This document shows positions 1 to 64,000 of a DNA stretch of 64,000 bases, one piece after another. Within the stretch, counting starts at the first letter, position 1. Each line of letters begins with the position of its first letter. This DNA is from an uncultured delta proteobacterium. Its GTDB lineage: Bacteria > Desulfobacterota > Desulfobacteria > Desulfobacterales > B30-G6. The position numbers were made by a program, and so were the translations under genes. The stretch lies in the NCBI GenBank assembly GCA_963701385.1, contig CAVOZW010000007.1, positions 32,385 to 96,384 of the forward strand. Reading direction: 5' to 3'. Below the pieces are notes generated by a model. That model searched no databases and was not told the origin of the DNA. It was given only the letters and a program-made list of their open reading frames with translations.

Positions 1-1
1 T

Positions 2-208
2 GGCGGCATCGATTTTGTCAATTTGACATCAGAAAATCTTATCATGAAGAACGATGTTCTGAAAGTCACATTCCATTTGGACGACAAGAGCCGCACATTA
101 ATCCAGAGGCAGGTAAGGGTTACCGACTCGGATGAAAATTCGACCAATGCCGCATTTATCAAATTTCAACTCTATGACAAAGATCTGGGTTTCTACCTGA
201 TGCCCTGA
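2..208 (+). CDS. 3' fragment of a hypothetical protein (ORF open to the left window edge)
   Basis: The frame is open from base 2 to TGA 206-208 (GGIDFVNLTSENLIMKNDVLKVTFHLDDKSRTLIQRQVRVTDSD...). No family motif recognised. The true start lies outside the window. Confidence 0.3.
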   Translation, partial: GGIDFVNLTSENLIMKNDVLKVTFHLDDKSRTLIQRQVRVTDSDENSTNAAFIKFQLYDKDLGFYLMP

Positions 209-314
209 ATCGGAAAATCCATCGAAACGGGTGGTATTTCCCTGGGGCATCCGGTGGCCCCGTGTGACCTTGACTAAGCGCAATTTTTACATTATTCAGG
301 GAGACGTTGACCGT

Positions 315-623
315 ATGGTAAAAGTCCTTAAAAAATACTTTCTGTATGCAATCATCATTGCTTTTGTCTACCTGCTGTTAGCAAACCATTATATCTATAC
401 AGGTGGTGAAGATGTCAACATCATGGATTCTGTCAGGATCTTAAAAAAAGAAAAACTCAACCTCCGGTATACCTTTTTCAGCGTTCAGAAAAAGAAACCG
501 GATTACATCATGAAAATCGATGTGCTCCGCGACGCCGGGATCGGTGATGTCCTTGTGGAGTTCGGTATTATTAACGAAGATGAAAAAACAGCCCTTGAAA
601 ACAAGTACCTATACGAAGAGTAA
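315..623 (+). CDS. small membrane-anchored hypothetical protein
   Basis: ATG at 315 gives MVKVLKKYFLYAIIIAFVYLLLANHYIY... with one N-terminal hydrophobic helix. The track ORF 231-623 begins at a less plausible upstream alternative start. Confidence 0.45.
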   Translation: MVKVLKKYFLYAIIIAFVYLLLANHYIYTGGEDVNIMDSVRILKKEKLNLRYTFFSVQKKKPDYIMKIDVLRDAGIGDVLVEFGIINEDEKTALENKYLYEE

Positions 624-707
624 TCTCTCCATGCTTAGGCACTGATTATCTTCACGACCGGAAAATGAAGCCCATTTTAGGGTTTTTATGAAATCGAGGT
701 ATCCGTT

Positions 708-2300
708 ATGGTAAAAAATGACGATCGGAAAGCAGCAAATCCTACAGGCAGGCAACGCATAGGGGATTCATTTGTCGACAACAACCTCATCAACAAAGAA
801 CAATTGCGGCAGGCGCTTACCAAACAAAGCCAGTCGGGCGGACAGCTGGGTTCCATTCTGCTCGAACTGGGATATATCGTTATCGATGACCTGTTGGATT
901 TCTTAACTCGCCAGAGCGGTGTGCAGGCCGTCAATCTGTTTGAAATCAATATCGATAAATCCGTACTTGACCTGATACCTCGGGAAAAAATATTCAATTC
1001 GAAAATACTCCCGATATCCGTAGACAAGACCACCCTAACCCTGGCCATGGTCAACCCAAACGACTTTGAAATCATCAGCGAACTCGGATTCTCCTTGGCC
1101 AAAAAAATCAAACCCGTGATAATTCCCTCATTTATGATGGAGGCCGCCAGAAAAATCCTCTTGACGGATGCTTCAAGTGGTCTGCAGGGCGAATTGATCC
1201 AGAAAATGGTTGAAAACTCATGGCAAAAAATGAGCAAGGCACCGCCCTTGATTTCGCTGCTGCAATTTCTGGCAAAATCGGATGCCAGCGACATGCTCTT
1301 GACGCCCGGTGCCCCTCCCTGTATCAAAATAAGCAATCAGGTCAAGCGACTGAACATGGCACCCCTTGCACCGGATGACTGTGAAACATATGCCAGGGAC
1401 TTCCTATCAGCAGAGGACTGGGAGCGCTTTCTGGGCAGCAATGATATGGGTTTTGCCATCACCTATCCGAGTATTGGCCGTTTCAGGGCCAATATTTTCA
1501 GGCAGAGAGGTTCCATCGCCATCGCCATTCGAAACCTCCCGGAAACGATTCCTTCGTTTGCACAACTCAACCTTCCTGACTGGCTGAGAGATTTTTGCCT
1601 CAAGCCACAGGGATTGATTCTGATTGCCGGACCTGCCGGACACGGCAAGTCAACGACCCTCTGCGCACTGGTGGACATCATCAATACCAACAGGCGCTGC
1701 AACATCGTGACGCTTGAAGATCCGGTCGAGTATCTCCACCAGCATAAGATGAGCAATATCAACCAGCGTCAGGTCGGCAGGGACACCCAGTCTTTCAGCG
1801 AAGGCCTGCGAAATGTATTTCGCCAGGCACCGGACGTCATTGTCATCGGTGAAATGCGCGACAAGGAAAGCTACGAAATAGCCCTCAAGGCCGCCTCCAC
1901 CGGCCATCTGGTATTGAGTACGATCCACGCCAACAGTTCCACTTCCGTCATCGAAACCGTGATTAATTCCTTCGAGCCCCACGAGCAGAATCTTGTACGT
2001 CAGATGTTGGCCGACTGTCTCCTGCTCTGCCTGGCCCAGCGTCTGATCCCTGCCAGAAAAGGCGCCCGCCGGATACTGGCACTCGAAAAACTGGTCAACA
2101 GTCACCGTATCAAAAAGCGTATCCGGGAAGAAAAGACCCATCATGTCCGATCACAAATGCAAGCTGGAACAGAGGATTTTGTGTCCTTGGATGTGTCGCT
2201 GGCAAACCTATTCAAAAAAAATGCCATCCGACTTGAAGACGGCGCCTTGTATGCCGAAGATGAAACCTTCTTCCGAGAACTGACTTCTGGAAAACGGTGA
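708..2300 (+). CDS. PilT-family type IV pilus/T2SS-type ATPase with N-terminal MshEN (T2SSE_N) domain
   Basis: The N-terminus carries two tandem MshEN-type motifs (RIGDSFVDNNLINKEQLRQALTKQ and QLGSILLELGYIVIDDLLDFLTRQ). The ATPase core has Walker A GPAGHGKSTT, Asp box DVIVIGEMRD and His box GHLVLSTIHAN. GAGG sits 8 nt upstream of the ATG. Confidence 0.85.
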   Translation: MVKNDDRKAANPTGRQRIGDSFVDNNLINKEQLRQALTKQSQSGGQLGSILLELGYIVIDDLLDFLTRQSGVQAVNLFEINIDKSVLDLIPREKIFNSKILPISVDKTTLTLAMVNPNDFEIISELGFSLAKKIKPVIIPSFMMEAARKILLTDASSGLQGELIQKMVENSWQKMSKAPPLISLLQFLAKSDASDMLLTPGAPPCIKISNQVKRLNMAPLAPDDCETYARDFLSAEDWERFLGSNDMGFAITYPSIGRFRANIFRQRGSIAIAIRNLPETIPSFAQLNLPDWLRDFCLKPQGLILIAGPAGHGKSTTLCALVDIINTNRRCNIVTLEDPVEYLHQHKMSNINQRQVGRDTQSFSEGLRNVFRQAPDVIVIGEMRDKESYEIALKAASTGHLVLSTIHANSSTSVIETVINSFEPHEQNLVRQMLADCLLLCLAQRLIPARKGARRILALEKLVNSHRIKKRIREEKTHHVRSQMQAGTEDFVSLDVSLANLFKKNAIRLEDGALYAEDETFFRELTSGKR

Positions 2301-2333
2301 CCCAGCGACAGGCAAACAAGGTTCTGACATCCT

Positions 2334-3035
2334 ATGAACAATACGAAATTCGCGCCGTACCTGCAAGCCACAGAAATCATCGACAGCCGACACCCGCTGA
2401 TCAAGGCCTATGCCCTAAAAACGACCCAACACGCCCATCACCAGCCCCTTGATCTTGCTGTCGCCATCTACTATGCGGTCAGGGACGACATCCGCTACGA
2501 TCCGTATTCTCCGTTTTATCTTCCCGAACACTACCGGGCAAGCCGTGTACTACAGCAAAAACGGGGCTACTGTGTCTGCAAAGCCTCCCTCCTCTGTGCT
2601 CTGGGACGGAATCTCGGCATCCCCTCGCGGGTGGGGTTTGCCACCGTTCGCAACCATCTGGTGACACGCGAGTTACTGGACTATATCGGTTCCGACTTGT
2701 TTGTGTTTCACGGCTACACCGAGTTCTTTCTAAACGGCAAGTGGGTCAAGGCAACCCCGGCATTCAACAAGGAGCTCTGCCATCGACATCATGTGGCCCC
2801 CCTCGAATTCAACGGTCACGAGGATTCCGTTTTCCAGGCTTATAATACCCAGGATCAACGCTTCATGGAATATGTGGCGGATCATGGCGTTTATGCGGAT
2901 ATTCCCGTGAAAACCATCGTGACAGCCTGGGAAGCAGCCTACGGCAAAGAGCGGGTTCAGGGATGGATTCGCCTCTTTGAAACCAAGGGGAATTTTAAAA
3001 GAGATTTTAACACCGAAACGGTCGTGAAAGCGTGA
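2334..3035 (+). CDS. transglutaminase-like (Cys-His-Asp fold) protein
   Basis: RGYCVCKASLLCALGRNLGIPSRVGF ... FVFHGYTEFFLNGKWVKATP matches the Cys and His core blocks of transglutaminase-like enzymes. Confidence 0.75.
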   Translation: MNNTKFAPYLQATEIIDSRHPLIKAYALKTTQHAHHQPLDLAVAIYYAVRDDIRYDPYSPFYLPEHYRASRVLQQKRGYCVCKASLLCALGRNLGIPSRVGFATVRNHLVTRELLDYIGSDLFVFHGYTEFFLNGKWVKATPAFNKELCHRHHVAPLEFNGHEDSVFQAYNTQDQRFMEYVADHGVYADIPVKTIVTAWEAAYGKERVQGWIRLFETKGNFKRDFNTETVVKA

Positions 3036-3053
3036 ATCGACAAGCGCTTGCTA

Positions 3054-3503
3054 TCACAAGAGAGGATTGGCCGAATCGCGCTGTTTGAGTTTGATGGTGG
3101 TCAGGCTTTCGATGGTAATGTCATCCAGCCGTTTGAACATGGCCTCACTGGCCTCGATCCAAACCCAGCGGGAAAGGCAGTCCCCTGCCCGGTTGCACAC
3201 ACCGCAAAGCTTATCCCTGGTCTCCGCACAGTCGGTAATGGCGGTCGTCTTTTCCAGCGTTCGGACGATATCCCCCACGGTAATGTCAGCCGGCGGTTTT
3301 TTCAGCATATGGCCGCCGTAAGGCCCCCTCTGGCTCTTGATCAGCCCGGCCGCTTTCAGTTTTCGAATCAGATGTTCGAGGTATTTCAGAGAGATATTCT
3401 GACGTTTGGATACATCACCCAGGGGAACGGGCCCCTTCTGCGCATTGATCGCCAGATCGAGAATGAGTCGGGTACCATATCTACTTTTGGTTGTCAGTCT
3501 CAT
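3054..3503 (-). CDS. rrf2: Rrf2-family (IscR-like) transcriptional regulator
   Basis: MRLTTKSRYGTRLILDLA... wHTH N-terminus typical of Rrf2. It has a C-terminal three-Cys cluster (CAETRDKLCGVCNRAGDC). It sits at the end of the hmc gene string, as in the family's founding locus. Confidence 0.9.
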   Translation of the reverse strand: MRLTTKSRYGTRLILDLAINAQKGPVPLGDVSKRQNISLKYLEHLIRKLKAAGLIKSQRGPYGGHMLKKPPADITVGDIVRTLEKTTAITDCAETRDKLCGVCNRAGDCLSRWVWIEASEAMFKRLDDITIESLTTIKLKQRDSANPLL

Positions 3504-5022
3504 TTTTTTGTGTTTGCTGCCCTATTTCGGGGATATCGATCATCTTCGACGGGTCCAATTTTGATTTGGGAAGGCAAATCTGGAACCGCGAACCCTTTCT
3601 GATTTCAGATTCTACGCTGATGTTACCACCGTGCTGATGGATAACACGATTGGCGATAAATAAGCCCAATCCCGTTCCCTGGGAGCCCTTTGACGTAAAA
3701 AATAGCGTAAACATCTTTTCTCTGGTTTCCTGATCCATCCCCATACCATTGTCCTGGATGATAAAGCATATTCGCTCCGGCGCCATTTCGAAGGCATCGA
3801 ATGTAACGATATGATCCTCCTTGGTTCGATCGTACGTGCAGGCATCGATGGCGTTTTCCACAAAATTGACCAGGGCAGCCTGCAGCCAGGTGGGATCGAC
3901 ATCAATATAGCCCATCGAAGGCGATATGTTCGCCTCCAGTCGCACACCGTTTTTGGCCGCGATGGCCATGGCGTCCCCAACCACCTTATCGGCCATTTCA
4001 GCAATATCGACGGATTCATAGCGCAGTTCTCGTGATTTGGCATAATAGAGGATCTCCAGCACCATCTTGCGGATTCTTCCGCTTATCTGCTTGACCTGCT
4101 CAAAGGCCCGCTGGGTCCGATCATGATCGTTTTTTGCCAGGCCTGTTTCAAGCTGGTAGATACCCCCATCCAAAGCCGTCAGCATCCCCTTGACACCATG
4201 TGACATGGATCCGATCATGAGCCCCAGGGACGTCAAGTGATCCTGGAGCTGCCGGATCTGGGTGATATTGGTGGACATTTCCATGACCTGGGTAATCTCT
4301 CCGTCGCCATTGCGTATGGGTGCTGTCCAGGTGATGACATTGTACTGTTCGCCTGACTTCGATGTAACAACCTCTTCGGTGGTGTGAGGACGCCCGTCCT
4401 CGAAAGTGTCTGCCACAGGGCATTTTTGACAATGAGACCCCCGGTGTTTGTATATCGCGAAACAGTGAGACCCGATTTCGTCACCAAAATCCTTTTTGAA
4501 CATTTTGTTCGTTGCCGTGATGCGGAACTGCCTGTCCTGAACCGAAATGTAACACGGAACCTCATCGAAGAGCTGTTGAAACAGGTTCTGGGTATGGCGA
4601 AAGACTTTAAGTTTTTTCTCATTGGCCTCGAGGCGATTATTCAAGGAAATCCAGGATCTGGCCTGATACAATGCCATATCCAGAGCGGTGCTTTTAACCG
4701 GTTTCAAAAGGTAGTGCACGGCATCGTACTTCAGCTCCGCCATGGCATGGTCAAATTGATCCGGCATCACCATGATGATAATCTGAAGTTTTGGATGTGA
4801 GGTCTTGATCCGCTTGAGCAGAGAAACCATCTCCGTGTCAGGAAGCCCTGGATCGGCCAGAACAATTTGGGCGTTGGTATTTTCGAACAATAAAACGACC
4901 TCTTCACAGGTGGACGCCATGTGTGCGCCTATTCGCTTTCGCTCGAGGTAAACGCCCAGCGCATTGGCATGACTGGTATCTTTGTCTATGATGAGTATTT
5001 CATCGGGCATGAATGGTTCCAT
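3481..5022 (-). CDS. hybrid sensor: receiver domain + Cys-rich PAS + HisKA/HATPase_c histidine kinase
   Basis: REC block (ILIIDKD...IVLADPGLPD...LLKP). PAS with C-x29-C-x10-C-x2-C. H-box SHGVKGMLTAL. G-boxes DNGMGMD and GTGLGLFIA. The 3' end overlaps the rrf2 start by 23 nt. Confidence 0.85.
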   Translation of the reverse strand: MEPFMPDEILIIDKDTSHANALGVYLERKRIGAHMASTCEEVVLLFENTNAQIVLADPGLPDTEMVSLLKRIKTSHPKLQIIIMVMPDQFDHAMAELKYDAVHYLLKPVKSTALDMALYQARSWISLNNRLEANEKKLKVFRHTQNLFQQLFDEVPCYISVQDRQFRITATNKMFKKDFGDEIGSHCFAIYKHRGSHCQKCPVADTFEDGRPHTTEEVVTSKSGEQYNVITWTAPIRNGDGEITQVMEMSTNITQIRQLQDHLTSLGLMIGSMSHGVKGMLTALDGGIYQLETGLAKNDHDRTQRAFEQVKQISGRIRKMVLEILYYAKSRELRYESVDIAEMADKVVGDAMAIAAKNGVRLEANISPSMGYIDVDPTWLQAALVNFVENAIDACTYDRTKEDHIVTFDAFEMAPERICFIIQDNGMGMDQETREKMFTLFFTSKGSQGTGLGLFIANRVIHQHGGNISVESEIRKGSRFQICLPKSKLDPSKMIDIPEIGQQTQKNETDNQK

Positions 5023-5035
5023 TTGTAATCCGATT

Positions 5036-5386
5036 TTATTGCAGCGACTCTTTCACGATCTTGAGGAGCTTTTCACGATCAAACGGTTTCGACAGGTAAG
5101 CCACTGCTTTGCCAATGGCGTGATCCCCTCCGGAAAGACCGCTGATAACGACAACGGGAATATTTTTTAACGATTTTTCCTGGCACATCTTTCGATAAAA
5201 CCGTGGCCCCCACTCTTCCGGCATTTCAAGATCGAGCGTAATCAGATCCGGTAATTCCTTTCTGGCGATGTTAAGACCTTGCTTGACATCTTGTGCCGAA
5301 AAGGTTTTGTAGCCGTTGTCCTCAAACAAAGTGGTCAGGTAGTCAATGATATTGGGATCATCGTCGACAATGAGTATTTTTTTCAT
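5036..5386 (-). CDS. single-domain CheY-like response regulator (rrf1-like position)
   Basis: MKKILIVDDDPNIIDYL...LITLDLEMPEE...YLSKP receiver signature. 116 aa with no output domain. Confidence 0.85.
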   Translation of the reverse strand: MKKILIVDDDPNIIDYLTTLFEDNGYKTFSAQDVKQGLNIARKELPDLITLDLEMPEEWGPRFYRKMCQEKSLKNIPVVVISGLSGGDHAIGKAVAYLSKPFDREKLLKIVKESLQ

Positions 5387-5438
5387 TTATCCCTCTCCTC
5401 CTGTGAAACACGACGCTGTCGCTTAAAAAATTCTTTTA

Positions 5439-6338
5439 CTAACGGTTGATGCTGATAACCGGGCATCCGGCCCTGACAATTACCTGCTCGATATTACTCC
5501 CCAGCCGGGTATCCTCCTGGGATGATTTTTGGGTGTGGTGCGCCATGACGATGAGGTCAGCGTGTTTTTCGCGTGCATATTTCACGATCTCGACATAGGG
5601 GATGCCTTCCCAAACCTCGAAATCGTATTCCAGGACATCTTTAATTTCAGGAATGTACCGCCCCCGAATCCGCCTCAGGGCTTCGCGGATGTTGGTCTCG
5701 ATTTCGTCCTGCGTCATCATTCTTCCCAAGTGCATGCTTCCAATGTCCAGCGCGTGAAAAATATGAAGTTCACAACCCAAGGTTTTAGCGAGCTGCAGGG
5801 CAAACCGGAAAGCAGCATCGGACGCTTTGGAAAAATCGGTGCCGAAAACCACATTGGACATGCCCCCCCAGAAGGAAGCTGCCGGCCGGTTGACCACCAA
5901 CAAGGGACAGGGCGCCACTTTTGCCACGCGTTGAAGCGTAGAGCCCACCATGCTCTTTTTATAGACGGAATCTTCGTCGCCGCCGGTGCTGCCGCCCATG
6001 ACGATAAGGTCCGGACCCAATTCCCGGGCCGCTCTCAATATCTCACGGTGGGGCAGGCCGATAGCTACTTTGATTTCAAAATCCCGGGTCGTCGCGAGCT
6101 GCTTTGAATAGTGAATCTTGATTTCTTCCTCGACCCAGGCGATGTATTCATCGTCAAGAATAACTTTTTCCTTTGTCTTGACATCCATCACCACTTGGCT
6201 GAAACCACGCGTGGGCACGCCCAGCACATGGAAAATGTATATTCGGGCATCATAGGACACGGCCATGTTGAAGGCCACCCGTGCGGCATGGTCACAGGCC
6301 TCCGTAGCGGATGTGGCAAATAGTATTTTTTTAAACAT
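5439..6338 (-). CDS. tandem universal stress protein (2 x UspA domains)
   Basis: Two Usp repeats (MFKKILFATSATE...IVMGGSTGG...VAPCPLLVV and NVVFGTDFSKAS...IVMAHH...GCPVISI). Confidence 0.85.
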   Translation of the reverse strand: MFKKILFATSATEACDHAARVAFNMAVSYDARIYIFHVLGVPTRGFSQVVMDVKTKEKVILDDEYIAWVEEEIKIHYSKQLATTRDFEIKVAIGLPHREILRAARELGPDLIVMGGSTGGDEDSVYKKSMVGSTLQRVAKVAPCPLLVVNRPAASFWGGMSNVVFGTDFSKASDAAFRFALQLAKTLGCELHIFHALDIGSMHLGRMMTQDEIETNIREALRRIRGRYIPEIKDVLEYDFEVWEGIPYVEIVKYAREKHADLIVMAHHTQKSSQEDTRLGSNIEQVIVRAGCPVISINR

Positions 6339-6379
6339 ATGTCACCTCACTGGCGGGTTGAAAGAGAACGTCCAACACC

Positions 6380-7768
6380 CTATTCTTTTTGTTTTAAGTG
6401 CTCGGGAATTTCGACCATACTGATCACCAGGGGCTTGAGGAAAGACCATTTAATACCGATTTTATACTCCTCCTCCAAATCCCGAATCGCATCCCAGCAG
6501 TTGTGGCAAGGAGCGATCACCATTTCGGCACCGCTGTGCAGCAGCTGGTCGCGTTTGGTAATCAGGGCCTTGTTTCGCTGGGGCCGGAAAAGACCGATAC
6601 CGTTAAACCCGCCCCCACCGCCACAGCAATAATTGTGTTCCCGGTTTGGCGACATCTCCATAAAATAACCGGGCTCGACAATATAACTCATGATTTCCCG
6701 CGTTATGTCCTTTAAGCCGTTATTACGGACATAGTTGCAGGAATCCTGAAGCGTCACGGGTATTTTGAGGCGTTTGGACGGGTCGATCTTGAGTTTTCCC
6801 TCTCGCAAGGCTTCGGCGAGCCATTCGACATAATGGATCGATTCCACCGGCGGTTTGCCCGAAGATCTTCCAGCCCAGTAAGGGCCTTCCACAACGGTGG
6901 CACGGTGAGCATGACCGCATTCTGTCCCCACCATACGCTTGGGCTTGAGCCGTTCCATGGCTGCATAGACATGCTCCACCTGCATTTTGCACGCCGCCCA
7001 GTCACCGGCAAACATGGCCAGGCTGGTCTGCTCCCAACCGCTGGTTGGCACGGTCCAGTTTTCTCCGGCCAGATGAAAAAGAATCGCAGCCTCGGCGAGA
7101 TCTTCGGGATAGTGCTTTACCTCCCTGGCGTTGACGGTGTAGAGGATATCGGCGCCCTCCTTGTCCACCGGGACTTCGAGACCCGGGTAGTCCTCTTCAT
7201 ATTCCTCTACCATCCATTCGAAGGTTTCCACGAAATCCTGGTCCGTGACGTCCATCTGGGCACGATAGACACGGTGCATTCCGGCACCAATCTTCATCTC
7301 CCAGGGAACGAATCCCTGCTGATAGCAAAGCCCCCTGACATAGCCGAACATGACCCCCATATCGATGCCGTGAGGGCAGTACATGCCGCAACGGTTACAA
7401 CAGGTGCACTTGGCCCATGCTGTCTCCATGACCATGTGCATGAATTGGTTGTCCACCTTTCCTTTGCGCTTGACGAGTTCACCGAGTGTCGATTTAATCT
7501 TGTAAGCCGGCACCTGTTTGGGATCCTGGTCATTGATCAGGTACAGAAAACAACTGTCGGCGCACATACCACAATGTGCACATATTTCCAGCCATGTTTT
7601 CATCCTGGATTTCAGGGTGTTCTGAATCGTCTTCCAAAGCAGCTCATGGTCGATGTCGAGCGACTTCATCTCTTCGTAATATTGCTTCCCGCCGGTATCC
7701 CCCAGAAGGGCTTTCAGCTCTTCTTCGGTTTCGATCGGTTTCTTGTTACAGAATTTTCCTTCAGGCAT
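6380..7768 (-). CDS. hmcF: HmcF, cytoplasmic Fe-S / CCG-domain subunit (HdrD/DsrK-like)
   Basis: Ferredoxin-type motifs [11 protein letters not shown] and [15 protein letters not shown]-domain motifs CCGGGGGF and PCHNCWD. Last gene of the hmc order. Confidence 0.85.
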
Positions 7769-7811
7769 GTTGCGTATCTCCTTAAATAATTGGGTTCATT
7801 GCCTGGGTGCT

Positions 7812-8489
7812 TTACCAGGCCATGCCTTTTCCTTTCATGCCGCCACGTTTGATGCCGTAGTCCATACCCAGCTGTGCTCGTGAAGCAAAGAACAGAACGA
7901 TGTGCGATAACTTGGTGAAGGGCATCGCTATCAATAAGGCCTCACCGCACAGGATATGCACCGTTAACCAGAATGAGTAATTACCCAACTCGTATCGGGC
8001 AACAAGACCGGTGACAAATGGTGCCACGGCTAAAAGCAGAATGATATAATCATACCATGTCGTCAAAATCCGGACTTCCGGTAGCGCAATTCTTCTAAGG
8101 GCCAGGAAAACAGCGCTTATTATAACCGTCCAGGTGAGAATGTCTGCGAGAAGTGGATTCAGCGTAATCAGCGAAAAGCCAATTTTTTCCTTCAAAACCA
8201 GGTTATGCGCCAGCAAAAATAAGGGCACCAGAACGGCCCCGATATGAAAACCGAAAAAAATGACCGTCATAAAGGGTTGCTTGCGCCAACCATAGGTACC
8301 AAAGGGTATGAGCCATTTCAGGATGGAATTCAGGGCCCCTTTAAATCCCTGAAGCGGATAGGCTTTGTAGGCCACTCGATCCAGTTGCCAACTCAACCCC
8401 CTGAAATAGAGTACAAATCTGACCAGCAAGCCGATCAAGCAAATGCCCAAAGACAACCAGAACATCGGGCCGGTTAAAAAATCGTACAT
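7812..8489 (-). CDS. hmcE: HmcE, integral membrane cytochrome b-type (NarI/DsrM-like) subunit
   Basis: 225 aa, about 5-6 hydrophobic helices with conserved His residues. Positioned between hmcD and hmcF. Confidence 0.8.
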   Translation of the reverse strand: MYDFLTGPMFWLSLGICLIGLLVRFVLYFRGLSWQLDRVAYKAYPLQGFKGALNSILKWLIPFGTYGWRKQPFMTVIFFGFHIGAVLVPLFLLAHNLVLKEKIGFSLITLNPLLADILTWTVIISAVFLALRRIALPEVRILTTWYDYIILLLAVAPFVTGLVARYELGNYSFWLTVHILCGEALLIAMPFTKLSHIVLFFASRAQLGMDYGIKRGGMKGKGMAW

Positions 8490-8580
8490 TGACGCCTCCG
8501 TAAAATATTAAGGGGTCGAGGGTCCAAGGGTTCGAGGAAAAGACCACAACGAACACAATAACCCCAATAAACGCAATAAA

Positions 8581-8724
8581 CTAAAATGTTCGCTTCTTTT
8601 CATCTCTGCCGCTGAGAAAAAGCCAGAAAAGGAGCAGCCCGACAAGCACGGCTCCCATCAGCATATAGGTAATGCTTTTCGCATGCAGCAGAAAATCATG
8701 CAGGGTATAAAACAACGAATTCAT
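8581..8724 (-). CDS. hmcD: HmcD, small single-helix membrane subunit
   Basis: 47 aa (MNSLFYTLHDFLLHAKSITYMLMGAVLVGLLLFWLFLSGRDEKKRTF). GAGAGG SD upstream of the ATG at 8724. The size and position match hmcD. The longer track ORF 8581-8847 overlaps hmcC and is unlikely. Confidence 0.5.
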   Translation of the reverse strand: MNSLFYTLHDFLLHAKSITYMLMGAVLVGLLLFWLFLSGRDEKKRTF

Positions 8725-8758
8725 AAAACCTCTCTTCACATAAAATCGTGGCGCTATT

Positions 8759-9928
8759 CTATTTGTGCTGATAGTCCGGGTGCTCGTAAAAGATGGGCAT
8801 CCGGGTGGTGATATATCGGTAAACGACAACGCCGACGGTAACCACAAACAACGAAATAGCGATTTCCATCCAGCTGGGAAGGTAGCGATCGGCGGCCGGC
8901 AAATGCCAGTTAAACGCCACCACAGAAATGTTCAGACGATTCAGCACAACCCCCAATACCGCCAGTACAGACGCCCAGCGAACCAGGCGTAAATTCCTAT
9001 CCCGAGCCGCAACGGCAAAGATAAATGCCGGAATGACCACAAAACCGATCAGTTCCACCAGGAACCAGAGCCCCCAACCCGTCGCCAGATAGTGCCAGTG
9101 GTTGTCCAAGGCAATACCGATGAATTTGACCCCCACGTACCCCATCATTACAAAGGCTGCCGCCTTGCCGAAACCAAGCGCCACGCCTTCACTTTCCTTG
9201 AGGTGGGTTTCATCCATCTTGTGGTGAAGGTGCCGGTGCGCCAGAGAGCCCTCGAATATCACCATGGAAAGACCGGCAAAAACGCTGGAGACAAAAAAGA
9301 ACACCGGCAGGTAGCCCGAATACCACAAGGGGTGTAGCTTGGATGGTGCGATCATGTAAAGCGCCCCCAGAGAAGACTGGTGCAGGGTGGATAGAATGAC
9401 ACCAAAAATAGTCAGGACCAGGGTCAGACGAACCACGAGGTTGCGAATTTTTTCCAATCCGAGCCATTCGAGTGCGGCAGGACTGAATTCGATAAAAAGC
9501 ACGGTAAGATAGAGGAAGACACACAAGCCCACTTCGTAGAGCAGCGATGTGGTGCCTGGCGACAGAAAAATTGGATACGGCAGACGCCAGGGCCGGCCCA
9601 CATCATAGTGAAGGGCTACCACCACCAGCGCATACCCAAGAAAAGCAGTCAATATGGCCGGGCGCACAGCCGAATGGTAACGTTTCAGTCCAAAGATGTA
9701 ACACGATGCCGAGGTGACGTAGCCGCCCGCAGCAAGGGCCACACCGCACAACAGGTCGAACCCTATCCAGATTCCCCAGGGATTGTTGTCATCGAGATTT
9801 GTGACCGCCCCCAGACCGCCCGTGAAGCGCAAGACGGTAACAATCAAACCCACAAAAATGATCACACCCGCTAGCACGTTAAAAGGCGTAAAAATTGATT
9901 TATTTGTTTGCGCCGTTTTGTGTGGCAT
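8759..9928 (-). CDS. hmcC: HmcC, NrfD/PsrC-type polytopic membrane quinone-interacting subunit
   Basis: 389 aa and highly hydrophobic (8-10 helices). Its start abuts the hmcB stop (9929). Confidence 0.85.
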   Translation of the reverse strand: MPHKTAQTNKSIFTPFNVLAGVIIFVGLIVTVLRFTGGLGAVTNLDDNNPWGIWIGFDLLCGVALAAGGYVTSASCYIFGLKRYHSAVRPAILTAFLGYALVVVALHYDVGRPWRLPYPIFLSPGTTSLLYEVGLCVFLYLTVLFIEFSPAALEWLGLEKIRNLVVRLTLVLTIFGVILSTLHQSSLGALYMIAPSKLHPLWYSGYLPVFFFVSSVFAGLSMVIFEGSLAHRHLHHKMDETHLKESEGVALGFGKAAAFVMMGYVGVKFIGIALDNHWHYLATGWGLWFLVELIGFVVIPAFIFAVAARDRNLRLVRWASVLAVLGVVLNRLNISVVAFNWHLPAADRYLPSWMEIAISLFVVTVGVVVYRYITTRMPIFYEHPDYQHK

Positions 9929-11023
9929 CTAATCTTCCTCCTTCGGTGTTTCAGGACCCGTGCCTTCAGACGCCTGCTGACGTTCTGCCGCTTCTTTGGC
10001 AGCATCTTCCAAGGCCCGTTTGACTTCCAGATTGACGGCAGCCTCTTTCTCTTTGGCCATGTTGTCTTTCATCTGCGCCAGTTTGACCTTCATCTCTTCG
10101 TTGGCGTCGGCAACCGTCTGCGCAATTGCATGGATGCGTTCATCGTCGGCAATTTTGTCCTTGCGTTTCGAAATGGCATAGATACCGGTCAGCAACACCG
10201 GCCATAGTGCCACGACAACGGGAACCGTCGCCAGGGGGCCTGCTGTAAAACTGGAAGCTGTCTGGGTACCGAGATCTTCACGCATACCGATCTCGGAAAA
10301 GGGTGTCCCGGAAATGGTAAGCCAACTGGTACCACCCATTTCCTGTTCACCATAAATATGGTCGATGTAGGTGTCGGGATATCTTGCAATGCGCTGCCGG
10401 GCTAGCTTGACGAGTCTTTCACGCGGACCAAAGGTTAAGGCCTCTTTTGGACATATCTCCACGCACCCGGGGATCAATCCTTTTTCGATGCGAGGGTGGC
10501 ACATGGTGCATTTGGTCACACGCGGTGTCAAGGGCTCGTTATATTCGTAGGTCGGAATATTGAAGGGACATGCCACCATACAGTACCGGCAGCCCACACA
10601 CAGGGATTCATCGTAGATGACCGCACCGGTCTTGACCTTTCTCAATGCCCTGACAAAGCAGGCTGACGCACAGGCCGGCTCCAGACAGTGGCTGCACTGC
10701 TTTTTTACAAATACAGGCCGCAGCATGTCCTTTCCCCGGAACTGATTGACAACCGTATAGGTATCGAATCGGGTCCGGCGATCTTTGTTCAGAACGCTCA
10801 GGTCGTCGAAAGGTTGCTCCGGAGCCGGAAGATCATTGACCTTGTTGCAGGCCTCCTCGCACTTCCGGCACCCGATACATCGAGTTGTGTCGTGCAAAAT
10901 TCCAAAGCTGTTTGGATAGCCGCCGAACTGTTTATTCGAAGCCGCTTCAGCACGATTTGCAACCGTCGCACCAGCGCTCGCTGCACCTATCCAGCCAAGA
11001 AACTGTCTTCGAGATATCCCCAT
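9929..11023 (-). CDS. hmcB: HmcB, Tat-exported 4x[4Fe-4S] ferredoxin-type subunit with C-terminal membrane anchor
   Basis: Twin-arginine signal MGISRRQFLGWIGAASAGA. Cys clusters CIGCRKCEEAC, CSHCLEPAC, CVGCRYCMVACP and CTMCHPR...CVEICP. C-terminal TM helix plus a charged tail. Confidence 0.85.
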   Translation of the reverse strand: MGISRRQFLGWIGAASAGATVANRAEAASNKQFGGYPNSFGILHDTTRCIGCRKCEEACNKVNDLPAPEQPFDDLSVLNKDRRTRFDTYTVVNQFRGKDMLRPVFVKKQCSHCLEPACASACFVRALRKVKTGAVIYDESLCVGCRYCMVACPFNIPTYEYNEPLTPRVTKCTMCHPRIEKGLIPGCVEICPKEALTFGPRERLVKLARQRIARYPDTYIDHIYGEQEMGGTSWLTISGTPFSEIGMREDLGTQTASSFTAGPLATVPVVVALWPVLLTGIYAISKRKDKIADDERIHAIAQTVADANEEMKVKLAQMKDNMAKEKEAAVNLEVKRALEDAAKEAAERQQASEGTGPETPKEED

Positions 11024-11123
11024 ATTAACACCTCAATTTTTCCCTGTTTCATCTCCAGTAAAGATTGAGAAAATTGGTCCAATCAATAAACGCTTTGCCC
11101 CTTGGACCCTCTGGAACACCTGT

Positions 11124-12746
11124 TCAATTAGAAGCAATCCGCTTCTTATGACACTTGCCGCAATCCGTGGCCGCCGGTTCCCTGATGTCCATCTCCTGAT
11201 GGCAGCTGATGCATTGGCCATGATAGGCTCCCATGAGGCCGGGACGACCGTCCTGCAAGCCCTGGGATGCGTCTCCATGACAGGAAGCGCATTTGGGCGG
11301 TTCGAGTGAGGCCGGGCTTTGATGATGACACCCCATGCACAGGGTGGTGGGCTGGTCGTGAAAATGACCTGCCATCGCATTGTCCCCAATCCGCGCTTCA
11401 AGTGCCCTGAAAACCTGACGATGGGGGAACTGAGCCCCTTCGTATTGATCGATCAGGACATCGATAAGCACCTTTTCCGGTATCTGGTCATCGGTCAGTT
11501 TTATGGACATGCCGGCTGAGGCTTTTGTTGCCTGAACTGCGACTTCGTCGATTGCTGTCTTGCTCATGGGCCATGGGCCCAATGTCGATCGATCGACGCG
11601 ATGACATAGACTGCAGTTCTCATCTGCAAATGGCTTTTCCGGCATTCCCGCATGACAACCCGCACAATTTTTAACTTTCCGGGCCTCCTTGTGGCAGCCG
11701 ATACAACTCTGGGCAGAGCTAGTGGAATGCATGGACTGAGCCAGCTGAACGTATGCGCCCTCCTCTTTTCCGGTTTCCGTGTGGCAGTCGCTGCATTTAT
11801 TGAGGGTTTCGTGATGGCAGGACCGGCAGGTTTCATTTGCCCGTTCATGAACCTCATGTTTGAACGGTACCGGATCCATCTGCCGGGCCACTTTTTTCGC
11901 ATCCAGACCCGGGGCTGCCATCCAGCTTGCCAGGAGGACGACATCGGGCTGGTTGCGTTTCATTCGGGGAACCGATGCCAGTCTTTCAATCCCAGCCTGT
12001 GCATCGGCGCTATGGCACCCGGCGCACTCGATGGGCCCGGCCGTCTTCTCTTGGCTCACCAGTGTCTGGTGGCAATTGACACAGGCATCATGCGATGCCG
12101 AACGAATGGACGACGCCTCGGCTGTTTTCTCCTGCCTGTGACAATAGCGGCAACTGCCCTCTTCGCCCTTGGTGTAAACTGTTTTTTGGACGGTTTTGTC
12201 GTAGGTATGATGACAGGCGCTGCAGTTGTCGGCGTCTCCCGGGTCCAAAGGTTGAATGGCGCGCGCCGATTCATGGCGATAATGGAGGGATTTGTCGAGA
12301 GATATGGGCAGCCAAGCACTGACCATGCCGGATCGGGTCTTATGACAGGATCGGCAGTCGCCCGTTACCGGTCCGGCCGTCTCTCCGTTGGCTTCTATTT
12401 TCTCATGACAGTCAATACAGTTTTCATGGTATATGGCCATGTCTTTCTCGCTGGTACCGTTATCGAGCCGCATGAATTTGAAAACGAACTGCTGGTCTTT
12501 TTCCAGGTGGCAGGTGCTGCAGATCTTCTTTTCCTGAATGCGCCGGGTGTGCGCGTCGTGAAGAAACGGTACAGCCGGCATCTTTTCGCCCCCCGGCATC
12601 GCCGGGAGATCAATCATCAGGACATCCGGCCGCATGTCAACGAGGTCTGTGCTGCTGAAAACGCTTGCGATTGCAAAAAACAGACCCGCCAGAACAGCGA
12701 CTGAAATGATACCCGTTCCCCATTGAAACGGTCGTCTCTTTGCCAT
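11124..12746 (-). CDS. hmcA: HmcA, 16-haem high-molecular-weight cytochrome c
   Basis: I count 16 CXXCH motifs (CSTCH, CIDCH, CRSCH, CSACH, CRYCH, CVNCH, CAGCH, CRSCH, CSDCH, CIGCH, CAGCH, CSLCH, CMGCH, CASCH, CISCH, CGKCH). Start chosen at ATG 12746 (MAKRRPFQWGTGIISVAVLAG signal/anchor, GAGGAAG SD). The track start 12803 is probably too long. Confidence 0.9.
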   Translation of the reverse strand: MAKRRPFQWGTGIISVAVLAGLFFAIASVFSSTDLVDMRPDVLMIDLPAMPGGEKMPAVPFLHDAHTRRIQEKKICSTCHLEKDQQFVFKFMRLDNGTSEKDMAIYHENCIDCHEKIEANGETAGPVTGDCRSCHKTRSGMVSAWLPISLDKSLHYRHESARAIQPLDPGDADNCSACHHTYDKTVQKTVYTKGEEGSCRYCHRQEKTAEASSIRSASHDACVNCHQTLVSQEKTAGPIECAGCHSADAQAGIERLASVPRMKRNQPDVVLLASWMAAPGLDAKKVARQMDPVPFKHEVHERANETCRSCHHETLNKCSDCHTETGKEEGAYVQLAQSMHSTSSAQSCIGCHKEARKVKNCAGCHAGMPEKPFADENCSLCHRVDRSTLGPWPMSKTAIDEVAVQATKASAGMSIKLTDDQIPEKVLIDVLIDQYEGAQFPHRQVFRALEARIGDNAMAGHFHDQPTTLCMGCHHQSPASLEPPKCASCHGDASQGLQDGRPGLMGAYHGQCISCHQEMDIREPAATDCGKCHKKRIASN

Positions 12747-13100
12747 GTTTTCTTCCTCTGGTTTAAATTCGTGATTTCTTGGGCCCCAATAAAATCGTTC
12801 CACGATCCCATGAAACGCAACACCATCGCTTCAAAGGATTCCGGCGCTGCACTTTCGTGCCAAAAACCTTTTATCCTATCATTAGAGTAGGTTTATTCCC
12901 TACCAATTTCATAGGATTTGTCAAGTGAAAAAATTGAAGCGTCAAATAGGCATTCATTTCTGTTTGAAACAAATCAGCGACCACCAGCAGCGCCGGTGAA
13001 TGATGAAGGGGGTTAGGGATCGTTAGGAACACACGATGTTGGAATTGGGTTGCTAACAACAGACGCTGGCAGCTTGCCGAAACCTATCTTGATAGTTGGC

Positions 13101-13749
13101 TTAAACAACCGCTTTCAATGATGCCAGCTCTAGCTGATCGCCGGCATCTTCGGCACGGTCTGAAACTTCGACAATACGGTCCAGGCAAAGCTTCAGGTGA
13201 AGCTGGCGGGCGAAATCCATGTCGGACGTGAAAATGGCTTTGGTCAAATCCCACTCGAGTTTGTCAACCCGTGACTCCTGCATTCCGATTTCTTTGGTAT
13301 GCTCGCGAACCGTCTCTATCTTGCACTCGCCTTTAAAGTAACACAGAACCGCAAGTCTCCAGATGGTCGGCAATTCCCAGGGAGTCTTTGACCACTTCAA
13401 TAAAAGCAGGCTTCAATGTATCGGGTACTTTGGGACGCTGATTCAGAAAAAAATCGCAGCAGGCTTCGCTGGCGTTGGCAACCTTGTCGATACTTTCGAC
13501 GAGCTTATAAATGTCTTCACGCAGCAACGGCAAATAAGCACCGGAATACAACTTGTCACGCAGGTCATAGCGAACGAGATCGGCGTTTGTTTCTATGTTC
13601 CTGACCTCTCGCGCAAGACGTTTGGCTTCACTGATGTCGTCGTTCAAATAACGGTCTATGGTCTGAATGCCGACCTTGAGCGAATCCACCGCCAGATCAA
13701 GGTGCTTCATTATCAATTCGATGACCTTTTTTTCTTTTTTAAACAGCAT
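13101..13749 (-). pseudogene. DUF47 / PhoU-like phosphate-transport regulator, split by a frameshift near 13355
   Basis: Track ORFs 13333-13749 and 13101-13400 together give one DUF47-length protein: ...FIEVVKDSLGIADHLE | LAVLCYFKGECKIETVREHTKEIGMQESRVDKLEWDL.... The frames join if one base is removed in GAG-A-CTT (RC of ~13351-13359). The gene is adjacent to the PiT transporter, as is usual for this family. Confidence 0.7.
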
Positions 13750-13875
13750 CGTACATTCTCCTGCGATGTCAGCATGTTTGTGTTGGCCAGTTGAAATGGT
13801 TTTTAACGTAGCACAACGAGTGAAACAAGCCCATAAGATTCATGATTTTCGTGACAGATTTGTGTAAACGACCGC

Positions 13876-14817
13876 TCAGTTCCATACGGCATTCAAAACC
13901 CAATACAGGCAATAGGAAGCCAAAGCCGCCAGCGTCGGTGTCAATACCCACCCGATCAGAATCGTCAGAATTGTTTTTTTACTGATCGCCTTGGCGCCTC
14001 GTACCAAGCCAACGCCCACCACGGCACCCACGATGGCAGAAGATGTAGACACCGGGATCCCCAGCATGGAAAAAAGATGCATGCCAAAGGCAGAAGAAAT
14101 TTGAGCCACAAATGCACTGGGAATATCCAAAGGGGTAATACCCTTGCCGACCGTGTCGGCAACTTTTCTCCCATAGGTCAGTGCGCCGACCGCAATGCTC
14201 AGGCTTCCCACCAGCAAAAGCACCTTGGGCGGGAAGAGGTTGAGATTCGCCAGCGGGCCGACCGCGTTGCCGGCATTGTTGGCGCCCATGGTATATGCCA
14301 CGTAACAGGCGGACATGATGGCCAGCCAGCCGAAAGCATGCTGAGAAAGGAGTGAGCTGGTATTGAATCTGTTCAAAACAAAACGGACCAAATGCATCAA
14401 CCCGTATGCCAGCGCCATGACCAGAACGGGACAGATGATCCAGCTTTCAGCGATCATGATCAATTTGGAATAGTCAATTTCAGCACCGACTGCCAGGCCG
14501 ATGCCGACCACGCCCCCCACAATCGCCTGGGAGGTCGAAGTGGGAATTCGAAAAAAAGTGGCCAGGGTGACAAAAAACCCGGAACAGATCAGCGCCACGC
14601 AAACGGCCAGATAGTTCAAATCGGCCTTGACGATCCCCTTGCCGATGGTGTGCATGACATGCTGCCCCTGCAGCATGGCCCCCATGATCGCAAAAACGGC
14701 CACCAGAATGACGGCCCGCTTGAAATTCAACAGGCCACAGCCTACCGCGGTACCGATACAATTCGCCGTATCATTGGCACCGATATTCCAGCCGACATAG
14801 GCACTGGCCCCCAGCAA
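13876..14817 (-). CDS. pit: PiT-family inorganic phosphate transporter
   Basis: Contains the GANDTAN and GANNAGNAVGP PiT signature repeats and is polytopic. The start is uncertain. TTG 14817 leaves a short first helix. An ATG at ~14852-14854 would be in frame if the run GGGG (RC of 14848-14851) were GGG, giving MGDTAIEPIFLILLGASAYVGWNIGAND. Confidence 0.85.
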   Translation of the reverse strand: MLGASAYVGWNIGANDTANCIGTAVGCGLLNFKRAVILVAVFAIMGAMLQGQHVMHTIGKGIVKADLNYLAVCVALICSGFFVTLATFFRIPTSTSQAIVGGVVGIGLAVGAEIDYSKLIMIAESWIICPVLVMALAYGLMHLVRFVLNRFNTSSLLSQHAFGWLAIMSACYVAYTMGANNAGNAVGPLANLNLFPPKVLLLVGSLSIAVGALTYGRKVADTVGKGITPLDIPSAFVAQISSAFGMHLFSMLGIPVSTSSAIVGAVVGVGLVRGAKAISKKTILTILIGWVLTPTLAALASYCLYWVLNAVWN

Positions 14818-15309
14818 AATGAGAAATATAGGTTCGATAGCGGTATCACCCCATGGTTGCGAAATTGTGTGATCCGAAACGTGAGCTCGTCATTTCCAAA
14901 TACAACGTTCGGTTTACGGGTCAGCGTCGATTCATATTTTATAGATTTTCCAGCGCTAGCAGTCAAAAGAATTAATTGCATGTTATCAATGACCAAAAGT
15001 AATAGTTCGCAGGGATTGGAACCCGGTCGCGCAATATCCGGGTCAATACTCCTGGCCCTGCTCGACCTCGATTCGCTTATCTTTTTTCAGTGCTCGGATC
15101 TTTTATATTCGTTGCCAAAAGCCCCCTGCGCTTCGATTGATCAGCGCTGTTCCCATAGGGGAGTAAACGCGTCAAATCGAGCGAAATGGCGATTTTTCGG
15201 ACAACCAGGGGGATGTCATTCCATAAGAATTATTCGTTTGACTGAAACGCCTGTTAGCAGATAATAGACAGGATGACTCTTTCATTGTATTTCAAAAAGG
15301 ATATTGACC

Positions 15310-16677
15310 ATGCCGCAACCCCACAAATCTGAAGGAGACATCAACCTTTCTCCCCTTCGTGAAAAATGGCAAGCAGAACATATCAATGCCGAAAGCCGGT
15401 CACTCCTGGAAGAAGATGCGCGTTATTTTCTAAAGCAGTCACTCTCCACACCCTGTTTGAACAGCATGCGCACCTGCGACGGTATTTATATCGAAGACAT
15501 GCAGGGTCGTCGCTACATGGATTTTCACGGCAACAATGTTCACCAGGTCGGTTTTGCCAACCCCGATGTCATCAGCGCTATCAAAAACCAGCTGGATACG
15601 CTATCGTTTTGCACACGCCGATATACCAACCAGGTTGCCGTTGATCTGGCCAAAAAGTTAGCCGATATCGCTCCCGGGGACCTCAACAAGTCCTTGTTCT
15701 GCCCGGGTGGCGCCGAAGCCATTGGAATGGCGGTAAAGCTGGCCAGGGTTGCAACCGGACGGCACAAAACCATATCCATGTGGGATTCTTTTCATGGTGC
15801 CACCCTCGACACCATTTCCATCGGCGGTGAGGCCATTTTTCGCCAGAACATGGGACCGCTGCTTCCAGGAAGCGAACATGTGCCGCCACCGGATGCGTAT
15901 CACTGTGTGTTTGGCTGCTCGGACCGAGGGGGCTGTGATTTGACCTGTGCCAAGTACGTCGAATACATATTGGAGAAAGAAGGTGATATCGCTGCCGTTA
16001 TTTCAGAACCCATCCGCAGCACCCCCTATATCCCCAGACCCGAGTACTGGCAAAAAATCCGCCAAGCCTGTGACCGCTATGGCACCTTGCTGATTTTTGA
16101 CGAAATCCCCCATTCCCTTGGTCGCACAGGCAATATGTTCACATTTGAACATTTCGGCGTCATTCCGGATATCGTCGTCATCGGCAAAGGTCTCGGTGGG
16201 GGGGTCTTTCCTCTGGCAGCCATGATCGCCAGGGAAACCTTGGATGTTGCCGGTGAAAGGGCTATGGGCCATTACACCCATGAAAAAAGCCCCGTTGGTT
16301 GTGCAGCGGCACTGGCCACTATCGATTACATCGAAAAACATCACCTCGTAGCCCATGCGCGCGAGCTCGGCCGGCATGCCCTTGCACGTCTACACGAAAT
16401 GCAGACGCGTCAGCGGTTGATCGGCGACGTTCGGGGGCTTGGGTTATTCTTGGGAATCGAGCTGGTCAAAAACCGCCAGACCCGTGAACGGGCCCCGGAC
16501 GAAGCCGAAGCGGTCATGTATGCGGCCCTTTCAAAGGGGCTCAGCTTCAAGCTGACCATGGGAAACATAATTGCCCTCACCCCGGCCCTGACCATCACCC
16601 GGGAAGAAATGGACCGGGCGTTGGACATCATCGAGACCTGTATCGATGATGTGGAAAACAGCCCTAAATCAATATGA
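15310..16677 (+). CDS. class-III (omega) aminotransferase, PLP-dependent
   Basis: Contains DEIPHSLGRTGNMF and the PLP-lysine block VVIGKGLGGG, with GGAEAIGMAVKLAR. ATG 15310 is preceded by AAGGA. The substrate cannot be read from the sequence. Confidence 0.85.
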   Translation: MPQPHKSEGDINLSPLREKWQAEHINAESRSLLEEDARYFLKQSLSTPCLNSMRTCDGIYIEDMQGRRYMDFHGNNVHQVGFANPDVISAIKNQLDTLSFCTRRYTNQVAVDLAKKLADIAPGDLNKSLFCPGGAEAIGMAVKLARVATGRHKTISMWDSFHGATLDTISIGGEAIFRQNMGPLLPGSEHVPPPDAYHCVFGCSDRGGCDLTCAKYVEYILEKEGDIAAVISEPIRSTPYIPRPEYWQKIRQACDRYGTLLIFDEIPHSLGRTGNMFTFEHFGVIPDIVVIGKGLGGGVFPLAAMIARETLDVAGERAMGHYTHEKSPVGCAAALATIDYIEKHHLVAHARELGRHALARLHEMQTRQRLIGDVRGLGLFLGIELVKNRQTRERAPDEAEAVMYAALSKGLSFKLTMGNIIALTPALTITREEMDRALDIIETCIDDVENSPKSI

Positions 16678-16799
16678 AGATGATTGTTATGTCTGAGGGG
16701 TGCGTAGAAATCCCACGCTCTTGCGGATCAAACGTTTGTCCAATTGTGGGAGGAAAAGTAGAGGATCTGATCAAGCAAGGCTGAAAGAAAGGAGGAACA

Positions 16800-16940
16800 A
16801 TGAGTGGCACTGACGTGAAGCGCTGGAATTTCCCAATTGGAGGGCTCACATCGATGTTTTCCAGCAATCTGTTTACAAGACGATTGCGGCATATTACTTC
16901 TCTACATGAAAGCATTGTTAGCGAACAATTGATACGGTGA
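16800..16940 (+). CDS. possible 46-aa small ORF
   Basis: A strong SD (AAAGGAGGAACA) lies immediately upstream of ATG 16800 (MSGTDVKRWNFPIGGLTSMFSSNLFTRRLRHITSLHESIVSEQLIR). No homology recognised. It is below the track size cut-off. Confidence 0.2.
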   Translation: MSGTDVKRWNFPIGGLTSMFSSNLFTRRLRHITSLHESIVSEQLIR

Positions 16941-17179
16941 AGTCGTCAGAAGGCTAAATAATTGCATAACCCTTGACCCATCCTCCAAATTATGTACTGA
17001 TTTACGACCGACCTAAAACTCGCTCAGTTCAGGTGAAAGTGATATCGCATAGTGGATAATGTGCCGGCCCCGACGTTGTATCGATCCACAAGTTGATGAC
17101 GCAGCAATGATACGGATGCTCTAAACCCGATTGGAGTTATTTACTAAAACCCTAACAAATAAACCTAGGAGGTAATAGT

Positions 17180-17752
17180 ATGGAAAAACGAATAATAAAT
17201 TATGAGACAATGCTTAAAGTTGCAATGGCAATTTCGCACTCTAAGGATCCAGAAGAAGTTGCGTTAATGACAGTAGAAAGCATTAAAACAGCTTTGAATG
17301 TTAAAGGCTGTTCCTTGTTTCTATTCAACCGGAAAACAAATGAACTGGAGCTGGCCACTTCATTTGGGCTGAGTGATGAGTATATTAACAAAGGGCCTGT
17401 GAGTGCATTGCGTTCCATTGCCCAATCGTTAGAGGACGGACCCGTCGCGATCTATGACGTTATGGACGACCCCAGAATCCAGTATCCAAAAGAAGCACAG
17501 AAAGAAGGAATATCATCCATACTTTCGGTGCCTATCATCGTAGGGGGAAAATTGATGGGGGCGGTGCGTGTTTACACATCTGAGCCTTGGGAGGTCAAGT
17601 TAGATGATGTAAATTTTGTTCAAGCCCTCGCCCAAATAGCAGGCGGGGCAATCAATATGGCAAGATACGTTAAAGGATTGAAAAGCAGCATTGAAGTCTT
17701 GAAAACAATAAAGAAAGTTCAGACCCAGCGATCTTCGAAAAGTACCCCATAA
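17180..17752 (+). CDS. stand-alone GAF-domain protein
   Basis: 190 aa. The GAF-like core is GCSLFLFNRKTNELELATSFGLSDEY...ISSILSVPIIVGGKLMGAVRVYTSEPW. AGGAGG SD. No output domain. Confidence 0.75.
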   Translation: MEKRIINYETMLKVAMAISHSKDPEEVALMTVESIKTALNVKGCSLFLFNRKTNELELATSFGLSDEYINKGPVSALRSIAQSLEDGPVAIYDVMDDPRIQYPKEAQKEGISSILSVPIIVGGKLMGAVRVYTSEPWEVKLDDVNFVQALAQIAGGAINMARYVKGLKSSIEVLKTIKKVQTQRSSKSTP

Positions 17753-18282
17753 AGGAATTTTACCTTGAAAAAGAGCAGGTCTTTAGTTAAAATTAATTTT
17801 GTCCTTATTAAATTCGGTGCCCACATATTCTTCTCCTCTGCAGGCAACTGACTCTCTTGTGCTTCCTTCGGCCCGACATATTCCTTGTTTACAATTTGTT
17901 GAGGAGTATAAATAGAAATGCCGTATTCGTTGAATTTAAATAACGACTGGTTGGCACATAATTGATACTAACGAAGAATTTATCATCAAGCAGGTTCTCC
18001 CATAACCCAATCAGCGTCCGATAAAGACACCGTTTTATAATGCAATTGTGGAGATGTTTTTATGAGGGAAAACAGCCAGTGGTGCTAACAAAAGCATTCA
18101 CCAAACGGCAAGAAGCGCGGCAATGGTGGCAGCGGTGGCGGTTGCTTCATCGAAATGTTGAACAACCATCAACATTGAAAATACAAATCAAATAAATAGA
18201 ATATGCCATAATATCAGACCAGTTAATAGTAGAACGGTTTTCAATGTATATGGTGTTTGGGTATATAAGAAAAGGGGCGCTT

Positions 18283-18891
18283 ATGGAAAAAATCGATTTT
18301 AAAAAAGAGTTGAAGGGTTTGTACCGGCCTTCAGCAAAAAAGGTTGTTCAAGTCGATGTACCAATCATGAATTACCTGATGGTAGATGGCGAAGGGGACC
18401 CCAACACGTCAAAGGCATTTTCAGATGCAGTAGAGGCGTTGTTTGCTGTTTCATATACTATAAAGTTTATGGTCAAGAAGGGCCCTTTGGAAATTGATTA
18501 TGGCGTCATGCCACTGGAAGGGTTATGGTGGGCAGACGATATGTCCGAATTTTTGATCGAAGATAAGTCCAATTGGAAATGGACTCTCATGATTATGCAG
18601 CCGGATCTTGTTACGAAAGAAATGATCGACATGGCAATTTCAACTGTTAGAAAGAAGAAAAACCCTGTTGCGCTCAAAAAGATGCGTTTCGAGGCTTTGA
18701 CAGAGGGAAAATCTGCTCAAATTCTTCACCTAGGCCCGTTTTCAGAAGAGGGACCGACGGTTGAGAAAGTACATCAATTTATCGAATCCATTGGCAAGCG
18801 CGTAGGAAAGCATCACGAAATCTACTTGAGTGATATCCGAAAAGCCGCTCCAGCAAAATGGAAAACTGTTATCAGGCAGCCAATGCAATGA
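18283..18891 (+). CDS. GyrI-like small-molecule-binding domain protein
   Basis: MEKIDFKKELKGLYRPSAKKVVQVDVPIMNYLMVDGEGDPN...LEGLWW...HEIYLSD matches the GyrI-like/effector-binding family pattern. ATG 18283 is preceded by AAAGGGG. Confidence 0.75.
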   Translation: MEKIDFKKELKGLYRPSAKKVVQVDVPIMNYLMVDGEGDPNTSKAFSDAVEALFAVSYTIKFMVKKGPLEIDYGVMPLEGLWWADDMSEFLIEDKSNWKWTLMIMQPDLVTKEMIDMAISTVRKKKNPVALKKMRFEALTEGKSAQILHLGPFSEEGPTVEKVHQFIESIGKRVGKHHEIYLSDIRKAAPAKWKTVIRQPMQ

Positions 18892-19171
18892 AGGTTAGTT
18901 TCTTGCTTAACGAACCGAAATGTATTTGACAATATCACTTTAGTAATTAAAATCTTATCGAGTGTCCGTCCGGAAATGAGGATTTTCGTGTTTTGCCAAG
19001 ACTGAAATCATATTTAGCCCGCAGGGATAGGGTGCTGTTTTGAGGCCTTAAATCATGCCTCCCAACACCGGCAGGGCGCGAAAAGACCATTTGTGGAGGG
19101 GTACGAAATGGTCGTACACCAACTCAAGAAGTGAAAAATACTATTTCGAACTGCATAAACAGGAGGCAATT

Positions 19172-19357
19172 ATGAGCAAAAATGACATGCCACATGAGGG
19201 ACATGAAAAACATCTGTGTTATCTGCACGGTGAAGGACTCTTAAAAGATAATATGGGTGAGTGGAAAAAATTAGTATCAAATGGGCAACATGTTTGTGGT
19301 GGTTGTGGTCGCGTAGCAAACAGCTCTGAAAATCTTTGTGATCCTCAAAAGCTTTAA
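19172..19357 (+). CDS. small Cys/His-rich protein (61 aa), putative metal-binding
   Basis: A perfect SD (AGGAGG) sits 5 nt before ATG 19172: MSKNDMPHEGHEKHLCYLHGEG...HVCGGCGRVANSSENLCDPQKL. The track ORF 19055-19357 carries a non-credible N-terminal extension. Confidence 0.5.
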   Translation: MSKNDMPHEGHEKHLCYLHGEGLLKDNMGEWKKLVSNGQHVCGGCGRVANSSENLCDPQKL

Positions 19358-19653
19358 TATCAATACACGAAAGCGGTATTTTGGCACCCGTATAATGTGA
19401 TATTGGCAATGCCAAATGTTTTGTGATAGTTTACGGAATCGGCTCATTTGTTACTCCTTGGCAAAAGTTGTGGGGACAACTCACGCCTTGGTTGTAACAG
19501 ATGAGTCGTTCAGATGGCAAAGCCACTGAACTCTGACCTGGCCCAAAGGGCCAGGATTTCTACGCTAGACGAAAGTCTAACCCGAGTCGAATTCATTTCT
19601 ATGGCCATCATCACCGATCGATTGCTTCCTGATCCCGAAATTCCGGAAACACG

Positions 19654-20481
19654 TTGATGTCAAAGCGAAATGCGTTTCTTCTCATGGTCCTGGTCACGCT
19701 GCTCTGGAGTACCAATGGATTGCTGATCAAGCTAGTGTCCTGGTCGCCCATGTCAATCTCCGGGTTACGCAGCCTGTTTGCTGCCGCAGTATTGCTGCCT
19801 TTCCTGGGTAAGCCGCGCCATTTGGCGTCATTCGACACGCTGGTGGGCAGTTTAGGATTTGCAGGGGCACTGATCACTTTTGTCATCGCCACCAAGTTGA
19901 CAACAGCTGCCAACGCCATTTTTTTGCAACTGACGGCGCCCGTATATGTAGCCCTGCTGTCGGGATGGATCCTCGGGGAACGTATCAGGGTTTTGGACTG
20001 GGTTATCACCGGCATCATTATTTCGGGAATGCTGCTCTTTTTTGGCGACAAACTCACAGTTGACGGTTTCTGGGGAAATATATGCGCCATTATCAGTGCC
20101 ATGTGCTGGGCTATTTTTGTTCTTTTCTCACGCAGGCAGAAAGACGATGCACCGCTCAAGATTCCAATTCTGGGCCACATCATCTGCACCCTTTTGGGCC
20201 TACCCTTTATCATCACTGCCGGACCACCTGAATCGGGATGGTTCTGGATCGTTCCTATGGGTTTTATCGGGGCCGGTCTGTCATTCGTTCTCTACACGGC
20301 TGTCATCAAGCGCCTGAAAGCGATCGAGGCTATCATCACCCAGACGATCGAACCCATTTTCAATCCAGTTTGGGTATTTCTGGTAATTGGCGAAGCCCCG
20401 GGGCCTTGGGCACTGCTGGGAGGGGTAGTTGTCCTTTCGTCCGTTACCTTGCATGCGGTCTTACGACAGCAAACAGATTAG
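19654..20481 (+). CDS. EamA/DMT-family transporter
   Basis: 275 aa, ~10 helices, with two EamA-like halves (LLWSTNGLLIKLV... and ...FVLYTAVIKRLKA). Confidence 0.8.
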   Translation: MMSKRNAFLLMVLVTLLWSTNGLLIKLVSWSPMSISGLRSLFAAAVLLPFLGKPRHLASFDTLVGSLGFAGALITFVIATKLTTAANAIFLQLTAPVYVALLSGWILGERIRVLDWVITGIIISGMLLFFGDKLTVDGFWGNICAIISAMCWAIFVLFSRRQKDDAPLKIPILGHIICTLLGLPFIITAGPPESGWFWIVPMGFIGAGLSFVLYTAVIKRLKAIEAIITQTIEPIFNPVWVFLVIGEAPGPWALLGGVVVLSSVTLHAVLRQQTD

Positions 20482-20517
20482 AACCCGGCTGTTTAACGAA
20501 ATGGGCTGACATATAAT

Positions 20518-22950
20518 TTAATTTTTCGTATTTGGATCCACCAGCGGTAGTTTTGCGACCTTGGCTTTTACGCGCTGGTCCATCACCTGAACCTCCAGTT
20601 CGCGACCGTCATTGGCCAGTTCAAGGGGCAGGTATACCAGGCCGATATCCTTGCCGATGGTGTATCCGTAGCTGCCCGAACGGATGCGGTCGATGACTTT
20701 GCCGCCGGCATATACGGATTCACCGCCATAGAGATTGCCGCCGGCCTCCATGGTAAGTGCTACCAGCGTGGAACCCATTCCCTGCTTTTGTATTTTTTCC
20801 AGAGCCTCTTTGCCGATAAAATCGAATTTGCGCATATGCACGAACTTTCCTAAACCGGCTTTAAGGGGATTATCCCGCGGGGTAATATCACCACTCCAGT
20901 ACAAATAACCCTTTTCTATCCGTAAGGCATCCAGAGCCTTGTAACCGGCCGGTTGAATGCCATGCTCTTTGCCGGCTGTCATAAGCGCATCCCAGACCGT
21001 CAAGGCATCCTCCGGTTGAACGTACAGTTCCCAGCCAAGCTCACCAACATAGCTTACCCGCTGAGCCCATAGGCTGACATTTTCTATCTTGACAGCTTGG
21101 GCCGTCATGTAGGGAAAGGCTTCGTTTGACAGGTCACTGTCGCATACGGATCCAAATACCTTACGGGACGCTGGGCCCCATAACCCTAAACAACTCAGGC
21201 GTTCGGTCTCATCTTCAATCACAACCGACCCATCGCCCGGCATGTGCAGCTGGATCCATCCGAAATCGTTGGACACGAAAGAGGTTCCGGAAATGATCCT
21301 GAATTCATCCTCTTTCAGGCGCGTGACAGTCACATCGCTTTCAATTCCGCCTTTTGGATTGAGAAACTGGGTATAGGTTACCCTGCCCACAGGCGAGTCG
21401 ATATCATTGGCGGCCAGTTCCTGAAGAAGGCCCAGGGCCCCGGAACCGCGCACTCGAATCTTGCCGAAAGAGGTCATGTCGAAGAGCGCCACCCGCTCAC
21501 GGGCGGCTTTTACTTCACTGCCCACCAGATCAAAGAAAGGCGGTCGCTCCCAACCCCAGTTTTTCTGATCGGCACCCGCCTGTCTCCAGGGTTTTGCGGC
21601 ATCAAAGTAATTTGCCCGTTCCCAGCCGTTTTTTAGCCCGAAGACGGCACCCAGGCCTTTTAATCGGTCATAAAGGGGGCTGGTGCGTAAGGGTCGTCCC
21701 CACTCGTTTTCATCGTTGGGATAACGCAGGTGATAATAGTACCGGATCACTTCACGGCATTGTTCAACACGGAAGGTTTTGTCTTTCAGGTGTGGCCCGA
21801 AGCGCCGGATGTTCATTTCATGGGTATCGATGGAAGTCTCGCCTTCCAGAATCCACTCCGCCATCAGCATGCCCACGCCGCCACCGCCGGCAATACCGTT
21901 ATCGGAACCGCCGGCCGCAACATAGAATCCCTTGAGGCCGGGAACCGGACCCATGGCATAATAGCCGTCCGGTGTGAACGCATCAGGACCGTTGATAAGC
22001 TCGATTACCTGGGCTTGATTCAGGATGGGAATCCGCTTCATGGCGCCTTCCATGATGCCCTCAAACAACTCCCACTCGCCAGGCAGCAACGTCTGGGTAA
22101 AGCCCCATGGAACACCGTCTGTAGACCATGGTTTGGGATTGGTTTCAAATCCGCCCACCAGATAGGAACCGACATCCTCCCGACAGTAGAAAAGTCTGTC
22201 CGGATCTCTGATAACCGGCGTTTGTCTCGGCAATTCATGCCCTTCGATGGGTTTGGTGGTCAGGTACTGGTTCATCATAGAAACGATGGGGATGTGAACA
22301 CCCACCATTTCTCCGATGCGTGGCGCCCACTGGCCGGCGGCATTGACCACGCATTCGGTCTTGATGCTGCCGTGATCGGTTACGACTTCCTTAACCTCCC
22401 TGTTTCCTGAAAGCTTAATACCGGTGACAAGCACGTTGGTATGGATGTCAACACCCATTTTTCTGGCCAATCTCGCAAACTCGTATGTAATCCCGCTGGG
22501 GTCGATGTGCCCATCGTCCGGCACGTAAACAGCGCCGTAAAGACTCTCATCGCTCAGCTGGGGGCAACGTTCCATGACTTCTTTGGGCGATATGATATCG
22601 GCGGTCAGCCCGATGGCTTTGGCCCGACTTACCTCCCTTTGCAAGGCCTTCAAACGGTCTTTGGTACTGGCCAGCCGCAAGCTTCCCACCGTGTGCCAGC
22701 CCAGGGAATCACCGCCCTCCCCTTTGGCCAACTCATTGTAAAGATTGATGGTATAATTCATGACCTTCATGAGCGCCGGTGAGGTACGAAACTGGGAAAC
22801 CAGACCGACCGAATGAAAGGTCGTGCCGCTGGTAAGTTCACCTTTTTCCAGCAGAACGACATCGGTACAGCCCGCCTTGGCAAGATGGTAGGCCACGCTG
22901 GTTCCGAAAATGCCGCCACCGATAATGACGACCCGGGCTTGATTTCGCAT
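20518..22950 (-). CDS. dimethylglycine/sarcosine-dehydrogenase-like enzyme: FAD oxidoreductase (DAO) fused to GcvT folate-binding aminomethyltransferase domain
   Basis: N-terminal dinucleotide fold VVIIGGGIFGTSVAYHLAKAG. 810 aa. The C-terminal half has the GcvT-like pattern (FDMTSFGKIRVRG...YVGELGWELY...RIEKGY). Confidence 0.85.
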   Translation of the reverse strand: MRNQARVVIIGGGIFGTSVAYHLAKAGCTDVVLLEKGELTSGTTFHSVGLVSQFRTSPALMKVMNYTINLYNELAKGEGGDSLGWHTVGSLRLASTKDRLKALQREVSRAKAIGLTADIISPKEVMERCPQLSDESLYGAVYVPDDGHIDPSGITYEFARLARKMGVDIHTNVLVTGIKLSGNREVKEVVTDHGSIKTECVVNAAGQWAPRIGEMVGVHIPIVSMMNQYLTTKPIEGHELPRQTPVIRDPDRLFYCREDVGSYLVGGFETNPKPWSTDGVPWGFTQTLLPGEWELFEGIMEGAMKRIPILNQAQVIELINGPDAFTPDGYYAMGPVPGLKGFYVAAGGSDNGIAGGGGVGMLMAEWILEGETSIDTHEMNIRRFGPHLKDKTFRVEQCREVIRYYYHLRYPNDENEWGRPLRTSPLYDRLKGLGAVFGLKNGWERANYFDAAKPWRQAGADQKNWGWERPPFFDLVGSEVKAARERVALFDMTSFGKIRVRGSGALGLLQELAANDIDSPVGRVTYTQFLNPKGGIESDVTVTRLKEDEFRIISGTSFVSNDFGWIQLHMPGDGSVVIEDETERLSCLGLWGPASRKVFGSVCDSDLSNEAFPYMTAQAVKIENVSLWAQRVSYVGELGWELYVQPEDALTVWDALMTAGKEHGIQPAGYKALDALRIEKGYLYWSGDITPRDNPLKAGLGKFVHMRKFDFIGKEALEKIQKQGMGSTLVALTMEAGGNLYGGESVYAGGKVIDRIRSGSYGYTIGKDIGLVYLPLELANDGRELEVQVMDQRVKAKVAKLPLVDPNTKN

Positions 22951-23092
22951 GCTTTCTCTCCTCTGATTTCAATAGGCTGTTTAATGTATCGACAAATATA
23001 ACTTGTACATATAAAAGGTTTGAGATTATACGTAGGTTTGTTCGCCTTAAAATTTACACTTTTTACTGCTAATCAATTGCGGGTTATGCTGC

Positions 23093-23998
23093 ATGAATCT
23101 CAACCAGTTAAAAATTTTTTACATGGCCGCCAAACGAGGAAACCTGAGCAAGGCTGCGGAAGACCTCTTCATTACCCAGCCGGCGGTTACCAAGGGCATT
23201 CAACGAATTCAGGAGCACTACGATATCCGGCTGATGGATCGTTTCGGGAAAAAAATGGTATTGACCCACGCGGGAGAGGTCCTTTTCAATATTGCCGAAA
23301 AAATTTTCGAGCTGGAAAAACATGCCGAAGAAAGCATCCGCGAGTTCAAGCAGCGAAAAAAAGGACGCATTCGCATTCAAGCCAGTGAAAGTTTCGGCGC
23401 CTATTACCTGCCCTCCATTATGAATCCCTTTAGCAAGGCCCATCCATTGATACGTATTTCGGTGAATATCCTCCCCAGCGAGCATGTGGTCAACAATATT
23501 GCCGATTTAGAATGCGATATCGGATTTGTCTCCTATCCCATCGAGCATGACAAGGTATTTATCCGTGAGATACTCGAAGACCAGCTTGTCTTCATTTTAC
23601 CTCCGGATCATCCCATCTGCCGACGCAAACACTTTAAACCCAAGGATCTGGAAGGCAACCCGATGATCGTTCATGAAAAAAAATCGACGCCGCATCAGGT
23701 TTTCCATGAGTTTATCGAGAAAAATGAAATAGCCGTCACCTCGTCCTTAGAACTCTCGAGCAATCGGGCCATAAAACTGGCCGTTGAAAGCGGCCTGGGT
23801 ATTGCCCTGATCAGCCGGAAAGTTGCCGATGAAGAAATCCAAGCCGGTAAATTGATAGCTATCCCGGTTCCGGACCTGTCCATAAAAAGAAAATTTTACC
23901 TGGTTCATCACAAGGAAAAATTTATTTCGAATACCCTGCAACGCTTTATCGATCAGGTTGATCGATGGGCCGACGAATATGCAAGGCAGCTATCCTAA
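23093..23998 (+). CDS. LysR-family transcriptional regulator
   Basis: HTH MNLNQLKIFYMAAKRGNLSKAAEDLFITQPAVTKGIQRIQ. 301 aa. Divergent from the DMGDH-like gene, the classic LysR layout. Confidence 0.9.
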   Translation: MNLNQLKIFYMAAKRGNLSKAAEDLFITQPAVTKGIQRIQEHYDIRLMDRFGKKMVLTHAGEVLFNIAEKIFELEKHAEESIREFKQRKKGRIRIQASESFGAYYLPSIMNPFSKAHPLIRISVNILPSEHVVNNIADLECDIGFVSYPIEHDKVFIREILEDQLVFILPPDHPICRRKHFKPKDLEGNPMIVHEKKSTPHQVFHEFIEKNEIAVTSSLELSSNRAIKLAVESGLGIALISRKVADEEIQAGKLIAIPVPDLSIKRKFYLVHHKEKFISNTLQRFIDQVDRWADEYARQLS

Positions 23999-24333
23999 CG
24001 AGTTAATATCTTTTTGCCGGGGAAGGCACTTGAGATCAGATCGGCCGCTTTTTTTTTGTCACAGGTTCCAAACTCATCACTGCTCCCATACACAATGATG
24101 GTACCGCCTTCGTCAAACCGAACCCACGCGCCACCGGCCGGCACCAGCATCGAATTTTCGAATCCCAGGTCTTGAATTTCCTTGTTCGTGTTCTTTAGAA
24201 TTTCACGATGCCATTCATCGCCTGAACGAAGGCATACAAAGCCGTTGGCCTTCCCGCCCACAATACGGATCAACAGTATCTTTCCGCGATATCCTTCCCG
24301 AAAATCAACGGGGGCAATCAAATGCTGTGACAT
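23995..24333 (-). CDS. hypothetical protein (112 aa)
   Basis: Intact ORF co-oriented with the HAD/ALDH genes (MSQHLIAPVDFREGYRGKILLIRIVGGKANGFVCLRSGDEWH...). Weak SD and no recognised motif. Confidence 0.45.
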   Translation of the reverse strand: MSQHLIAPVDFREGYRGKILLIRIVGGKANGFVCLRSGDEWHREILKNTNKEIQDLGFENSMLVPAGGAWVRFDEGGTIIVYGSSDEFGTCDKKKAADLISSAFPGKKILTR

Positions 24334-24454
24334 GCGTCCACACTTTCAAACCATTTTAAAAACCTGATAAGAAATTCTGTCAAATGTCTTTTGGCTCGCT
24401 GTAGCGGCTTAAATCTCCCGGTATTAAGAATAGCCGCTTTGGGTCCGATGGGTG

Positions 24455-25171
24455 TCACCCCAACAGCTCTAAAAGATCAATCAGCTGATCGAGTCGTGTG
24501 ATGATGGGAGAATCGGTGTCAACATCCGGCCAGTTCCGTTTTACCGAATGATGCTTGAGCCACACTGGCTGGATCCCTGCATTTTTCGCCCCGCAAATAT
24601 CTATCCGCCAGTCGTCGCCCACGAAAACGGCCTCGGGTGGAAAAACATTCAATTGTTCCAAACACAATCGAAAAGGTTCGACTTCGGGTTTCGGTGCTAT
24701 CCCCGATGCGCCTGCAACAACAATGACCTGAAAAAACCTTTCGAGTTTGGGAAACAGGGACAGACGATGATTGCCCGAGCTTTTCTGCCCCTGGGTGTTG
24801 GTAACGAGGGCCAATCGATACTTGTGTGAGAGATTTTCCAGTACTTGCATGGTTTCCGGGAAGGGATTGGTTCGCGAGCCAACCCCTTCCCAGTATTCAT
24901 TTTCCCACGTTTCAAAGCGTTCTGGATCCGGTTTGTGGTTTAACGCCTCATAGACTGCCTGCCATATGGCCTGTCTTGAAAAATTTGAATGCCGATGAAA
25001 TTCTTTACGAATCCGACGATATCGATCTAAAAAATCCTCCCAGGACAACTCGCCCGCTCTGGATGCCATATCGGAAAAAAGTCTCTCCTGGGCTTCTTTT
25101 TCAGCTGTACGAAACGCATCGGCCGAGTCGACCAGGGTTTGACCAAAATCAAACAGTACCGCCTTTATCAT
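24455..25171 (-). CDS. HAD-superfamily hydrolase (subfamily IA-like) lacking the D+2 general acid
   Basis: Motif I is VLFDFGQTLVD (D-x-G instead of D-x-D). Motif II LALVTNT. Motif III K in APKPEVEPF. Motif IV FVGDDWRIDICGA. The start abuts the ALDH stop. Confidence 0.85.
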   Translation of the reverse strand: MIKAVLFDFGQTLVDSADAFRTAEKEAQERLFSDMASRAGELSWEDFLDRYRRIRKEFHRHSNFSRQAIWQAVYEALNHKPDPERFETWENEYWEGVGSRTNPFPETMQVLENLSHKYRLALVTNTQGQKSSGNHRLSLFPKLERFFQVIVVAGASGIAPKPEVEPFRLCLEQLNVFPPEAVFVGDDWRIDICGAKNAGIQPVWLKHHSVKRNWPDVDTDSPIITRLDQLIDLLELLG

Positions 25172-26560
25172 TTAATCCTGGCCCCATTTCTCTATGTACC
25201 CCGCGCATAGATCCTCTGCAGACGGGATGTACTCTTCTTTGGGGATGGACAGCAGGGTATAATTGAGAAAGTTTTCCCAGTTGATGTTGCCGCTGAATAT
25301 ATTCCCGGCCCAGGAACCACAGCCCAGCGTATCAGTCGTGGGCAGACCGGTAACCCATCCACCGCTGTTGGCATGGGCGTGTGGCATGTTGCAGACGATC
25401 CGTCCCACATTCGCCCGCAGGGCGAGTTTGACGCGTCGCTCATCGTTTTCCGAATGAATGGAGGTGGAGTGCCCCTCGCCGGAAAACTTGAGAATTTTCT
25501 CCAACCGATCCAGCATCTCATCGAAATCGGTCCATTTCCATACCGTGAGTACCGGTGATATTTTTTCACCAGAAAACCGGTCTTCGGGGCCGATCTTTTC
25601 ACCGACCACCATCAGGAATTTGGTATCCTCAGGAACATTCAAACCCGCTTTTTCTGCAATAAATGTTGCCGGCCTGGCCACGATGTCACGGTTCAAGTGG
25701 CTCCCGTCCGGCCACATATACTTTCTGAGGGTTTCGCGTTCGTCCGTGCTGCACATATAACCACCTTCTGATTTAAGTGCCTCTAGCATGTCGTCGTAAA
25801 TACTTTCATAGAGGGCCACGGCATTTTCAGAAGAACAGGATGCCGAGTTGTTGGCAATCTTTGACAAGCGGATTTTATTGGCCGCAGCAGCCAGGTCGGC
25901 GGTTTCATCGACAATGGAAACGACATTGCCGGCCCCAACGGTCTGTGCCGGCTTGCCGGCAGCATAAACAACCTTGACCAAGGCTGCACCGCCTGTTGCA
26001 ACGGCATAGTCGCAATGGGCCATGACTTCGGCGGTTTTGGCATGACTGGTCTTTTTGATGCACTGCATCAGATCCACGGGTGCGCCGATCTTTTCCAGTG
26101 CTTTGCGAGCATGCTGAACCGTTTCATAAGAGGTCTTCTGGGTTCGCGGGTGAGGAGACACGATCTGAGCATTTCTCGTTTTCAGGGTACTCAGGGACAG
26201 GCAGCAGATGGTGGATTCGGGATTGGTACAGGGTACCACATTGGCAATCACGCCAATGGGCTTGGCGTATTTGCGTATACCGAGGGCTTTATTCTCCTCG
26301 ATGAGTCCACAGGTTTTGGCATTGCGCATGTCATAGAGCGTCCCGAGGGTTTTGTTCTTGATCTTATTTACCTTGTCCTGGGCGTTGCCAATGCCGGATT
26401 CATCCACGGCCATATGACCGAGTTTCACCCGAACATCCTCTTTCATAAACTCCCATGCCACGGCTTCAACCATTTCGTTGACTTTCTCCTGGGGCCAGAA
26501 CTCAACTTCCTTGAAGGCCTTTCGGGCGCGTGAATACATCTCTTGAACATTGTCTTCCAT
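25172..26560 (-). CDS. CoA-acylating aldehyde dehydrogenase of the SucD/SauS/EutE type
   Basis: 462 aa. Catalytic Cys block NNSASCSSENA. C-terminal TTDTLGCGSWAGN and PHPRTQKTS blocks resemble Clostridium SucD-type acylating dehydrogenases. GAGGAG SD. Confidence 0.85.
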   Translation of the reverse strand: MEDNVQEMYSRARKAFKEVEFWPQEKVNEMVEAVAWEFMKEDVRVKLGHMAVDESGIGNAQDKVNKIKNKTLGTLYDMRNAKTCGLIEENKALGIRKYAKPIGVIANVVPCTNPESTICCLSLSTLKTRNAQIVSPHPRTQKTSYETVQHARKALEKIGAPVDLMQCIKKTSHAKTAEVMAHCDYAVATGGAALVKVVYAAGKPAQTVGAGNVVSIVDETADLAAAANKIRLSKIANNSASCSSENAVALYESIYDDMLEALKSEGGYMCSTDERETLRKYMWPDGSHLNRDIVARPATFIAEKAGLNVPEDTKFLMVVGEKIGPEDRFSGEKISPVLTVWKWTDFDEMLDRLEKILKFSGEGHSTSIHSENDERRVKLALRANVGRIVCNMPHAHANSGGWVTGLPTTDTLGCGSWAGNIFSGNINWENFLNYTLLSIPKEEYIPSAEDLCAGYIEKWGQD

Positions 26561-26590
26561 GATTTTTACTCCTCATTTACTAGGCAGGGT

Positions 26591-26630
26591 TATAATTTTT
26601 GGATCTTCTCCCAATTAGATGGGAGAAAGG
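26591..26630 (-). repeat. palindromic upstream element, copy A (TCTCCCA-ATTAGA-TGGGAGA plus an A/T box)
   Basis: Read toward the gene: TCTCCCATCTAATTGGGAGA-AGATCCAAAAATTATAA. The hairpin ends 46 nt before the ALDH start codon (26560). Confidence 0.7.
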
Positions 26631-26777
26631 ATTCAAGGAGTCCAGGATTCAAGTGTTTGTTTTCCAGTGATTTGATCATCGCTTTTAGCATTCTCTCTAC
26701 ATCACCGAGTTCCTCTCTTAATTCCTGAAGCTTTCTCTTCTTCATATAATCCAGATCAACATGACGGCAATCTTGCT

Positions 26778-27911
26778 CTAATTTAAGGGCAAGCTGTATC
26801 CCATCTCTTGAAAGGCCTCTTTGGCCACAACAAAAAAATCCCCGATATCCTTTTCCGTAATAAGGCCCAAGTTACACAACCGGAAGGTCTGGAGACCGAA
26901 CATTTTTCCCGGGTAAATGGTAAACCCCCGTTCGAAACAGTAATCGTGCAGCTTGAAAAAATCGAACTTATCGTCTTCCGGTGCCCGCACGGTCACCACC
27001 AGATGCCCTTGAATCTTTTTGTCGATCACCGTTCCAAGACCCATTTCCGCCAGCCCTTTGTGAACCGCCTCCCAGCACTTGGTCAGCCTAGCCCATCGGG
27101 TCTGCTCCCCCTCTTGAAAGTACTCTTTGATGGCCTGCTGCAATGCATACATGGTTTGCACAGGGGGAGTAAAATGCATCTCTCCGACACGCTCAAAAAA
27201 ATCGTACTGCATGAACAGGTTGCAGTAATAGGAGCGCGTGGGGTAGTCTTTTGATTTTTTGATCTCTTCAATGTTACCGATCGTCCAGGAAGCACCGGTC
27301 ATGGCGGCGAGCCCCTTTTGCGCCGAAGACATGAGAAAGTCGATATTCTGTTCTTGAATGTCTATGGGAAGCAGGCCGTAGGTCGATATGGTGTCCACCA
27401 CGAAAATGGCACCGTTGTCATGCGCCATGCGACCGATTTCCTTTATGGGGTTGAGGACGCCTGTACCGGTTTCATGGTGGACGGTTGCCACCACGGCGAT
27501 GTCCTTTTCCTTTTCCAGCGTATCTTTTACAACCGCAAGGTCCGGCAGTTCGGTGGAAGAGAACTTGAGATCGACACAGGGGATATGGTAATATTCGGCG
27601 ATCTCCACCATCCTGGCCGAGTAGGCCCCATTGTTGACCACGCATATTTTTTTGCCTTTAGGAACCAGCGAGTTCACCAGGACATCCTGGATAATGGTTC
27701 CGGAACCGGTAAATATGACCGCACTATATTTTTCAGGATCCCCGTGAACCACCCTCACAAGATCTTTGCGAACACTGGTCATGATGTCCACGAATTCCTG
27801 TTCTCTGGGACAAATGTCCGGCACGACCTGAGCGTATTTCACGGCGTCGCTGGTGGTTGCCGGACCCGGGTTCAGCAAAACATTTCTTTTGACAGGTTTG
27901 ATCACTTCCAT
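26778..27911 (-). CDS. class-V aminotransferase, PhnW-like (2-aminoethylphosphonate:pyruvate transaminase family)
   Basis: Contains LLNPGPATTSDAVK and the PLP-lysine block SSAQKGLAAMTG. 377 aa. AGGGAGG SD. The substrate assignment rests on family resemblance plus the PhnS-like transporter nearby. Confidence 0.75.
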   Translation of the reverse strand: MEVIKPVKRNVLLNPGPATTSDAVKYAQVVPDICPREQEFVDIMTSVRKDLVRVVHGDPEKYSAVIFTGSGTIIQDVLVNSLVPKGKKICVVNNGAYSARMVEIAEYYHIPCVDLKFSSTELPDLAVVKDTLEKEKDIAVVATVHHETGTGVLNPIKEIGRMAHDNGAIFVVDTISTYGLLPIDIQEQNIDFLMSSAQKGLAAMTGASWTIGNIEEIKKSKDYPTRSYYCNLFMQYDFFERVGEMHFTPPVQTMYALQQAIKEYFQEGEQTRWARLTKCWEAVHKGLAEMGLGTVIDKKIQGHLVVTVRAPEDDKFDFFKLHDYCFERGFTIYPGKMFGLQTFRLCNLGLITEKDIGDFFVVAKEAFQEMGYSLPLN

Positions 27912-28015
27912 GGGTACCTCCCTTTCTTGAAACTATCTCAAATCGTTCATGAGACCGAGTCCTCCGGCTTATGTCGAAGATATTAGCTTATACCGAAAAC
28001 GATAGCATGGGGTGG

Positions 28016-29095
28016 TTACAGCTTTCCAACCGTCTTGATTCCCGATTTCTTGCTGGGGTCCTTAACCTCTTCAATGATACTGAAGCCACTGCCACGAACA
28101 TTTTTCATTTTTTCAAAACGCTGCTTCCATTCACTAGGGGTCGTGCAAATCGCCGGAGTGGCCACTTTTTCCCGATCAGACAGGGGCGGGACCGGCCGAT
28201 CTTCGGGACCGTCATAGTCTTCTTTGGGTGTTAACTCCTGCCCCAGCCGGTTGGCCGCTTCCCTCTCGACTTCTTCAATATAATGGGCACCGGCTGCAAA
28301 AGAACGCGTGACGGCCAGGATCGCCCAGGTGGCCTCCGGGGTAAATCCCAGATCCATCATGGCGGCACCGGTGGCACCCAGCATATCCAGATCCACCGGC
28401 TCGCTAGAGGCCTTCTGCGCCGCCTTGACGATTTCTTTTGTAAAGGCAGTGTACTTCCCTGCTGTTCCGAGTTTTTCCGCGCGTGCCAGCATGCGTTTTG
28501 CAGCCGGGTCTTTGAGCATAAGACCCGAAACACCCAGGGCCTCGTCGTTGAGATTCTCCTTCACGAGCAGCTCAGCTGCAGCCTGAAGGGAAAGGTTCGT
28601 CTCTTTTGTCAAGCTCAAATAGGTTTCGAGCCTGTTCCCAAACGTTGAAAAAGCGCCGTAAGCATGACCAAATGCCATGATGGATGCACCGCAGGCCTGG
28701 GTTAAAAAGGTCTTGGATCTGGCCACGATTCTGGATATGGCCGCCGGTGCGGACAATCCGTCTTCGAGCGTCAGGATCATGATGTAATTGAGCATCTTTT
28801 CTTCTTCGACGGTGGGTATTCGCGCCTGGTAATCCACGAAAAGGACCTCGATGACCCCGTAGCCCTCTTCCATCAATTCGGTCGTGTCGTACCCCCTGGT
28901 AACGATCCGGTGCACATTCTTGTACGCAACTTCCGACACCCACTGGAACGGTGCTCTTTTCGAATCCTTTGGAACGGTGCCATATTCTCTGTCGTAATAG
29001 TCAAAGGGATTCTTGGGGCTGCCGAGATTTCCGATGGTGCGCTCCCTTTTCAGTTTATTCAGCGCATCCGTTTTTTCTTTATCTAGATAACCCAT
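28016..29095 (-). CDS. citrate-synthase/citryl-CoA-lyase-fold protein, divergent (subunit A)
   Basis: RGYDTTELMEEGYGVIEVLFVDYQARIPTVEEEKMLNYIMILTLEDGLSAPA...IMAFGHAYGAF follows the citrate-synthase large-domain pattern, but the GFGH...DPR block is degenerate (GVSGLMLKDPAAK). It overlaps the upstream paralogue by 13 nt. Confidence 0.65.
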   Translation of the reverse strand: MGYLDKEKTDALNKLKRERTIGNLGSPKNPFDYYDREYGTVPKDSKRAPFQWVSEVAYKNVHRIVTRGYDTTELMEEGYGVIEVLFVDYQARIPTVEEEKMLNYIMILTLEDGLSAPAAISRIVARSKTFLTQACGASIMAFGHAYGAFSTFGNRLETYLSLTKETNLSLQAAAELLVKENLNDEALGVSGLMLKDPAAKRMLARAEKLGTAGKYTAFTKEIVKAAQKASSEPVDLDMLGATGAAMMDLGFTPEATWAILAVTRSFAAGAHYIEEVEREAANRLGQELTPKEDYDGPEDRPVPPLSDREKVATPAICTTPSEWKQRFEKMKNVRGSGFSIIEEVKDPSKKSGIKTVGKL

Positions 29096-29979
29096 TGTTT
29101 GTATTCTCCTTCTTCCTTTTGTTTCTTGGCGTATTCCTGTCGTTCCGCCTGCTTGGGAACAATTCTGTCCTCAGGCCCCACATACTTGATCATGGACAAG
29201 TCTATCATCTGCACCATCGGTTCGTTTCTGCTGGCCCCCCATGCACGTCCCTTTTTCATATTGAACAGCGCATGCGCCGCACAGCTGAATCCTCGAACCA
29301 CACTGCCGATACACCATCCCGCATTCGGCGAAAAGCCAATTTCCATCAGGGCGGTGTTCCCAGAGCCCACCACGTTCACCCCCACATAGGAGCGTCCATC
29401 CGCCTTGCGCCTGGCGTGAAAGTGTTTTTCCACGGCCCTTTGAAATTCCAGATAAACCCCTTTGAGTTCCAGTTCTTCTTGCTTGAGGTGGATCGGTTCC
29501 GCCCTGGGATCACTGTCGATGTGCTGGGGTTGACCCATACCCATGACGGGTCGCCCGGCTTCCATGTATTCATCCACCAGAATTTTGGCCATTTCATCGA
29601 TGGTTTTGCCCTCCTTTTGGGCACGTTCCAGGTACTTGTTTAACATGTACCCGTGAGCCGCTCCCGGGCCATGGACACCACCAAAAGTAGAAACCGCTGC
29701 CGCCACACAAACGGGAAGGTTCGGTCTGCCTGCACTCACACCGATGGCACCCACCGCCGATGGTGACATGGAATGCTCCAGGAACACCCCCATTTCGTAC
29801 TTGAGCATTTTTTCTTCTTTTTGGGTGGGAATTCGGTCTTGAAAGAGGACAAACATGGCATCATAAAACGAATAGCCCTCTTCAGCCATGTCACTGAGGT
29901 TGTACCCGCGCATCACGGTTTTTTCTTCCGTTTTGTAAGAAATAGATGTCTTTCTTCTAACCGACGGTTTTCTCTCCAT
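29083..29979 (-). CDS. citrate-synthase/citryl-CoA-lyase-fold protein, divergent (subunit B)
   Basis: MRGYNLSDMAEEGYSFYDAMFVLFQDRIPTQKEEKMLKYEMGVFLEHSMSPS...FGGVHGPGAAHG...GMGQPQHIDSDPRA. Start chosen at ATG 29979, behind a strong SD (GGAGGAAAAA). The track start 30084 is unlikely. Confidence 0.65.
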   Translation of the reverse strand: MERKPSVRRKTSISYKTEEKTVMRGYNLSDMAEEGYSFYDAMFVLFQDRIPTQKEEKMLKYEMGVFLEHSMSPSAVGAIGVSAGRPNLPVCVAAAVSTFGGVHGPGAAHGYMLNKYLERAQKEGKTIDEMAKILVDEYMEAGRPVMGMGQPQHIDSDPRAEPIHLKQEELELKGVYLEFQRAVEKHFHARRKADGRSYVGVNVVGSGNTALMEIGFSPNAGWCIGSVVRGFSCAAHALFNMKKGRAWGASRNEPMVQMIDLSMIKYVGPEDRIVPKQAERQEYAKKQKEEGEYKQWVI

Positions 29980-30062
29980 TTTTTCCTCCGATATGCCCCT
30001 AAAATAATGTAGCGCACCCTCATTGATGATACTTAATGGCGCTTGATACCCAAATTTTCGCT

Positions 30063-30091
30063 TTAATAAACAAACTGTAATCATAGGTCAA
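30063..30091 (-). promoter_or_regulatory. putative sigma70-type promoter for the citrate-synthase-like/PhnW-like operon (TTGACC-17 nt-TATTAA)
   Basis: RC of 30086-30091 is TTGACC and RC of 30063-30068 is TATTAA, with an exact 17-nt spacer. About 85 nt upstream of ATG 29979. Confidence 0.4.
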
Positions 30092-30356
30092 CCTAATAAA
30101 TATAATGAATTGCATGACAAAATATCATACCTGAACCGAGCGATTTTTCGCGAAGAGATGTGCCGAGATCTTGATGGAGGGAGGCTCGCAAAAAAAATGG
30201 CATACGAGTGGATCTGTCGAGGCTTTTTGCGAACCTTCGATCCGCAAGCGATTGGTGCGAATCGAGATAAAAATCAATCAGTTCAGGTTATCGTTTGGCC
30301 ATGTATTGCCCATTGCAATTCTCGAGCAGAAGGTGTAAAAAAAACGAACACCTGAA

Positions 30357-30389
30357 CCTTTCCCAATTAAATGGGAGAAGCCCTATTAT
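30357..30389 (+). repeat. palindromic upstream element, copy B (TTCCCA-ATTAAA-TGGGAGA plus an A/T box)
   Basis: CCTTTCCCAATTAAATGGGAGA-AGCCCTATTATTAT. The hairpin ends 43 nt before GTG 30422 of the SGNH-like gene. Confidence 0.6.
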
Positions 30390-30421
30390 TATGTAAGGTT
30401 ACCTGTTCTGAGGTCTCTAGC

Positions 30422-31090
30422 GTGTTACATCAGGTCCTGTTTATCGGTAACAGTCATACCTATTTGAATTACATGCCCCGAATGCTTTCGGCGCTCGTCG
30501 CTTCAGAGGATCGGGGTTTCACGCTGCTTGTCGATCAATGCACAGGGGACGGGACCGGTCTTGAGTGGCACTGGAAAAATCCGCCTACCCGGGATGCCAT
30601 CCGGAAAAAACCGTGGGACTATGTTGTTTTGCAGGAACGTAGCGCTGGCCCGTTGGAAGAGCCGGACGCTTTTGCACGGTATGCCGAGTTGCTGGATGCA
30701 GAGATTCGAAGTCAAGGCGCCAAAACAATCTTGTTTTTGACCTGGGCCAACCGTTCACGGCCCGAAACCCAGGCTGTTTTGACAAATGCCTACACCATGA
30801 CGGCATGCAAGCTCAAAGCCGCCCTGGCGCCGGTGGGTCGGGCGTGGGAGGCTATCCACAGGATTGCTCCCGGGTGTGAATTGCATCATCGGGATGGCCG
30901 TCATGCCAATCCTGTCGGATCTTACCTCACGGCCTGTGTGTTTTATTCCGTGTTGTTCAACACAAGCCCCCAAGGGCTTACCGGACGCTTCTATTTCAAA
31001 GGTAAGATGTGGGTGGATCTGGAAAAAGACAGGGCCTCGTTGCTGCAGCAAGTGGCCTGGGAGACCTTCTCGAACAGGGGCCCCCTGTAA
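30422..31090 (+). CDS. SGNH/GDSL-like hydrolase-fold protein
   Basis: Block I VLFIGNSHTY and block V DGRHANPVGSYL. The GTG 30422 start (GAGG 8 nt upstream) is preferred over the track ATG 30371, which lies inside a palindromic upstream element. Confidence 0.55.
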   Translation: MLHQVLFIGNSHTYLNYMPRMLSALVASEDRGFTLLVDQCTGDGTGLEWHWKNPPTRDAIRKKPWDYVVLQERSAGPLEEPDAFARYAELLDAEIRSQGAKTILFLTWANRSRPETQAVLTNAYTMTACKLKAALAPVGRAWEAIHRIAPGCELHHRDGRHANPVGSYLTACVFYSVLFNTSPQGLTGRFYFKGKMWVDLEKDRASLLQQVAWETFSNRGPL

Positions 31091-31406
31091 ATTGCCTGGA
31101 TTACCCATTTCGCTCTATCTATGGCGAAAATCGAAAGTTGAGCTATAACTTTTGATTATTCTTAATATGATAAAAATTAGGTTGCATAATACAGGGTTTT
31201 ATTTAACTATCGCGCATTAATTAATAAACCATATTCATCGACGCCATGTTGCTAATTGCAGTTGAAGGTTGCGCGGTAAAATTACACTATTTTTGCTTGG
31301 CTTATTATACCGACTTTGGTACTGTTGCGCTGATTTAAGGTAAATGTTGGCGCGTATTCAATCATCGATATTTTTCTAATGCTACACAATCAGAAGGAGG
31401 AAAAAA

Positions 31407-32462
31407 ATGAAACGTTTTCATTCAAACAGTTCAGTTCGTTTCTGGGGGATCTTGCTCGGGTTTGCTGCCGTGCTGGCTTTCATCGGCGTCTCCAACGTGT
31501 GCGCCGCGGAGATTCTAGTCTATACCGCACTCGAAGACGATGAATTGGCCATCTACATGAAAGATTGGGAAGCCAAACACCCCGATATCAAGGCAAACAT
31601 TGTGCGGGACTCCACGGGCATTGTCACGGCAAAATTGCTGGCGGAAAAAGACAATCCCAGGGCGGATCTCATCTGGGGTGTGTCAGCCACCAGTCTGCTC
31701 GTCTGTGACCAGGTCGGCATGCTCATCGGGTACAATCCCAAGGGAATTGAAAAGCTAAAACCCGCTTTCTTTGATCAGAAGAACAAGGAAGCTCACTGGA
31801 CCGGCCTCAAAGCCTACATGACCGGTTTTGTGGGAAACACCATCGAAATGAAAGCCAAGGGGCTCAAAATGCCGCAGTCCTACGCGGATCTTCTGGACCC
31901 CATGTACAAAGGGCAACTCGTCATGCCCAATCCCGCTTCATCCGGAACCGGTTTTCTGACGGTTTCCGCCATTCTTCAGATCATGGGCGAAGAGGCCGGC
32001 TGGGATTACCTGGACAAACTCCACCAGAACATCGCCGTATACACCCATTCCGGTTCCAAGCCCGCCAAGATGGCCGGCAAAGGCGAATACCCCATCGGCA
32101 TCTCTTTTGCCTACCGGGGATTCAAACAAATGAAAAGCGGGGAACCGGTTGTGGTGGCCTTTCCCAAGGAAAAATCCGGATGGGAAGTTGAAGCCAACGG
32201 CCTCATAAAAAAGCCCAAGATCAAGAAAGAAGCCAAGATCTTCCTCGACTGGGCCATCAGCGACGACGCCTACAAAATGTATGCCACGGTCTATCCCATC
32301 ATCGGTTCCAAAGTGGTCCCGGTTACCGTACCCGATGGATATCCCGCGGATCCCGTCGTACAGCTCATCGACAACGACTTTGACTGGGCTGCAAGAAACC
32401 GTTCCGCGATCCTGAAAGAATGGACCATGCGCTACGACGGTAAGAGTGAGCCCAAAAGCTAA
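31407..32462 (+). CDS. ABC transporter periplasmic substrate-binding protein, PhnS-like (2-aminoethylphosphonate/Fe3+ cluster)
   Basis: Signal peptide, then [11 protein letters not shown]...[25 protein letters not shown]...[12 protein letters not shown]...[23 protein letters not shown]. From memory this matches the putative 2-AEP binding-protein family. GGAGGA SD. Confidence 0.75.
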
Positions 32463-32500
32463 TCGGTCGGGCACACTGCATTATAAGAGATTAACCTTTA

Positions 32501-32540
32501 CCGGCGTGCCCCTTAATGGGGCATGCCGGCCCTTTTTTTA
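32501..32540 (+). terminator. rho-independent terminator/attenuator between the binding-protein and ATPase genes
   Basis: CCGGCGTGCCCC-TTAAT-GGGGCATGCCGG (12-bp stem, one G-T) followed by CCCTTTTTTTAA. Intra-operon hairpins after SBP genes are common in ABC operons. Confidence 0.7.
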
Positions 32541-32553
32541 AGGAGTCCTTCCG

Positions 32554-33681
32554 ATGCCACCCGAATCGGCAAAAACTAACAATGGCGGTACGTTTTTGGA
32601 AGTCAAACATGTGACAAAAACATTTGGGCGTTTTGTTGCGCTGGAAGATGTCTCCATTGACGTATACCCCGGGGAACTGGTCTGTATCTTAGGGCCCAGC
32701 GGTTGCGGGAAAACCACCCTTTTGCGTGTCATCGCAGGATTGGAAGAACAGAATGTGGGTCAGGTTTTTTTAAAAGGCAAGGATATCTCTCGCATGCCCA
32801 CCTCCCAACGGGAATGCGGTATCGTTTTCCAATCCTATGCCCTGTTCCCAAACCTGACGGCCACTCAGAACGTGGCCTATGGTCTCAAGGGCTCAAAATT
32901 CGAAAAAGGGCAAAAAGTCGCCAGGACCCGGGAGATGCTCGAGTTGGTCGACTTATCTGAAATCGGAAAAAAATACCCTGCTCAGCTTTCGGGCGGTCAG
33001 CAGCAACGGGTGGCGCTGGCTCGCGCGCTGGCACCAAGCCCTGCCATGCTGCTCCTGGATGAACCGCTTTCAGCGCTCGATGCACAGGTCCGGATTTATC
33101 TTAGAAGTGAAATTCGTGATCTCCAGCAACGCCTCCAGATTACCACTATCATGGTTACCCATGACCAGGAAGAAGCCCTGACCATGGCGGATCGGATCAT
33201 CCTCATGGATGCCGGCCGCATTATCCAGTGTGCCTCGCCCCAGTCCATCTATCACACACCGGATGATACGTTTGTGGCGGGGTTTATCGGCGCCATGAAT
33301 TTTCTGGAGGGCTGGACAGTCATAAATGAAAACACCCTCACCTACGGAAACCTGACCCTTAAAACAATGAACGGAAAAGCCAAGCAGTTTCAGGGCAGAG
33401 AAACGACGGTCACCATACGCCCTGAAGACATCAGGGTTCTCGATGAAGATAAGAGCGGTGAAAATATTCTTTTCACGGTGGTTGAAAAAATCGAGTTTCG
33501 CGGCGCATCTTACCGCTTGTTCCTGCGCCTGAAAATCGACGATCCGGGTCTGGACGCTCCGGTGATCGAGGTGGATCTCGCCGCCGAGAAGATCAAGCGA
33601 TTCAAAATCAAACTGGAGAGCATAGTGCCGGTTTACCTCCCCCCGGAACGATTGTTGATATTTAGACCAGCAGGATCTTGA
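32554..33681 (+). CDS. ABC transporter ATP-binding protein (PotA/PhnT-like, with C-terminal TOBE-like domain)
   Basis: Walker A GPSGCGKTT, signature LSGGQQQRVALARAL, Walker B LLLDEPLSALD, H-loop VTHDQ. Confidence 0.9.
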   Translation: MPPESAKTNNGGTFLEVKHVTKTFGRFVALEDVSIDVYPGELVCILGPSGCGKTTLLRVIAGLEEQNVGQVFLKGKDISRMPTSQRECGIVFQSYALFPNLTATQNVAYGLKGSKFEKGQKVARTREMLELVDLSEIGKKYPAQLSGGQQQRVALARALAPSPAMLLLDEPLSALDAQVRIYLRSEIRDLQQRLQITTIMVTHDQEEALTMADRIILMDAGRIIQCASPQSIYHTPDDTFVAGFIGAMNFLEGWTVINENTLTYGNLTLKTMNGKAKQFQGRETTVTIRPEDIRVLDEDKSGENILFTVVEKIEFRGASYRLFLRLKIDDPGLDAPVIEVDLAAEKIKRFKIKLESIVPVYLPPERLLIFRPAGS

Positions 33682-33811
33682 ACTTAAGAAGCATTTAGAA
33701 ACGATGTTATCAAGCGCAACAATGTCACCTCTTCGCAAGAAGTGCGACCACTCAGGAAAAATCTGGGCCAGCGGCGCGGAATAGGTAAATACAAAAGATC
33801 TCGGACAATCC

Positions 33812-35920
33812 ATGCCAACAATAGATACAATAAGTAACGAACAGGACATTCATAAAAACAAAACCGCATTCGATCCCCAAAGCGTGGTTTTAAAGAAGGT
33901 CCGCCAGAATACCAGCGCAGAGAACTGGCTCAAAAGGGCATTGATTTTCCTCCTGGTCCTCTGGATGCTCGTTGCCGTCGTTCTTCCCGTATACCAACTT
34001 ATCGATCGCAGCATGCACGCCGAAGTCCTGGTATCCATCTGGGGAAGTGACGATGTGCGCATTGGCGGAAGACGCGTCTATATTGACGGCGAAACCCTGC
34101 AATTGAATATCGACAAGAAATCGTTCCCCCTGACCAACAACATCCTTTCGTACGATGGTATCACGGTGGATATACGGGATAACCGCATCTACCAGGTATC
34201 CTGTACCAAAGCGATGAATTACGCAGAGCCGGTAAAGATAAAAGAGGTCACCACCCGGATTGATGGGGACCGCTATTTCATCGACGGTGTCCTGTTAGAG
34301 GGTGATGAATACAGTGGCCAGGTTGACCGATGGATCGGGCTGAGCAACTTTGTGAGCTATTTTACCAATGAAGCCCTCTACTATTCTGTTTTCAACAGTC
34401 TTTTCGTTTCCGTGGTCACCACCTTCGTCGCCGTCATTCTCGCGCTGGTATACGCCTATGCGGTCACCCGGACCCTGATTCCGGGAAAGGCCTTTTTCCG
34501 GGTGGTTGCCATGCTGCCCCTGTATGCACCCACCATGCTGTACGGTCTGTCACTTGTTTTTATCTTCGGCAACAAAGGATTCATTACTACCGGCTTTTTC
34601 GGCCACCTGCCTTGGCTGGCCTGGGATATCGGGCTGTACGGCCCCGTGGGAATTATCATCGCCGAGGTGGTGTTCACCTTTCCGGCCGCCTACATGATTC
34701 TCATGGTTTCGTTGCTCAACACCGACGCCCGACTCTACGAAGCGGCCATCAGCCTGGGTGCCAAAAAACCACGCATCTTTTTTACGGTGACCCTCCCCGG
34801 GATAAAGTTCGGCCTGGTAAGCGCTATTTTCGTCTGTTTTACCCTATGCTTTACCGATTTCGGTGCCCCCAAAGTCGTGGGCGGGAACTACAACATCCTG
34901 GCAGTTGATATTTACAAACAGGTCATCGGCCAGCAGAATTTTGGCATGGGCGCCACCATCAGCATTATTCTGCTCATTCCGGCGGTCATCTCCTTTATGG
35001 CGGATAGAATCGTACAGCGACGGCAGGTGGTCGCCATGACTGCCAGAAGCGTGCCCTATACACCCAAACGCAATTGGAGCACGGACACGGCGATGTTTAC
35101 CATCGCATCCCTGATTGCCGGTTTTATACTCGCCATGCTGTTTGCCGGTGGATTCGGATCCCTGGTAAAAATGTGGCCCTATGACTTCTCCCTCGGCCTG
35201 TGGCATTACACTTTTAGAGATGTAGGCGGCGGCGGATACGGTGCCTTCTGGAACAGTATCCGCATGGCAAGCTATTCGGCCATTCTCGGAACCATGATCA
35301 CCTTTGGATCGGCCTATCTCATCGAAAAAACCCGGCGGGTGGCCATTCTGAGACAGACGTCCTATTTTCTTTCCATTCTGCCCCTTGCGCTGCCCGGCCT
35401 GGTCATCGGCATCGCCTACATCTTTTTTTTCAATACCACGCACTTCACCATCCCGTTGACGAATATTTCAATCGCAAATCCGGCCTATGCCCTGTACGGT
35501 ACGCTCTGGATCCTGGTCATCGCCAATATCATCCATTTCTACACGGTCAGCTTTCTAACCGCCACCTCTGCACTGCGGCAACTCGACAAGGAATTCGAAA
35601 CCGTGTCCGAGTCCATGTCCGTTCCCTTTTATCGGACATTTTTCCGCGTAACCGTTCCGGTCTGCTTTCCGGCCATTGTAGAAATCGCCATGTACCTTTT
35701 TGTCAGTTCCATGGCAACGGTTTCGGCGGTTATTTTTCTGTATTCCTCGGACACGACCCTTGCGTCCGTGGCCGTCGTCAACATGGATGATGCCGGAGAT
35801 CAGGCGCCCGCAGCCGCCATGTGCATGCTCATCGTTCTTTCCAACATTGTAGTGAGAATCGCCAGCGAGGTGGTCAACGCGATTTTCAGAAGATCAACCT
35901 CGGCCTGGCGGACGAAATAA
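33812..35920 (+). CDS. fused double-domain ABC transporter permease (PhnU/PhnV- or FbpB-like) with large extracytoplasmic insert
   Basis: 702 aa with two permease halves, each ending in an EAA-like loop (YEAAISLGAKKPRIFFTVTLP and SESMSVPFYRTFFRVTVP). About 150 hydrophilic residues lie between TM1 and TM2. Confidence 0.85.
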   Translation: MPTIDTISNEQDIHKNKTAFDPQSVVLKKVRQNTSAENWLKRALIFLLVLWMLVAVVLPVYQLIDRSMHAEVLVSIWGSDDVRIGGRRVYIDGETLQLNIDKKSFPLTNNILSYDGITVDIRDNRIYQVSCTKAMNYAEPVKIKEVTTRIDGDRYFIDGVLLEGDEYSGQVDRWIGLSNFVSYFTNEALYYSVFNSLFVSVVTTFVAVILALVYAYAVTRTLIPGKAFFRVVAMLPLYAPTMLYGLSLVFIFGNKGFITTGFFGHLPWLAWDIGLYGPVGIIIAEVVFTFPAAYMILMVSLLNTDARLYEAAISLGAKKPRIFFTVTLPGIKFGLVSAIFVCFTLCFTDFGAPKVVGGNYNILAVDIYKQVIGQQNFGMGATISIILLIPAVISFMADRIVQRRQVVAMTARSVPYTPKRNWSTDTAMFTIASLIAGFILAMLFAGGFGSLVKMWPYDFSLGLWHYTFRDVGGGGYGAFWNSIRMASYSAILGTMITFGSAYLIEKTRRVAILRQTSYFLSILPLALPGLVIGIAYIFFFNTTHFTIPLTNISIANPAYALYGTLWILVIANIIHFYTVSFLTATSALRQLDKEFETVSESMSVPFYRTFFRVTVPVCFPAIVEIAMYLFVSSMATVSAVIFLYSSDTTLASVAVVNMDDAGDQAPAAAMCMLIVLSNIVVRIASEVVNAIFRRSTSAWRTK

Positions 35921-35955
35921 TCTCCGAAAACAACATGACCTTGATGAAGTTCTCG

Positions 35956-37146
35956 CTAAGTAGCCGGATTAGATGGGAACTCCTTTGAAAGCAGGTAGGC
36001 CAGGGGCAGCGTGGTAAGGGCTGTCAAACCGATAACGACAACGGTCAAGGCCACCCCTGCCGCGTCACTGAGCAAACCGAATACCGGTGGACCCAGGGCC
36101 GCCCCGATGATAATCGCCGTGTAAAACAAACCAAAAACACGCGGCGTATGGGTCGCTGAAACAAAATCGGCCACCGTCCCGTATAGCACGGATGAGGTCC
36201 CGTTCAGCACGATTCCGAGCAATGGCAGGAAGACATAAATGCCAGACAGCGACGCCCCATAGAGGTATATGATCCCCAAACCGGTAATGCCTTCGGTGAT
36301 GGTTATGGACGGGATGATACCGATTTTTTCAGCCAGAATGCCACAGATAAACTTTCCGAATGCCCCGCCAATAAAAAGCAAAGACAGGGCCAGACCGGTG
36401 GATTCCATGGGCATACCCTTGCCGATGAGCAAGAACGGCAGAAAGGTAATCAGCGTGGAGCGAACGGCCGTATCGATAAATCCGATGCTCGCTAAGGTCA
36501 AAAAAGCCTTTTTGTTTTCGATTCCCCACCCGCTGAATTTCTCATACGCCCGGCCTGTCTCGATATCCATGCCGCCGAAATGATTTCTGCGCAACAGTCC
36601 ATAAAGACCCAGCGTCATTACAAGGCCAAAAAGACCATACCCAAAACAGAGAACGCGCCAGCCGGTAATGGATAAAACTACGGCTGCGACAACCGGGAAA
36701 AGAAATTTTCCCATATCACCGGTGAAGTTATAGGTCCCCAGAGCGATGCGACGGTTGCCATGCGCATAGGCCTTGGATATCATCGATGAAGCCAGGGGAT
36801 GCTGCACCCCGGCACCCAGCCCGCCGATGATGAGAAGGGCACACAGGACGTAGATGTTGCGGCTGAAAGCGATCCCCATGAAGCTTACGGTCGTGACAAA
36901 GGTACCGAGCGTCAGCAGTCTGCGTTCACCGTAGCGTTCCCCCAGAAAGCCCGCCGGTATCTGAAACAAGGCCGTGGCACCTTCGAAACAGGTAATGATC
37001 AAGCCCACCTGCGTAAGAGAAAGCTGGAAAGCCATTTTCCAGAAAGGCAGCAGCACGGCCAGCCCGTCTGCAATACTGTCGTGGAAGATATGGAAAAGGC
37101 ACCCGCTGACGAGAATTTTTCTTTTACGGGAATTTTGGGTTGTCAT
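35956..37146 (-). CDS. MFS transporter
   Basis: 396 aa, 12 predicted helices, with a GERYGERRLL-type loop between TM2 and TM3. Confidence 0.85.
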   Translation of the reverse strand: MTTQNSRKRKILVSGCLFHIFHDSIADGLAVLLPFWKMAFQLSLTQVGLIITCFEGATALFQIPAGFLGERYGERRLLTLGTFVTTVSFMGIAFSRNIYVLCALLIIGGLGAGVQHPLASSMISKAYAHGNRRIALGTYNFTGDMGKFLFPVVAAVVLSITGWRVLCFGYGLFGLVMTLGLYGLLRRNHFGGMDIETGRAYEKFSGWGIENKKAFLTLASIGFIDTAVRSTLITFLPFLLIGKGMPMESTGLALSLLFIGGAFGKFICGILAEKIGIIPSITITEGITGLGIIYLYGASLSGIYVFLPLLGIVLNGTSSVLYGTVADFVSATHTPRVFGLFYTAIIIGAALGPPVFGLLSDAAGVALTVVVIGLTALTTLPLAYLLSKEFPSNPAT

Positions 37147-37273
37147 AAATCCTGCCGTATCCTGATAATGTCCCGAAATTAAACCGCAGGGAACATATCA
37201 CAACAGCGTAGGAATTTGCTATAAGTATGTTTTGCATAAAACAATGCATACATAATTACGAATGAACGTCGAA

Positions 37274-37317
37274 CTGCGAATGGTCCGCAACACAGCGGAT
37301 GCAGTAAGATCGCTGCA
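37274..37317. repeat. 44-bp direct repeat, copy 1
   Basis: actgcgaatggtccgcaacacagcggatgcagtaagatcgctgc is identical to 37422-37465. Confidence 0.9.
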
Positions 37318-37421
37318 GACTAGGCCATTCTGAAAGAATTGGAAAGAAAATTACTTGAATTTTTCACGAAGCGAGGTTGCTGCAGACGCAAGGCGTCGGA
37401 CCATGAAGCCGTAGTAAGTCT

Positions 37422-37465
37422 ACTGCGAATGGTCCGCAACACAGCGGATGCAGTAAGATCGCTGC
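37422..37465. repeat. 44-bp direct repeat, copy 2
   Basis: Identical 44-mer, 12 nt downstream of the moaA stop. The upstream GGACCAT (37398-37404) can pair with ATGGTCC inside this copy. Confidence 0.9.
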
Positions 37466-37476
37466 GTGAAAAAGGC

Positions 37477-38463
37477 TTATCCGCCGATACCCGACATGGG
37501 GTCGTGAACCCGTAAAGGGCTGCCCGGGGCAAAATGGTGGGACGCGTGTTTATACTGTACCGCACGAAAAAAGACGGCTTTCAATTCATCGTCACTGCAG
37601 CCGCGCCTCAAAGGACCTCTAATATCCAGCTGTTTATCGGAAAGCAGACAGGGACGAAGCTGCCCATTGGCTGTCAAGCGTAAGCGATTACACGTATGGC
37701 AGAAGTGTTGACTCATGGCTTGAATAAACCCGATCTCGCCCCTGGCGCCCTTGATACGATATCGCTGGGCCGGGCCATCCATATGTTTCCTCGTAACCGG
37801 GACCAGATCACCCAAAGGGCTGAGACAGGTCTTTATATCGGGCGTTAGAATATAATCACTGCTGTTCATCTGGGCGTTTCCAATGGGCATGTATTCGATG
37901 AAGCGGATGTGAAACGGGTATGTCAAGGAAAGCTTGGCCAGATCCACAAATTCATCGTCGTTGTATCCCCTCAGGGCGACCACATTCAACTTGATGGGAT
38001 CAAACCCGTGTGCATAGGCCTTTTCGATGCCTGCCCACACCTGGTCAAAAAGGTCATATCCTGTGATGTGTTTGAATTTTTCGCGATTCAAGGTGTCCAG
38101 GCTGATATTGATGCGCTTGATGCCGGCGGTCTCAATTTTTTCGATATTCTCGGCCAGCATCACGCCGTTGGTGGTAAGAGAAATGTCGGACAACCCATCG
38201 ATGGCGACCAGTTCCTCTAAAAATTCGTAAACACCTTTTCGCATGAGGGGTTCGCCGCCGGTCAGCCGAACCTTTGAAATACCCAGACGCACGCCAAGCC
38301 TGACAACCCGCAGGATTTCTTCGTAGCGTAGGATATCATCGTGGGGCAGCTTTGGAACCAAGCCCCCCGGCGCACAATACAAACAGCGCAGGTTACACCT
38401 GTCCGTAATGGATATACGCAGGTAGTTCAGATGGCGATTGTATTTGTCGATCAGTTCAGGCAT
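37477..38463 (-). CDS. moaA: GTP 3',8-cyclase MoaA (radical SAM, molybdenum cofactor biosynthesis)
   Basis: LRISITDRCNLRCLYCAP radical-SAM motif. C-terminal CxxCxnC (CHTCNRLRLTANGQLRPC). Ends with the GG tail. Confidence 0.9.
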   Translation of the reverse strand: MPELIDKYNRHLNYLRISITDRCNLRCLYCAPGGLVPKLPHDDILRYEEILRVVRLGVRLGISKVRLTGGEPLMRKGVYEFLEELVAIDGLSDISLTTNGVMLAENIEKIETAGIKRINISLDTLNREKFKHITGYDLFDQVWAGIEKAYAHGFDPIKLNVVALRGYNDDEFVDLAKLSLTYPFHIRFIEYMPIGNAQMNSSDYILTPDIKTCLSPLGDLVPVTRKHMDGPAQRYRIKGARGEIGFIQAMSQHFCHTCNRLRLTANGQLRPCLLSDKQLDIRGPLRRGCSDDELKAVFFRAVQYKHASHHFAPGSPLRVHDPMSGIGG

Positions 38464-38508
38464 TGTTCAAATTTATTTCAACCGTCTTACAGTCTTTGGC
38501 CTAAAAGC

Positions 38509-40035
38509 CTATGGCTTATAATAATCTATCAAAGTTTCCACCAGACCGGGAATGGTGTAGGTGTCGGCAACCAGATGAACATCGAATCCCAGATCCCTGG
38601 CCGTTTCCGCCGTAATGGGTCCAATGCAGGCAACGGTCACGGATGTCAGTAGCTGTTTAAAGGAAGCTTCCGGTATGAGATTCTTGAAATTTTTAACCGT
38701 GGAAGAACTGGTAAAGGTTATACAGTCGATACGTTGCTCCGTCAAGTGCCTCAGGAGGGTTGCCGTGTTATCCTCCGCAATCCGGGTGACATAGACCGGA
38801 ATCTCGTCCACCACCGCACCCATTCTGATCAACGCTTGCGGAAGGATGGGCCTGGCCTCGCTGGCGCGCGGAAGCAGAATTTTCTTCCCCGTGATCTCTT
38901 GATCTTCGAACGCGTCCACCACCGACTCCGCACGATAGGACTCGGGCAACATATCACAAGTAAAGCCAAAATCCTTCAGGCGCTGTTTCGTGGCAGGACC
39001 AATACACGCGGTCCGGATATGGTGAAGCGCGCGCACATCCTTCCCGAGGGCATAAAGACGCTTGAAAAAGAATCCCACCCCGTTCACGCTCGTAAATACC
39101 AGCCAGTGGTAATCCCTTAGGTGCTGGATGGCCTGGTCCAAAGGTGCCCAGTCGTCCGGCGGAGCAATCTGGATGGTAGGGCACTCCAGGCAATCCGCTC
39201 CCGCAGCGCTCAAGAGCTGTAGCAAATCACTGGCCTGCTCCCTTGCCCGGGTCACGACGATACGCTTCCCCATGAGAGGTCTGTTCTCGAACCACTGCAT
39301 GGTTTCCCTCAGTTCCACCACATCGCCCACCACGATAATGGCCGGTGCTTTGAGACCGGCCGCTTCGACTTTTTGGACGATGTTGCCGAGGGTGCCGGTA
39401 AGCGTTTCCTGCCGTGTGGTCGTGCCCCATCGAATAAGGGCAATCAAGGTCTCAGATGACATGCCGTGCCGGGTAAGCTGCTCGACGATGCGGGGCAGGT
39501 TCTTGACGCCCATAAGAAAGACAAGGGTACCGATACCGGTGGCCAGAGCCTGCCAGTCGATACGCGAAGATGCTTTTTGCGGGTCTTCATGTCCGGTAAT
39601 AAACGCCAGGGTAGAGGTGTATTTTCTGTGGGTCAGCGGGATGCCGGCATATGCCGGGGCTGCCACGGCCGAGGTCACACCCGGTACAATGTCGAAAGAA
39701 ATGCCGGCTTCTATGAGTGCTTCCACCTCTTCGCCGCCCCGTCCGAAAATAAACGGATCGCCGCCTTTGAGCCGCGTCACTGTCAGGCCTTTGCCGGCCT
39801 TTTCCACCAGCAGTTGGTTGATTTCGTGCTGCTTCAGGGTGTGGTCTCCGCCCTTTTTGCCCACATAAATACAATCGGCCCCCTCTCGGGCGTATGCCAG
39901 CAGGGACGAAGATGCCAAGTAGTCGTAAACCAGCACATCAGCTTTTTCGATGCAGGTTTTTCCTTTGAGGGTAATGAGTCCCGGATCTCCAGGGCCTGCA
40001 CCCACCAGAAAGACATGTCCGGTTGTTTTTTTCAT
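38509..40035 (-). CDS. cobA-hemD: fused uroporphyrinogen-III C-methyltransferase / uroporphyrinogen-III synthase
   Basis: N-terminal SUMT signature VFLVGAGPGDPGLITLKG...VTRLKGGDPFIFGRGGEE. The C-terminal ~250 aa is HemD-like. 508 aa. Confidence 0.9.
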   Translation of the reverse strand: MKKTTGHVFLVGAGPGDPGLITLKGKTCIEKADVLVYDYLASSSLLAYAREGADCIYVGKKGGDHTLKQHEINQLLVEKAGKGLTVTRLKGGDPFIFGRGGEEVEALIEAGISFDIVPGVTSAVAAPAYAGIPLTHRKYTSTLAFITGHEDPQKASSRIDWQALATGIGTLVFLMGVKNLPRIVEQLTRHGMSSETLIALIRWGTTTRQETLTGTLGNIVQKVEAAGLKAPAIIVVGDVVELRETMQWFENRPLMGKRIVVTRAREQASDLLQLLSAAGADCLECPTIQIAPPDDWAPLDQAIQHLRDYHWLVFTSVNGVGFFFKRLYALGKDVRALHHIRTACIGPATKQRLKDFGFTCDMLPESYRAESVVDAFEDQEITGKKILLPRASEARPILPQALIRMGAVVDEIPVYVTRIAEDNTATLLRHLTEQRIDCITFTSSSTVKNFKNLIPEASFKQLLTSVTVACIGPITAETARDLGFDVHLVADTYTIPGLVETLIDYYKP

Positions 40036-40961
40036 TGGCCTTCGTGTTGTAGTTTTTCTATGATGATCATTGCACCCTGGCCCATCAGTTTCTCTGCCAG
40101 TTCGGTCCCGATGGCTATCGATGACGCCTCCGGACCCGCAAGTTCGGCTCTAAACACCTGACTGCCGTCAGGCTCTGCAACCAAACCGCTCAGTTCAAAG
40201 CGCCCATTTTCAACCCTGCCGTGGGCCGCGATGGGAACCTGGCAGCTGCCTCCGAGCCGATGCAGAAAAGCCCGTTCCCCCAGGACCACCGTGCGGGTCT
40301 CGGCATGATCCAGGCCCGCCACCAGTGCGCGTGTCTTTTCATCCCCTGTTCTGACCTCGATGCACAGAGCACCCTGCCCGGCTGCCGGCAGCATGATATG
40401 GCTGTCTAAGTATTCCGTAATGCGGTCTTCCAGTCCCAGCCGCCGAATGCCTGCGGCGGCAAGCACGATGGCATGCATGTCTCCGCTGTCGAGTTTTCTC
40501 AGACGGGTATCCAGGTTGCCCCGCAGGGAGTTTATACAGACATCCGGTCTGGCGGACAATAGTTGCGATGCACGACGCAGGCTGCTGGTGCCGATGCGAG
40601 CGCCATTCGGGAGATCCGCCAGGGGCCCTCTTTTTGACACCAGGACATCCTGAGGGTTGTCTCTTTTGGGGATGGCACCGATGGCTAAACCCCTGGGCAT
40701 TTCTGCCGGCATATCTTTCATGCTGTGAACCGCCAGGTCGATCTTTCCCGCCAAGAGCGCATCCTCGATCTCTTTCACAAAAAGTCCCTTGCCGCCCACT
40801 TTTGCCAAGGGGACATCCAGAATCTTGTCTCCTTTTGTTTTGATGACCATGATTTGAACGGACAAGGTAGGATGGGCTTTCAGAAGTTCCGATTGGACCC
40901 ACTTGGCCTGCCACAGTGCCAGCTTGCTTCCCCGTGTACCAATATGCAGGTTCCCGTCCAT
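40032..40961 (-). CDS. hemC: hydroxymethylbilane synthase (porphobilinogen deaminase)
   Basis: MDGNLHIGTRGSKLALWQA...GNLDTRLRKL...AAGQGALCIE. ATG 40961 overlaps the stop of the upstream zinc-ribbon gene (TGATG). Confidence 0.9.
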   Translation of the reverse strand: MDGNLHIGTRGSKLALWQAKWVQSELLKAHPTLSVQIMVIKTKGDKILDVPLAKVGGKGLFVKEIEDALLAGKIDLAVHSMKDMPAEMPRGLAIGAIPKRDNPQDVLVSKRGPLADLPNGARIGTSSLRRASQLLSARPDVCINSLRGNLDTRLRKLDSGDMHAIVLAAAGIRRLGLEDRITEYLDSHIMLPAAGQGALCIEVRTGDEKTRALVAGLDHAETRTVVLGERAFLHRLGGSCQVPIAAHGRVENGRFELSGLVAEPDGSQVFRAELAGPEASSIAIGTELAEKLMGQGAMIIIEKLQHEGQ

Positions 40962-41191
40962 CAATGACCACAAGTTGCACAACTCGTTGCCGCACACCCG
41001 CCACATGAGGATGCAGACGCGGAAGCGCGGGTTGTTTCTCCAGCACCTCCCTTGCTGATAAATCCGCAGGAAGACATGAGGCGGGTCACCTTTTTGCTGT
41101 CGCAGGAAGGACAGTTCGGCGCCTCGGCGCCAAAAACCAGCTTTTCAAAACTCTTATTACAGTCCTCGCAACAGTATTCGTATATCGGCAT
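40961..41191 (-). CDS. FmdB-family zinc-ribbon protein (76 aa)
   Basis: MPIYEYCCEDCNKSFEKLVFGAEAPNCPSCDSKKVTRLMS carries the CxxC...CxxC signature of the FmdB family. Cys/Gly/Ala-rich tail. GGAGA SD. The longer track ORF is not credible. Confidence 0.7.
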   Translation of the reverse strand: MPIYEYCCEDCNKSFEKLVFGAEAPNCPSCDSKKVTRLMSSCGFISKGGAGETTRASASASSCGGCAATSCATCGH

Positions 41192-41221
41192 GGGGGGTTC
41201 TCCTTGTCTTGATTGATCTAC

Positions 41222-41330
41222 AAACCGCGTGCTCGGCACGCGGTTTAAAACCTGAACTTGCGGAGACGTGCCGTCTCCTATGTCTTGCCCCCATTTTGGG
41301 GGAAATCCAAGCCACCCGTATAACGGGTGG
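41222..41330. other. cluster of four perfect hairpins in the intergenic region upstream of the FmdB-like gene
   Basis: AAACCGCGTGC-tcg-GCACGCGGTTT (41222-41246). GGAGACG-tgc-CGTCTCC (41262-41278). CCCCCA-ttt-TGGGGG (41288-41302). CCACCCG-tataa-CGGGTGG (41312-41330). Confidence 0.8.
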
Positions 41331-41441
41331 TAGTTGACTGCGTCGGTTTTGATAGTAATCACCCGGTCATCAAAGTCAACCGACAGCGCCATTCTGCACT
41401 GACCCGAACATCTCATGAAACTTGACGACTGAAACAGGAAG

Positions 41442-42812
41442 CTATTGCGCCTGACAATCTGCACATTTGCTGTCTAGGTGTTCACGCACCATGGCCAGCT
41501 CCGATTCGGCAGGATAACCCAGGTCCAGGGCTTTGGCAAAGGCTGAAAGCGCTTTTTCGGCCTGTTCCTGACGGAAGTAAACCTTTCCCAGGCGGAATTG
41601 AAACAAACTGTTCTCGGGAGACATCTCGACGGCTTTCTCGCAGAACAGGGTCGAGATCTCAGGGTTTTCCGCTTTTTCGTCATAGAGAGCGCCCAAGGCT
41701 GACAAAGCACAGGCGTCTGTCGGATTCTTTTTTATCGTTGTTTCATAATGGGTCACCGCTTCATCGGTCATGTGCAGCGCTTCACAGCACTCAGCCAGGT
41801 GAAGGTAGGCGATCCAGGATTCCGGCTGCAAGCAGATTGCCCTTTCCAAATACCTCTTTGCCGCATCCAAGTCACCGCGATCCAGATACAGCTTGCCTAT
41901 TTGAAAAATGACTTCGAAGACATCTTCCCCTGTGGCCTCCGCCTCTTGATAACACCTCAAGGCATCTTCTGTCTGATTCAGCATACAGTGCACATAACCG
42001 GCATTGTAAAGGGCCATGACCTCGTGCGGATCGATCCGGGTGGCCGCCCTAAAGGCTGCGAGTGCTTCTGCAAGTTTCCCCTCTACCCCATAACAAACAC
42101 CCAGACTATTGAGGACATTGACATTCCCCGGATCCAATTTCTGGGCGGCTTTGAGTTCTTCAATGGCGCCCGACACATCCCCTTTCTGATACAATTCGTC
42201 CCCGCTGATATTCAAACTGACGGCATCGAACAGAACGGCACTGTTAGCGCCGAAAAAGGATGCATGGGTCAGCGCCTTTAGGGCATTGGCGAACACGTCC
42301 TCTTTTCCAAAAATACCCGTTGGATAGGAAGCAACACCGATGGAAACCGAACCATTGCCAAGCCCGTTGACTCTGTCCTGAATATTTTCCGCCAGCTGCA
42401 GGGTGTCGGTACCGTTCTTTCCGGGGAAAAAACATCCCAGCAAATCTGCCTGGACCGGCCCCCAGGTGCCATTCTCCCTCCTGCAAAAGTCATCAACCAG
42501 GCGGCTGATGCCCAGAATGGGGACCGTTTGGTCGTGGCCATCGGAATCTTGAGGGTTCAGGCCGTCGTCCATACGGACAATCATACCGCCAAAACATGAG
42601 ACGTTCTGCATCTGTTCCAGGGCATGGCGCTGGAACGCCTGGCCACAAAAAATCTCCGGGAAAGCCTCTTGTACGGCTTCAATGGATCCGTGACCGATAA
42701 AAGTCGCCTGCCCTTTGTCTAATGCGGCTGCAGGTGGATTGAAAAGGAAGTGGCGGGTTGTCCCGCGTTCGGAAAAAAGGGTCGCTTTGTTCTTGTCTGT
42801 TCTTGGTGTCAC
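41442..42812 (-). CDS. TPR-repeat protein with N-terminal degenerate GGDEF-like domain
   Basis: The N-terminal half has GGDEF-fold spacing, but the active-site position reads ADLLGCFF instead of GGDEF/GGEEF. The C-terminal half has about 6 TPR units (ALNSLGVCYG..., AIFQIGKLYLDRGD...). Confidence 0.65.
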   Translation of the reverse strand: MTPRTDKNKATLFSERGTTRHFLFNPPAAALDKGQATFIGHGSIEAVQEAFPEIFCGQAFQRHALEQMQNVSCFGGMIVRMDDGLNPQDSDGHDQTVPILGISRLVDDFCRRENGTWGPVQADLLGCFFPGKNGTDTLQLAENIQDRVNGLGNGSVSIGVASYPTGIFGKEDVFANALKALTHASFFGANSAVLFDAVSLNISGDELYQKGDVSGAIEELKAAQKLDPGNVNVLNSLGVCYGVEGKLAEALAAFRAATRIDPHEVMALYNAGYVHCMLNQTEDALRCYQEAEATGEDVFEVIFQIGKLYLDRGDLDAAKRYLERAICLQPESWIAYLHLAECCEALHMTDEAVTHYETTIKKNPTDACALSALGALYDEKAENPEISTLFCEKAVEMSPENSLFQFRLGKVYFRQEQAEKALSAFAKALDLGYPAESELAMVREHLDSKCADCQAQ

Positions 42813-42972
42813 GTTGGTATCACTCTTTCACCTGCTTCAAATGGTCTTTGTAAGGTTCGTTTCATTCGATGTTCGACGTTTACCGTTATGAAATCATCAT
42901 ACAAGATCCTGTATTCCTCCTGGAAGCGATTAATCCCAGAGCCGGCCATCTCTGACCAAGCTCAGCTGGGGG

Positions 42973-44394
42973 TCACAGCGCTCTAAGCAACTGCTCAAAA
43001 GCCTCTGTTATGACATCCAGTTCCTTCTCCTGGATGGTCCGCACATCCATCATGAAAAAACCGTTTTCAATTCTGCCGATAATCGGCGGCGTAATCTCCC
43101 GCATCCATCTGTCGATGCGGTTCGCTGATACGTTCTGTATCTTGACACCCACACATCTGCTAGGCAGTTTCAGCAAGGGCAAAGAACCGCCCCCGGCCCG
43201 GGAGGTGGCATCAAAGGATTGTACCTCGAGCCTCTCATTCTTGCGATCTTTCAACTGCGTCATCAATCTTTCGGCTTTGCTTTGAATGATCGCTTCCGGT
43301 GTGGTCAGCATTCTCAAGGTCGGAATCCTGCTCAATGCGGTTGCTTCATCACGGTAGAGGCGCAGGGTGCTCTCGAGCGCAGCCAGGGTCAATTTGTCGA
43401 TCCGGAGGGCCCGGGTGATGGGATTCTGTTTGATCCTGTGGAGCATCTCCCTGGTACCGGCAATCACGCCCGTCTGGGGACCGCCAAGGAGTTTGTCGCC
43501 GCTGAAGGTTACCACGTCCACGCCGGTGGATACCGAGGATTGAACGGTCGGCTCTTTCAGGAGTCCATATCGAGAGAGATCGATGAATGTCCCGCTGCCG
43601 AGATCTTCCATGACCGGCACATGATATTTTTCTCCAAGTGTGACAAGCTCTCCTAACGATACACCGGCGGTGAAGCCCACCACGCTGTAGTTGCTGGTGT
43701 GGACCTTCAACAGGAGCCCGGTGTTATCATCGATGGCGCTTTCATAATCCTGCAGATGGGTTCGATTCGTGGTTCCGACTTCCCTTAAAACGGCCCCACT
43801 TTTTGCCATGACATCCGGAATCCGGAAGGATCCGCCGATCTCCACCAATTCCCCCCGTGAGACAATGACATTTTTGCCCTTTGCAATCGTCTCCAGGCAC
43901 AATAGGACAGCCCCTGCATTGTTGTTGACAACCATAGCGGCTTGGGCCCGGCTAATCTCGCAGATAAGGTCTTCGACACTGCTGTATCGGGATCCACGCT
44001 GGCCGGACTTCAGGTCAAATTCCAGATTGGAGTATCCTCCACCAATTTTCTGCAGATTTTGCAGCGCTTCTTCTGCCAGCAGCGAACGACCCAGGTTGGT
44101 GTGAATCACAACGCCGGTGGCATTGATTACCTGTTTCAGATTCGGCATCATGGCCGATGTGACCTGCGTCTTGATCCGCGGCAGTATAGATGCTCGGGAA
44201 AACGCTTCCCCGGACAGTTCTGTCTTCGAATCTAGAATCTTGGCCCTCAACATATCGATGACAGACCGGGCCGTATTCACCTGGATGGATCTGGGAACGT
44301 CCGCAAAAAATGGATCGTCCTTGAACCATTCAAGAATGCGGTCAACACCGGGAAGCAATCGCAACAGGCCCTGTTTGTCGAATGTTTCTTTCAT
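42973..44394 (-). CDS. selA: L-seryl-tRNA(Sec) selenium transferase
   Basis: 473 aa with N-terminal LLRLLPGVDRIL, the PLP-lysine block TFSGDKLLGGPQTG, and SelA-typical length and layout. Confidence 0.9.
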   Translation of the reverse strand: MKETFDKQGLLRLLPGVDRILEWFKDDPFFADVPRSIQVNTARSVIDMLRAKILDSKTELSGEAFSRASILPRIKTQVTSAMMPNLKQVINATGVVIHTNLGRSLLAEEALQNLQKIGGGYSNLEFDLKSGQRGSRYSSVEDLICEISRAQAAMVVNNNAGAVLLCLETIAKGKNVIVSRGELVEIGGSFRIPDVMAKSGAVLREVGTTNRTHLQDYESAIDDNTGLLLKVHTSNYSVVGFTAGVSLGELVTLGEKYHVPVMEDLGSGTFIDLSRYGLLKEPTVQSSVSTGVDVVTFSGDKLLGGPQTGVIAGTREMLHRIKQNPITRALRIDKLTLAALESTLRLYRDEATALSRIPTLRMLTTPEAIIQSKAERLMTQLKDRKNERLEVQSFDATSRAGGGSLPLLKLPSRCVGVKIQNVSANRIDRWMREITPPIIGRIENGFFMMDVRTIQEKELDVITEAFEQLLRAL

Positions 44395-44664
44395 GGGTGA
44401 CTCTTTTCAAGCCCGACGGGCAAGGATCTTAAATTTGATTTGATTTTGACCCTCACGACTTGGCGTACGCGTCAAATTCAGATTTTAAGTGGGTATCATT
44501 ATCGTATTTTGTCTTAAAATTCAAGGTTCCTGTTCACGCGTCGGCAGGTTTCACCTGACAGGTCCCAGAGAATGTGGTATTGAAGCCTTGAGTTTAAGCT
44601 GTAGGCATCAAGCTTGCTGACCGCTTATGGCTGACAGCTAACAGCCGAGCAAAGGACCCCATCC

Positions 44665-45723
44665 ATGAAAAATATTCTCGTCACCGGCGGAAGTGGCTTT
44701 ATCGGCACCAATTTCATCCGCTATCTGCTGTCTGAAACCGACTTCAGCGGCCATATCGTCAACATGGACGTGTTGACCTATGCCGGGAACCCTGAAAATC
44801 TGTCAGGATTGGACAATTCAACAGACGGCCGCTATACCTTTGAACATGCCGACATCTGTGATGCCGAGGCCGTAAAAACCGTTTTCCAAAATCACAAAAT
44901 CGATACGGTCTGTCATTTTGCGGCAGAGTCTCACGTGGATCGATCCATCGTAGCCCCGGATGCCTTCGTTAGAACCAACATCTTGGGGACATTCACACTT
45001 CTTGAAGAAGCGCGGCGCCATCAAGACCGTCTCAAACGGTTTCACCACGTCAGCACGGACGAAGTTTACGGATCTCTGGGAAAAGAAGGCTTCTTTACCG
45101 AAACAACGCCCTACGACCCCAGCAGCCCCTACTCCGCATCCAAGGCTGCTTCGGATCATCTGGTGCGTGCTTACCATCGAACCTACAATATTCCCGTCAC
45201 CATTTCAAACTGTTCCAATAACTACGGTCCCTATCAATTCCCGGAAAAATTGATTCCCCTCATGATCCTGAATGCCCTGGCCGGCAAACCACTGCCTGTT
45301 TACGGCCAGGGGCTCAATGTTCGGGACTGGCTCTTTGTGCGCGACCACTGCAGGGCTGTATGGACGATCATGCAGAACGGCCGTGCCGGGGAGACCTACA
45401 ACATCGGCGGAGAATGTGAACTGCCGAACATCAAGCTCGTTCGTACCCTCTGCGATATTATCGACGAAATGGTGCCTTCCGGTCCCAAGCGACCACGCTC
45501 GCAGCTGATCACTTTCGTAAATGATCGGCCCGGACATGATTTCCGCTATGCCATCGATTGCAGCAAATTGAAAACCGAGCTCCTCTGGCGCCCAATGGCT
45601 TCTTTCGAAACAGGCATTCGACAAACGGTTCAATGGTATCTCGACAATCCTGCCTGGGTCCAGCGGGTTCAGAGCGGAGAATACAGGGCCTGGATGACGC
45701 AGAACTATGACCAGAGGGACTAA
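44665..45723 (+). CDS. rfbB: dTDP-glucose 4,6-dehydratase
   Basis: VTGGSGFIGTNF Rossmann motif, YSASKAASDHL catalytic YxxxK, and HVSTDEVYG. Confidence 0.92.
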   Translation: MKNILVTGGSGFIGTNFIRYLLSETDFSGHIVNMDVLTYAGNPENLSGLDNSTDGRYTFEHADICDAEAVKTVFQNHKIDTVCHFAAESHVDRSIVAPDAFVRTNILGTFTLLEEARRHQDRLKRFHHVSTDEVYGSLGKEGFFTETTPYDPSSPYSASKAASDHLVRAYHRTYNIPVTISNCSNNYGPYQFPEKLIPLMILNALAGKPLPVYGQGLNVRDWLFVRDHCRAVWTIMQNGRAGETYNIGGECELPNIKLVRTLCDIIDEMVPSGPKRPRSQLITFVNDRPGHDFRYAIDCSKLKTELLWRPMASFETGIRQTVQWYLDNPAWVQRVQSGEYRAWMTQNYDQRD

Positions 45724-45817
45724 CTCAACTTTGGGTTTGAGCTATCTTGAAAGCCATCCGCCACAAGCGCCTAACAGCCAACAGTTTAGATTCCTAAATA
45801 CCTAACAAGGGTATCCG

Positions 45818-46552
45818 ATGATGAAACCGACCAAAGACTACCTCATCTTCCCCCTGGATGTACCCACCATCGATGAAGCCAGACGCTATGTCTCGCTGCT
45901 CAAAGATCAGGTGGGCATATTCAAGATCGGTCTGGAACTCTTTATCAAAACCGGGCCCGGGATTGTTCATGAACTCCGTAAAGTGTCCGCCGGCGCAGGC
46001 ATCTTTCTGGACCTGAAGCTCCACGACATTCCGGAGACCGTTTACCGGGCCATGCAGGGCATCGCTTCGCTTAGTATCACCTATGCCACGGTTCACTGCG
46101 GTGAGTCGAAAAAGATGCTCGAGGCAGCCGTCAGAGGCGCCGGCGGCAAGGTCCATCTCCTGGGCGTGACCGTACTCACGAGTGTCGCCAAAGAGGAGCT
46201 CCGGTCGGCCGGCTATGATGCCTCCTATGCAACGGATGTCACCCGTCTGGTGGTAAAAAAGGCACAGATGGCCAGTGCTTCAGGGTTTGCGGGCGTGATC
46301 TGCTCCGGCCACGAGGTCGGGCAGATTAAAAAGGCCTGCGGCAGTTCATTCCTGGCGGTAACACCGGGCATACGACCGGCCTGGGATCTTTCCAAGGGCG
46401 ATGACCAGGCGCGCGTCATGACGCCCGCCCGGGCCATCCGGAACGGATCCGATCACCTGGTCATCGGCCGCCCCATCCGGGATGCCATAGACCCGGTCCT
46501 GGCAGCGCAACAAGTTCTTGGAGAAATCGAGAAAGCCCTCCAGCAGCCATAA
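45818..46552 (+). CDS. pyrF: orotidine-5'-phosphate decarboxylase
   Basis: LIFPLDV...FKIGLELF...DLKLHDIPETV...VIGRPI signature blocks. Confidence 0.9.
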   Translation: MMKPTKDYLIFPLDVPTIDEARRYVSLLKDQVGIFKIGLELFIKTGPGIVHELRKVSAGAGIFLDLKLHDIPETVYRAMQGIASLSITYATVHCGESKKMLEAAVRGAGGKVHLLGVTVLTSVAKEELRSAGYDASYATDVTRLVVKKAQMASASGFAGVICSGHEVGQIKKACGSSFLAVTPGIRPAWDLSKGDDQARVMTPARAIRNGSDHLVIGRPIRDAIDPVLAAQQVLGEIEKALQQP

Positions 46553-46586
46553 AATCGTTTGATTGGTTATAGTTCGGTCCGACCCA

Positions 46587-46627
46587 ATTATCTCCCAACC
46601 AATTGGGAGAAGAGCCAAAATTATTAA
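46587..46627 (+). repeat. palindromic upstream element, copy C (TCTCCCAA-CCAA-TTGGGAGA plus an A/T box)
   Basis: AATTATCTCCCAACCAATTGGGAGA-AGAGCCAAAATTATTAA. The hairpin ends 47 nt before ATG 46658. Confidence 0.7.
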
Positions 46628-46657
46628 TGACAATAACAATTACCATCGAGGCTCCGT

Positions 46658-47311
46658 ATGCAACATAGCGTGTCTATAGACAGTTCATTGAGTGATAAAG
46701 ACCTTCGAATAATTTCCACACTTGATTCGCCGGGCAGGATACAGGCTTTTCTTGATTCAATACCCTATAGCAGCGAGCCTATTTATCGTTGTCCATTACA
46801 GGTTATCCAGGATCGGGTTGCTCATTGTTTCGACGGCGCCTTGTTCGCCGCTGCAGCTTTACGCCGAATAGGCTTTCCGCCTTTAATTCTGGACATGATT
46901 CCTGATGGGCGCGATGATGACCATCTCTTGGCCTTGTTCAAACAGGAGGGGCATTGGGGGGCGATCGCCAAATCAAACTTTGCCGGATTGAGGTTCCGAG
47001 AACCCATTTTTCGCAATCTGCGAGAATTGGTTTTATCGTATTTTGAACAATATTATAATATTGAACGTGAAAAAACGCTACGAGGCTATACCTTGCCGTT
47101 AAATCTCAAGACGTTTGACAGGTTTGACTGGATGACAAGTGATACGTCCTTGGAACGAATTGCCCAGCGGTTGGACGAAATTAAAAGATTCTTTTTTCTA
47201 ACCCAAAAGATGATAGCCAATCTGTCAACCGTCGATGAGCGATTGTACAAAGCAGGCTTGCATGGTGCAAACGAGGCTGGATTATTTGACCCCAAAGAGA
47301 AAATTGACTAG
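46658..47311 (+). CDS. hypothetical protein with possible transglutaminase/cysteine-peptidase-like Cys-His core
   Basis: The spacing of VAHCFDGALFAAAALRRIGFPP ... DDHLLALFKQEGHWGAIAKS resembles a transglutaminase-like core. GAGG SD. The family assignment is tentative. Confidence 0.55.
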   Translation: MQHSVSIDSSLSDKDLRIISTLDSPGRIQAFLDSIPYSSEPIYRCPLQVIQDRVAHCFDGALFAAAALRRIGFPPLILDMIPDGRDDDHLLALFKQEGHWGAIAKSNFAGLRFREPIFRNLRELVLSYFEQYYNIEREKTLRGYTLPLNLKTFDRFDWMTSDTSLERIAQRLDEIKRFFFLTQKMIANLSTVDERLYKAGLHGANEAGLFDPKEKID

Positions 47312-47360
47312 AGGCCCATCGCAAAAAAAAAGATTGGGGTTTCTGGCAAGGCGCGGGACA

Positions 47361-47411
47361 GCGAAACAGCGGAGCATACACGTAGTATGTGAGCATTTTG
47401 AGCTGTTTCGC
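47361..47411. repeat. nested inverted repeat (10-bp outer stem GCGAAACAGC/GCTGTTTCGC, inner CATAC/GTATG)
   Basis: Perfect outer stem at 47361-47370 / 47402-47411 and inner stem at 47375-47379 / 47385-47389. It shares ACAGCGGA and GTAGTA words with the 37.3-kb repeats. Confidence 0.7.
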
Positions 47412-47500
47412 AACGCCGCCAGGGGAACTTTGATTATTCTGAGAGAGGTTGTAAGCTTTCACCACCAAAAGGGGTGGGCTCAATAGCGAATGATCTTTGC

Positions 47501-47731
47501 CTATTTCAATTCTCTAATGAGTTGCTTTAGGCGAAATTCCCTGGCTTCTACCTTGATCATCATCATGCTAAACGATTCGGCCATTTCCGTAAAAAGACTC
47601 GGGTATCTGCCGGTCTTTGATAGCTCCAATAACCTCTCGACATCTTTTCTATCGTAATCTCCAGAAGCAATCTTTTTAAATGAAGAATTCATTATATCCA
47701 GAAGATCAAGATAGTAGCGTTCATATACCAT
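47501..47731 (-). CDS. small hypothetical protein (76 aa)
   Basis: ATG 47731 is preceded by AAGGA (MVYERYYLDLLDIMNSSFKKIASGDYDRKDVERLLELSKTGRYPSLFTEMAESFSMMMIKVEAREFRLKQLIRELK). Helical, with a HAMP-like tail. No firm family. Confidence 0.4.
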   Translation of the reverse strand: MVYERYYLDLLDIMNSSFKKIASGDYDRKDVERLLELSKTGRYPSLFTEMAESFSMMMIKVEAREFRLKQLIRELK

Positions 47732-48235
47732 GGTTTTTTCCTTGGAAGGCAACATCAAGTTCTTAACTCAACCTTCTTCACCACAAGCTAGAGCGAAAAG
47801 GGTGATCCAATGGTGATTTGCGCTGTTTGAGCCGCCTAGGGCACCTTACATCAGCGCATGTGAATAAAAATCCAATATGAAAACACGGTCATTTGGCAGC
47901 CATGCCTGTTTAACCATATGGCCGGCGCTGATGTTAGGAGCCCTTAGGGCGAGTTCGCAAAGCACCAGGGGATTATTCATTTCGCGTTTGCCGAATCCCG
48001 AAAGTTGAGTTTTTAGGTAAACGATCTGCACGAATGTCCCCTTTAACGGTTCAGGGAACGACCCAAAAGATACGGTAGACAGCCAGTCCCAGGAGAATAA
48101 CACCCAGCAGGAGCACAAGCAACAGTTGATCGCTGTTGAACTTTCTCAAACCAACATGGAGCGTTTCAAATTTTGAGAAAATTGAAATGACTTTTCTTTT
48201 CAATGCCTAGCACCGATTTGTTTCTTTAAACCCAA

Positions 48236-49453
48236 CTACTCGGCATCCAACCCGAATGCCGAATGAAGAACCCGTACGGCCAGTTCGGCATACTTTTCTT
48301 CCACCACACAGGATATCCTGATCTCGGATGTGCTGATCATAGAGATGTTGATGTTCTCTCTTGCCAATGCCGTGAACATGATCGATGCCACGCCGGAGTG
48401 ATTTTTCATACCGACCCCGATTACGGACACTTTGGCGATGTTGACGTCCCCGAAAACGTCTTCGGCACCAATTTCTTCGGCAATACGCTTTTCGATCTTC
48501 ATGGCCCGATCATAATCCCCCTTGGGAACGGTAAAGGTCAGGTCGGTCTGCCCGCCTGCCCGGGTATTTTGAATGATCATATCCACCACGATGTCGGCTT
48601 CGGTGATGGGTGAGAATATTTTTGCCGCGACACCGGGCTGGTCAGGTACCTTTTTAAGGGTAATGCGCGCTTGATTTTTATCATGGGTCACACCTGAGAC
48701 CACCAGCTGTTCCATACCACATTCTTCATTCATCACCATGGTTCCCTCCTCGTCGGAAAAAGATGATCTTACATGAACGGGAATGTTGAATCTTTTGGCA
48801 AATCCGACTGAACGAATCTGGAGCACTTTTGCTCCCAGACTGGCCATGTTCAGCATTTCATCGTATGAGATCTCCTTGAGTTTTCTTGCTTTGCTACAAA
48901 CGTTCGGGTCTGCCGTGTAGATACCGTCGACGTCGGTGTAGATTTCACAGACATCGGCCTTCAGTGATGCCGCGATGGCCACGGCAGAGGTGTCGGATCC
49001 GCCCCGCCCGAGCGTCGTGATGTTCCCTCTAATGTCATGCCCCTGAAAACCTGCGATCACCACAATGGTTCTCTTTTTCAACAAGGCCTTGATGCGATCC
49101 CCGCCGATTTCGATGATGCGCGCATTACCGAACTCGCAATCTGTCACCACATCTGCTTGGTAGCCCATCAGGGATTCCGCTGGATAGTTCATGGATTTCA
49201 GCATCATGGCTAGCAGTGCCGCTGTTGTCTGTTCCCCGGTGGCCATGAGCACATCCAGTTCCCGTCTGTCCGGGTTTTCGGTAACTTCTTTGGCCATGCT
49301 GATCAGCCTGTCCGTGACCCCTGCCATAGCGGACAGAATGACCACCACGTTGTCCCCCCGGTCGTAGCTGCAGGTCACTCTTTTGGCCACATTTTGAATT
49401 CTTTTCAAGTCAGCGACAGACGTGCCGCCGAACTTTTGAACAATAATCCCCAT
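48236..49453 (-). CDS. lysC: aspartate kinase (monofunctional, two ACT domains)
   Basis: MGIIVQKFGGTSV...VVVILSAMAGVTD...GRGGSDTSAVAIAA. 405 aa. Confidence 0.92.
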   Translation of the reverse strand: MGIIVQKFGGTSVADLKRIQNVAKRVTCSYDRGDNVVVILSAMAGVTDRLISMAKEVTENPDRRELDVLMATGEQTTAALLAMMLKSMNYPAESLMGYQADVVTDCEFGNARIIEIGGDRIKALLKKRTIVVIAGFQGHDIRGNITTLGRGGSDTSAVAIAASLKADVCEIYTDVDGIYTADPNVCSKARKLKEISYDEMLNMASLGAKVLQIRSVGFAKRFNIPVHVRSSFSDEEGTMVMNEECGMEQLVVSGVTHDKNQARITLKKVPDQPGVAAKIFSPITEADIVVDMIIQNTRAGGQTDLTFTVPKGDYDRAMKIEKRIAEEIGAEDVFGDVNIAKVSVIGVGMKNHSGVASIMFTALARENINISMISTSEIRISCVVEEKYAELAVRVLHSAFGLDAE

Positions 49454-49513
49454 ATTCTGTTCCTGAATCCTTCATTTTTAAAAATTTGAAACACTCGAGT
49501 TAGATTTGAAGAA

Positions 49514-49600
49514 CCTCGCAGCAAGCTACGAGGAATCTTCGACCGTAAGGAATTCTGTCTAATTTAGATTCGCTCGCTAACCCCGCAGCAAGCTACGGGG
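49514..49600. repeat. composite intergenic repeat: two hairpins (CCTCG/CCCCG-CAGCAAGCTA-CGAGG/CGGGG) flanking a reversed copy of the AATTAGGCAGAATTCCTTACGGTCGA core
   Basis: Hairpins at 49514-49533 and 49581-49600. The RC of 49540-49573 (gaatctaaattagacagaattccttacggtcgaa) matches 55784-55817 with 3 mismatches. Confidence 0.8.
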
Positions 49601-49607
49601 AATGCGC

Positions 49608-50087
49608 TCACTGTTGCGGTTCAAGCTCTCTTAGCAGATCCTCGCCCGTCTGTCCACAGCCTGTTAAGCGGATTACCCGTTCGTTATCGCCCGTGATATC
49701 GAAGTGTATGACCACATCCTGGGCCAGGTTTTCTCCTGAAATTCTTTCCGCCCACTCGATGGCCACGACGCCATCGGCCGTCAAGATATCAAACAGCCCC
49801 GTGCTTTCGATATCGATGTCATTGGAAAGACGATAGAGGTCTGCATGAAACAATGGAACCCTGCCCGGGTATTCGTTGATCAGTGTGTAGGAGGGGCTGG
49901 TAATCATGAACCCTTTGGGAACGACCAGGCCCCTGGCGAGCCCTTGTACGAATAGCGTCTTTCCACTTCCGAGATCACCCATCAGTGCAATAATCAAACG
50001 GCCCGTCGCCGCCTGACCGACAGTCTCGCCCAATTTGACGGTATCCTCCGGGGATCTGGATGTCACCTGAAGCTGCATGATTGACAT
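49608..50087 (-). CDS. tsaE: tRNA t6A37 threonylcarbamoyl-transfer protein TsaE (YjeE ATPase)
   Basis: P-loop GDLGSGKTLFVQGLARGL, then SPSYTLINEY...HADLYRL. 159 aa. Confidence 0.88.
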   Translation of the reverse strand: MSIMQLQVTSRSPEDTVKLGETVGQAATGRLIIALMGDLGSGKTLFVQGLARGLVVPKGFMITSPSYTLINEYPGRVPLFHADLYRLSNDIDIESTGLFDILTADGVVAIEWAERISGENLAQDVVIHFDITGDNERVIRLTGCGQTGEDLLRELEPQQ

Positions 50088-50092
50088 GTTTC

Positions 50093-51650
50093 CTAATTGA
50101 AACGCGCTAGCTTTTTAATCTGACGGGGAAGCTGGTTCATGACATCTGTGGCCAGGTACCCGAAAGGCCCACGATGGATCGCTTGATGGTCTGCGGCGGC
50201 CCCGTGAATAAAAACGCCCAGATGGACCGCATCCTGCGGTGCATATCCCTGAGCTACAAATCCGGCTATGGCACCGGTCAGGACATCTCCCATGCCCCCT
50301 GATGGCCATCCCGGGATTTCCCGTGAGATTGACATATACCCGACCGTCCGGATGTGCCATGACAGTCCTGGCGCCCTTGAGAACAACATGGACATGGTAG
50401 GATGTCGCCAGGTGACGCGCCCAGCCGATACGATCTCCCTGAACAGCCGTCGGTGAAATCCCGCACAACCTGCCCATCTCTCCAGGATGAGGCGTCAGAA
50501 TAACGGGTATGTTCAAGGAGCGAAGTATTTCGGGGTTTTCTGAGAGAAGGTTGAGGCCATCGGCATCAACGACCACAGGCAAGGCGATTTCCACCAGGAG
50601 CCGGAACAGCAGCTGTTTTGTCTCTTCTGCCGTACCGATACCGGGACCGATGACAAGACAGCTCTTGCGGGTCAACAGCTTCTGGAGCGCATCCATGGCA
50701 GACGTGTCCAGCATGTGGTCGGTGGTCTCCGGCAAGGCATAGGTCATGACTTCCGTGACCTGTGATTCCAACACCGGGTTCAAGCTTTTGGGAACCCCCA
50801 AAGTGACGAGGCCGGCGCCTGTGCGCATGGCAGCCGTCGCCGTCATGGCCGCAGCTCCCGACTTTCCGGGAGACCCGGCAATGGCAAGCAGGTGACCGGT
50901 TCTGCCTTTGTGCGTGTTCGGATCCCTCTTTTGAAGCACATCCCTTAGGTCCTCCTTTTCCAGGATGAATTGACCCGGTCGGATGTGATCTGCAACTTGC
51001 CTTGGAATACCGATATCGATGACGTCGAGTGCACCCGTGTGTGCCGCACCCGGGTAGACGACATGACCGATCTTGGGAAAACCAAATGTAGCTGTCGCCT
51101 GGGCCTCAATACAGACACCGCAGATCTGCCCGTTGTCCGCATTCAGACCCGATGGGATATCCACGGCCAATATTGGCTTTCTCAAGGCGTTCAGAAACAG
51201 AATCACTTCCTTGTAATGGCCCTTGACATCCGATTTCAGTCCGGTGCCGAATATGCCATCCACCCATACATCATGCCGCCGCATGGCAGCTTTCTGTTTC
51301 TTGAAGCTAGCGGTGTCGGGAATTTCCAGCACCGGTATACCCAAGGAGGCCAGGAGATCAACGTTTTTTTTGGCATCCCCCTGAATCCTGCCTTTCTCAC
51401 TGAGAAGATAGACCTTCACCGAGACGCTCTTTTGCGATAGATATCGCGCCATAACAAAGCCGTCTCCGCCGTTGTTTCCTCTTCCGGCGACGACTCCGAC
51501 GGATTTTTCCGCCAGGTCCGGAAACACCCGGCACATGAACCTGAAGGCACCCGACCCGGCATTTTCCATAAGCACCCTCCCGGGAATACCTATGTCGCGG
51601 ATAGCCTCCTGATCCATCAATTGCATTTCCTTGGCAGTCACGAGGTACAT
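50093..51650 (-). pseudogene. nnr: bifunctional NAD(P)H-hydrate repair enzyme Nnr (epimerase + ADP-dependent dehydratase), frameshifted near 50303
   Basis: YjeF_N GRGNNGGDGFV and a carbohydrate-kinase-like C-domain. The main frame reads ...NLTGNPGMA and then nonsense (IRGHGRCPDR...). The true continuation SGGMGDVLTGAIAGFVAQG...HGAAAD is in track ORF 50093-50395. Removing one A after ATGGCC restores GNPGMASGGMGDVLTG. Start at ATG 51650 (AAGGA SD). Confidence 0.8.
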
Positions 51651-51767
51651 GGCATGTTCCTTTCTCAAACCGGTTACATCAAAAAATACGAGCCTATAAT
51701 TAATACGAAGGCATCTCGAAACGCCGAAAGATGAAACATAAATTTATCTAATCCCTCGGCGTTATGG

Positions 51768-52235
51768 CTAAGCTTGTTTTGGGTTATGGTCTGAAAAGAT
51801 AGCTCCAATCTGTTTCAGAAGTTCATTCGTTTTGGCTTCCATCCGCCGGGCTTCCGTTTCAGACACTTCATGGTCATACCCAAACAGGTGCAGAATACCA
51901 TGAACCATCAGCTCTCCTAAACGATCATTCATGGACACGCCGGTCGCCAGGCTCTCTTTCTCAGCCGTTTCCAGGGAAATGACAACATCGCCCAGTAAAT
52001 CCGGATTGATTTCGGCAAACGCCCCCTCTCGCATGGGAAATGCGATGACATTGGTAGGTCCTTCGCGTTGAAGATAGTTCTTGTTCAGAACAGCGATTTG
52101 TGGATCATCAAGAAGTAAGATGGAAAGTTCGCCCTCAGGGCTGTCCAAGGCGTCTAAGATGGCCTGGGCCTTTTCTTTCAGATTTTTCAGCGCTATCAGG
52201 TATTGGTTTTGTCTGTTTTCTATCAGTATTCCCAT
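51768..52235 (-). CDS. ybeY: rRNA maturation endoribonuclease YbeY
   Basis: Zinc motif HGILHLFGYDH. 155 aa. Confidence 0.9.
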   Translation of the reverse strand: MGILIENRQNQYLIALKNLKEKAQAILDALDSPEGELSILLLDDPQIAVLNKNYLQREGPTNVIAFPMREGAFAEINPDLLGDVVISLETAEKESLATGVSMNDRLGELMVHGILHLFGYDHEVSETEARRMEAKTNELLKQIGAIFSDHNPKQA

Positions 52236-54576
52236 TTTTTCCGTTCCTTGCGGTCAAAAGGGCGGTATCGGGATATTCGATTCGATGGTGATGAATCCCG
52301 GTTAGAATTTTTGTAAAACTGCGCGCAATGTTGTGCAGGTCCTTCAGGGTCAGCTCGCAATTGTCCAGTTGACCATCAGAAAAAATTTTATTGATCAGTT
52401 CCTGGACCAGCCGTTGGATTCGTGACGGTGTCGGATTTTCCAGGGTTCGGGATGCCGCTTCCAGGACATCGGCCAGCATAACCAATCCGGCTTCCCGAGT
52501 CTGGGGTCTGGGTCCTGGGTATTTGAAATCTTCAATTTTAACGGCATGTTCTCCCTTCTGTTTTTTTGCCTTTTCATAAAAATATCCAATCAGGCTGGTG
52601 CCATGATGCTGCGCTATGGTATCGATGATCGCCTGGCCCAGCTTGAATTCCCGACCCATCTCCATGCCATCCTTGACATGACCGATCAGGATCAGGCTTG
52701 ACATGGATGGTGCAAGCTTGTCATGCCGGTTGATGCCGCCTTCTTGATTTTCGACGAAATAGAGCGGTTTTTTGATCTTGCCGATATCATGATAATATCC
52801 ACAAACCTTTGCCAACAATGGATTTGCCCCAATTTCAGATGCAGCCGCCTCTACCATTGTTCCCACCACCATCGAGTGGTGGTAGGTTCCCGGCACTTCA
52901 ATCATGAGCCGTTTTAGAATGGGCCGATCAAGATTGGCCAACTCCAGCAGCGTAATATCCGTGGTATATCCAAACGTCAGTTCGATTAATGGTGAAAGGC
53001 CCGAGGTAACGATACCGGTACCGATACCGCCGGCAAAGGCAAACAGGGTTCCCCACAGAATGCGCATCCCGGACAGGTTTCCAGAATAGCTCTCTGCTGC
53101 GACGACAAGCAGTATGTTCAACAAACCCAGCTTCAAACCAGCCTTGATAAACACCTTTCGTTCCCGGCAGTTCTGGATCCAATAGGCCGCCATCGTGCCG
53201 TTCAAAAAAAGATAAATCAGGAGTTCAAAACGAATATGATAAACGACCGCTGTGCAGATGGCCAGGAGAACTGCAAATGGAATAGCGATCTCCAGACCGA
53301 AAAAAAGACAGATCGTCATGGCTCCGGCACCGATCGGAATTCCGTAAAACAAGGTTGTCTTGCTAATGGACAGCAGAGATCCCGCTACCAATGATTCAGA
53401 AAAAATTGATGTAACTTTGGCGATCCCCATAAAAAAAACAAAAATGCACATGATGCAGAGAAGGTTCCGGTTTTCGCTGCCCGGCAGTTTCTTCAACTGC
53501 GACAGATAAAGAAAATAGGTAACAACAAGCAGGCAGATGATCAACATGGCCGCACCCAGGCTCTTAGTAAAAATACCCTCGTCCTTGAACTGAGACGCCA
53601 GCGATTTCAGTTTGAGAAGCTGTAAGGCCGTGACTATTTCGCCCTCACGCAGCAGCATCTCCCCGGTCTTGATCTTGTGAAAAATCGGCTTTATCTCTGA
53701 AGCGGCGCGCTTTTTTCGATCTTCTGTCTCGCTTTTGTTTAGGGTGATATTGGGATGTATCAAGTTCTGAACCACATCTACGATCAAATTCCTGAGATTA
53801 TAATTCAGATCCTTGAGAAGCGGCTGCCCGATGACCCGCACCATCACCTTGGATTGATCCAGACCGTAAAACTGACGCAAGTTGTTGACGGTCGTTTCGG
53901 TCCTCTCTTGGACCCGCCTGAGGGTAATCCCTTTTTCCGCTTCTCTCAGAAAAATGTCTTTGTTGGCCACAACCCCGTTGTCAAGAACTTCCGACAAAAT
54001 TTTATTGATATATAGGGCGATGTCATTCGCAAAGCCCTCGTTTTCGAGTATCGTGAAAGCACCTGTATTCAAGGTGATGCCAAGTTTTTTCTCGAATTCG
54101 GGTTTTTTGTCTAGCAATTCTTTTCTTAGCAGTTCTGATCGTCCTGTCTCGATCCAAAGTGCTTCCGCTTGCGCTAGAGATTGCGACGGTCCAGGAGGGT
54201 TCTTTGAATCAGAAACCTCTGCAACTGCCGACAGGCTTTGCTTTATCTTCTTCTGCATGATCTCGAAAGCATCGTTCACATTTTGGGTCAATTCCTCAGC
54301 AAGGGTTGTGTCGTGATCGTATACAGTGCGCACCGCTTCCACGGCCGTCTGTACATTGCGTTCCGTTGCAGCCCTGTCTTCAAATAAAAAGTCCTTGGGT
54401 GCCTTGACATCCGTGTCCACAACATCGCCCAGCAGGTAGACATGCTGCTTAACGATCAGGCTTGGGTAGAGACTAACTATAACGCTGAGGGTCATCACTC
54501 CCAGCAACACCCATTTGAAATAATCATTCAGACGGTGATATTTTTGCAGGTTCATTTTCCGTTTTTCTTGCTTCAT
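52135..54576 (-). CDS. 7TM-receptor/HD (HDIG) phosphohydrolase, PgpH-like
   Basis: N-terminal extracytoplasmic domain, then seven helices and an HD domain (HHSMVVGTMVEAAA...CGYYHDIGK...HHG). Sits in the phoH-ybeY neighbourhood typical of this family. The 3' tail overlaps ybeY by 101 nt. Confidence 0.85.
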   Translation of the reverse strand: MKQEKRKMNLQKYHRLNDYFKWVLLGVMTLSVIVSLYPSLIVKQHVYLLGDVVDTDVKAPKDFLFEDRAATERNVQTAVEAVRTVYDHDTTLAEELTQNVNDAFEIMQKKIKQSLSAVAEVSDSKNPPGPSQSLAQAEALWIETGRSELLRKELLDKKPEFEKKLGITLNTGAFTILENEGFANDIALYINKILSEVLDNGVVANKDIFLREAEKGITLRRVQERTETTVNNLRQFYGLDQSKVMVRVIGQPLLKDLNYNLRNLIVDVVQNLIHPNITLNKSETEDRKKRAASEIKPIFHKIKTGEMLLREGEIVTALQLLKLKSLASQFKDEGIFTKSLGAAMLIICLLVVTYFLYLSQLKKLPGSENRNLLCIMCIFVFFMGIAKVTSIFSESLVAGSLLSISKTTLFYGIPIGAGAMTICLFFGLEIAIPFAVLLAICTAVVYHIRFELLIYLFLNGTMAAYWIQNCRERKVFIKAGLKLGLLNILLVVAAESYSGNLSGMRILWGTLFAFAGGIGTGIVTSGLSPLIELTFGYTTDITLLELANLDRPILKRLMIEVPGTYHHSMVVGTMVEAAASEIGANPLLAKVCGYYHDIGKIKKPLYFVENQEGGINRHDKLAPSMSSLILIGHVKDGMEMGREFKLGQAIIDTIAQHHGTSLIGYFYEKAKKQKGEHAVKIEDFKYPGPRPQTREAGLVMLADVLEAASRTLENPTPSRIQRLVQELINKIFSDGQLDNCELTLKDLHNIARSFTKILTGIHHHRIEYPDTALLTARNGKNGNTDRKQTKPIPDSAEKSERKGPGHLRRLGQP

Positions 54577-55559
54577 GCAATCCTTTGCTTTTCTTTTTCC
54601 AGATCTTCATACGCCCTGATAATATCCTGAACAAGCTTATGCCGGACCACATCCCTTTTGCTGAAAAATGCAAATCGAATCCCCTCAATATTGGCCAGAA
54701 TGTTTTTGGTCTCGATCAACCCGGATGGTTTGTTTGACGGAAGGTCGATCTGTGTAATGTCACCGGTGATAACGGCTTTGGAGCTGAACCCAATACGCGT
54801 TAAAAACATTTTCATCTGTTCCGACGTCGTGTTCTGGGCCTCGTCCAGAATAACGAACGAATCGTTTAATGTTCGCCCTCTCATGAAAGCAATGGGCGCG
54901 ACTTCGATGATGCCTTTTTGCAAAAGACTTGAAACCTTTTCGAAACGCATCATATCATGCAGCGCGTCATACAGAGGTCTTAAATAGGGGTCCACCTTTT
55001 CCGACAAATCTCCTGGAAGAAAACCAAGCGCCTCGCCTGCTTCGACGGCCGGTCGCGTCAGAATGATCCGGTTGACAATTCCCTTGGATAAAGCGGAAAC
55101 CGCCATGGCCATGGCCAGATATGTTTTTCCGGTTCCTGCAGGGCCGATACCGAAAACAATATCATTGTTCCGAATGGCATCGATATATTCCTTTTGCGCC
55201 CGACTTTTCGGTGTAATGGCACGTTTTTTGGAAGTCACATAAATCGTATCCAGAAAGATGGACTTTAGGTCGGCCTTGTCATCTTCCGTCAACACCCGAA
55301 TGGCATAGTCCACATCGTTCTCATAAATCGGATAGCCTTCCTTCAGCAGCTGATATAACTGATCCAGAATCTTCTTGCCCAGACTTGAAACGATGGGATC
55401 CCCCTGGATATGAACGGTGTTGCCCCTTGCATGAATCTTGACATCCAAGGCGTCGGCAATCTTTTTTAAATTGTCGTTATGCTCACCAAAAAGATGCCTG
55501 GCCAACTCCACGTCCGGATAGCTTGCCCTGTCCTGATAATTGTCATCGTTTTTTTGCAT
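54573..55559 (-). CDS. phoH: PhoH-family ATPase
   Basis: P-loop GPAGTGKTYLAMAMAV and DEAQN Walker B. Start at ATG 55559 (MQKNDDNYQ..., 328 aa). The track's 98-aa N-terminal extension runs through an intergenic repeat and is rejected. Confidence 0.9.
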   Translation of the reverse strand: MQKNDDNYQDRASYPDVELARHLFGEHNDNLKKIADALDVKIHARGNTVHIQGDPIVSSLGKKILDQLYQLLKEGYPIYENDVDYAIRVLTEDDKADLKSIFLDTIYVTSKKRAITPKSRAQKEYIDAIRNNDIVFGIGPAGTGKTYLAMAMAVSALSKGIVNRIILTRPAVEAGEALGFLPGDLSEKVDPYLRPLYDALHDMMRFEKVSSLLQKGIIEVAPIAFMRGRTLNDSFVILDEAQNTTSEQMKMFLTRIGFSSKAVITGDITQIDLPSNKPSGLIETKNILANIEGIRFAFFSKRDVVRHKLVQDIIRAYEDLEKEKQRIA

Positions 55560-55687
55560 GAACGACCTTATCCTGTTTGCACCTAAAAACGTGCAGCGGT
55601 TTTTCGAATCATAGAAGGATTCTTTAACATACCCGTTCAGACCAATGCAAATCACAAATTTACCTGGCAGCCAAAATGAGAAATACC

Positions 55688-55717
55688 TTGACGAAAGGAA
55701 CTCACCTTTGTTATTTT
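55688..55717 (+). promoter_or_regulatory. possible sigma70-type promoter upstream of cvpA (TTGACG-18 nt-TATTTT)
   Basis: Hexamers at 55688-55693 and 55712-55717. This would place the 55785-55847 repeat in the cvpA 5' UTR. Confidence 0.3.
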
Positions 55718-55784
55718 GTTTCTTTGATAATTGAGCCGAAACCGTGAGCGCATTCAGCGTGGTATTTCGCGCGGAATGCGAACG

Positions 55785-55847
55785 CATCTGAATTAGGCAG
55801 AATTCCTTACGGTCGATGCGAAGCACTGCCGCACGGCAGAACATTCC
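55785..55847 (+). repeat. 63-bp intergenic repeat, copy 1 (catctgaattaggcagaattccttacggtcgatgcgaagcactgccgcacggcagaacattcc)
   Basis: Aligns without gaps to 63405-63467 with 8 mismatches by my count (55/63). Contains the hairpin CTGCC-gcac-GGCAG. Confidence 0.85.
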
Positions 55848-55908
55848 CCACAACTTGCTACGCGGTGCTTCGATCCCTGCTGTTTACACGAAAATAGCTT
55901 CGTGCCAT

Positions 55909-56433
55909 ATGAATTCATTCGACATTCTTGTAACCATCATTGTTGGGTTTTGCCTGATCAGAGGAATCTTTCGGGGTCTTGTGAAGGAATTATCCTCGAT
56001 TCTCGGTGTGATGACAGGCTATTATGTCGCCAACTCTTTTTATCCCCAAGTGGCTAAATTTTTATCACGCTGGATTTCCGTGGTCGACTATAGCAGACTG
56101 ATTGGCTTTCTGGCCGTATTTATCGGCGTATTCTTGCTCATCAGCATTCTCGGTGTCATTATTAAATACCTCATGAGTATCGCCTTTCTGGGCTGGGCCG
56201 ATCGAATCAGCGGCGGCGTTTTTGGCTTAATCAAGGGCTTGCTCATCGCGTCTATCCTGGTTGTCGTTTTCACCACCTTTCTTCCGAAAAACACATCGAT
56301 GATCAAAGATTCCGTTGTGGCGCCTTACCTGTCCCATGTATCAACGCAACTGGCCAAGATTGTGAACAAAGACATGAAACTCGAATTTGCCGAAAAAATT
56401 GAAAGCTTAAAAAAGGCTTGGAAGATACACTGA
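55909..56433 (+). CDS. cvpA: CvpA-family membrane protein
   Basis: MNSFDILVTIIVGFCLIRGIFRGLVKE..., four helices, 174 aa from ATG 55909. Confidence 0.8.
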   Translation: MNSFDILVTIIVGFCLIRGIFRGLVKELSSILGVMTGYYVANSFYPQVAKFLSRWISVVDYSRLIGFLAVFIGVFLLISILGVIIKYLMSIAFLGWADRISGGVFGLIKGLLIASILVVVFTTFLPKNTSMIKDSVVAPYLSHVSTQLAKIVNKDMKLEFAEKIESLKKAWKIH

Positions 56434-57239
56434 ACCATACCTGCTCCCCCTTTTCAAAAATCATTGACCTGATTGAAACACTTAGGGGTGAAAACGGATG
56501 CCCCTGGGACCGAAAACAGACCCCTCTAAGCATGGTCCGTTATCTGGTGGAAGAGGTTTTCGAGCTCATGGATGCCATCCAATCGGACAAGGCCGATGAC
56601 ATCTGTGAAGAACTCGGTGACGTTCTTTTTTTGGTTCTTTTCATTATCGTCCAGTTTCAAACCTCTGGTCTATTCGATATCAAAACCCTGACACAGCGTA
56701 ACCTGGATAAAATGATCCGTCGGCACCCCCATGTTTTTGGCGAAGAGACTGCCTGTACACCGGATCAGGTGCGGGATCGCTGGCAGGCGATTAAACGACG
56801 CGAAAAATCACACCAAGCGTCGCATTCCATACTGGGAACTGTACCCAAAAGCCTCCCGGCACTCATGCGCGCCCACCGGATATCTATAAAAGCCGCCCAT
56901 TCCGGATTTGATTGGGACGACTTAGAAGGTGTCATGATAAAGGCACAAGAGGAATGGGGAGAACTGAAACAAGAGTTGAAAAAGGATTCAGAAAGTGCCG
57001 GCAATCGCGAGGCGCTGGAACTGGAGATTGGGGACGTTTTCTTTACCCTTGTCAATGTGGCACGATTTGCGGGCATCCATCCTGAAACAGCCCTAGCATC
57101 AGCAACTCGAAAATTTGAGACCCGATTCAATCGTATGGAAAAGCTGGCCAAAGAACGCCAAACCCTTTTTGAAAAACTTTCTTACATCGATAAACACCGC
57201 TTGTGGGATGAAGTCAAAAAGGGCGAGGAGTCGTCTTAG
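56418..57239 (+). CDS. mazG: nucleoside triphosphate pyrophosphohydrolase MazG
   Basis: GCPWDRKQTP, two EExGDxxF-type motifs (EELGDVLFLV and LEIGDVFFTL). A TTG start overlaps the cvpA end. Confidence 0.88.
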   Translation: MEDTLNHTCSPFSKIIDLIETLRGENGCPWDRKQTPLSMVRYLVEEVFELMDAIQSDKADDICEELGDVLFLVLFIIVQFQTSGLFDIKTLTQRNLDKMIRRHPHVFGEETACTPDQVRDRWQAIKRREKSHQASHSILGTVPKSLPALMRAHRISIKAAHSGFDWDDLEGVMIKAQEEWGELKQELKKDSESAGNREALELEIGDVFFTLVNVARFAGIHPETALASATRKFETRFNRMEKLAKERQTLFEKLSYIDKHRLWDEVKKGEESS

Positions 57240-57372
57240 TGTTGGAGGGCAATAACTTACGGACATAAACTGTCCTGACCGATACATGATCCGCAACAGC
57301 AAGCGCGATTTTCATTGCAAACATCTTTTTGACAACTGGTATTAAAAAAATGAATTCAATCAATTATTTAAC

Positions 57373-57401
57373 TTGACATACTATATATTGTAGCATATTT
57401 A
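57373..57401 (+). promoter_or_regulatory. near-consensus sigma70-type promoter (TTGACA-17 nt-TATTTA)
   Basis: -35 TTGACA at 57373-57378, an exact 17-nt spacer, and -10 TATTTA at 57396-57401. About 95 nt upstream of the histone-like gene start. Confidence 0.5.
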
Positions 57402-57497
57402 ATTTCTAATACAAAATATAAGGTCCAAGCCAATTTTACTTTCTAAACTGAAGGGCTATGTGATGTTCCTAACCTTTTAAACATTAAGGGGGGTTCC

Positions 57498-57914
57498 ATG
57501 GCGACTGCGAAGAAGAAAACGGCAGCAAAAAAAACTACTGCAAAGAAACCGGCGGCTAAAAAAACTGCCAAAAAAACTGCTGCAAAGAAACCGGCGGCTA
57601 AAAAAACAACTGCCAAAAAAACTGCTGCAAAGAAACCGGCGGTTAAAAAAACTGCCAAAAAAACTGCTGCAAAGAAACCGGCGGTTAAAAAAACTGCCAA
57701 AAAAACTGCTGCAAAGAAACCGGCGGCTAAAAAAACTGCCAAAAAAACTGCTGCAAAGAAAACGGCGGTTAAAAAAACAACTGCCAGAAAAACTGCTGCA
57801 AAGAAACCGGCGGCTAAAAAAACTGCCAAAAAAACTGCTGCAAAGAAAACAGCGGTTAAAAAAACAACTGCCAGAAAAACTGCTGCAAAGAAACCGGCGG
57901 CTAAAAAAAAGTAA
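57498..57914 (+). CDS. histone H1-like / AlgP-like lysine-alanine repeat nucleoid protein
   Basis: 138 aa made almost only of K, A, T and P ([15 protein letters not shown] repeats). AAGGGGGG SD. The antisense track ORF is its low-complexity mirror. Confidence 0.7.
57520..57911 (+). repeat. imperfect in-frame tandem repeats (~45 bp unit and shorter variants) encoding [15 protein letters not shown]
   Basis: aaaaaaactgccaaaaaaactgctgcaaagaaaccggcggytaaa is reiterated about 8 times, with occasional acaact/agaaaa variants. Confidence 0.85.
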
Positions 57915-57940
57915 CCCTTTGTTTGAGCCCTTTAGTATTT

Positions 57941-57988
57941 AACGGGGAGGCAGAAAATGTTTCGATAAAACCTTCCCGTTTTCTTGTT
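57941..57988. terminator. possible bidirectional terminator hairpin between the histone-like gene and fba
   Basis: AACGGGGAGG-20 nt-CCTTCCCGTT (10-bp stem, one G-T) followed by TTCTTGTT. The large loop lowers confidence. Confidence 0.3.
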
Positions 57989-57995
57989 CATGAAA

Positions 57996-59276
57996 TTAGT
58001 CGTCAAAGTCCCCGCCAGCTCCTTTATCGCTATCGATGCCTGCCGCCTTTTGGACGATTTTTTCGGGTGTCCATTCATCCGGGTTTTCGATCCGCTCCAC
58101 CTTGGGGCCGGGATCGTAGGATCCGGTTGAGAGAATTTTCTGGATGGCAATATCGGCAGTTTCGCTTGCGTTAAAGACATTCACCAGCATATTGTAAACA
58201 AAATCTTCCACACGTTTGGCCATTCTGTCCCGAATCGCCATGGGTTGGCCCAATAATTTGTTTTCAAAAGGCAGGTTGAGTTTCTTATAGTTGCCACCTT
58301 TCAGGCCCTGGGATGTTGCGTAGGCCACCATGGCTTCCCACATCTCCTCTGTCACGCCCCGATCCTTAACCTTGATGAAATCCCCATCCTCACTTATTAT
58401 GGCATTTCCGTAATCATTTACCTTCAGGCCCCATGAAATCATCTGCAACGCTGTAGCAACATTGGCTTTCGTTGTTCGGGTCTTGGTTGCGATCTCTCTG
58501 AGCCGGTCTGAATTGTTCCCCGAGGTGCCATGTTGTGCACCCGATACGTTGTAGGGTGCCAGCGCATCGTGAATTTGACGCGTCAAATCGACCTGGATGC
58601 CTTGTCCGCTGGCCTCGATACCATGCGTCGTTCCGTTGTTCAAGGCAATCCAGTCCGCAAAGATATCGTGTGCATTTAGGCCCTGGATGAGGAATCGGGC
58701 CTCCGCAACGGTTGACAGTCCTTCTTTGCCTTTGATTTCGCCTACCTCTGTTTCGAGGCCGGCCCAGGTGGGAATGAATGGATTCAACTCTAAATTGGCC
58801 AAAAGATTCTGATCGTCCGGCATATGCGAAGCATCGACGGCAATGGAAGTCATGCCTGCTTCGAAGAGGGTGGGTATCTCGATCTTGGCCACTTCTATGT
58901 CGGCCGCCTTTTTAATGCCATAGTGGTCGGCATGGATGGCCACAGGGATCTGTATGTCCAGTTCGTTGCAGATGGCATCCACCTGCATGGCGATATTCCA
59001 ATAATTGACCGCACAGTAAGCATCGGCGCCACCTTCCGATCGCGCGATTTCAATGATAATACATGCATTGGCACGTTGTGCTGCCTGCAGTGCGCCCCGG
59101 ATAACGAGTCTGTTTCTGCCATTGGCTGCCATGGCAATGGCCTGCCCTTTTTCGGCCATCGCCCTGTCGATGAACTTCCCACTGACAATCAAGGCCCGGG
59201 AGTTCGGAAATAATCGGGTCACGTTGGGGGGACGACCCATCTGAATTGCCTTTTCAAAATCTGATGAAGAAACCAT
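57996..59276 (-). CDS. fba: class II fructose-1,6-bisphosphate aldolase (long form)
   Basis: 426 aa with VAIHADHYG and GAQHGTSGN metal/substrate blocks of class II ketose-bisphosphate aldolases. Confidence 0.88.
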   Translation of the reverse strand: MVSSSDFEKAIQMGRPPNVTRLFPNSRALIVSGKFIDRAMAEKGQAIAMAANGRNRLVIRGALQAAQRANACIIIEIARSEGGADAYCAVNYWNIAMQVDAICNELDIQIPVAIHADHYGIKKAADIEVAKIEIPTLFEAGMTSIAVDASHMPDDQNLLANLELNPFIPTWAGLETEVGEIKGKEGLSTVAEARFLIQGLNAHDIFADWIALNNGTTHGIEASGQGIQVDLTRQIHDALAPYNVSGAQHGTSGNNSDRLREIATKTRTTKANVATALQMISWGLKVNDYGNAIISEDGDFIKVKDRGVTEEMWEAMVAYATSQGLKGGNYKKLNLPFENKLLGQPMAIRDRMAKRVEDFVYNMLVNVFNASETADIAIQKILSTGSYDPGPKVERIENPDEWTPEKIVQKAAGIDSDKGAGGDFDD

Positions 59277-59614
59277 GAATGAACCTCCTTGTAAGATCCA
59301 GAATTCGGTGGCACAGCCACATCAGGCTGGTGTAAAATATAGCCAATCAGCGACAACGTCGCTTTTCATATAATCGTTTTCACGATTGTATTGTTATATC
59401 AGACTTCTCATTTGTCAGTCAACTAGCACCCGACCTGGATGAAGCGATTTTTATCTCGATCTGCACCACTCTTGTGCGGATCAAGGGTTCGAATAAAGCC
59501 TCGACAGATCCACTGGTATTGTGTTTACAGGGTGATCATTGTCTGTTAATAAAATCATATCCAAGGGATTTACGAAACTTAACGATAATGCATTCATAAT
59601 GGTAGAACACGTTC

Positions 59615-61693
59615 ATGTTTATTAGACACATCCTTTATATCATTGCATCAATTCTTCTGGTCTGGGCATGCGCCCCTAAGCAAGCACTGCCGCCATTGCT
59701 CAAACCGACAGAACCCCCCGGTGCAGAAGTCATAGACTATACAAGCCTGTTTCAGGAAGCCGAAGCCTTGTTTGCCGATCAGTTGTTCGGAGAAGCCCTG
59801 GAAAAATACGGCTCTTATCTTGAAAATCAACCCCAAGGCGTTTATGCGGATATGGCGCTCAAACGGACCGCGGATTGTCACGTTCAGCTGGGTGCTTTTG
59901 AATCTGCCAGATATGCCTTCCAGGAACTGCTTGACAGGCACCCCCAAAGCCCGCTGGTGCCGGGTGCAATGATCGCTATGCTGGAGACATATGACCGGGA
60001 GGGTAAATATGAAGACGTTATCCGGTATTCACTTGAAATCCCAGCCGAACAACTCACCCCGGAGCAGCAGTTGCGCAGGGAAACCCTGACGGGGGATGCC
60101 TATCTTGCCATGGACTCACCGGTGGACGCTTTTTACTATTACAGCCTCGTGTATGATCAATCCCCGCTGATGTTCAAGGAGCAGGCCCTTCAAAAAATGA
60201 AAGATGTTTTGCCGCACCTTAACACCATCAACACCATCTATCTGCTGGGCCTGCTGAAAAATGAAGCCTTGCGCGGACACCTGCAATATCATTTGGGATT
60301 GCTGAACCTCGAGAAGGGCAGAACCGACGATGCCATTGCAGCCCTTTCAGAACTCGTAAAACGCCAACCGGCACACGAGCAGGCTGGACAAGCCAAAAGC
60401 TTGTTAGTGGAAATCCTTTCTGAATCGATTTCCAGCCCCCATTCCATCGGATGTATCTTACCCCTCAGCGGCCCCTACAAGACCTATGGCCTCAAGGCCC
60501 TGCAGGGAATTGAATTGGCCCTGAACGAATATCATCGTGCCAACGAAAAAAAGCCGATTAATTTCATTGTCAAGGATTCGGCTTCGGATCCCTTCCAGGC
60601 TGTTCAGGCGGTAAGAGAACTTGACGATGCCAATGTTTCCGCAATCATCGGACCCATTATTTCAGCCGAGCCGGCTGCCATGGAAGCACAAAGCAGGGGA
60701 ATTCCCATCATCCTTTTTACCCAAAAGGATAATATTACACAGCTAGGGGAGTTCGTTTTCAGGAACTTCATAACACCCCAGATGCAATCAAGGTCCATGG
60801 CTGATTATGCAATAAAAAAAATGGGCCTCAACCGGTTTGCCATTCTCTATCCGGACGAAAATTATGGCGACACCTACATGAACCTATTTTGGGATGACGT
60901 GCTTGCTCGGGGTGGGAATATTGTGGGTGTTGAATCATACGACCCTTCGGCCACAGATTTTGCCACACCCATCAAAAAACTGGTGGGTCTTTATTACAAG
61001 ATACCAAAAGCACTCGAGATCGCCTTTGAGTTTACGTCCCAAGATGCGCTGAACCCGGATCCAATGGCTAAAAGAACTACCGATATGTTCGCCTTCATGC
61101 CCCCTGAAACCAAGCAGATAGCGGAACTTTTTTTCTGGGGAATCCCACAACCCCTGGGCCCCCTGGCGGAGGATGGCGATGGTGGTAGAAAACGGGATGA
61201 CGCGCTTGAGCCCATCGTCGATTTCAACGCATTGTTCATACCGGATGCAGCCAAAAAGGCAGGCCTGATTACACCCCAGCTGGCCTATTATGATATCGAA
61301 GACGTGATATTGATTGGAACCAATCTTTGGCACTCCCAACAACTGATCAGCATGTCACAGGATTATATCCAGGAAGCGATCCTGACGGATGGCTTTTTTC
61401 CCGAAAGCCAAGATCCGAAGGTGAGGATTTTTTCGAAAAATTTTCAGGACACGTTCAATGAAAAGCCGGGATTCATTCAAGCTGTGGCTTACGATTCTGC
61501 CAGGATTCTCCTGAAGACACTTGCCAACCCCCGTATACGTTTCAAAGGTCATCTCAAAGACGAGCTACTGAACCTAGTTGATTTCCCCGGCGTGACCGGT
61601 TCCACGTCCTTCGACTACAAGGGGGATGCCATCAGAAACCCTTATATCCTGCGGGTCAAGGGGCGCACCTTCGAGGCGCTCCAGAATCCTTAA
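59615..61693 (+). CDS. lipoprotein with N-terminal TPR region and type-1 periplasmic-binding-fold domain (LpoA-like penicillin-binding-protein activator)
   Basis: Lipobox LLVWAC at the signal end, then TPR-like helices, then IGCILPLSGPYKTYG...IIGPI... of the Leu/Ile/Val-binding fold. Confidence 0.7.
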   Translation: MFIRHILYIIASILLVWACAPKQALPPLLKPTEPPGAEVIDYTSLFQEAEALFADQLFGEALEKYGSYLENQPQGVYADMALKRTADCHVQLGAFESARYAFQELLDRHPQSPLVPGAMIAMLETYDREGKYEDVIRYSLEIPAEQLTPEQQLRRETLTGDAYLAMDSPVDAFYYYSLVYDQSPLMFKEQALQKMKDVLPHLNTINTIYLLGLLKNEALRGHLQYHLGLLNLEKGRTDDAIAALSELVKRQPAHEQAGQAKSLLVEILSESISSPHSIGCILPLSGPYKTYGLKALQGIELALNEYHRANEKKPINFIVKDSASDPFQAVQAVRELDDANVSAIIGPIISAEPAAMEAQSRGIPIILFTQKDNITQLGEFVFRNFITPQMQSRSMADYAIKKMGLNRFAILYPDENYGDTYMNLFWDDVLARGGNIVGVESYDPSATDFATPIKKLVGLYYKIPKALEIAFEFTSQDALNPDPMAKRTTDMFAFMPPETKQIAELFFWGIPQPLGPLAEDGDGGRKRDDALEPIVDFNALFIPDAAKKAGLITPQLAYYDIEDVILIGTNLWHSQQLISMSQDYIQEAILTDGFFPESQDPKVRIFSKNFQDTFNEKPGFIQAVAYDSARILLKTLANPRIRFKGHLKDELLNLVDFPGVTGSTSFDYKGDAIRNPYILRVKGRTFEALQNP

Positions 61694-61714
61694 GATAAAG
61701 GATGAAATCGTTTT

Positions 61715-62263
61715 TTAGGGGTCCTCTTGCTCTTTGATATAGATCAAAATATTCTCTTGCACTATATTTTTCATACCCGGTCGAGACACCTCATTCACTT
61801 TTACCAATTCAATATTCTTTATATTGTAATTCTGGCGAAGATGCTGGGAAAGTGATTTTATGATGTTTTTTTGGACATCGGCTGTATTTAGGTATGCCAT
61901 TTTTTTCGTGCTGGTAATATGTTCTGTGATTTCACAGACGTCTTCGTGATCTTCCGGGGTCACTTCCATTTGACTGGAGCGGGGGCTATCACCCCTGCCT
62001 GGGTAATCATGTTCAAAGAACTGCTCGCTGTTGAGGTGATCCATCGGCACGTTGAATCTCTCATCTGTCAGGGGTCGAATATCTTCTTCAGGTAAAGAAT
62101 TGCTTGGCTTTGACCCTTCAAAAGCATTCGCAGGATAGTATCCCCCGACCACATCCTTCACGTTTTTGATTGAAGCATCGTCGCGAGGGGTATTTTCCTT
62201 TTTCTGTGATATAAAAATATCCGCAATGTCCTCAAGCCCCCTGCCAAGACTCTTTTTTTCCAT
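61715..62263 (-). CDS. ParA-partner candidate: 182-aa protein with ParB-like N-terminal LGRGL peptide, acidic linker and C-terminal domain
   Basis: MEKKSLGRGLEDIADIF mimics the (K/R)GLGRGLDALL ParA-stimulating peptide of ParB proteins. It starts 14 nt downstream of the parA-like stop, with an AAGGA SD. Confidence 0.6.
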   Translation of the reverse strand: MEKKSLGRGLEDIADIFISQKKENTPRDDASIKNVKDVVGGYYPANAFEGSKPSNSLPEEDIRPLTDERFNVPMDHLNSEQFFEHDYPGRGDSPRSSQMEVTPEDHEDVCEITEHITSTKKMAYLNTADVQKNIIKSLSQHLRQNYNIKNIELVKVNEVSRPGMKNIVQENILIYIKEQEDP

Positions 62264-62277
62264 TTAGGATGTCCTTT

Positions 62278-63354
62278 TTACCCTACTTCCAGTACCGAAT
62301 TTTTTCCCCCAAAGACATTATCGATATATTTCGAGTTATTATGATCTTCGACCCACTCACCATCGACGACAAATCTGTATTGATAGGTGCCCGGCTTGAG
62401 TGCAATACGCTTCGTCCACGTACCATAATCATCCCGTTGCATAAGAAATTCATCGCCTGGGTTCCAATTATTGAAATTTCCTCCGATCTTTACGGAATTT
62501 GCTTGAGGATCATAATAGGTAAATCGTTTTTCAAAATCCGATTCTAAATGCATCGCTTCATCATCTTCGACGAACCACTTATGGTCCGTTCCTTCATCAT
62601 AAAGGACTTCCTCGGCAAGCATCATATAATCTTTGAATCCGCTGGCCTTTTTTGAATAATCCAGGATCGATTTTCCAAATCCAACGGCCTCCTTCAAGGT
62701 GACGTTGGATCGAATGACCGTTTCAAACATGGTGTCACTAAAATGCTTACGAATATTCTCCAATACTTCCCTTGAGATTCTTGTGCGCTTATCCACTAGC
62801 GTTCCAAAAACTTTTGTATGGATTTCATGCCCTGTTTTCTCTTTGATGGACGCTATGATCTGCATGAGTTTGCTGATTCCGTGCAAAGAAAACAAACTCA
62901 TCTCTATCGGTACGAATACTTCCGATGAAGCAATAAGCGCATTGAAGGTCAACAACCCAAGGCTCGGTGGACAGTCTATGATAATGATGTCATACAATGG
63001 ATGGACCCGCCCGATTGCTTGCTTTAAGCGGTTCTCTCTTCCCTTTACCATTGAAAGGTGGTGATCCAAGGTGCTGAGTGAAATATCTGCAGGCACAACA
63101 TCAAAGTTTTCTGTAACGTTTTCTGAGATATCTGCAAGCGATAGACCGTTGCCGTTGGAATGCTCCAGGATGTTAAAAACTGAATTCTCTTTATGGTTGG
63201 TATCAATATTTAGCCCCAATGCAACGTGACCTTGGGGATCCATATCAATCAGGAGCACTCTTTTCCCTAAGTGGGCAAGACAGGCGGACAGATTGATAGC
63301 GGTGGTCGTTTTACCACAGCCACCTTTTTGATTGGCAATCGAAATCGTTCTCAT
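62278..63354 (-). CDS. ParA/MinD-family ATPase fused to a C-terminal AMPK-beta/CBM48-type glycogen-binding domain
   Basis: Deviant Walker A IANQKGGCGKTTTAINL and Walker B LLIDMDPQG. The C-terminus FTYYDPQANSVKIGGNFNNWNPGDEFLMQRDDYGTWTKRIALKPGTYQYRFVVDGEWVEDHNN...GGKNSVLEV matches the AMPK-beta GBD pattern (GSFNNW...G.HQYKF.VDG.W..D). ATG 63354 sits behind GGAGG. Confidence 0.85.
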   Translation of the reverse strand: MRTISIANQKGGCGKTTTAINLSACLAHLGKRVLLIDMDPQGHVALGLNIDTNHKENSVFNILEHSNGNGLSLADISENVTENFDVVPADISLSTLDHHLSMVKGRENRLKQAIGRVHPLYDIIIIDCPPSLGLLTFNALIASSEVFVPIEMSLFSLHGISKLMQIIASIKEKTGHEIHTKVFGTLVDKRTRISREVLENIRKHFSDTMFETVIRSNVTLKEAVGFGKSILDYSKKASGFKDYMMLAEEVLYDEGTDHKWFVEDDEAMHLESDFEKRFTYYDPQANSVKIGGNFNNWNPGDEFLMQRDDYGTWTKRIALKPGTYQYRFVVDGEWVEDHNNSKYIDNVFGGKNSVLEVG

Positions 63355-63404
63355 TTCCTCCAATCCCCCTATTCCATGTGGTTCGAACCGTAACAACGAG
63401 CACA

Positions 63405-63467
63405 CATCTGAATTAGGATAGATGCCTTACGGTCGTTGCAAAGCACTGCCGCACGGTAGAACATTCC
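63405..63467 (+). repeat. 63-bp intergenic repeat, copy 2
   Basis: catctgaattaggatagatgccttacggtcgttgcaaagcactgccgcacggtagaacattcc. Lies between the terminator at 63598 and the parA-like start (63354). Confidence 0.85.
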
Positions 63468-63597
63468 TCAGCGCAAGCTGCGAAAAGTCTTCAAAAATCG
63501 GATGAAAAAAAGAATTGTTGTTCAGGGTTTCCCAGCAGCATTGGCGGGTGGCAAACGGATATAGAAAATGGATCATATTGACCCGCCCGAACATGCC

Positions 63598-63640
63598 AGA
63601 AAAAAACCTCCCAGGAGAATAGGATTCTCTCTGGGAGGTT
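63598..63640 (-). terminator. strong rho-independent terminator (16-bp stem with one bulge, plus a U-tract)
   Basis: On the minus strand: AACCTCCCAGAGAGAAT-CCT-ATTCTCCTGGGAGGTT followed by TTTTTCT (plus-strand A-run 63600-63606). Confidence 0.7.
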
Positions 63641-63727
63641 AGTATTGGAAATTTGAGAACCTCTTTGATCATGATGTTTTCACAGTTCAGACAACGTCAT
63701 GCTGAATACATAAAATGAGAAATAATC
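63598..63727 (-). ncRNA. candidate ~130-nt sRNA or attenuating leader upstream of the parA-like gene
   Basis: Bounded by the promoter at 63735-63763 and the terminator at 63598-63640. An upstream GAGGTT copy (RC of ~63657-63662) can pair with the AACCTC arm as an alternative (anti-terminator-like) helix. Confidence 0.35.
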
Positions 63728-63734
63728 GATATTT

Positions 63735-63763
63735 AATATACTATACTATATGTTGTATGTCAA
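63735..63763 (-). promoter_or_regulatory. near-consensus sigma70-type promoter (TTGACA-17 nt-TATATT) on the minus strand
   Basis: -35 is the RC of 63758-63763 (TTGACA). The spacer is 17 nt. -10 is the RC of 63735-63740 (TATATT). The sequence resembles the promoter at 57373. Confidence 0.5.
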
Positions 63764-63859
63764 GGAAAAAAAATACAATATGTAGTTGTGCCATGCGGGT
63801 GCAAAATACCGACGGGTTGGATTGGATGGTTAGCACGAGACGCTGTTCGCCGACGCGGT

Positions 63860-64000
63860 TCAACTGAGCGTCGTGATTATTTTCTCGGTGTCTTCGGTGG
63901 CCGCATCAATGATCACCCGGATTTTCTTTGCGCGCCGTCCTTCAACCTCCAGGACTTCAGCCAATGCGCCCGGCAGCTTGATGCTGTCGCCTCTGGAAAG
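63860..64000 (-). CDS. 3' fragment of a hypothetical protein (ORF open to the right window edge)
   Basis: The minus-strand frame is open from the window end to TGA (RC of 63860-63862): ...LSRGDSIKLPGALAEVLEVEGRRAKKIRVIIDAATEDTEKIITTLS. No family recognised. Confidence 0.3.
   Translation of the reverse strand, partial: LSRGDSIKLPGALAEVLEVEGRRAKKIRVIIDAATEDTEKIITTLS

Follow-up and report, generated by a model that had tools for sequence, protein, structure and literature searches.

How could a bacterium that appears equipped to import 2-aminoethylphosphonate (AEP) and convert it to phosphonoacetaldehyde go on to break the carbon-phosphorus (C-P) bond, when no familiar enzyme for that step can be recognized in it? 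The question is raised by an island of genes in the 64,000-nucleotide stretch of Desulfobacterales DNA analyzed here (the window). An earlier note had described a non-canonical aminophosphonate island lacking PhnX, PhnA, and PhnY, a description that holds for the island and for the 95.3%-complete genome to which it belongs. Every gene in that note exists where it had been placed, but the Janus/Ocnus, PbfA, PiT, and DUF47 genes were overlooked, and the left boundary drawn at 19654 was too narrow; the last three genes, at 13101-16677, belong to the island, which spans approximately 13101-37146 and has the following members.

13101-13749, minus strand: DUF47/PhoU_div protein, interrupted by a frameshift that leaves an N-part (13333-13749; Pfam PF01865, 68.6 bits) and, in a different frame, a C-part (13101-13400)
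13876-14817, minus strand: PiT/PHO4-family phosphate transporter (Pfam PF01384, 244.6 bits)
15304-16677, plus strand: PbfA (NF049939, 712.5 bits; cut-off 525)
19654-20481, plus strand: EamA-family transporter (Pfam PF00892, 114 bits)
20518-22950, minus strand: FAD + folate dimethylglycine-dehydrogenase-like (DMGDH-like) enzyme (Pfam DAO/FAO_M/GCV_T/GCV_T_C)
23093-23998, plus strand: LysR regulator (Pfam HTH_1 + LysR_substrate)
23995-24333, minus strand: Janus/Ocnus-family protein (Pfam PF05005, 42 bits; cut-off 23)
24455-25171, minus strand: HAD-IA hydrolase (HAD), motif I D-x-G (TIGR02253, 106 bits, below cut-off)
25172-26560, minus strand: CoA-acylating aldehyde dehydrogenase (ALDH), AdhE/EutE/SucD/SauS family (SauS NF047625, 489 bits; cut-off 600)
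26778-27911, minus strand: PhnW-AepZ 2-aminoethylphosphonate transaminase (TIGR03301, 416 bits; cut-off 360.8)
28016-29095, minus strand: CSB, degenerate citrate-synthase-fold subunit, 359 aa (PF00285, 28 bits; cut-off 27)
29083-29979, minus strand: CSA, citrate-synthase-fold subunit, 298 aa (PF00285, 53 bits)
30371-31090, plus strand: DUF4886 (SGNH-like) hydrolase (Pfam PF16227, 34 bits; cut-off 26.7)
31407-32462, plus strand: PhnS2 binding protein (TIGR03261, 440.5 bits; cut-off 392.75)
32554-33681, plus strand: PhnT2 (TIGR03265, 463.8 bits; cut-off 457.7)
33812-35920, plus strand: PhnU2 fused permease (TIGR03262, 704.8 bits; cut-off 593.25)
35956-37146, minus strand: MFS transporter, a peripheral member (Pfam MFS_1, 149 bits)

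Predicted import of AEP and formation of phosphonoacetaldehyde

On the showing of curated models, PhnS2T2U2 is a predicted AEP-type importer, PhnW a predicted AEP transaminase that would yield phosphonoacetaldehyde, and PbfA a predicted ammonia-lyase that would form the same aldehyde from (R)-1-hydroxy-AEP, the function described for that enzyme (PMC12366243, PMC8154272). The three importer genes are adjacent (31407-35920), and in profile searches each product exceeds its curated NCBI cut-off; the names of these models carry the word "putative." As the earlier note supposed, the binding protein is of the AEP type and not the iron type (440 bits with the PhnS2 model, 45 with a thiamine/iron-type model), and the transaminase is not of the serine/glyoxylate type (416 bits with PhnW-AepZ, 101 with a glyoxylate-type model). 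Narrower PhnW models are just missed by the transaminase (293 vs. 296, and 280 vs. 400.8).

Searches of the island's own genome found no PhnX, PhnA, PhnY, PhnJ, or PEP mutase above cut-off, the models used for the first three including TIGR01422, TIGR02335, and TIGR03250; TIGR01422 has a cut-off of 220, and its best match in the genome scored 61 bits. PhnX was above cut-off in none of 41 related genomes, and CSA is present in 11 of the 12 genomes of that set that have PhnW above cut-off. PhnX, PhnA, and PhnJ are also absent from two complete chromosomes that bear the gene cassette described below, in a search that for PhnA included no positive control. One cassette carrier has a true PhnX elsewhere in its genome, and a few loci also hold a PhnX-like hydrolase (TIGR03351, 170 bits, below the 218.9 cut-off).

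The citrate-synthase-fold pair and its gene neighborhood

CSA and CSB, encoded by genes that overlap by 13 nt, both match PF00285, and for each the closest solved structure by sequence is PDB 6hxp (E 2.5e-19 for CSA, 1.1e-11 for CSB). Citryl-CoA lyase models (NCBIfam PRK06224) are not reached by either (113 and 95 bits; cut-off 212). The true CSA start is at 29979, with GGAGG 7 nt upstream, and homologues likewise have 298 aa. At the catalytic positions of citrate synthase (His274, His320, and Asp375 in pig enzyme numbering, with Arg329 of the DPR motif), CSA keeps the first histidine (His103) and the arginine (Arg159), while Gln150 stands in place of His320 and Val204 in place of Asp375, and in CSB all four residues are replaced, by Tyr146 (His274), Val189 (His320), Ala198 (Arg329), and Leu239 (Asp375). 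The catalytic aspartate is missing from both proteins and the enolate-stabilizing histidine is present in CSA only; these states are invariant among the orthologues of each. CSA, which is 79-97% identical across phyla, has further conserved histidines outside the canonical set (H109, H153, H164, H188). The aspartate is kept by 49 of 81 full-length relatives, whereas CSA, CSB, and a group of single CCL-like proteins form one all-aspartate-less clade (SH-aLRT 99, quick tree) with a common insertion that the 49 lack. CSA and CSB are predicted to form a heterodimer (ipSAE 0.77 vs. 0.00 for the best control; of 80 solved complexes 58 attained this mark, as did 2 of 110 mismatched pairs; partner pLDDT at least 79; at least 83% of contacts common to runs), a result that may reflect likeness to solved citrate synthase and CCL dimers.

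The ALDH has SauS as its best model, below cut-off, and AdhE (282 bits) and Clostridium kluyveri SucD (256 bits) as its nearest solved structures. The AdhE alignment covers residues 3-438 and takes in the segment that contains the Cys, and such likeness assigns the protein to the CoA-acylating AdhE/EutE/SucD type. We propose that it is a putative phosphonoacetaldehyde dehydrogenase (acylating); its substrate could alternatively be acetaldehyde.

The core order CSA-CSB-PhnW-ALDH-HAD recurs in 80 loci of several phyla (Desulfobacterales, SAR324, Planctomycetota, Latescibacterota, Anaerolineales, Hyphomicrobiales, Spirochaetales, and Verrucomicrobiota): CSB is found in all 80, PhnW in 64 (orthologues of approximately 80% identity in most loci), the ALDH in 62 (65-95% identity), and the HAD in 47. 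In L024, 12 orthologues make up a co-directional operon that starts with PbfA and reads PbfA-PhnS2-T2-U2-PiT-DUF47-CSA-CSB-PhnW-ALDH-HAD-Janus. In L024 and L047, PhnU2 and CSA have between them a PiT gene whose product is 74-77% identical to the island PiT, and the gene immediately before CSA is a DUF47 orthologue; DUF47/PhoU_div proteins are the usual partners of PiT. PbfA orthologues occur in 14 of the 80 loci, LysR orthologues (55-89% identity) in 22, DUF4886 orthologues in 11, and flanking EamA genes in 28. The island LysR scores 186 bits with the phn_lysR model TIGR03339, below its cut-off of 341. The MFS transporter is conserved only among the closest relatives.

Aspartate-less citrate-synthase-fold proteins adjoin three non-orthologous routes that would lead to the same acyl-CoA, of which the acylating ALDH is one. 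In a second, represented by L100, a CSA homologue (59% identical) accompanies an aldehyde:ferredoxin oxidoreductase, CoA-transferase A/B, a Zn-ADH, and a Na/Pi transporter. The third, seen in 53 metagenome loci, combines an NAD-ALDH and CoA-transferase A/B with a single CCL-like protein, and its neighbors include PbfA (722 and 731 bits), PhnS2T2U2 above cut-off, canonical PhnW (501 bits), and a DMGDH-like gene. Every NCBIfam match of the island's own DMGDH-like enzyme is below cut-off. Because the enzyme recurs in the AEP clusters of two variants (four cassette loci, and the CoA-transferase loci L116 and L144), it is plausible that it is a putative N-methyl-AEP demethylase feeding the island.

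The HAD and Janus-family proteins appear to be conserved accessories of the cassette. Among 41 HAD orthologues, D8 of motif I (F-D-F-G-Q-T, which aligns with D-L-D-D of PH1655) is invariant, and R52, R55, R66, and H135 are invariant or nearly so. At D+2, 35 sequences have Gly and 4 have Asp, so that the general acid/base required of a DxD-type enzyme is missing from the island protein. A HAD orthologue is present in all five of the other cassette genomes checked, even where it lies far from the locus. Janus/Ocnus is the family of the 14-kDa phosphohistidine phosphatase; the island member keeps a His42 that is invariant in 14 orthologues, phmmer with it retrieved no solved PHPT1, and in 18 of the 80 loci an orthologue comes after the HAD gene.

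A proposed CoA-dependent route and its alternatives

Our best reading is that the island serves catabolism of AEP and its 1-hydroxy form, ending in CoA-dependent C-P cleavage; N-methyl-AEP is probably a substrate as well, and would be demethylated by the DMGDH-like enzyme. We infer all steps downstream of phosphonoacetaldehyde. The acylating ALDH would convert phosphonoacetaldehyde and CoA to phosphonoacetyl-CoA, which the CSA/CSB heterodimer would hold as citryl-CoA lyase holds citryl-CoA. The acetyl-CoA enolate would then be the leaving group, through CSA His103 (the equivalent residue of citrate synthase stabilizes the acetyl-CoA enolate), and water would accept the phosphoryl group, giving acetyl-CoA and phosphate. 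Proton abstraction would not be required in such a cleavage, which fits the missing catalytic aspartate. CSA is proposed as the catalytic subunit of a putative phosphonoacetyl-CoA C-P hydrolase. Phosphate could be disposed of via PiT, and acetyl-CoA would enter the energy metabolism of the host, a sulfate reducer from sediment.

We consider cleavage of phosphonoacetyl-CoA by the citrate-synthase-fold pair probable, if only modestly so. In its favor, SauS, the best ALDH model, acts on sulfoacetaldehyde, an anionic analogue. The CoA-transferase variants also bear on the matter: their cycle closes only if the product of the citrate-synthase-fold protein is an acyl-CoA such as acetyl-CoA, and a CoA ester of phosphonoacetate is sensible there only if that protein cuts the C-P bond. 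Points against the route include the following: (i) the acetyl-CoA enolate still needs protonation, and the usual acid is missing; and (ii) the HAD, with its unusual D-x-G motif kept in five of five genomes, lies outside the model's account. We would guess that the HAD salvages phosphonoacetate arising from stray thioester hydrolysis, since the acylating-ALDH variant has no CoA-transferase. Our literature search found neither phosphonoacetyl-CoA in catabolism nor a description of this cassette or route.

The HAD could instead be the true C-P cleaver, an analogue of PhnX, with the ALDH carrying acetaldehyde to acetyl-CoA and the citrate-synthase-fold pair working downstream or alongside. This was one of two options in the earlier note, and it retains some strength: PhnX also lacks the D+2 general acid and does not need it, the HAD start codon abuts the ALDH stop codon, orthologues accompany the cassette in all five other genomes checked, and among solved structures the ALDH is closest to AdhE domains of the acetaldehyde type. 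It is weakened by the lack of any match of the HAD to the PhnX models TIGR01422 (at E 1e-5) and TIGR03351, by four orthologues with Asp at D+2, and by the cap, where no lysine is invariant among the 41 sequences (K56 in 29), making a Schiff-base mechanism unlikely. The HAD is also absent from the CoA-transferase variants, and the cassette's most conserved genes, CSA among them, would be left without a role. We judge this explanation unlikely.

Similarly doubtful is the idea that phosphonoacetyl-CoA is formed but the pair is no simple hydrolase. It might shift the phosphoryl group to the enolate oxygen or an enzyme residue, after which the aspartate of the HAD or the histidine protein of the Janus family would remove the phosphate or pass it on; alternatively, it might condense a phosphonate-stabilized carbanion with a carbonyl compound. 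Downstream of the ALDH gene, phosphohydrolases of various kinds are found repeatedly (HAD in 47 loci, Janus in 18, NudE-like NUDIX in 10-12, HD in 6), the missing general acid of the HAD is what one would expect if its substrate had a good leaving group, and the extra CSA histidines would be available. However, this is chemical speculation; no conserved phosphatase was found in the CoA-transferase variants (a histidine-phosphatase gene in only 3 of 53 loci), nor any conserved kinase or carbonyl-supplying enzyme in the cassette. A related possibility, to which we give still less credence, is that the phosphoryl group goes from the pair to a carrier, which could be an enol-phosphate intermediate, the aspartate of the HAD, or the histidine protein of the Janus family. 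In that case, the energy of the C-P bond could be conserved or channeled; if such a relay is real, AEP would be an energy substrate for anaerobes, and the bacterial PHPT1-like protein would have a relay role.

A substrate other than a phosphonate seems very improbable. Taurine could pass through sulfoacetaldehyde to sulfoacetyl-CoA, or beta-alanine through malonate semialdehyde to a malonyl-CoA decarboxylated by the citrate-synthase-fold pair; SauS as best ALDH model, the "putative" importer models, and the suitability that enolate-leaving cleavage would also have for malonyl-CoA point in this direction. PhnW-AepZ and PbfA nevertheless exceed equivalog cut-offs, PiT/DUF47 or Na/Pi transporters lie within the operons, and neither a sulfite exporter nor a taurine-type transporter was found among the conserved neighbors. 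A true Xsc is encoded on another contig of the same genome (913 bits; cut-off 676), which argues against a sulfonate as the island's substrate. Comparative evidence favors the phosphonoacetyl-CoA form of the acyl-CoA option raised in the earlier note; its sulfoacetyl-CoA form and the taurine-like and beta-alanine-like substrates considered there are disfavored by PbfA, the phosphate transporters, and the separate Xsc. Biosynthesis of AEP from an acyl-CoA, with PhnW as AepZ (TIGR03301, we assume, includes such enzymes) and the commonly adjacent EamA as exporter, can be given almost no weight: the importer in the cluster depends on a binding protein, PbfA is a catabolic lyase, the cluster also has a LysR regulator and a demethylase, no PEP mutase was found in the genome, and C-P bond formation from acetyl-CoA has no known precedent.

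Known systems and implications

Phosphonoacetyl-CoA cleavage by CSA/CSB, the reading we prefer, would in part resemble several known systems. With the PhnW-PhnX pathway and its ancillary PbfA (PMC8154272, PMC10590968, PMC12366243) the island has in common the importer type, PhnW, PbfA, a LysR regulator, and an amine-oxidizing or demethylating feeder, and by the logic of both a carbonyl beta to phosphorus would make the C-P bond labile. Unlike that pathway, the island and its genome lack PhnX; the aldehyde would first be oxidized to a thioester, the electron sink would be a thioester enolate in place of PhnX's lysine enamine, and carbon would leave as acetyl-CoA without free acetaldehyde. In the PhnW-PhnY-PhnA pathway phosphonoacetaldehyde is oxidized before C-P cleavage, as we propose here, and PhnY is NAD-dependent, as is the ALDH of the CoA-transferase loci L126 and L116. 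PhnA and PhnY are not above cut-off in the island or genome, however; the acid level would be reached as a CoA thioester, directly or by CoA-transferase, and cleavage is assigned to a citrate-synthase-fold protein where PhnA belongs to the alkaline-phosphatase superfamily.

In size and fold CSA/CSB are similar to the Hydrogenobacter thermophilus citryl-CoA lyase Ccl (PDB 6hxp) and to the CCL module found in ATP-citrate lyase, and Ccl releases acetyl-CoA from a substituted acetyl-CoA through an enolate, as we propose for the pair. CSA/CSB differ in having no catalytic aspartate, Gln for the second histidine in CSA, and no canonical residue in CSB, in forming an obligate pair of paralogues that has an additional insertion at the C-terminal end, and in lying among genes for phosphonate catabolism instead of the reverse TCA cycle. 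SauS (NF047625; Bilophila pathway, PMC10413351) is CoA-acylating toward a 2-carbon aldehyde with an anionic group, as the ALDH would be; the latter has phosphonate genes for neighbors, and its context includes neither SauT/SauCD nor Xsc nor isethionate lyase. The CoA-transferase variants would resemble malonate decarboxylase and citrate lyase, activating phosphonoacetate by exchange with acetyl-CoA and regenerating acetyl-CoA. Those two enzymes proceed by thioester exchange followed by a cleavage that regenerates the acetyl thioester, and phosphonoacetate is isosteric with malonate. The enzyme families are different in the variants, free CoA would take the place of acyl carrier protein, and phosphate would be lost, not CO2 or oxaloacetate.

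AEP is the commonest natural phosphonate and is abundant in marine invertebrates and sediments; to our knowledge, there are only a few enzymatic means of breaking its C-P bond (PhnX, PhnA, C-P lyase, and the oxidative PhnY*/PhnZ route). Should the proposed route prove correct, it would be a new hydrolytic phosphonate pathway with phosphonoacetyl-CoA as a new metabolite, and the citrate synthase fold would gain a new chemistry in which an acetyl-CoA enolate leaves from phosphorus. Genes now labeled citrate synthase or citryl-CoA lyase would be reannotated, and genes of the CSA/CSB type, under their present labels, would escape surveys that track phosphonate cycling by gene. The route would account for phosphonate use by many sulfate reducers, planctomycetes, and other anaerobes that have phnW and an AEP importer but no known C-P enzyme, and such organisms would gain their carbon straight in the form of acetyl-CoA, bypassing free acetaldehyde and requiring no oxygen.

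Gene content and extent of the island

Pfam and NCBIfam scans of the open reading frames between 19.6 and 37.1 kb recovered every gene that the earlier note had named there. The left limit that it drew does not hold: PbfA, found in a genome-wide search, and a phosphate transporter with its partner lie beyond it, making the island larger. The principal genes are as follows.

13101-13749, minus strand: DUF47/PhoU_div, partner of PiT, frameshifted
13876-14817: PiT/PHO4 phosphate transporter
15304-16677: PbfA (712.5 bits; cut-off 525)
24333-23995, minus strand: Janus/Ocnus-family gene (Pfam, 42 bits; cut-off 23)
25171-24455, minus strand: HAD-IA hydrolase (HAD), its start abutting the ALDH stop codon
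26560-25172, minus strand: CoA-acylating aldehyde dehydrogenase (ALDH)
27911-26778, minus strand: PhnW-AepZ, transaminase of 2-aminoethylphosphonate (AEP) (416 bits; cut-off 360.8)
29095-28016, minus strand: CSB, citrate-synthase fold, overlapping CSA by 13 nt
29979-29083, minus strand: CSA, citrate-synthase fold, start with GGAGG 7 nt upstream, homologues of 298 aa
31407-32462, plus strand: PhnS2, binding protein (440.5 bits; NCBI curated cut-off 392.75)
32554-33681, plus strand: PhnT2, ATPase (463.8 bits; NCBI curated cut-off 457.7)
33812-35920, plus strand: PhnU2, fused permease (704.8 bits; NCBI curated cut-off 593.25)

The minus-strand genes from CSA to the Janus-family gene, the last of which had been overlooked, run divergently from the plus-strand importer; a LysR regulator, a dimethylglycine-dehydrogenase-like (DMGDH-like) FAD/folate enzyme, EamA, DUF4886 and MFS proteins complete the island. 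The ammonia-lyase PbfA acts on (R)-1-hydroxy-AEP and yields phosphonoacetaldehyde from it in a single step (PMC12366243, PMC8154272). An AT-richer islet of about 3 kb (16678-19653), carrying a GAF-only protein, a GyrI-like protein and small open reading frames, separates PbfA from EamA; since a close relative (locus L025) has PbfA after EamA/LysR and lacks the islet, it looks like a lineage-specific insertion. The DUF47/PhoU_div gene is split by a frameshift near 13333-13400, which marks it as a pseudogene or else reflects a fault in the assembly. Immediately to the left of the island lie genes of the HmcABC sulfate-respiration complex (8759-12803, minus strand). Of the 702 residues of PhnU2, those before residue 172 (model position 35) fall outside the model match, so the permease has some 140-170 additional N-terminal residues.

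Consensus scans for promoters and terminators gave counts equal to shuffled expectation and are uninformative on operon structure. A palindrome, TCTCCCA-N6-TGGGA, occurs at 26607-26626, 30359-30378 and 46591-46610 (six strand-wise matches against 0.46 expected), followed each time by an A/T-rich box and lying about 45 nt ahead of a start codon. The genes it precedes are ALDH, DUF4886 plus the importer, and the gene for a CPR-C4-like protein (46658-47311) just after pyrF; because this third site is outside the island, the palindrome is not an island-specific operator. Directly 3′ of the PhnS2 gene, a strong hairpin of 12 pairs (10 of them G-C) with a T-run (32501-32529, plus strand) is placed as an attenuator would be, which would yield binding protein in excess over the membrane subunits.

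The citrate-synthase-fold pair and its cassette

Two outcomes that the earlier note had named as counting against its phosphonate assignment did not occur: the binding protein is of the AEP type rather than the iron or polyamine type, and the transaminase is PhnW-AepZ rather than a glyoxylate-type enzyme. PhnX, PhnA, PhnY, PhnJ and PEP mutase were all below cut-off in the window's own genome, which is 95.3% complete, and neither PhnX, PhnA nor PhnJ was found in two complete chromosomes carrying the cassette; the PhnA search had no positive control. Among 41 related genomes, none has PhnX above cut-off and 12 have PhnW above it, 11 of these with CSA as well; wherever coordinates are given, PhnW adjoins the CSA/CSB pair. 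A further cassette carrier does encode a true PhnX, on a contig other than that of the cassette. The window's genome encodes a true Xsc (sulfoacetaldehyde acetyltransferase), again on a separate contig (G000:C17:293152-294897; 913 bits, cut-off 676), so sulfoacetaldehyde has its own canonical route there.

The nearest solved protein to both members of the pair is a citryl-CoA lyase (CCL), 6hxp (E 2.5e-19 for CSA, 1.1e-11 for CSB), and both fall under all NCBIfam citryl-CoA-lyase cut-offs. The four canonical positions, in pig citrate synthase numbering, are occupied as follows.

Table. Canonical citrate synthase residues and their counterparts
His274 (stabilises the acetyl-CoA enolate): CSA His103; CSB Tyr146
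His320 (second catalytic histidine): CSA Gln150; CSB Val189
Arg329 (DPR arginine): CSA Arg159; CSB Ala198
Asp375 (proton-abstracting base): CSA Val204; CSB Leu239

None of the 70 CSA and 66 CSB orthologues departs from these states; 49 of 81 full-length CCL-like relatives keep the aspartate. CSA and CSB thus belong to the fold but do not carry its full catalytic residue set. Structure prediction supports a CSA/CSB heterodimer, with an ipSAE of 0.77 (best control 0.00), a level that 58 of 80 solved complexes attained, as did 2 of 110 mismatched pairs, although this may show mere likeness to the dimers of citrate synthase and CCL, because those are solved. Partner pLDDT was at least 79, and at least 83% of contacts were common to runs.

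Conservation of CSA is striking: the best 120 database clusters share 79-91% identity with it and have a length of 298 aa. Of 1.84 billion library representatives, only 28 proteins reach E 1e-30. At 81-97% identity it occurs in 80 loci from species genomes, the majority Desulfobacterales, with SAR324, several Planctomycetota lineages, Latescibacterota, Anaerolineales, Hyphomicrobiales, Spirochaetales and Verrucomicrobiota, and with an Olavius worm symbiont among the sources. By tblastn, CSB accompanies it in all 80 loci, PhnW in 64, ALDH in 62, HAD in 47, LysR in 22, Janus in 18, PbfA in 14, DUF4886 in 11 and the DMGDH-like gene in 4. The order is CSA-CSB-PhnW-ALDH-HAD, then Janus or a NudE-like NUDIX gene; EamA (28 of 80 loci), PiT with DUF47, HD hydrolases and a Zn-ADH near the 'phosphonate catabolism associated' model TIGR03366 are recurrent neighbours. 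Locus L024 holds a complete set in one co-directional operon, PbfA-PhnS2-PhnT2-PhnU2-PiT-DUF47-CSA-CSB-PhnW-ALDH-HAD-Janus, and planctomycete loci carry canonical PhnW, PbfA, a PhnX-like hydrolase below cut-off and MtmB-like pairs.

In three of the planctomycete loci (L084, L089, L098) two tandem MtmB-family (PF05369) genes stand between PbfA and CSA, and L017 has a URO-D-family gene close by; such genes could feed N-methylated phosphonates into the pathway through corrinoid-type demethylation. In the closest relative (L020:12316-13444) the match to the PhnW gene falls into two overlapping pieces, pointing to a frameshift there. One complete chromosome has a divided cassette: L158 (G042:C1:4364000-4382000), with an ALDH fragment, HAD, NUDIX, LysR, EamA and a PbfA fragment, lies about 310 kb from CSA-CSB-PhnW-ALDH.

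CoA-transferase variants and the aspartate-less clade

Locus L100 encodes a 59%-identical CSA homologue with the same residue pattern and a CSB-like partner, in the order LysR, CSA′, CSB′, CoA-transferase A, CoA-transferase B, Zn-ADH, ferredoxin, aldehyde:ferredoxin oxidoreductase, ThiS and a Na/Pi cotransporter-PhoU fusion. The more distant P0162 family, a single, aspartate-less CCL-like protein, is found in 53 metagenome loci ordered LysR-CoA-transferase A-B-CCL-NAD-dependent ALDH. Also present in these high-GC loci, whose neighbour genes were surveyed by targeted tblastn, are PbfA (722 bits in L126, 731 bits in L116; orthologues of at least 70% identity in some 16 loci), PhnS2T2U2 scoring above cut-offs in L126, canonical PhnW (501 bits) in L116 and a DMGDH-like gene that shares 46% identity with that of the window; neither PhnA nor PhnX is among the annotated neighbours.

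A quick maximum-likelihood tree groups CSA and CSB with the single CCL-like proteins in one clade (SH-aLRT 99), none of whose 33 rows has the aspartate; they have in common a C-terminal insertion not seen in relatives that keep it. Three kinds of aldehyde-to-acyl-CoA genes lie beside members of this clade (acylating ALDH; aldehyde:ferredoxin oxidoreductase with CoA-transferase; NAD-dependent ALDH with CoA-transferase), all set among phosphonate genes or phosphate transporters. The three are non-orthologous, and each would lead from a phosphonate-derived aldehyde to an acyl-CoA. The CoA-transferase cycle closes only if the product of the citrate-synthase-fold protein is an acyl-CoA, most simply acetyl-CoA. 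A contig carrying P0150 has a more distant aspartate-less pair of this fold with acyl-CoA dehydrogenase, CoA-transferase A/B, LysR and EamA, and could represent a sister system that handles another acid.

A proposed CoA-dependent route to C-P bond cleavage

Curated models make the importer AEP-type and PhnW and PbfA sources of phosphonoacetaldehyde. From there, we infer the central chemistry, a CoA-dependent C-P cleavage. ALDH would convert phosphonoacetaldehyde to phosphonoacetyl-CoA, which CSA/CSB would bind as CCL binds citryl-CoA, His103 polarising the thioester. The acetyl-CoA enolate would then leave from phosphorus, the phosphoryl group passing to water, to give acetyl-CoA and phosphate, the latter presumably exported by PiT. 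Loss of the proton-abstracting aspartate fits this scheme, because the enolate would arise by bond cleavage and not by deprotonation; the released enolate would still have to take up a proton.

HAD is unlikely to act through a PhnX-like Schiff base, since its 41 sequences have no invariant cap lysine and it has no PhnX-model match. Its motif I is D-x-G (Gly in 35 of 41, Asp in 4), aligning to the D-L-D-D of ordinary phosphatases, and its cap arginines are invariant. Loci lacking HAD within 10 kb suggested that it was dispensable, an idea we reject: all five other cassette genomes checked have an orthologue elsewhere, one of them within the split-off half of the cassette. HAD is absent from the CoA-transferase variants. 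Our guess is that it salvages phosphonoacetate from stray thioester hydrolysis, which would fit this distribution because only those variants could re-activate phosphonoacetate. For the Janus-family protein, phmmer found no solved relative.

In the full-text literature we found no description of a CoA-dependent route or of a citrate-synthase-fold role in phosphonate catabolism, nor of such a route for AEP in a sulfate-reducing or anaerobic context; citrate synthase and CoA chemistry both go unmentioned in the specialist papers on genes of AEP clusters, and phosphonoacetyl-CoA appears in one paper only, as a hypothetical biosynthetic product. Its importer, PhnW, PbfA, LysR and amine feeder place the island among the hydrolytic AEP-degradation clusters, but its final steps match neither PhnWX nor PhnWYA. 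The proposed route would share with PhnX, PhnA and PalA the principle of an electron sink beta to phosphorus; its own sink would be the thioester.

Follow-up and report, generated by a model that had tools for sequence, protein, structure and literature searches.

The window analysed here, a 64,000-nucleotide stretch of a Desulfobacterales genome, carries two overlapping genes whose products, CclB and CclA, most likely break the C-P bond of a CoA-activated intermediate of 2-aminoethylphosphonate (AEP). They belong to a previously undescribed cassette which is widespread in anaerobic sediment bacteria (Desulfobacterota, Planctomycetota and others). We assign this module to AEP catabolism with considerable confidence. 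That CclA and CclB together form a heteromeric enzyme of the citryl-CoA lyase (CCL) fold, performing the C-P-cleaving step of a CoA-dependent AEP route, is on balance the interpretation we favour. The features concerned are listed in Table 1.

Table 1. Position, strand and supporting evidence for features of the window
Feature	Position	Strand	Evidence or remark
FAD + GcvT-domain enzyme (810 aa), dimethylglycine-oxidase-like	20518..22950	-	profile match
LysR-family regulator	23093..23998	+	profile matches; convergent with the operon end
Janus/Ocnus-family protein (112 aa)	23995..24333	-	Pfam PF05005, 42 bits
HAD-family hydrolase	24455..25171	-	motif I D8-F-G10-Q-T, lacking Asp at D+2
CoA-acylating aldehyde dehydrogenase, nearest SauS	25172..26560	-	NF047625, 488.9 bits, full length (cut-off 600)
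Palindrome TCTCCCA-N5-TGGGAGA with A/T box	26591..26630	-	upstream of the dehydrogenase gene
PhnW/AepZ-type 2-aminoethylphosphonate aminotransferase	26778..27911	-	TIGR03301, 416 bits (cut-off 360.8)
CclA	28016..29095	-	359 aa; CCL-fold paralogue of CclB, extended at both termini
CclB	29083..29979	-	298 aa; CCL-fold subunit
DUF4886 protein	30371..31090	+	divergent from CclB; recurs in a minority of loci
PhnS2-PhnT2-PhnU2, putative 2-aminoethylphosphonate ABC importer	31407..35920	+	equivalog matches

An earlier, sequence-only reading of this DNA had described the pair as adjacent paralogues with overlapping genes and strong Shine-Dalgarno sequences, and this holds. A GGAGG lies 6 nt 5′ of the CclB ATG, the CclA start is preceded by GAAGGAG, the genes share 13 nt (29083-29095) and the proteins are 30.5% identical over 275 aa. 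A longer CclB, read as a 333-aa ORF from 30084, was rejected because every homologue is 298 aa long. Each protein is encoded by a single copy in the genome. In the phylogeny CclA and CclB are sister clades (97/94), nested in a clade (100/99) of CCL-like proteins which lack the catalytic Asp and are linked to CoA-transferases or dehydrogenases. Among 81 CclB sequences from several phyla, 171 of the 298 residues are at least 98% conserved.

The citrate synthase/citryl-CoA lyase pattern recognised in the same reading is borne out by both profile and structure searches. Pfam Citrate_synt (PF00285; gathering score 27) matches CclB with 53.6 bits and CclA with 28.0 bits, and the nearest solved structure is the citryl-CoA lyase of Hydrogenobacter thermophilus (6hxp; E 2.5e-19 for CclB and 1.1e-11 for CclA). 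This is also the best Foldseek match of both AF2 models (pLDDT 92.1 and 83.2 for CclB and CclA, respectively), with E values of 2e-13 and 6.6e-11 and target-normalised TM scores of 0.80 and 0.78. The CCL fold of both proteins is thus confirmed. Both proteins fall far short of the cut-offs of all NCBIfam CCL models; the best of these, NF004869, gives 113.9 bits for CclB and 94.8 bits for CclA against a cut-off of 212.

Active-site positions are named after their equivalents in citrate synthase (CS) and ATP-citrate lyase (ACLY), with residue names from PMC10115795 and general knowledge. CclB keeps the histidine of the acetyl-CoA enolate (His103; CS His274, ACLY H900), the arginine of the DPR motif (Arg159) and the equivalent of Arg401/ACLY R1065 (Arg229). 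Its second catalytic histidine (G-x-G-H, CS His320) is replaced by Gln150 and its catalytic aspartate (N-V-D-G, CS Asp375/ACLY D1026) by Val204. CclA has Tyr146, Val189 and Leu239 at the canonical triad positions and Ala198 instead of the DPR arginine. These triad replacements are invariant in orthologues across phyla, as are the motifs quoted in the sequence-only reading, which had correctly noted that both proteins deviate at the catalytic blocks. Neither subunit retains the citrate synthase triad: only the enolate-stabilising His survives, in CclB, and the residues for proton abstraction and for polarisation of the oxaloacetate carbonyl are replaced in both. To call CclA degenerate, as had been suggested, is nevertheless too simple, since across phyla 128 of its 359 residues show at least 98% conservation, and its own His144 and Asp237, each two residues before a canonical position, are invariant, as is Arg264. 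A canonical citryl-CoA lyase or citrate synthase was rejected on the missing triad, the scores below cut-off and the absence of a CCS partner. As previously remarked, no succinyl-CoA-synthetase-like (Ligase_CoA) gene lies near the pair, the sole copies in the genome being on another contig (C16), and no such partner or citryl-CoA synthetase was seen across 80 genome loci.

The pair heads the minus-strand string CclB-CclA-PhnW-like-SauS-like-HAD(-Janus), as originally described. The minus strand shows no terminator-like site within it, and the promoter and terminator scan yielded nothing above chance save this lack of minus-strand terminators inside the operon. From its profile match, the PhnW/AepZ-type enzyme, whose gene is kept in line in Desulfobacterota-type loci, is predicted to convert AEP to phosphonoacetaldehyde. 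The SauS model outscores AdhE- or EutE-type models for the dehydrogenase, which is proposed to turn phosphonoacetaldehyde into phosphonoacetyl-CoA. The small protein encoded at the end of the string belongs to the Janus/Ocnus family, that of the 14-kDa phosphohistidine phosphatase (PHPT1-like). On the other side of the pair, all three importer components exceed their equivalog cut-offs (440.5 vs 392.75, 463.8 vs 457.7 and 704.8 vs 593.25 bits). The palindrome that precedes the dehydrogenase gene has further copies at 30357-30389 and 46587-46627, and this repeated sequence is possibly an operator. Five of the 80 genome loci have the FAD + GcvT-domain enzyme beside the cluster (L001, L041, L055 and L072 downstream or nearby); it may possibly act as a demethylating feeder for N-methylated aminophosphonates.

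Linkage was counted over genome loci, each ratio referring to the loci testable for the gene in question; individual loci are designated by L-numbers. CclA adjoins CclB in 73/73 loci; in 53/54 a SauS-like dehydrogenase is encoded no more than 5 kb downstream of CclB, and 31/35 carry PhnW or PbfA. The context conservation which had been proposed as a check is thus observed, and the pair, initially described as an orphan, is not one in function, having constant partners and phosphonate genes around it. The Janus/Ocnus protein occurs in 11 of 35 well-flanked loci and is therefore an optional member, and the LysR regulator is kept beside the cluster in many loci. Some clusters carry in addition a PhnX-like HAD (TIGR03351, below cut-off), which counts against C-P cleavage by CclAB. 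The phosphonate context recurs in independent lineages: L081 from Planctomycetota combines PhnW (486 vs 400.8 bits) and PbfA (700 vs 525 bits) with an HpnZ-like dehydrogenase; L057 has PhnW (590 bits), phn_DUF6 and a Pit-like permease; and in L088 the CclAB module is accompanied by a lysophospholipase-like enzyme and GlpK. One variant cluster, L086, known from just two metagenomic contigs, has an aldehyde:ferredoxin oxidoreductase and a CoA-transferase (A and B subunits) in place of the acylating dehydrogenase, together with the CclB/A pair, an HpnZ-like dehydrogenase, a ferredoxin, a Na/Pi symporter and a similar LysR. This variant points to phosphonoacetyl-CoA as the substrate of CclAB.

With PhnS2T2U2, PhnW and PbfA all above curated cut-offs, the surroundings of CclAB are unambiguously those of AEP/HAEP catabolism. 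The known C-P-cleaving enzymes are absent. Neither this genome (95% complete) nor 18 CclB-positive relatives of the order contain phosphonoacetaldehyde hydrolase (PhnX) above cut-off; for phosphonoacetate hydrolase (PhnA) this genome gave no match, and the same 18 relatives none above cut-off; PhnJ of C-P lyase has no match in this genome; and the best PhnY match here reaches 239 bits against a cut-off of 636. Together, these surroundings and absences indicate that the missing step is C-P cleavage of phosphonoacetyl-CoA. The activity which the sequence-only reading could not place in any described route can therefore be given a place in AEP/HAEP catabolism. Its broader proposal, a heteromeric enzyme whose substrate is the CoA thioester formed by the acylating dehydrogenase, is strengthened by the invariable adjacency of the two genes, their translational coupling, the linked dehydrogenase and the CoA-transferase variant; plain thioester hydrolysis, which it had also considered, is made unlikely by L086.

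In the scheme we propose, PhnS2T2U2 would import AEP, the PhnW/AepZ-type enzyme would transaminate it to phosphonoacetaldehyde, and the SauS-like dehydrogenase would oxidise the aldehyde to phosphonoacetyl-CoA. CclAB would hold this thioester as citryl-CoA is held, with the phosphonate where the oxaloacetate moiety would sit. C-P cleavage, with the acetyl-CoA enolate as leaving group stabilised by His103 of CclB, would yield acetyl-CoA and phosphate. In L086 the same thioester would be reached via the acid, by CoA transfer, and the acetyl-CoA returned by CclAB would close the CoA-transferase cycle. A role in accepting or removing the phosphoryl group, or in disposing of a side product, may fall to the HAD hydrolase and, in clusters that have it, to the PHPT1-like protein.

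The HAD hydrolase might itself be the true C-P hydrolase. Its substrate could be phosphonoacetaldehyde, which would make it a convergent phosphonatase and leave the dehydrogenase to turn acetaldehyde into acetyl-CoA, or it could be phosphonoacetyl-CoA; in either case CclAB would have a different task, downstream or accessory. Motif I of the HAD protein is D-x-G and lacks the general acid, as in phosphonatase and dehalogenases, its gene is conserved with the module in 37/48 testable loci, and the dehydrogenase family also includes acetaldehyde dehydrogenases. However, a whole-genome search with the phosphonatase model TIGR01422 gave no match to the window HAD, and its cap domain has invariant Arg residues but no invariant Lys for the Schiff base that phosphonatase needs; its identification as a phosphonatase is therefore not supported. 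It is also the least conserved member of the module (36/238 residues invariant, 47-74% identity), absent from the remaining 11 loci and from as much of L086 as is visible, while CclAB, the most conserved and always present, would be left without a function. The dehydrogenase, moreover, scores higher against SauS, with its anionic substrate, than against acetaldehyde dehydrogenases. We consider a C-P-cleaving HAD unlikely. It is quite unlikely, too, that CclAB is a "dephosphonylating" Claisen enzyme in which, by analogy with the decarboxylative condensation of malonyl thioesters, loss of the phosphonate would give an enolate captured by a 2-oxoacid (oxaloacetate or glyoxylate) to form citryl- or malyl-CoA or the free acid. 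The known members of the fold all make or break C-C bonds, and Arg159 and Arg229 of CclB are the equivalents of the oxaloacetate-binding arginines, with Arg264 kept in CclA. Yet Gln in CclB and Val in CclA take the place of the His that polarises the oxaloacetate carbonyl, no conserved gene of the cluster supplies or uses a 2-oxoacid partner, and the CoA-transferase of L086 would have no regenerated CoA donor.

Two further readings concern the thioester itself, and we regard both as very improbable. CclAB could act on another X-CH2-CO-SCoA, desulfonating sulfoacetyl-CoA in taurine or isethionate degradation or decarboxylating malonyl-CoA in a β-alanine route. The chemistry would be equivalent, the dehydrogenase is nearest SauS and some clusters include class-III aminotransferases. 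The class-III enzyme of L081 is PbfA, however, both the transporters and the aminotransferases are equivalogs of phosphonate metabolism, the clusters showed no sulfonate-specific genes, and it is phosphate transporters (beside the variant clusters L057, L086 and L093) rather than sulfite exporters that recur. The genome has a true Xsc elsewhere (contig C17; 913 vs 676 bits), and with phosphonate equivalogs here the taurine/sulfoacetaldehyde route was rejected as the main reading; neither this nor the β-alanine route, both named in the sequence-only reading, is supported. CclAB could instead be a thioesterase only, as that reading had also allowed, releasing phosphonoacetate to be excreted or cleaved by another enzyme, and citrate synthase does hydrolyse citryl-CoA. 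In L086, though, the acid is first activated by the CoA-transferase, so that hydrolysis would be a futile cycle. PhnA, furthermore, is absent from 19/19 genomes tested, and an acylating dehydrogenase followed by hydrolysis would waste a thioester where a non-acylating PhnY-type enzyme would do.

C-P cleavage by CclAB, the reading we prefer, can be set beside several known systems. CclAB shares its fold and size class with the citryl-CoA lyase of H. thermophilus (Ccl) and the CCL/CSH module of ATP-citrate lyase, and is proposed likewise to bind an acyl-CoA that yields the acetyl-CoA enolate when cleaved. Citryl-CoA lyase, however, is a homo-oligomer which has the catalytic Asp and second His and cleaves a C-C bond in the reductive TCA cycle, whereas CclAB consists of two paralogues, proposed to form a heteromer, in which these residues are replaced, and would cleave a C-P bond in phosphonate catabolism. 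With the PhnW-PhnX and PhnW-PhnY-PhnA routes the cassette shares its entry (importer, PhnW, PbfA) and the phosphonoacetaldehyde hub. In each case the β-carbonyl would be made a good electron sink before cleavage: a Schiff base on a HAD fold in PhnX, a metal-bound carboxylate enolate on an alkaline-phosphatase fold in PhnA and, as proposed, a thioester enolate on the citrate-synthase fold in CclAB. Unlike the PhnX and PhnA routes, CclAB would conserve the energy of aldehyde oxidation in its product, acetyl-CoA. The window dehydrogenase would resemble SauS in taking an anionic 2-substituted acetaldehyde, but lies in a phosphonate rather than a sulfonate context and scores below the equivalog cut-off. 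Formyl-CoA transferase/oxalyl-CoA decarboxylase and malonate decarboxylase activate an acid by CoA transfer and regenerate the donor thioester on cleavage. L086 is alike in logic only: those cycles lose CO2 and use unrelated folds, and L086 would lose phosphate.

No such CoA-dependent AEP pathway involving a CCL fold was found in the searchable literature, including reviews of phosphonate catabolism. The only mention of phosphonoacetyl-CoA there is in a flavophos preprint, which gives it as a biosynthetic product that was predicted but not observed. CclAB has about an even chance of being the founder of a new C-P-cleaving class, a citrate-synthase-fold "phosphonoacetyl-CoA phosphonohydrolase" defining an energy-conserving, CoA-dependent route by which aminophosphonates would serve as a source of C, N and P; a phospho-enzyme intermediate, resolved by the HAD or PHPT1-like protein, might occur.

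AEP is the most abundant biogenic phosphonate. The types of enzyme known to break the C-P bond are few (phosphonatase, phosphonoacetate and phosphonopyruvate hydrolases, C-P lyase and the PhnY*/PhnZ oxygenases) and were characterised for the most part in aerobic or facultative bacteria. We know of no enzyme of the citrate-synthase/CCL fold that acts at phosphorus. If the proposal is correct, thioester-based C-P cleavage would add a new chemistry to this textbook fold and would provide a function for more than 1000 proteins now labelled "citrate synthase" or "hypothetical". It would also account for the mineralisation of AEP by strict anaerobes of marine sediments and would offer a marker gene with which to follow anaerobic phosphonate turnover within the marine phosphorus redox cycle.

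The overlapping genes at the head of the minus-strand operon were recovered as the sequence-only reading had drawn them, in coordinates, lengths and SD-like motifs (GGAGG and GAAGGAG), with the stop of CclB lying 13 nt into CclA. CclB homologues are, almost without exception, 298 aa long, a longer 333-aa reading being unused elsewhere. The two proteins share 30.5% identity over 275 residues and are each single copy in the 4.69-Mb genome. The citrate synthase/citryl-CoA lyase (CCL) fold proposed for them also holds, on the strength of Pfam, of the nearest solved protein and of structure prediction. Pfam Citrate_synt matches CclB with 53.6 and CclA with 28.0 bits (gathering score 27); the nearest solved protein is the Hydrogenobacter thermophilus citryl-CoA lyase 6hxp (E = 2.5e-19 for CclB and 1.1e-11 for CclA); and Foldseek, run with the confident AlphaFold2 models (pLDDT 92.1 and 83.2), places 6hxp at the top together with ATP-citrate lyase CCL modules (target-normalised TM 0.80 and 0.78). 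Scores against the NCBIfam citryl-CoA lyase subfamilies, 114 and 95 bits, are far under the cut-off of 212.

Coordinates of features in the window and, where a locus is named, in neighbourhoods of CclB homologues elsewhere
Feature	Position	Strand	Remarks
CclB	29083-29979	minus	298 aa; GGAGG six bases 5' of ATG
CclA	28016-29095	minus	359 aa; GAAGGAG upstream
HAD hydrolase	24455-25171	minus	motif I D-F-G-Q-T
Janus/Ocnus protein	23995-24333	minus	112 aa; operon end; family of eukaryotic phosphohistidine phosphatase PHPT1
FAD and GcvT-domain enzyme	20518-22950	minus	810 aa; dimethylglycine-oxidase-like; beside the cluster
Palindrome, then A/T-rich box	26591-26630, 30357-30389, 46587-46627		TCTCCCA-N5-TGGGAGA
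Orphan ORF	46658-47311		217 aa
Distant Asp-less CCL-like pair	L092 4210-9116		CoA-transferases and acyl-CoA dehydrogenase alongside
Distant Asp-less CCL-like single gene	L090 3401-6496		CoA-transferases and aldehyde dehydrogenase alongside
MtmB-family pair	L081 7154-9958		between PbfA and CclB
Saccharopine-dehydrogenase-like gene	L083 8819-9988; L063 about 6819		between PbfA and CclB
Divergent module	L088 (G136:C53) 4601-15632		CclB 71% identical
Na/Pi symporter and PhoU	L086 8567-9772
Pit-like permease and TIGR00153 partner	L057 8865-10495
PHO4 and PhoU_div	L093 11971-13560

The citrate synthase residues His274, His320, Asp375, Arg329 and Arg401 have established catalytic or binding roles. 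Equivalents named for ACLY are H900, D1026 and R1065 (PMC10115795). In an alignment with CCL-like relatives, the enolate-stabilising His (CCL motif FGSAH) is retained in CclB as His103 (FGGVH) and corresponds to Tyr146 in CclA (FGHAY), with an invariant His144 at -2. The second His (GYGH) is Gln150 in CclB and Val189 in CclA; the DPR Arg is retained as Arg159 in CclB and is Ala198 in CclA; the catalytic Asp (NVDG) is Val204 in CclB and Leu239 in CclA, the latter with an invariant Asp237 at -2; and the Arg401 equivalent is retained in both (Arg229 and Arg264). At least 98% conservation is seen at 171 of 298 CclB residues (81 sequences) and 128 of 359 CclA residues (73 sequences) across several phyla. 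The active-site replacements are fixed across these sequences. Both subunits are ruled out as citryl-CoA lyases or citrate synthases of the canonical type. CclA, taken for a degenerate subunit in the sequence-only reading, is constrained rather than decaying.

Relatives detected number 516 for CclB and 1332 for CclA, the best 120 of each being 77-100% identical to the query and labelled 'citrate synthase', 'hypothetical protein' or nothing at all. Only 389 of 1.84 billion 50%-identity cluster representatives match at E <= 1e-3. The genome loci, largely MAGs and chiefly from sediment, belong to Desulfobacterales and other Desulfobacterota, SAR324, Planctomycetota, Latescibacterota, Anaerolineales, Spirochaetales, Verrucomicrobiota and one Hyphomicrobiales MAG; within the window's own order CclB is patchy (19/151 genomes, 16/110 genera). 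In a maximum-likelihood tree CclA and CclB are each monophyletic (support 100/100 and 100/99) and sisters (97/94), nested in an Asp-less CCL-like clade (100/99) apart from canonical CCL-like sequences. Distant Asp-less members at L090 and L092 hint that acyl-CoA lyases of the CCL fold make up a larger family that is still uncharacterised.

Among 80 genome loci, counted where flanks suffice, CclA lies directly 3' of CclB in 73/73. The association with dehydrogenase and transaminase genes, on which the sequence-only reading leaned, is conserved: a SauS-like acylating aldehyde dehydrogenase occurs within 5 kb downstream in 53/54 loci and PhnW or PbfA in 31 of 35 well-flanked ones, three of the remaining four having an HpnZ-like alcohol dehydrogenase in their place. 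A HAD hydrolase is present in 37/48. In the window, all three components of the divergent PhnS2/T2/U2 importer exceed equivalog cut-offs and the aminotransferase exceeds that of PhnW/AepZ. All feeder enzymes of the clusters converge on phosphonoacetaldehyde. In the window's genome (95% complete) PhnX, PhnA, PhnJ and PhnY are all without a match over cut-off, as are PhnX and PhnA in 18 other CclB-positive genomes of the order. Since a dedicated 2-aminoethylphosphonate (AEP) importer and aminotransferase are present, yet no known C-P-cleaving enzyme, cleavage must be carried out by another cluster member.

We infer that this is CclAB, a presumed heteromer. Citryl-CoA lyase detaches the methylene carbon of the acetyl-CoA moiety from the remainder of citrate through a stabilised acetyl-CoA enolate, and the C-P bond of phosphonoacetyl-CoA (X-CH2-CO-SCoA, X being phosphonate), the proposed substrate, is at the same methylene carbon. 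The retained His of CclB would stabilise the enolate and two arginines could hold the dianionic phosphonate; the lost residues are those required solely for acetyl-CoA deprotonation and oxaloacetate carbonyl polarisation. Water or an enzyme nucleophile would attack phosphorus, giving phosphate and an enolate to be protonated to acetyl-CoA. The phosphate transporters recurring beside variant clusters (L086, L057, L093) are consistent with this mechanism and fit phosphate disposal when phosphonates serve as carbon source.

There is an outside chance that the HAD hydrolase is the actual C-P hydrolase. Its D+2 general acid is replaced by Gly in 40/45 orthologues and its cap is Arg-rich (Arg52, Arg55 and Arg66 invariant); the orthologue alignment contains no invariant cap Lys, so a phosphonatase-type Schiff-base mechanism is unlikely. 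It is also the least conserved module member. With CclAB as the C-P-cleaving enzyme, the HAD may instead take over a phosphoryl intermediate, hydrolyse one, or clear a side product. The Janus/Ocnus gene (11 of 35 well-flanked loci, E-W-H motif invariant), a bacterial PHPT1 homologue linked to phosphonate catabolism, would be compatible with a phospho-His intermediate. A dephosphonylating Claisen condensation by CclAB is slightly less probable still. Sulfoacetyl-CoA or malonyl-CoA as substrate is very improbable, the sulfonate reading being weakened by a true Xsc elsewhere in the genome.

A thioesterase role, one option of the sequence-only reading, is equally improbable in view of L086, a variant represented by two contigs. 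Here CclB (P0121, 59% identical) and its CclA partner precede two CoA-transferase subunits, an HpnZ-like dehydrogenase (299 bits, cut-off 328), ferredoxin, aldehyde:ferredoxin oxidoreductase and the symporter; neither acylating dehydrogenase nor HAD was found in the 7 kb visible. Hydroxyethylphosphonate would pass through phosphonoacetaldehyde and free phosphonoacetate to phosphonoacetyl-CoA. Reaching the same thioester through the acid points to acyl-CoA as the common CclAB substrate, and hydrolysis after CoA transfer would be futile. With C-P cleavage by CclAB, acetyl-CoA could be reused as CoA donor, closing the cycle. Oxalyl-CoA decarboxylase/formyl-CoA transferase and malonate decarboxylase run cycles that regenerate the CoA donor, and L086 would share their logic if CclAB yields acetyl-CoA.

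Individual loci add further phosphonate genes. In Sedimentisphaerales L081, the stretch immediately 5' of CclB-CclA-dehydrogenase holds PhnW (486, cut-off 400.8), an HpnZ-like dehydrogenase, a PhnX-like HAD (under cut-off), PbfA (700, cut-off 525) and two non-Pyl MtmB-family genes. Full-length MtmB-family pairs, lacking in-frame stops and hence non-pyrrolysine, also occur at this place, after PbfA and before CclB, in Planctomycetota clusters L070, L077 and L079 and may serve corrinoid-dependent demethylation of N-methyl-AEP; in other Planctomycetota clusters (L083, L063) PbfA and CclB are separated by a saccharopine-dehydrogenase-like gene. L057 combines PhnW (590 bits), phn_DUF6 and an HpnZ-like dehydrogenase with its permease pair, and in L093 the module adjoins PHO4/PhoU_div. 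The divergent module of L088 has as neighbours a lysophospholipase-like hydrolase, glycerol kinase, another HAD and a phosphodiesterase-family protein resembling PhnA (230 bits, cut-off 407), an arrangement that suggests a phosphonolipid-utilisation cluster. In the window, the 810-aa FAD/GcvT-domain enzyme, found in an apparent anaerobe with three more paralogues in the genome (37-43% identity), may demethylate N-methylated aminophosphonates. The palindrome copies lie upstream of the acylating dehydrogenase, a DUF4886 gene and the orphan ORF, for which Pfam gave no match, and may form a common operator, perhaps for the LysR regulator.

A CoA-dependent phosphonoacetaldehyde route was not found in a full-text search of open-access literature, and appears new within that scope; neither a CoA step nor a citrate-synthase-like gene is in a 2023 phosphonate-degradation review or a 2025 context-analysis paper. 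Phosphonoacetyl-CoA itself turned up only in a preprint on flavophos biosynthesis, where it is predicted as a product but not observed. A CoA-dependent route would keep the energy of aldehyde oxidation in the thioester, a sensible economy for anaerobes that live on AEP as carbon source.

Follow-up and report, generated by a model that had tools for sequence, protein, structure and literature searches.

Two adjacent genes in the window analysed here, the whole 64,000-nucleotide stretch of DNA, encode a ParA-type ATPase fused to an AMPK-beta-type CBM48 domain and a small partner that begins with a ParB-like peptide. The pair is probably an undescribed system that anchors or distributes glycogen particles in the cell. 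In its specific form, our proposal is that the two components make up a ParA-type positioning or tethering module, that its ligand would be a cytoplasmic alpha-glucan (glycogen), and that the module would couple this glucan to the nucleoid; we regard the chances of this form as evenly balanced. The searchable literature holds no description of a ParA ATPase combined with CBM48, in line with the original prediction that no such system had been described.

Results

The ParA core of the ATPase

The features of the locus are listed in Table 1. Both genes lie on the minus strand, which the original prediction had left unstated. The fusion starts at ATG MRTISIANQKGGCGKTT; translation could also begin at a GTG at 63405, but the homologues measure 357-358 aa.

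Table 1. Features of the ParA-CBM locus, with positions in the window.
Feature	Position	Strand	Basis and remarks
ParA-CBM fusion gene	62278..63354	minus	358 aa, stop codon included; ORF; Pfam AAA_31 (2e-55) and AMPK1_CBM (2.3e-12); >120 full-length homologue clusters
ATPase core, aa 1-251	62602..63354	minus	Deviant Walker A KGGCGKTT (signature K10, K15), Walker A' D37/D39, Walker B D127, R190; PDB sequence matches
Acidic linker, aa 252-277	62524..62601	minus	Net charge -7; poorly conserved
AMPK-beta-type CBM48 domain, aa 278-358	62281..62523	minus	Pfam, PDB sequence matches, AF2 model, Foldseek, residue conservation; putative glucan-contact residues W297, R327, W334, F348, N352
Intergenic spacer, 14 nt, operon junction	62264..62277	minus	Shine-Dalgarno-like AAAGGA, read from sequence
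Partner gene	61715..62263	minus	182 aa, stop codon included; ORF; 62 homologue clusters; conserved immediately downstream of fusion
N-terminal peptide, aa 1-20: MEKKSLGRGLEDIADIFISQ	62204..62263	minus	Putative ATPase-activating peptide; residue conservation, recurrence across loci
Variable acidic middle region, aa 21-110	61934..62203	minus	Net charge -10, pI 4.5; predicted disordered, pLDDT 32-37
Conserved C-terminal domain, aa ~111-182	61718..61933	minus	Alignments (conserved to aa ~180); beta-alpha-beta-beta secondary structure
Candidate sigma-70-type promoter, TTGACA-17-TATATT (11/12)	63735..63763	minus	Consensus scan only; ~380 nt upstream of ATG

The deviant-Walker-A ParA core reported earlier for the 358-aa protein proved to be complete. 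Pfam AAA_31 matched aa 1-178 (E=2e-55) and CbiA matched as well (3.6e-20), while the PHROG ParA-like match reached 3.4e-59. Among PDB sequences, the core was matched by 8RAY ParA (4.5e-47), T. thermophilus Soj (1WCV/2BEK; 2e-42) and 6IUB (2e-33). The KGGCGKTT and DMDPQG motifs occupy aa 10-17 and 37-42, respectively, and residues K10, K15, T16, D37, D39 and D127 were conserved in 100% of 71 fusions from at least 11 phyla. R190, the equivalent of the non-specific DNA-binding arginine R189 of Soj, was present in 70 of these 71 fusions, and this conserved position is the one feature that suggests DNA binding by the fusion. Taken together, the ParA core is genuine, Soj-like and, as judged by its residues, catalytically complete. 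The fusion cores form a group of their own, with 40-52% identity among themselves compared to 35-43% identity to canonical ParA.

The CBM48 domain

The original prediction placed an AMPK-beta/CBM48 domain at the C-terminus, behind an acidic linker, and profile and structure comparisons agreed. Pfam AMPK1_CBM matched aa 282-357 (E=2.3e-12; 47.4 bits, compared to a cut-off of 26.8), CBM_48 matched the same protein (1.6e-6; 28.8 bits, compared to a cut-off of 22.4), and the best PDB sequence matches were the CBMs of AMPK beta1 and beta2 and the CBM48 of pullulanase. An AF2 model of the domain (pLDDT 89.8) gave Foldseek TM scores of 0.86-0.88 and rmsd values of 1.5-1.8 A against 1Z0M, 1Z0N, 4YEE and 4YEF, all within the beta-sandwich fold. 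The best fold matches were AMPK glycogen-binding domains, including cyclodextrin complexes, together with SEX4; CBM48-like domains of feruloyl esterases were also among the matches.

The positions of the putative glucan site are strongly conserved in the 71 fusions, which share 35-82% identity: W297 in 97%, K/R327 in 96% (R here, K in half of the family), W334 in 95%, an aromatic residue at 348, G349 in 94%, and N352 in 87% with D in another 10%. With carbohydrate-binding residues conserved at 87-97%, the domain is not the generic Ig/E-set fold devoid of such residues that had been named as an alternative. In the alignment, W297, R327, W334 and N352 fall on the two Trp, the Lys and the Asn with which AMPK contacts glucan. 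The equivalent AMPK Trp is needed for glycogen binding, with W100 confirmed (PMC11752127), and plant CBM48 proteins serve as modules for targeting to starch; some CBM48 domains do not bind glucan, and for many of those in debranching enzymes no binding has been demonstrated (PMC6243121). The CBM of the fusion is thus of the AMPK-beta type and, by its alignment, has kept its glucan-binding residues under purifying selection across phyla. From these residues, we predict that the domain binds glucan.

The partner protein

The partner gene lies 14 nt downstream, as the original prediction had it, with AAAGGA in the gap, and across loci the gap between the two genes is typically -32 to +30 nt. Its product, which starts with MEKKSLGRGLEDIADIF, is built from three parts: the MEKKSLGRGLEDIADIFIS peptide, an acidic middle that is predicted to be disordered, and a C-terminal domain (CTD) of ~70 aa that is private to this family. 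The linker and separate C-terminal domain described earlier are therefore both present, the former at aa 21-110 (charge -10) and the latter at aa ~111-180.

Within the peptide, K4, L6, R8, G9, D12 and I13 were invariant in 49 partner homologues. Family-wide, the core is a basic residue followed by L-x-(D/E)-(I/V)-S-x-(F/Y)-F-(L/I)-S. The earlier claim of a ParB-like LGRGL peptide holds for this locus, and the element is conserved as a peptide beside the fusion, but the literal LGRGL was lost in several phyla. Its likeness to the ParB LGRGL motif is one that we take from established knowledge. Beside this stands published work in which the N-terminal 20 aa of Tth Spo0J were enough for activation (PMC7993993). 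An invariant peptide on an otherwise variable partner fits a ParA/MinD activator, in which an N-terminal basic peptide is grafted onto an interaction domain (PMC7993993), and by this likeness the partner may stimulate the ATPase of the fusion.

The remainder of the partner is far less constant. In sister clades, the middle region is replaced by a Cys-rich module or is absent, and the shortest partners (115-125 aa) comprise little beyond the peptide and the CTD. An exhaustive profile search of 1.84e9 representatives found the CTD in just 79 clusters, always at the C-terminus and in proteins of at most 215 aa. The partner is modular, and the 182-aa form is one lineage-specific version. Searches of Pfam and NCBIfam gave 0 family matches and no HTH, and the full partner profile found no ParB in the PDB. 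The 25-aa peptide gave 0 phmmer matches in the PDB and no tblastn match among plasmids, as a query too short for such searches. AF2 with 49 homologues modelled the partner at low confidence (mean pLDDT 42).

Several weak resemblances were not accepted as findings. These were uL24/L26 (E=0.0018) and the KhtT RCK_C domain (E=0.022) for the CTD, a pseudo-ParA identity for the ~300-aa partners of other phyla (Pfam CbiA/MipZ E=0.005-0.04; hhalign probability 44%), and a NucS-like identity for a ~220-aa partner module (2VLD E=0.006; no Pfam match).

Recurrence and genomic context

A peptide-bearing gene lies directly downstream of the fusion in ~74 of 80 loci from at least 11 phyla (68 by regex, ~74 by eye). 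Since the same pairing recurs in this many loci across phyla, the arrangement is far above chance. The partner varies by lineage outside the peptide, even though the peptide gene recurs beside the fusion. The close relative L079 has no CBM but still carries a peptide-bearing partner, and in one locus, L058, the fusion occurs without a partner.

Flanking genes change while the pair stays together, even among relatives that are 75-82% identical; the neighbours are housekeeping genes, and the chromosomal contexts are variable. MerR-type HTH genes lie just upstream of the pair in loci of Nitrospirae and Gammaproteobacteria. Clustering of 903 flanking ORFs from the 80 loci yielded no recurrent candidate cargo genes. 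Hallmark motifs of GlgA, GlgC, GlgP and GH13 were likewise sought around the 80 loci, and a glg gene lay within 8 kb in 2 of ~80, a frequency at about chance and without enrichment.

The original prediction also held that the pair lacks a parS-binding HTH and any plasmid or origin context. Consistent with this, the parS consensus at 3 mismatches gave 2 matches compared to 1.98 expected, no other ParA or ParB motifs were found in the window, and no repeat arrays or iterons were found near the pair. An ORF with the GERRxRA motif of canonical ParB was found neither in the window nor in 82 loci, and the ParA-CBM fusion was absent from 72,556 plasmids. The pair is therefore no canonical partition locus with a nearby parS. 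Rfam gave no match in the locus or in its long leader, PADLOC defence models gave a 32-residue P-loop match to the ATPase (E=3.6e-5) and none to the partner, and the phage library contributed nothing past the generic ParA match.

Discussion

Proposed mechanism

We envisage that ATP-bound dimers of the Soj-like ATPase would bind the nucleoid non-specifically through a conserved basic surface that includes R190. Each dimer would present two CBM48 domains on flexible linkers, allowing multivalent binding of glycogen particles. Such particles would be held on and spread over the nucleoid, rather than excluded to the poles, and would be inherited with the chromosomes. The co-transcribed 182-aa partner would act as the ATPase-activating protein: its basic N-terminal peptide (K4 and R8 in KKSLGRGLEDI) would dock on the ParA dimer and trigger ATP hydrolysis, DNA release and turnover, in the manner of a dynamic tether or a diffusion-ratchet, while the disordered acidic middle and private CTD may let the partner self-associate or make a contact particular to its lineage. 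If the ATPase holds matrix and cargo alike, a tether is to be expected in place of a classical gradient-driven motor.

Because the gene neighbourhoods show no glycogen link, we infer the cargo from the identity of the domain alone, and the cellular role suggested for the pair is likewise read from its sequences. All computable premises of the polyglucan tether or segregation system put forward in the original prediction held, but the glycogen gene link was absent (2 of ~80 loci), and the partner modules leave room for another cargo. In its boldest form, which we advance tentatively and with somewhat more doubt than confidence, the proposal is that the pair would be the first ParA/MinD system with a storage-polysaccharide cargo and the first with its cargo-binding module on the ATPase. 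An ATP-driven dynamic tether would then put glycogen particles on the nucleoid and share them between daughters in at least 11 phyla, and its activator scaffolds would differ by lineage, a pseudo-ParA and an inactivated NucS-like domain among them.

Alternative explanations

Glycogen could instead be a signal rather than the cargo. The partner's C-terminal module would then bind the real cargo, either a protein assembly or, in the NucS-like or MerR-linked lineages, DNA, and the CBM would tie ParA activity or localisation to the carbon-storage state, comparable to the AMPK beta CBM for AMPK. It is the activator that bears the cargo in every characterised system (PMC11407121; PMC7993993), and the fact that known ParA systems hold cargo by the activator and not by the ATPase counts against our preferred glycogen tether. 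The same is true of the modules at the partner's C-terminus (private CTD, pseudo-ParA-like, NucS-like), which are lineage-specific, conserved inside each lineage and could be real cargo binders. A signalling role is also compatible with AMPK sensor domains being the closest structural relatives of the CBM, and with the same kind of partner being kept by the CBM-less L079. However, apart from the ATPase and the peptide, nothing but the CBM is shared by all phyla, while the presumed cargo binder is exchanged entirely from one lineage to the next; the neighbourhoods offer no recurrent candidate cargo genes, and the shortest partners scarcely exceed the peptide and the CTD. We consider a signalling role unlikely.

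A further view is that the CBM-like domain is a protein-protein module, or one for a non-glucan ligand, that docks the partner or another polymer, so that the positioned object is unrelated to glycogen. The many debranching-enzyme CBM48 domains that lack demonstrated glucan binding (PMC6243121), the feruloyl esterase domains among the fold matches and the missing glycogen gene association all speak for it. We nevertheless find it quite improbable, given that the two Trp, the Lys/Arg and the Asn of the canonical AMPK-type glucan platform are kept at 87-97% across phyla and that the top fold matches are glucan-bound AMPK CBMs. Hardly credible, in our judgement, is an ordinary chromosome- or plasmid-partition ParA that segregates DNA with an unusual ParB substitute. 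The core is indeed nearest to chromosomal Soj/ParA with the DNA-binding Arg kept, the peptide resembles ParB N-termini, and the MerR-type HTH genes just upstream in Nitrospirae and Gammaproteobacteria loci would suit this reading. Against this stand a locus with no parS or iterons, a partner with neither an HTH nor any Pfam domain, 82 loci without a canonical ParB, an architecture found in 0 of 72,556 plasmids, and chromosomal contexts that are housekeeping and variable. Returning to the glycogen tether, the existence of the CBM-less L079, the partner-less L058 and CBM48 domains that do not bind glucan weighs on the other side of the balance, as does the low confidence of the partner model.

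Relation to known systems

Like ParABS (Soj/ParA with Spo0J/ParB), the pair has a deviant Walker A ATPase with the signature Lys (39% identity to T. thermophilus Soj and 8RAY ParA), the equivalent of the Soj DNA-binding Arg, and a partner that starts with a ParB-like K/R-x-LGRGL-type peptide. Unlike in ParABS, the partner has no HTH/CTPase ParB domain, there is no parS, and the ATPase bears a C-terminal CBM48. McdA/McdB, which positions carboxysomes, resembles our proposal in joining a nucleoid-binding ParA-type ATPase to a small partner that is disordered for the most part and charged at its N-terminus, and in having a non-DNA metabolic cargo; McdA is detectable as a relative of the fusion ATPase (6NOO, E=8e-12). 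In contrast, McdB and not the ATPase binds the cargo there, and that cargo is a protein shell rather than a polysaccharide. No likeness of the partner to McdB was detected, with homologue and exhaustive CTD profile searches returning the private family only. The fusion ATPase also keeps the signature lysine, which to our knowledge is absent from beta-cyanobacterial McdA.

PhaM is a nucleoid tether of PHB granules. The outcome would be the same in concept, a storage granule attached to the nucleoid and so shared by daughter cells, although PhaM is not an ATPase, is unrelated in sequence and serves another polymer. PomXYZ and other systems with ATPase-activating proteins rely on a short basic peptide, placed at the N-terminus of an otherwise unrelated scaffold, to activate their DNA-bound ParA-like ATPase (PMC7993993). 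The partner likewise has a conserved N-terminal basic peptide (K4, R8) and is encoded beside its ATPase; PomXYZ differs in its cargo, the division site, in its scaffold proteins and in having no CBM. The CBM of AMPK beta, plant PTST1-3, FLO6 and SEX4 share the fold and glucan-binding residues of the fusion domain, each being used as a non-catalytic module for directing another activity to glycogen or starch, whereas the activity attached here is a ParA ATPase and the hosts are bacteria.

ParA/MinD ATPases are the general bacterial means of placing large objects such as chromosomes, plasmids, division sites, flagella, chemoreceptor arrays and carboxysomes, and neither carbohydrates nor storage granules appear among the cargoes listed in a 2024 review of the family (PMC11407121). 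Through a dedicated ParA module, the organisation and inheritance of bacterial glycogen would become accessible at the molecular level. With the motor carrying the cargo binder and an exchangeable scaffold carrying the activator, such a module would also bring a new architectural logic to the family. Two genes with three separable domains make up this small system, which yields sharp predictions: glucan binding via the two Trp, peptide-stimulated ATPase activity, and granule mislocalisation on deletion. Carriers include hard-to-culture anaerobes (Desulfobacterales, Nitrospirota, Omnitrophota, Acidobacteriota and Phycisphaerae), and this wide spread points to a function in the handling of carbon stores in sediments and groundwater. 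The nearest plasmid or chromid relative of the CBM is a stand-alone CBM protein adjoining a MalQ-like gene.

Organization of the locus

The genes for the ParA ATPase with a C-terminal AMPK-beta-type CBM48 domain (ParA-CBM, or the fusion) and for its partner are separated by 14 nt, from the stop codon of the former to the start of the latter, with an AAAGGA Shine-Dalgarno-like sequence inside. Homologues of the fusion are 357-358 aa long; an alternative GTG start at 63405 would lengthen the protein by 17 residues. A convergent LppC/periplasmic-binding-protein gene has its stop codon 21 nt from the end of the partner gene. A consensus scan returned a candidate sigma-70-like promoter, a good match (TTGACA-17-TATATT), ~380 nt upstream of the fusion ATG, and no Rfam family matched the locus, leader included. 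Housekeeping genes (CNNM/CorC, Usp, fructose-bisphosphate aldolase, MazG, CvpA, PhoH) flank the pair in this genome. Elsewhere in the window, a protein made up almost entirely of AKKT/AAKKP repeats resembles histone H1-like or lysine/alanine-rich nucleoid proteins; the ORF on its complementary strand is a mirror artefact.

Features of the ParA-CBM locus, with one further gene of the window
Feature	Position	Strand	Description
ParA-CBM fusion ORF	62278..63354	minus	358 aa; begins MRTISIANQKGGCGKTT
Partner ORF	61715..62263	minus	182 aa; begins MEKKSLGRGLEDIADIF
C-terminal domain (CTD) of partner	61718-61933	minus	~70 aa
Candidate leader, untranslated	63355-63763	minus	~380 nt, best promoter-like site to ParA-CBM start codon
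Repeat protein	57498-57914	plus	138 aa

A Soj-like ATPase core

The fusion matched the Pfam models AAA_31 (E=2e-55) and CbiA (3.6e-20), and the NCBIfam ParA, RepA and MinD models each scored under their equivalog cut-offs, which indicates a ParA-family member that is an orthologue of no named one. Among PDB sequences, the core (aa 1-268) matched ParA 8RAY (E=4.5e-47) and the Soj proteins of T. thermophilus (2e-42) and H. pylori (2e-33), with far weaker matches to MinD and McdA (about 1e-12 to 1e-14). The signature lysine K10, P-loop K15/T16, Walker A' D37/D39 and Walker B D127 were invariant in an alignment of 71 fusions, bearing out the complete KGGCGKTT/DMDPQG-type core of the original prediction. 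Residue R189 of B. subtilis Soj is a non-specific DNA-binding residue, and an equivalent arginine, its register taken from the PDB sequence matches, was present in 70 of the 71. The protein is thus a catalytically complete, Soj-like ParA that probably binds the nucleoid. Canonical ParA/Soj proteins are homologous to the fusion core and have its catalytic residues and R189-type arginine in common; fusion cores from different phyla were 40-52% identical to one another versus 35-43% to canonical ParA/Soj, values that fit a single orthologous group.

An AMPK-type carbohydrate-binding module

A poorly conserved acidic linker of 26 residues (net charge -7) precedes the C-terminal domain (residues about 278-358), which matched AMPK1_CBM (E=2.3e-12) and CBM_48 (1.6e-6), each above the Pfam gathering score. 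Its top PDB sequence matches were the pullulanase CBM48 5OT1 (2e-8) and the AMPK beta2 and beta1 glycogen-binding domains (1e-6 to 3e-5). An AlphaFold2 model of the domain was confident (mean pLDDT 89.8), and Foldseek placed AMPK beta CBMs first, including the cyclodextrin complexes 1Z0M, 1Z0N, 4YEE and 4YEF (TM 0.86-0.88 on target, rmsd 1.5-1.8 A), followed by SEX4, a starch phosphatase. The AMPK-beta/CBM48 assignment, made originally from the sequence alone, was thus upheld by both profile-HMM and predicted fold.

In the AMPK alignment, W297 corresponds to the FNNW tryptophan, R327 to the lysine of HQYKF, W334 to the DGQW tryptophan and N352 to the asparagine. Substitution of the first tryptophan (beta1-W100A or beta2-W98A) abolishes glycogen binding in AMPK (PMC11752127). 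Across the 71 fusions (35-82% identity), the putative glucan-site tryptophans W297 and W334 were retained in 97% and 95%, position 327 was K or R in 96%, position 348 was aromatic, G349 was present in 94%, and N352 in 87% with Asp in a further 10%. Because these AMPK-type residues are kept, a generic E-set fold devoid of sugar-binding residues was rejected.

The partner and its conservation beside the fusion

The partner matched no family in Pfam, NCBIfam, PADLOC or PHROG, and its 62 homologue clusters are all unnamed. Alignments divide it into an N-terminal ParB-like peptide (K4, L6, R8, G9, D12 and I13 invariant), a variable middle and a conserved CTD with a beta-alpha-beta-beta pattern (low-confidence prediction). 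The middle is acidic in the window's clade (net -10, pI 4.5) and predicted to be disordered (pLDDT 32-37), is a Cys-rich CxxC...C...C module in a sister clade, and is missing in the 115-125-aa forms. In the 184-aa class (L008, L009, L012, L014-L019 and other loci), a Cys-rich insert (aa ~40-95; FSSxKLRDATCESC...KCKIF...C) occupies the place of the acidic segment between peptide and CTD, and is possibly a zinc-binding module. An exhaustive profile search of 1.84 billion representatives recovered the CTD in only 79 clusters, always C-terminal and in proteins of <=215 aa, and essentially all full-length members start with the peptide, indicating a domain private to the partner family. At profile level the CTD weakly resembles uL24/L26 (E=0.0018) and, in KhtT, the RCK_C domain that binds c-di-AMP (E=0.022); these are leads only. 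A diadenylate cyclase (CdaA) and a TrkA-type channel are encoded 4-7 kb upstream in the window's genome (L081:1813-5328), probably by coincidence.

We scanned one genome per species, which yielded 506 relatives, and analysed the best 80 loci. These came from Desulfobacterales, Nitrospirota, Acidobacteriota, Omnitrophota, Phycisphaerae, Auribacterota, Gemmatimonadota, Rokubacteria, Poribacteria, Margulisbacteria and Gammaproteobacteria (Chromatiaceae, Thiohalobacter). The match extended through the CBM in 78 of the 80, and a gene beginning with the peptide lay directly downstream in 68 by regular expression and in about six more on inspection, the gap usually falling between -32 and about +30 nt. 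Fusion and partner therefore co-occur, and lack of conservation beside the fusion was ruled out; loci lacking a detected peptide gene were mostly cut by contig ends, L058 being a genuine exception. In the peptide core shared by the whole family, L-x-(D/E)-(I/V)-S-x-(F/Y)-F-(L/I)-S comes after a basic residue; LGRGL itself gives way in Auribacterota, for example, to IVKNLREISHFFLS, and in Gammaproteobacteria to ERLAQISHHFLSD.

A ParA/peptide pair can exist without the CBM, since at one locus a CBM-less ParA of 321 aa with a 51% identical core (L079:8001-8966) precedes a partner of ~323 aa bearing the peptide NRKLGRGLAEVS (L079:8929-9900). One fusion is broken between core and CBM, by pseudogenization or sequencing error (L065:8001-9095), and two copies, L014 and the N-terminally truncated L034, are found in MAG MFD09779.bin.1.88.

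Beyond the peptide, partners are lineage-specific, and the 182-aa type is one version. A ~300-aa type (L035-L048, L051, L055, L073; e.g. L039:9109-10017, L041:3187-4104), from Nitrospirota, Omnitrophota, Auribacterota and others, shows weak likeness to a ParA/MinD fold that begins past the P-loop (E=0.005-0.04 for Pfam CbiA/MipZ; 44% probability in hhalign) and may be a pseudo-ATPase activator. The body of a ~215-aa type from Acidobacteriota and Rokubacteria (L049, L052-L054, L056, L060, L062, L067, L069) matched no Pfam family and weakly resembles the NucS nuclease domain (best PDB match 2VLD, E=0.006), with D-x-D in place of the catalytic E-x-K; in Omnitrophota this body is a separate third gene (L041:4106-4786, L073:4575-5237). 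Phycisphaerae include partners of 480-520 aa.

Searches for a DNA-partition system

A canonical ParABS system includes ParB and parS, and the following scans found neither. A parS consensus scan gave 2 matches at 3 mismatches versus 1.98 expected, repeat searches found no iterons, the window held no further ParA or ParB motif, and the GERRxRA box of ParB was absent from the ORFs of all 82 loci examined. Neighbouring genes in other genomes were wholly different from those of the window, even among relatives 75-82% identical. In 72,556 plasmids, ParA matches numbered in the thousands, the best alignments ending at residue about 251-263, and a linker-plus-CBM query matched only eight records, none fused to ParA. 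The claimed absence of a parS-binding HTH and of a plasmid or origin context withstood these searches, and we rejected a canonical chromosome or plasmid partition locus. Every test run opposes the idea that the pair partitions DNA, which we regard as very remote.

One of the eight plasmid records was a stand-alone AMPK-type CBM protein of 99 aa on the 1.2-Mb chromid pNC201 of Pseudoalteromonas sp. NC201 (L083:2489-2788). Nine nt downstream is a 659-aa MalQ-like ORF (L083:2797-4776) with an RIDHVMGL signature, presumably the mark of a 4-alpha-glucanotransferase; both genes are absent from the PLSDB annotation.

A proposed model for glycogen positioning

In the ParA/MinD family, ATP-bound sandwich dimers attach to a matrix, the N-terminal region of a partner triggers hydrolysis and release, and an N-terminal basic peptide joined to any interaction domain can yield an ATPase activator (PMC11407121, PMC7993993). 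The anatomy of ParA-CBM corresponds to this scheme, except that a non-DNA recognition module is on the ATPase. Only the ATPase, CBM and peptide are constant across all phyla, from which we infer that alpha-glucan (glycogen) is the constant ligand. ATP dimers on the nucleoid would each display two CBMs and capture multivalent glycogen particles, and the activator partner would drive turnover, so that granules would be kept on and spread over the nucleoid and inherited at division. Activator location would set whether this produces directed, diffusion-ratchet motion or a dynamic tether. We consider it an evenly balanced proposition that the module couples glycogen granules to the nucleoid in this way, with retention, spreading and inheritance. 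The weakest point is that a glg gene occurred within 8 kb at only 2 of ~80 loci, leaving the model no independent link to glycogen metabolism.

The main rival holds that the partner's variable module binds the true cargo and that the CBM senses storage state, as in AMPK; it would suit the lineage-specific partner bodies, and we think it unlikely, the CBM being among the constant parts. A CBM48 fold by itself is no guarantee of glucan binding (PMC6243121), and a non-glucan role for the CBM is a still slimmer prospect given the retained glucan-site residues.

In databases, fusion homologues go by no name more specific than 'AAA family ATPase' or 'chromosome partitioning protein'. The original remark that no such system is known agrees with targeted searches of the full-text literature open without subscription, in which we found no ParA-CBM48, ParA-AMPK-CBM or ParA-glycogen system; the words glycogen, granule and carbohydrate are absent from a 2024 review of ParA/MinD cargos (PMC11407121). 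What appears new is an ATPase-borne ligand-binding domain and an activator family, on the known ParA/activator positioning plan. The architecture should surprise a specialist and, with function predicted from sequence, makes bacterial glycogen organisation directly testable.

Additional genes near the pair

Nitrospirae and Gammaproteobacteria loci carry a MerR-family HTH gene (MerR_1, E=2.7e-15) 16-79 nt upstream of ParA-CBM (L039:7468-7941, L042, L046, L047, L055, L076-L078; e.g. L078:7383-7901), which is absent from the window. A conserved ~228-aa gene matching no Pfam model comes after the partner in 17 Desulfobacterales loci (L008-L026; e.g. L014:5896-6582) and is missing in the window's clade. 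A CNNM/CBS/CorC-type gene lies upstream of ParA-CBM in the window's genome (L081:7064-8404) and, ~1.6-2.8 kb upstream, in the distant L065, L071 and L072, which seems to us commoner than chance would suggest.
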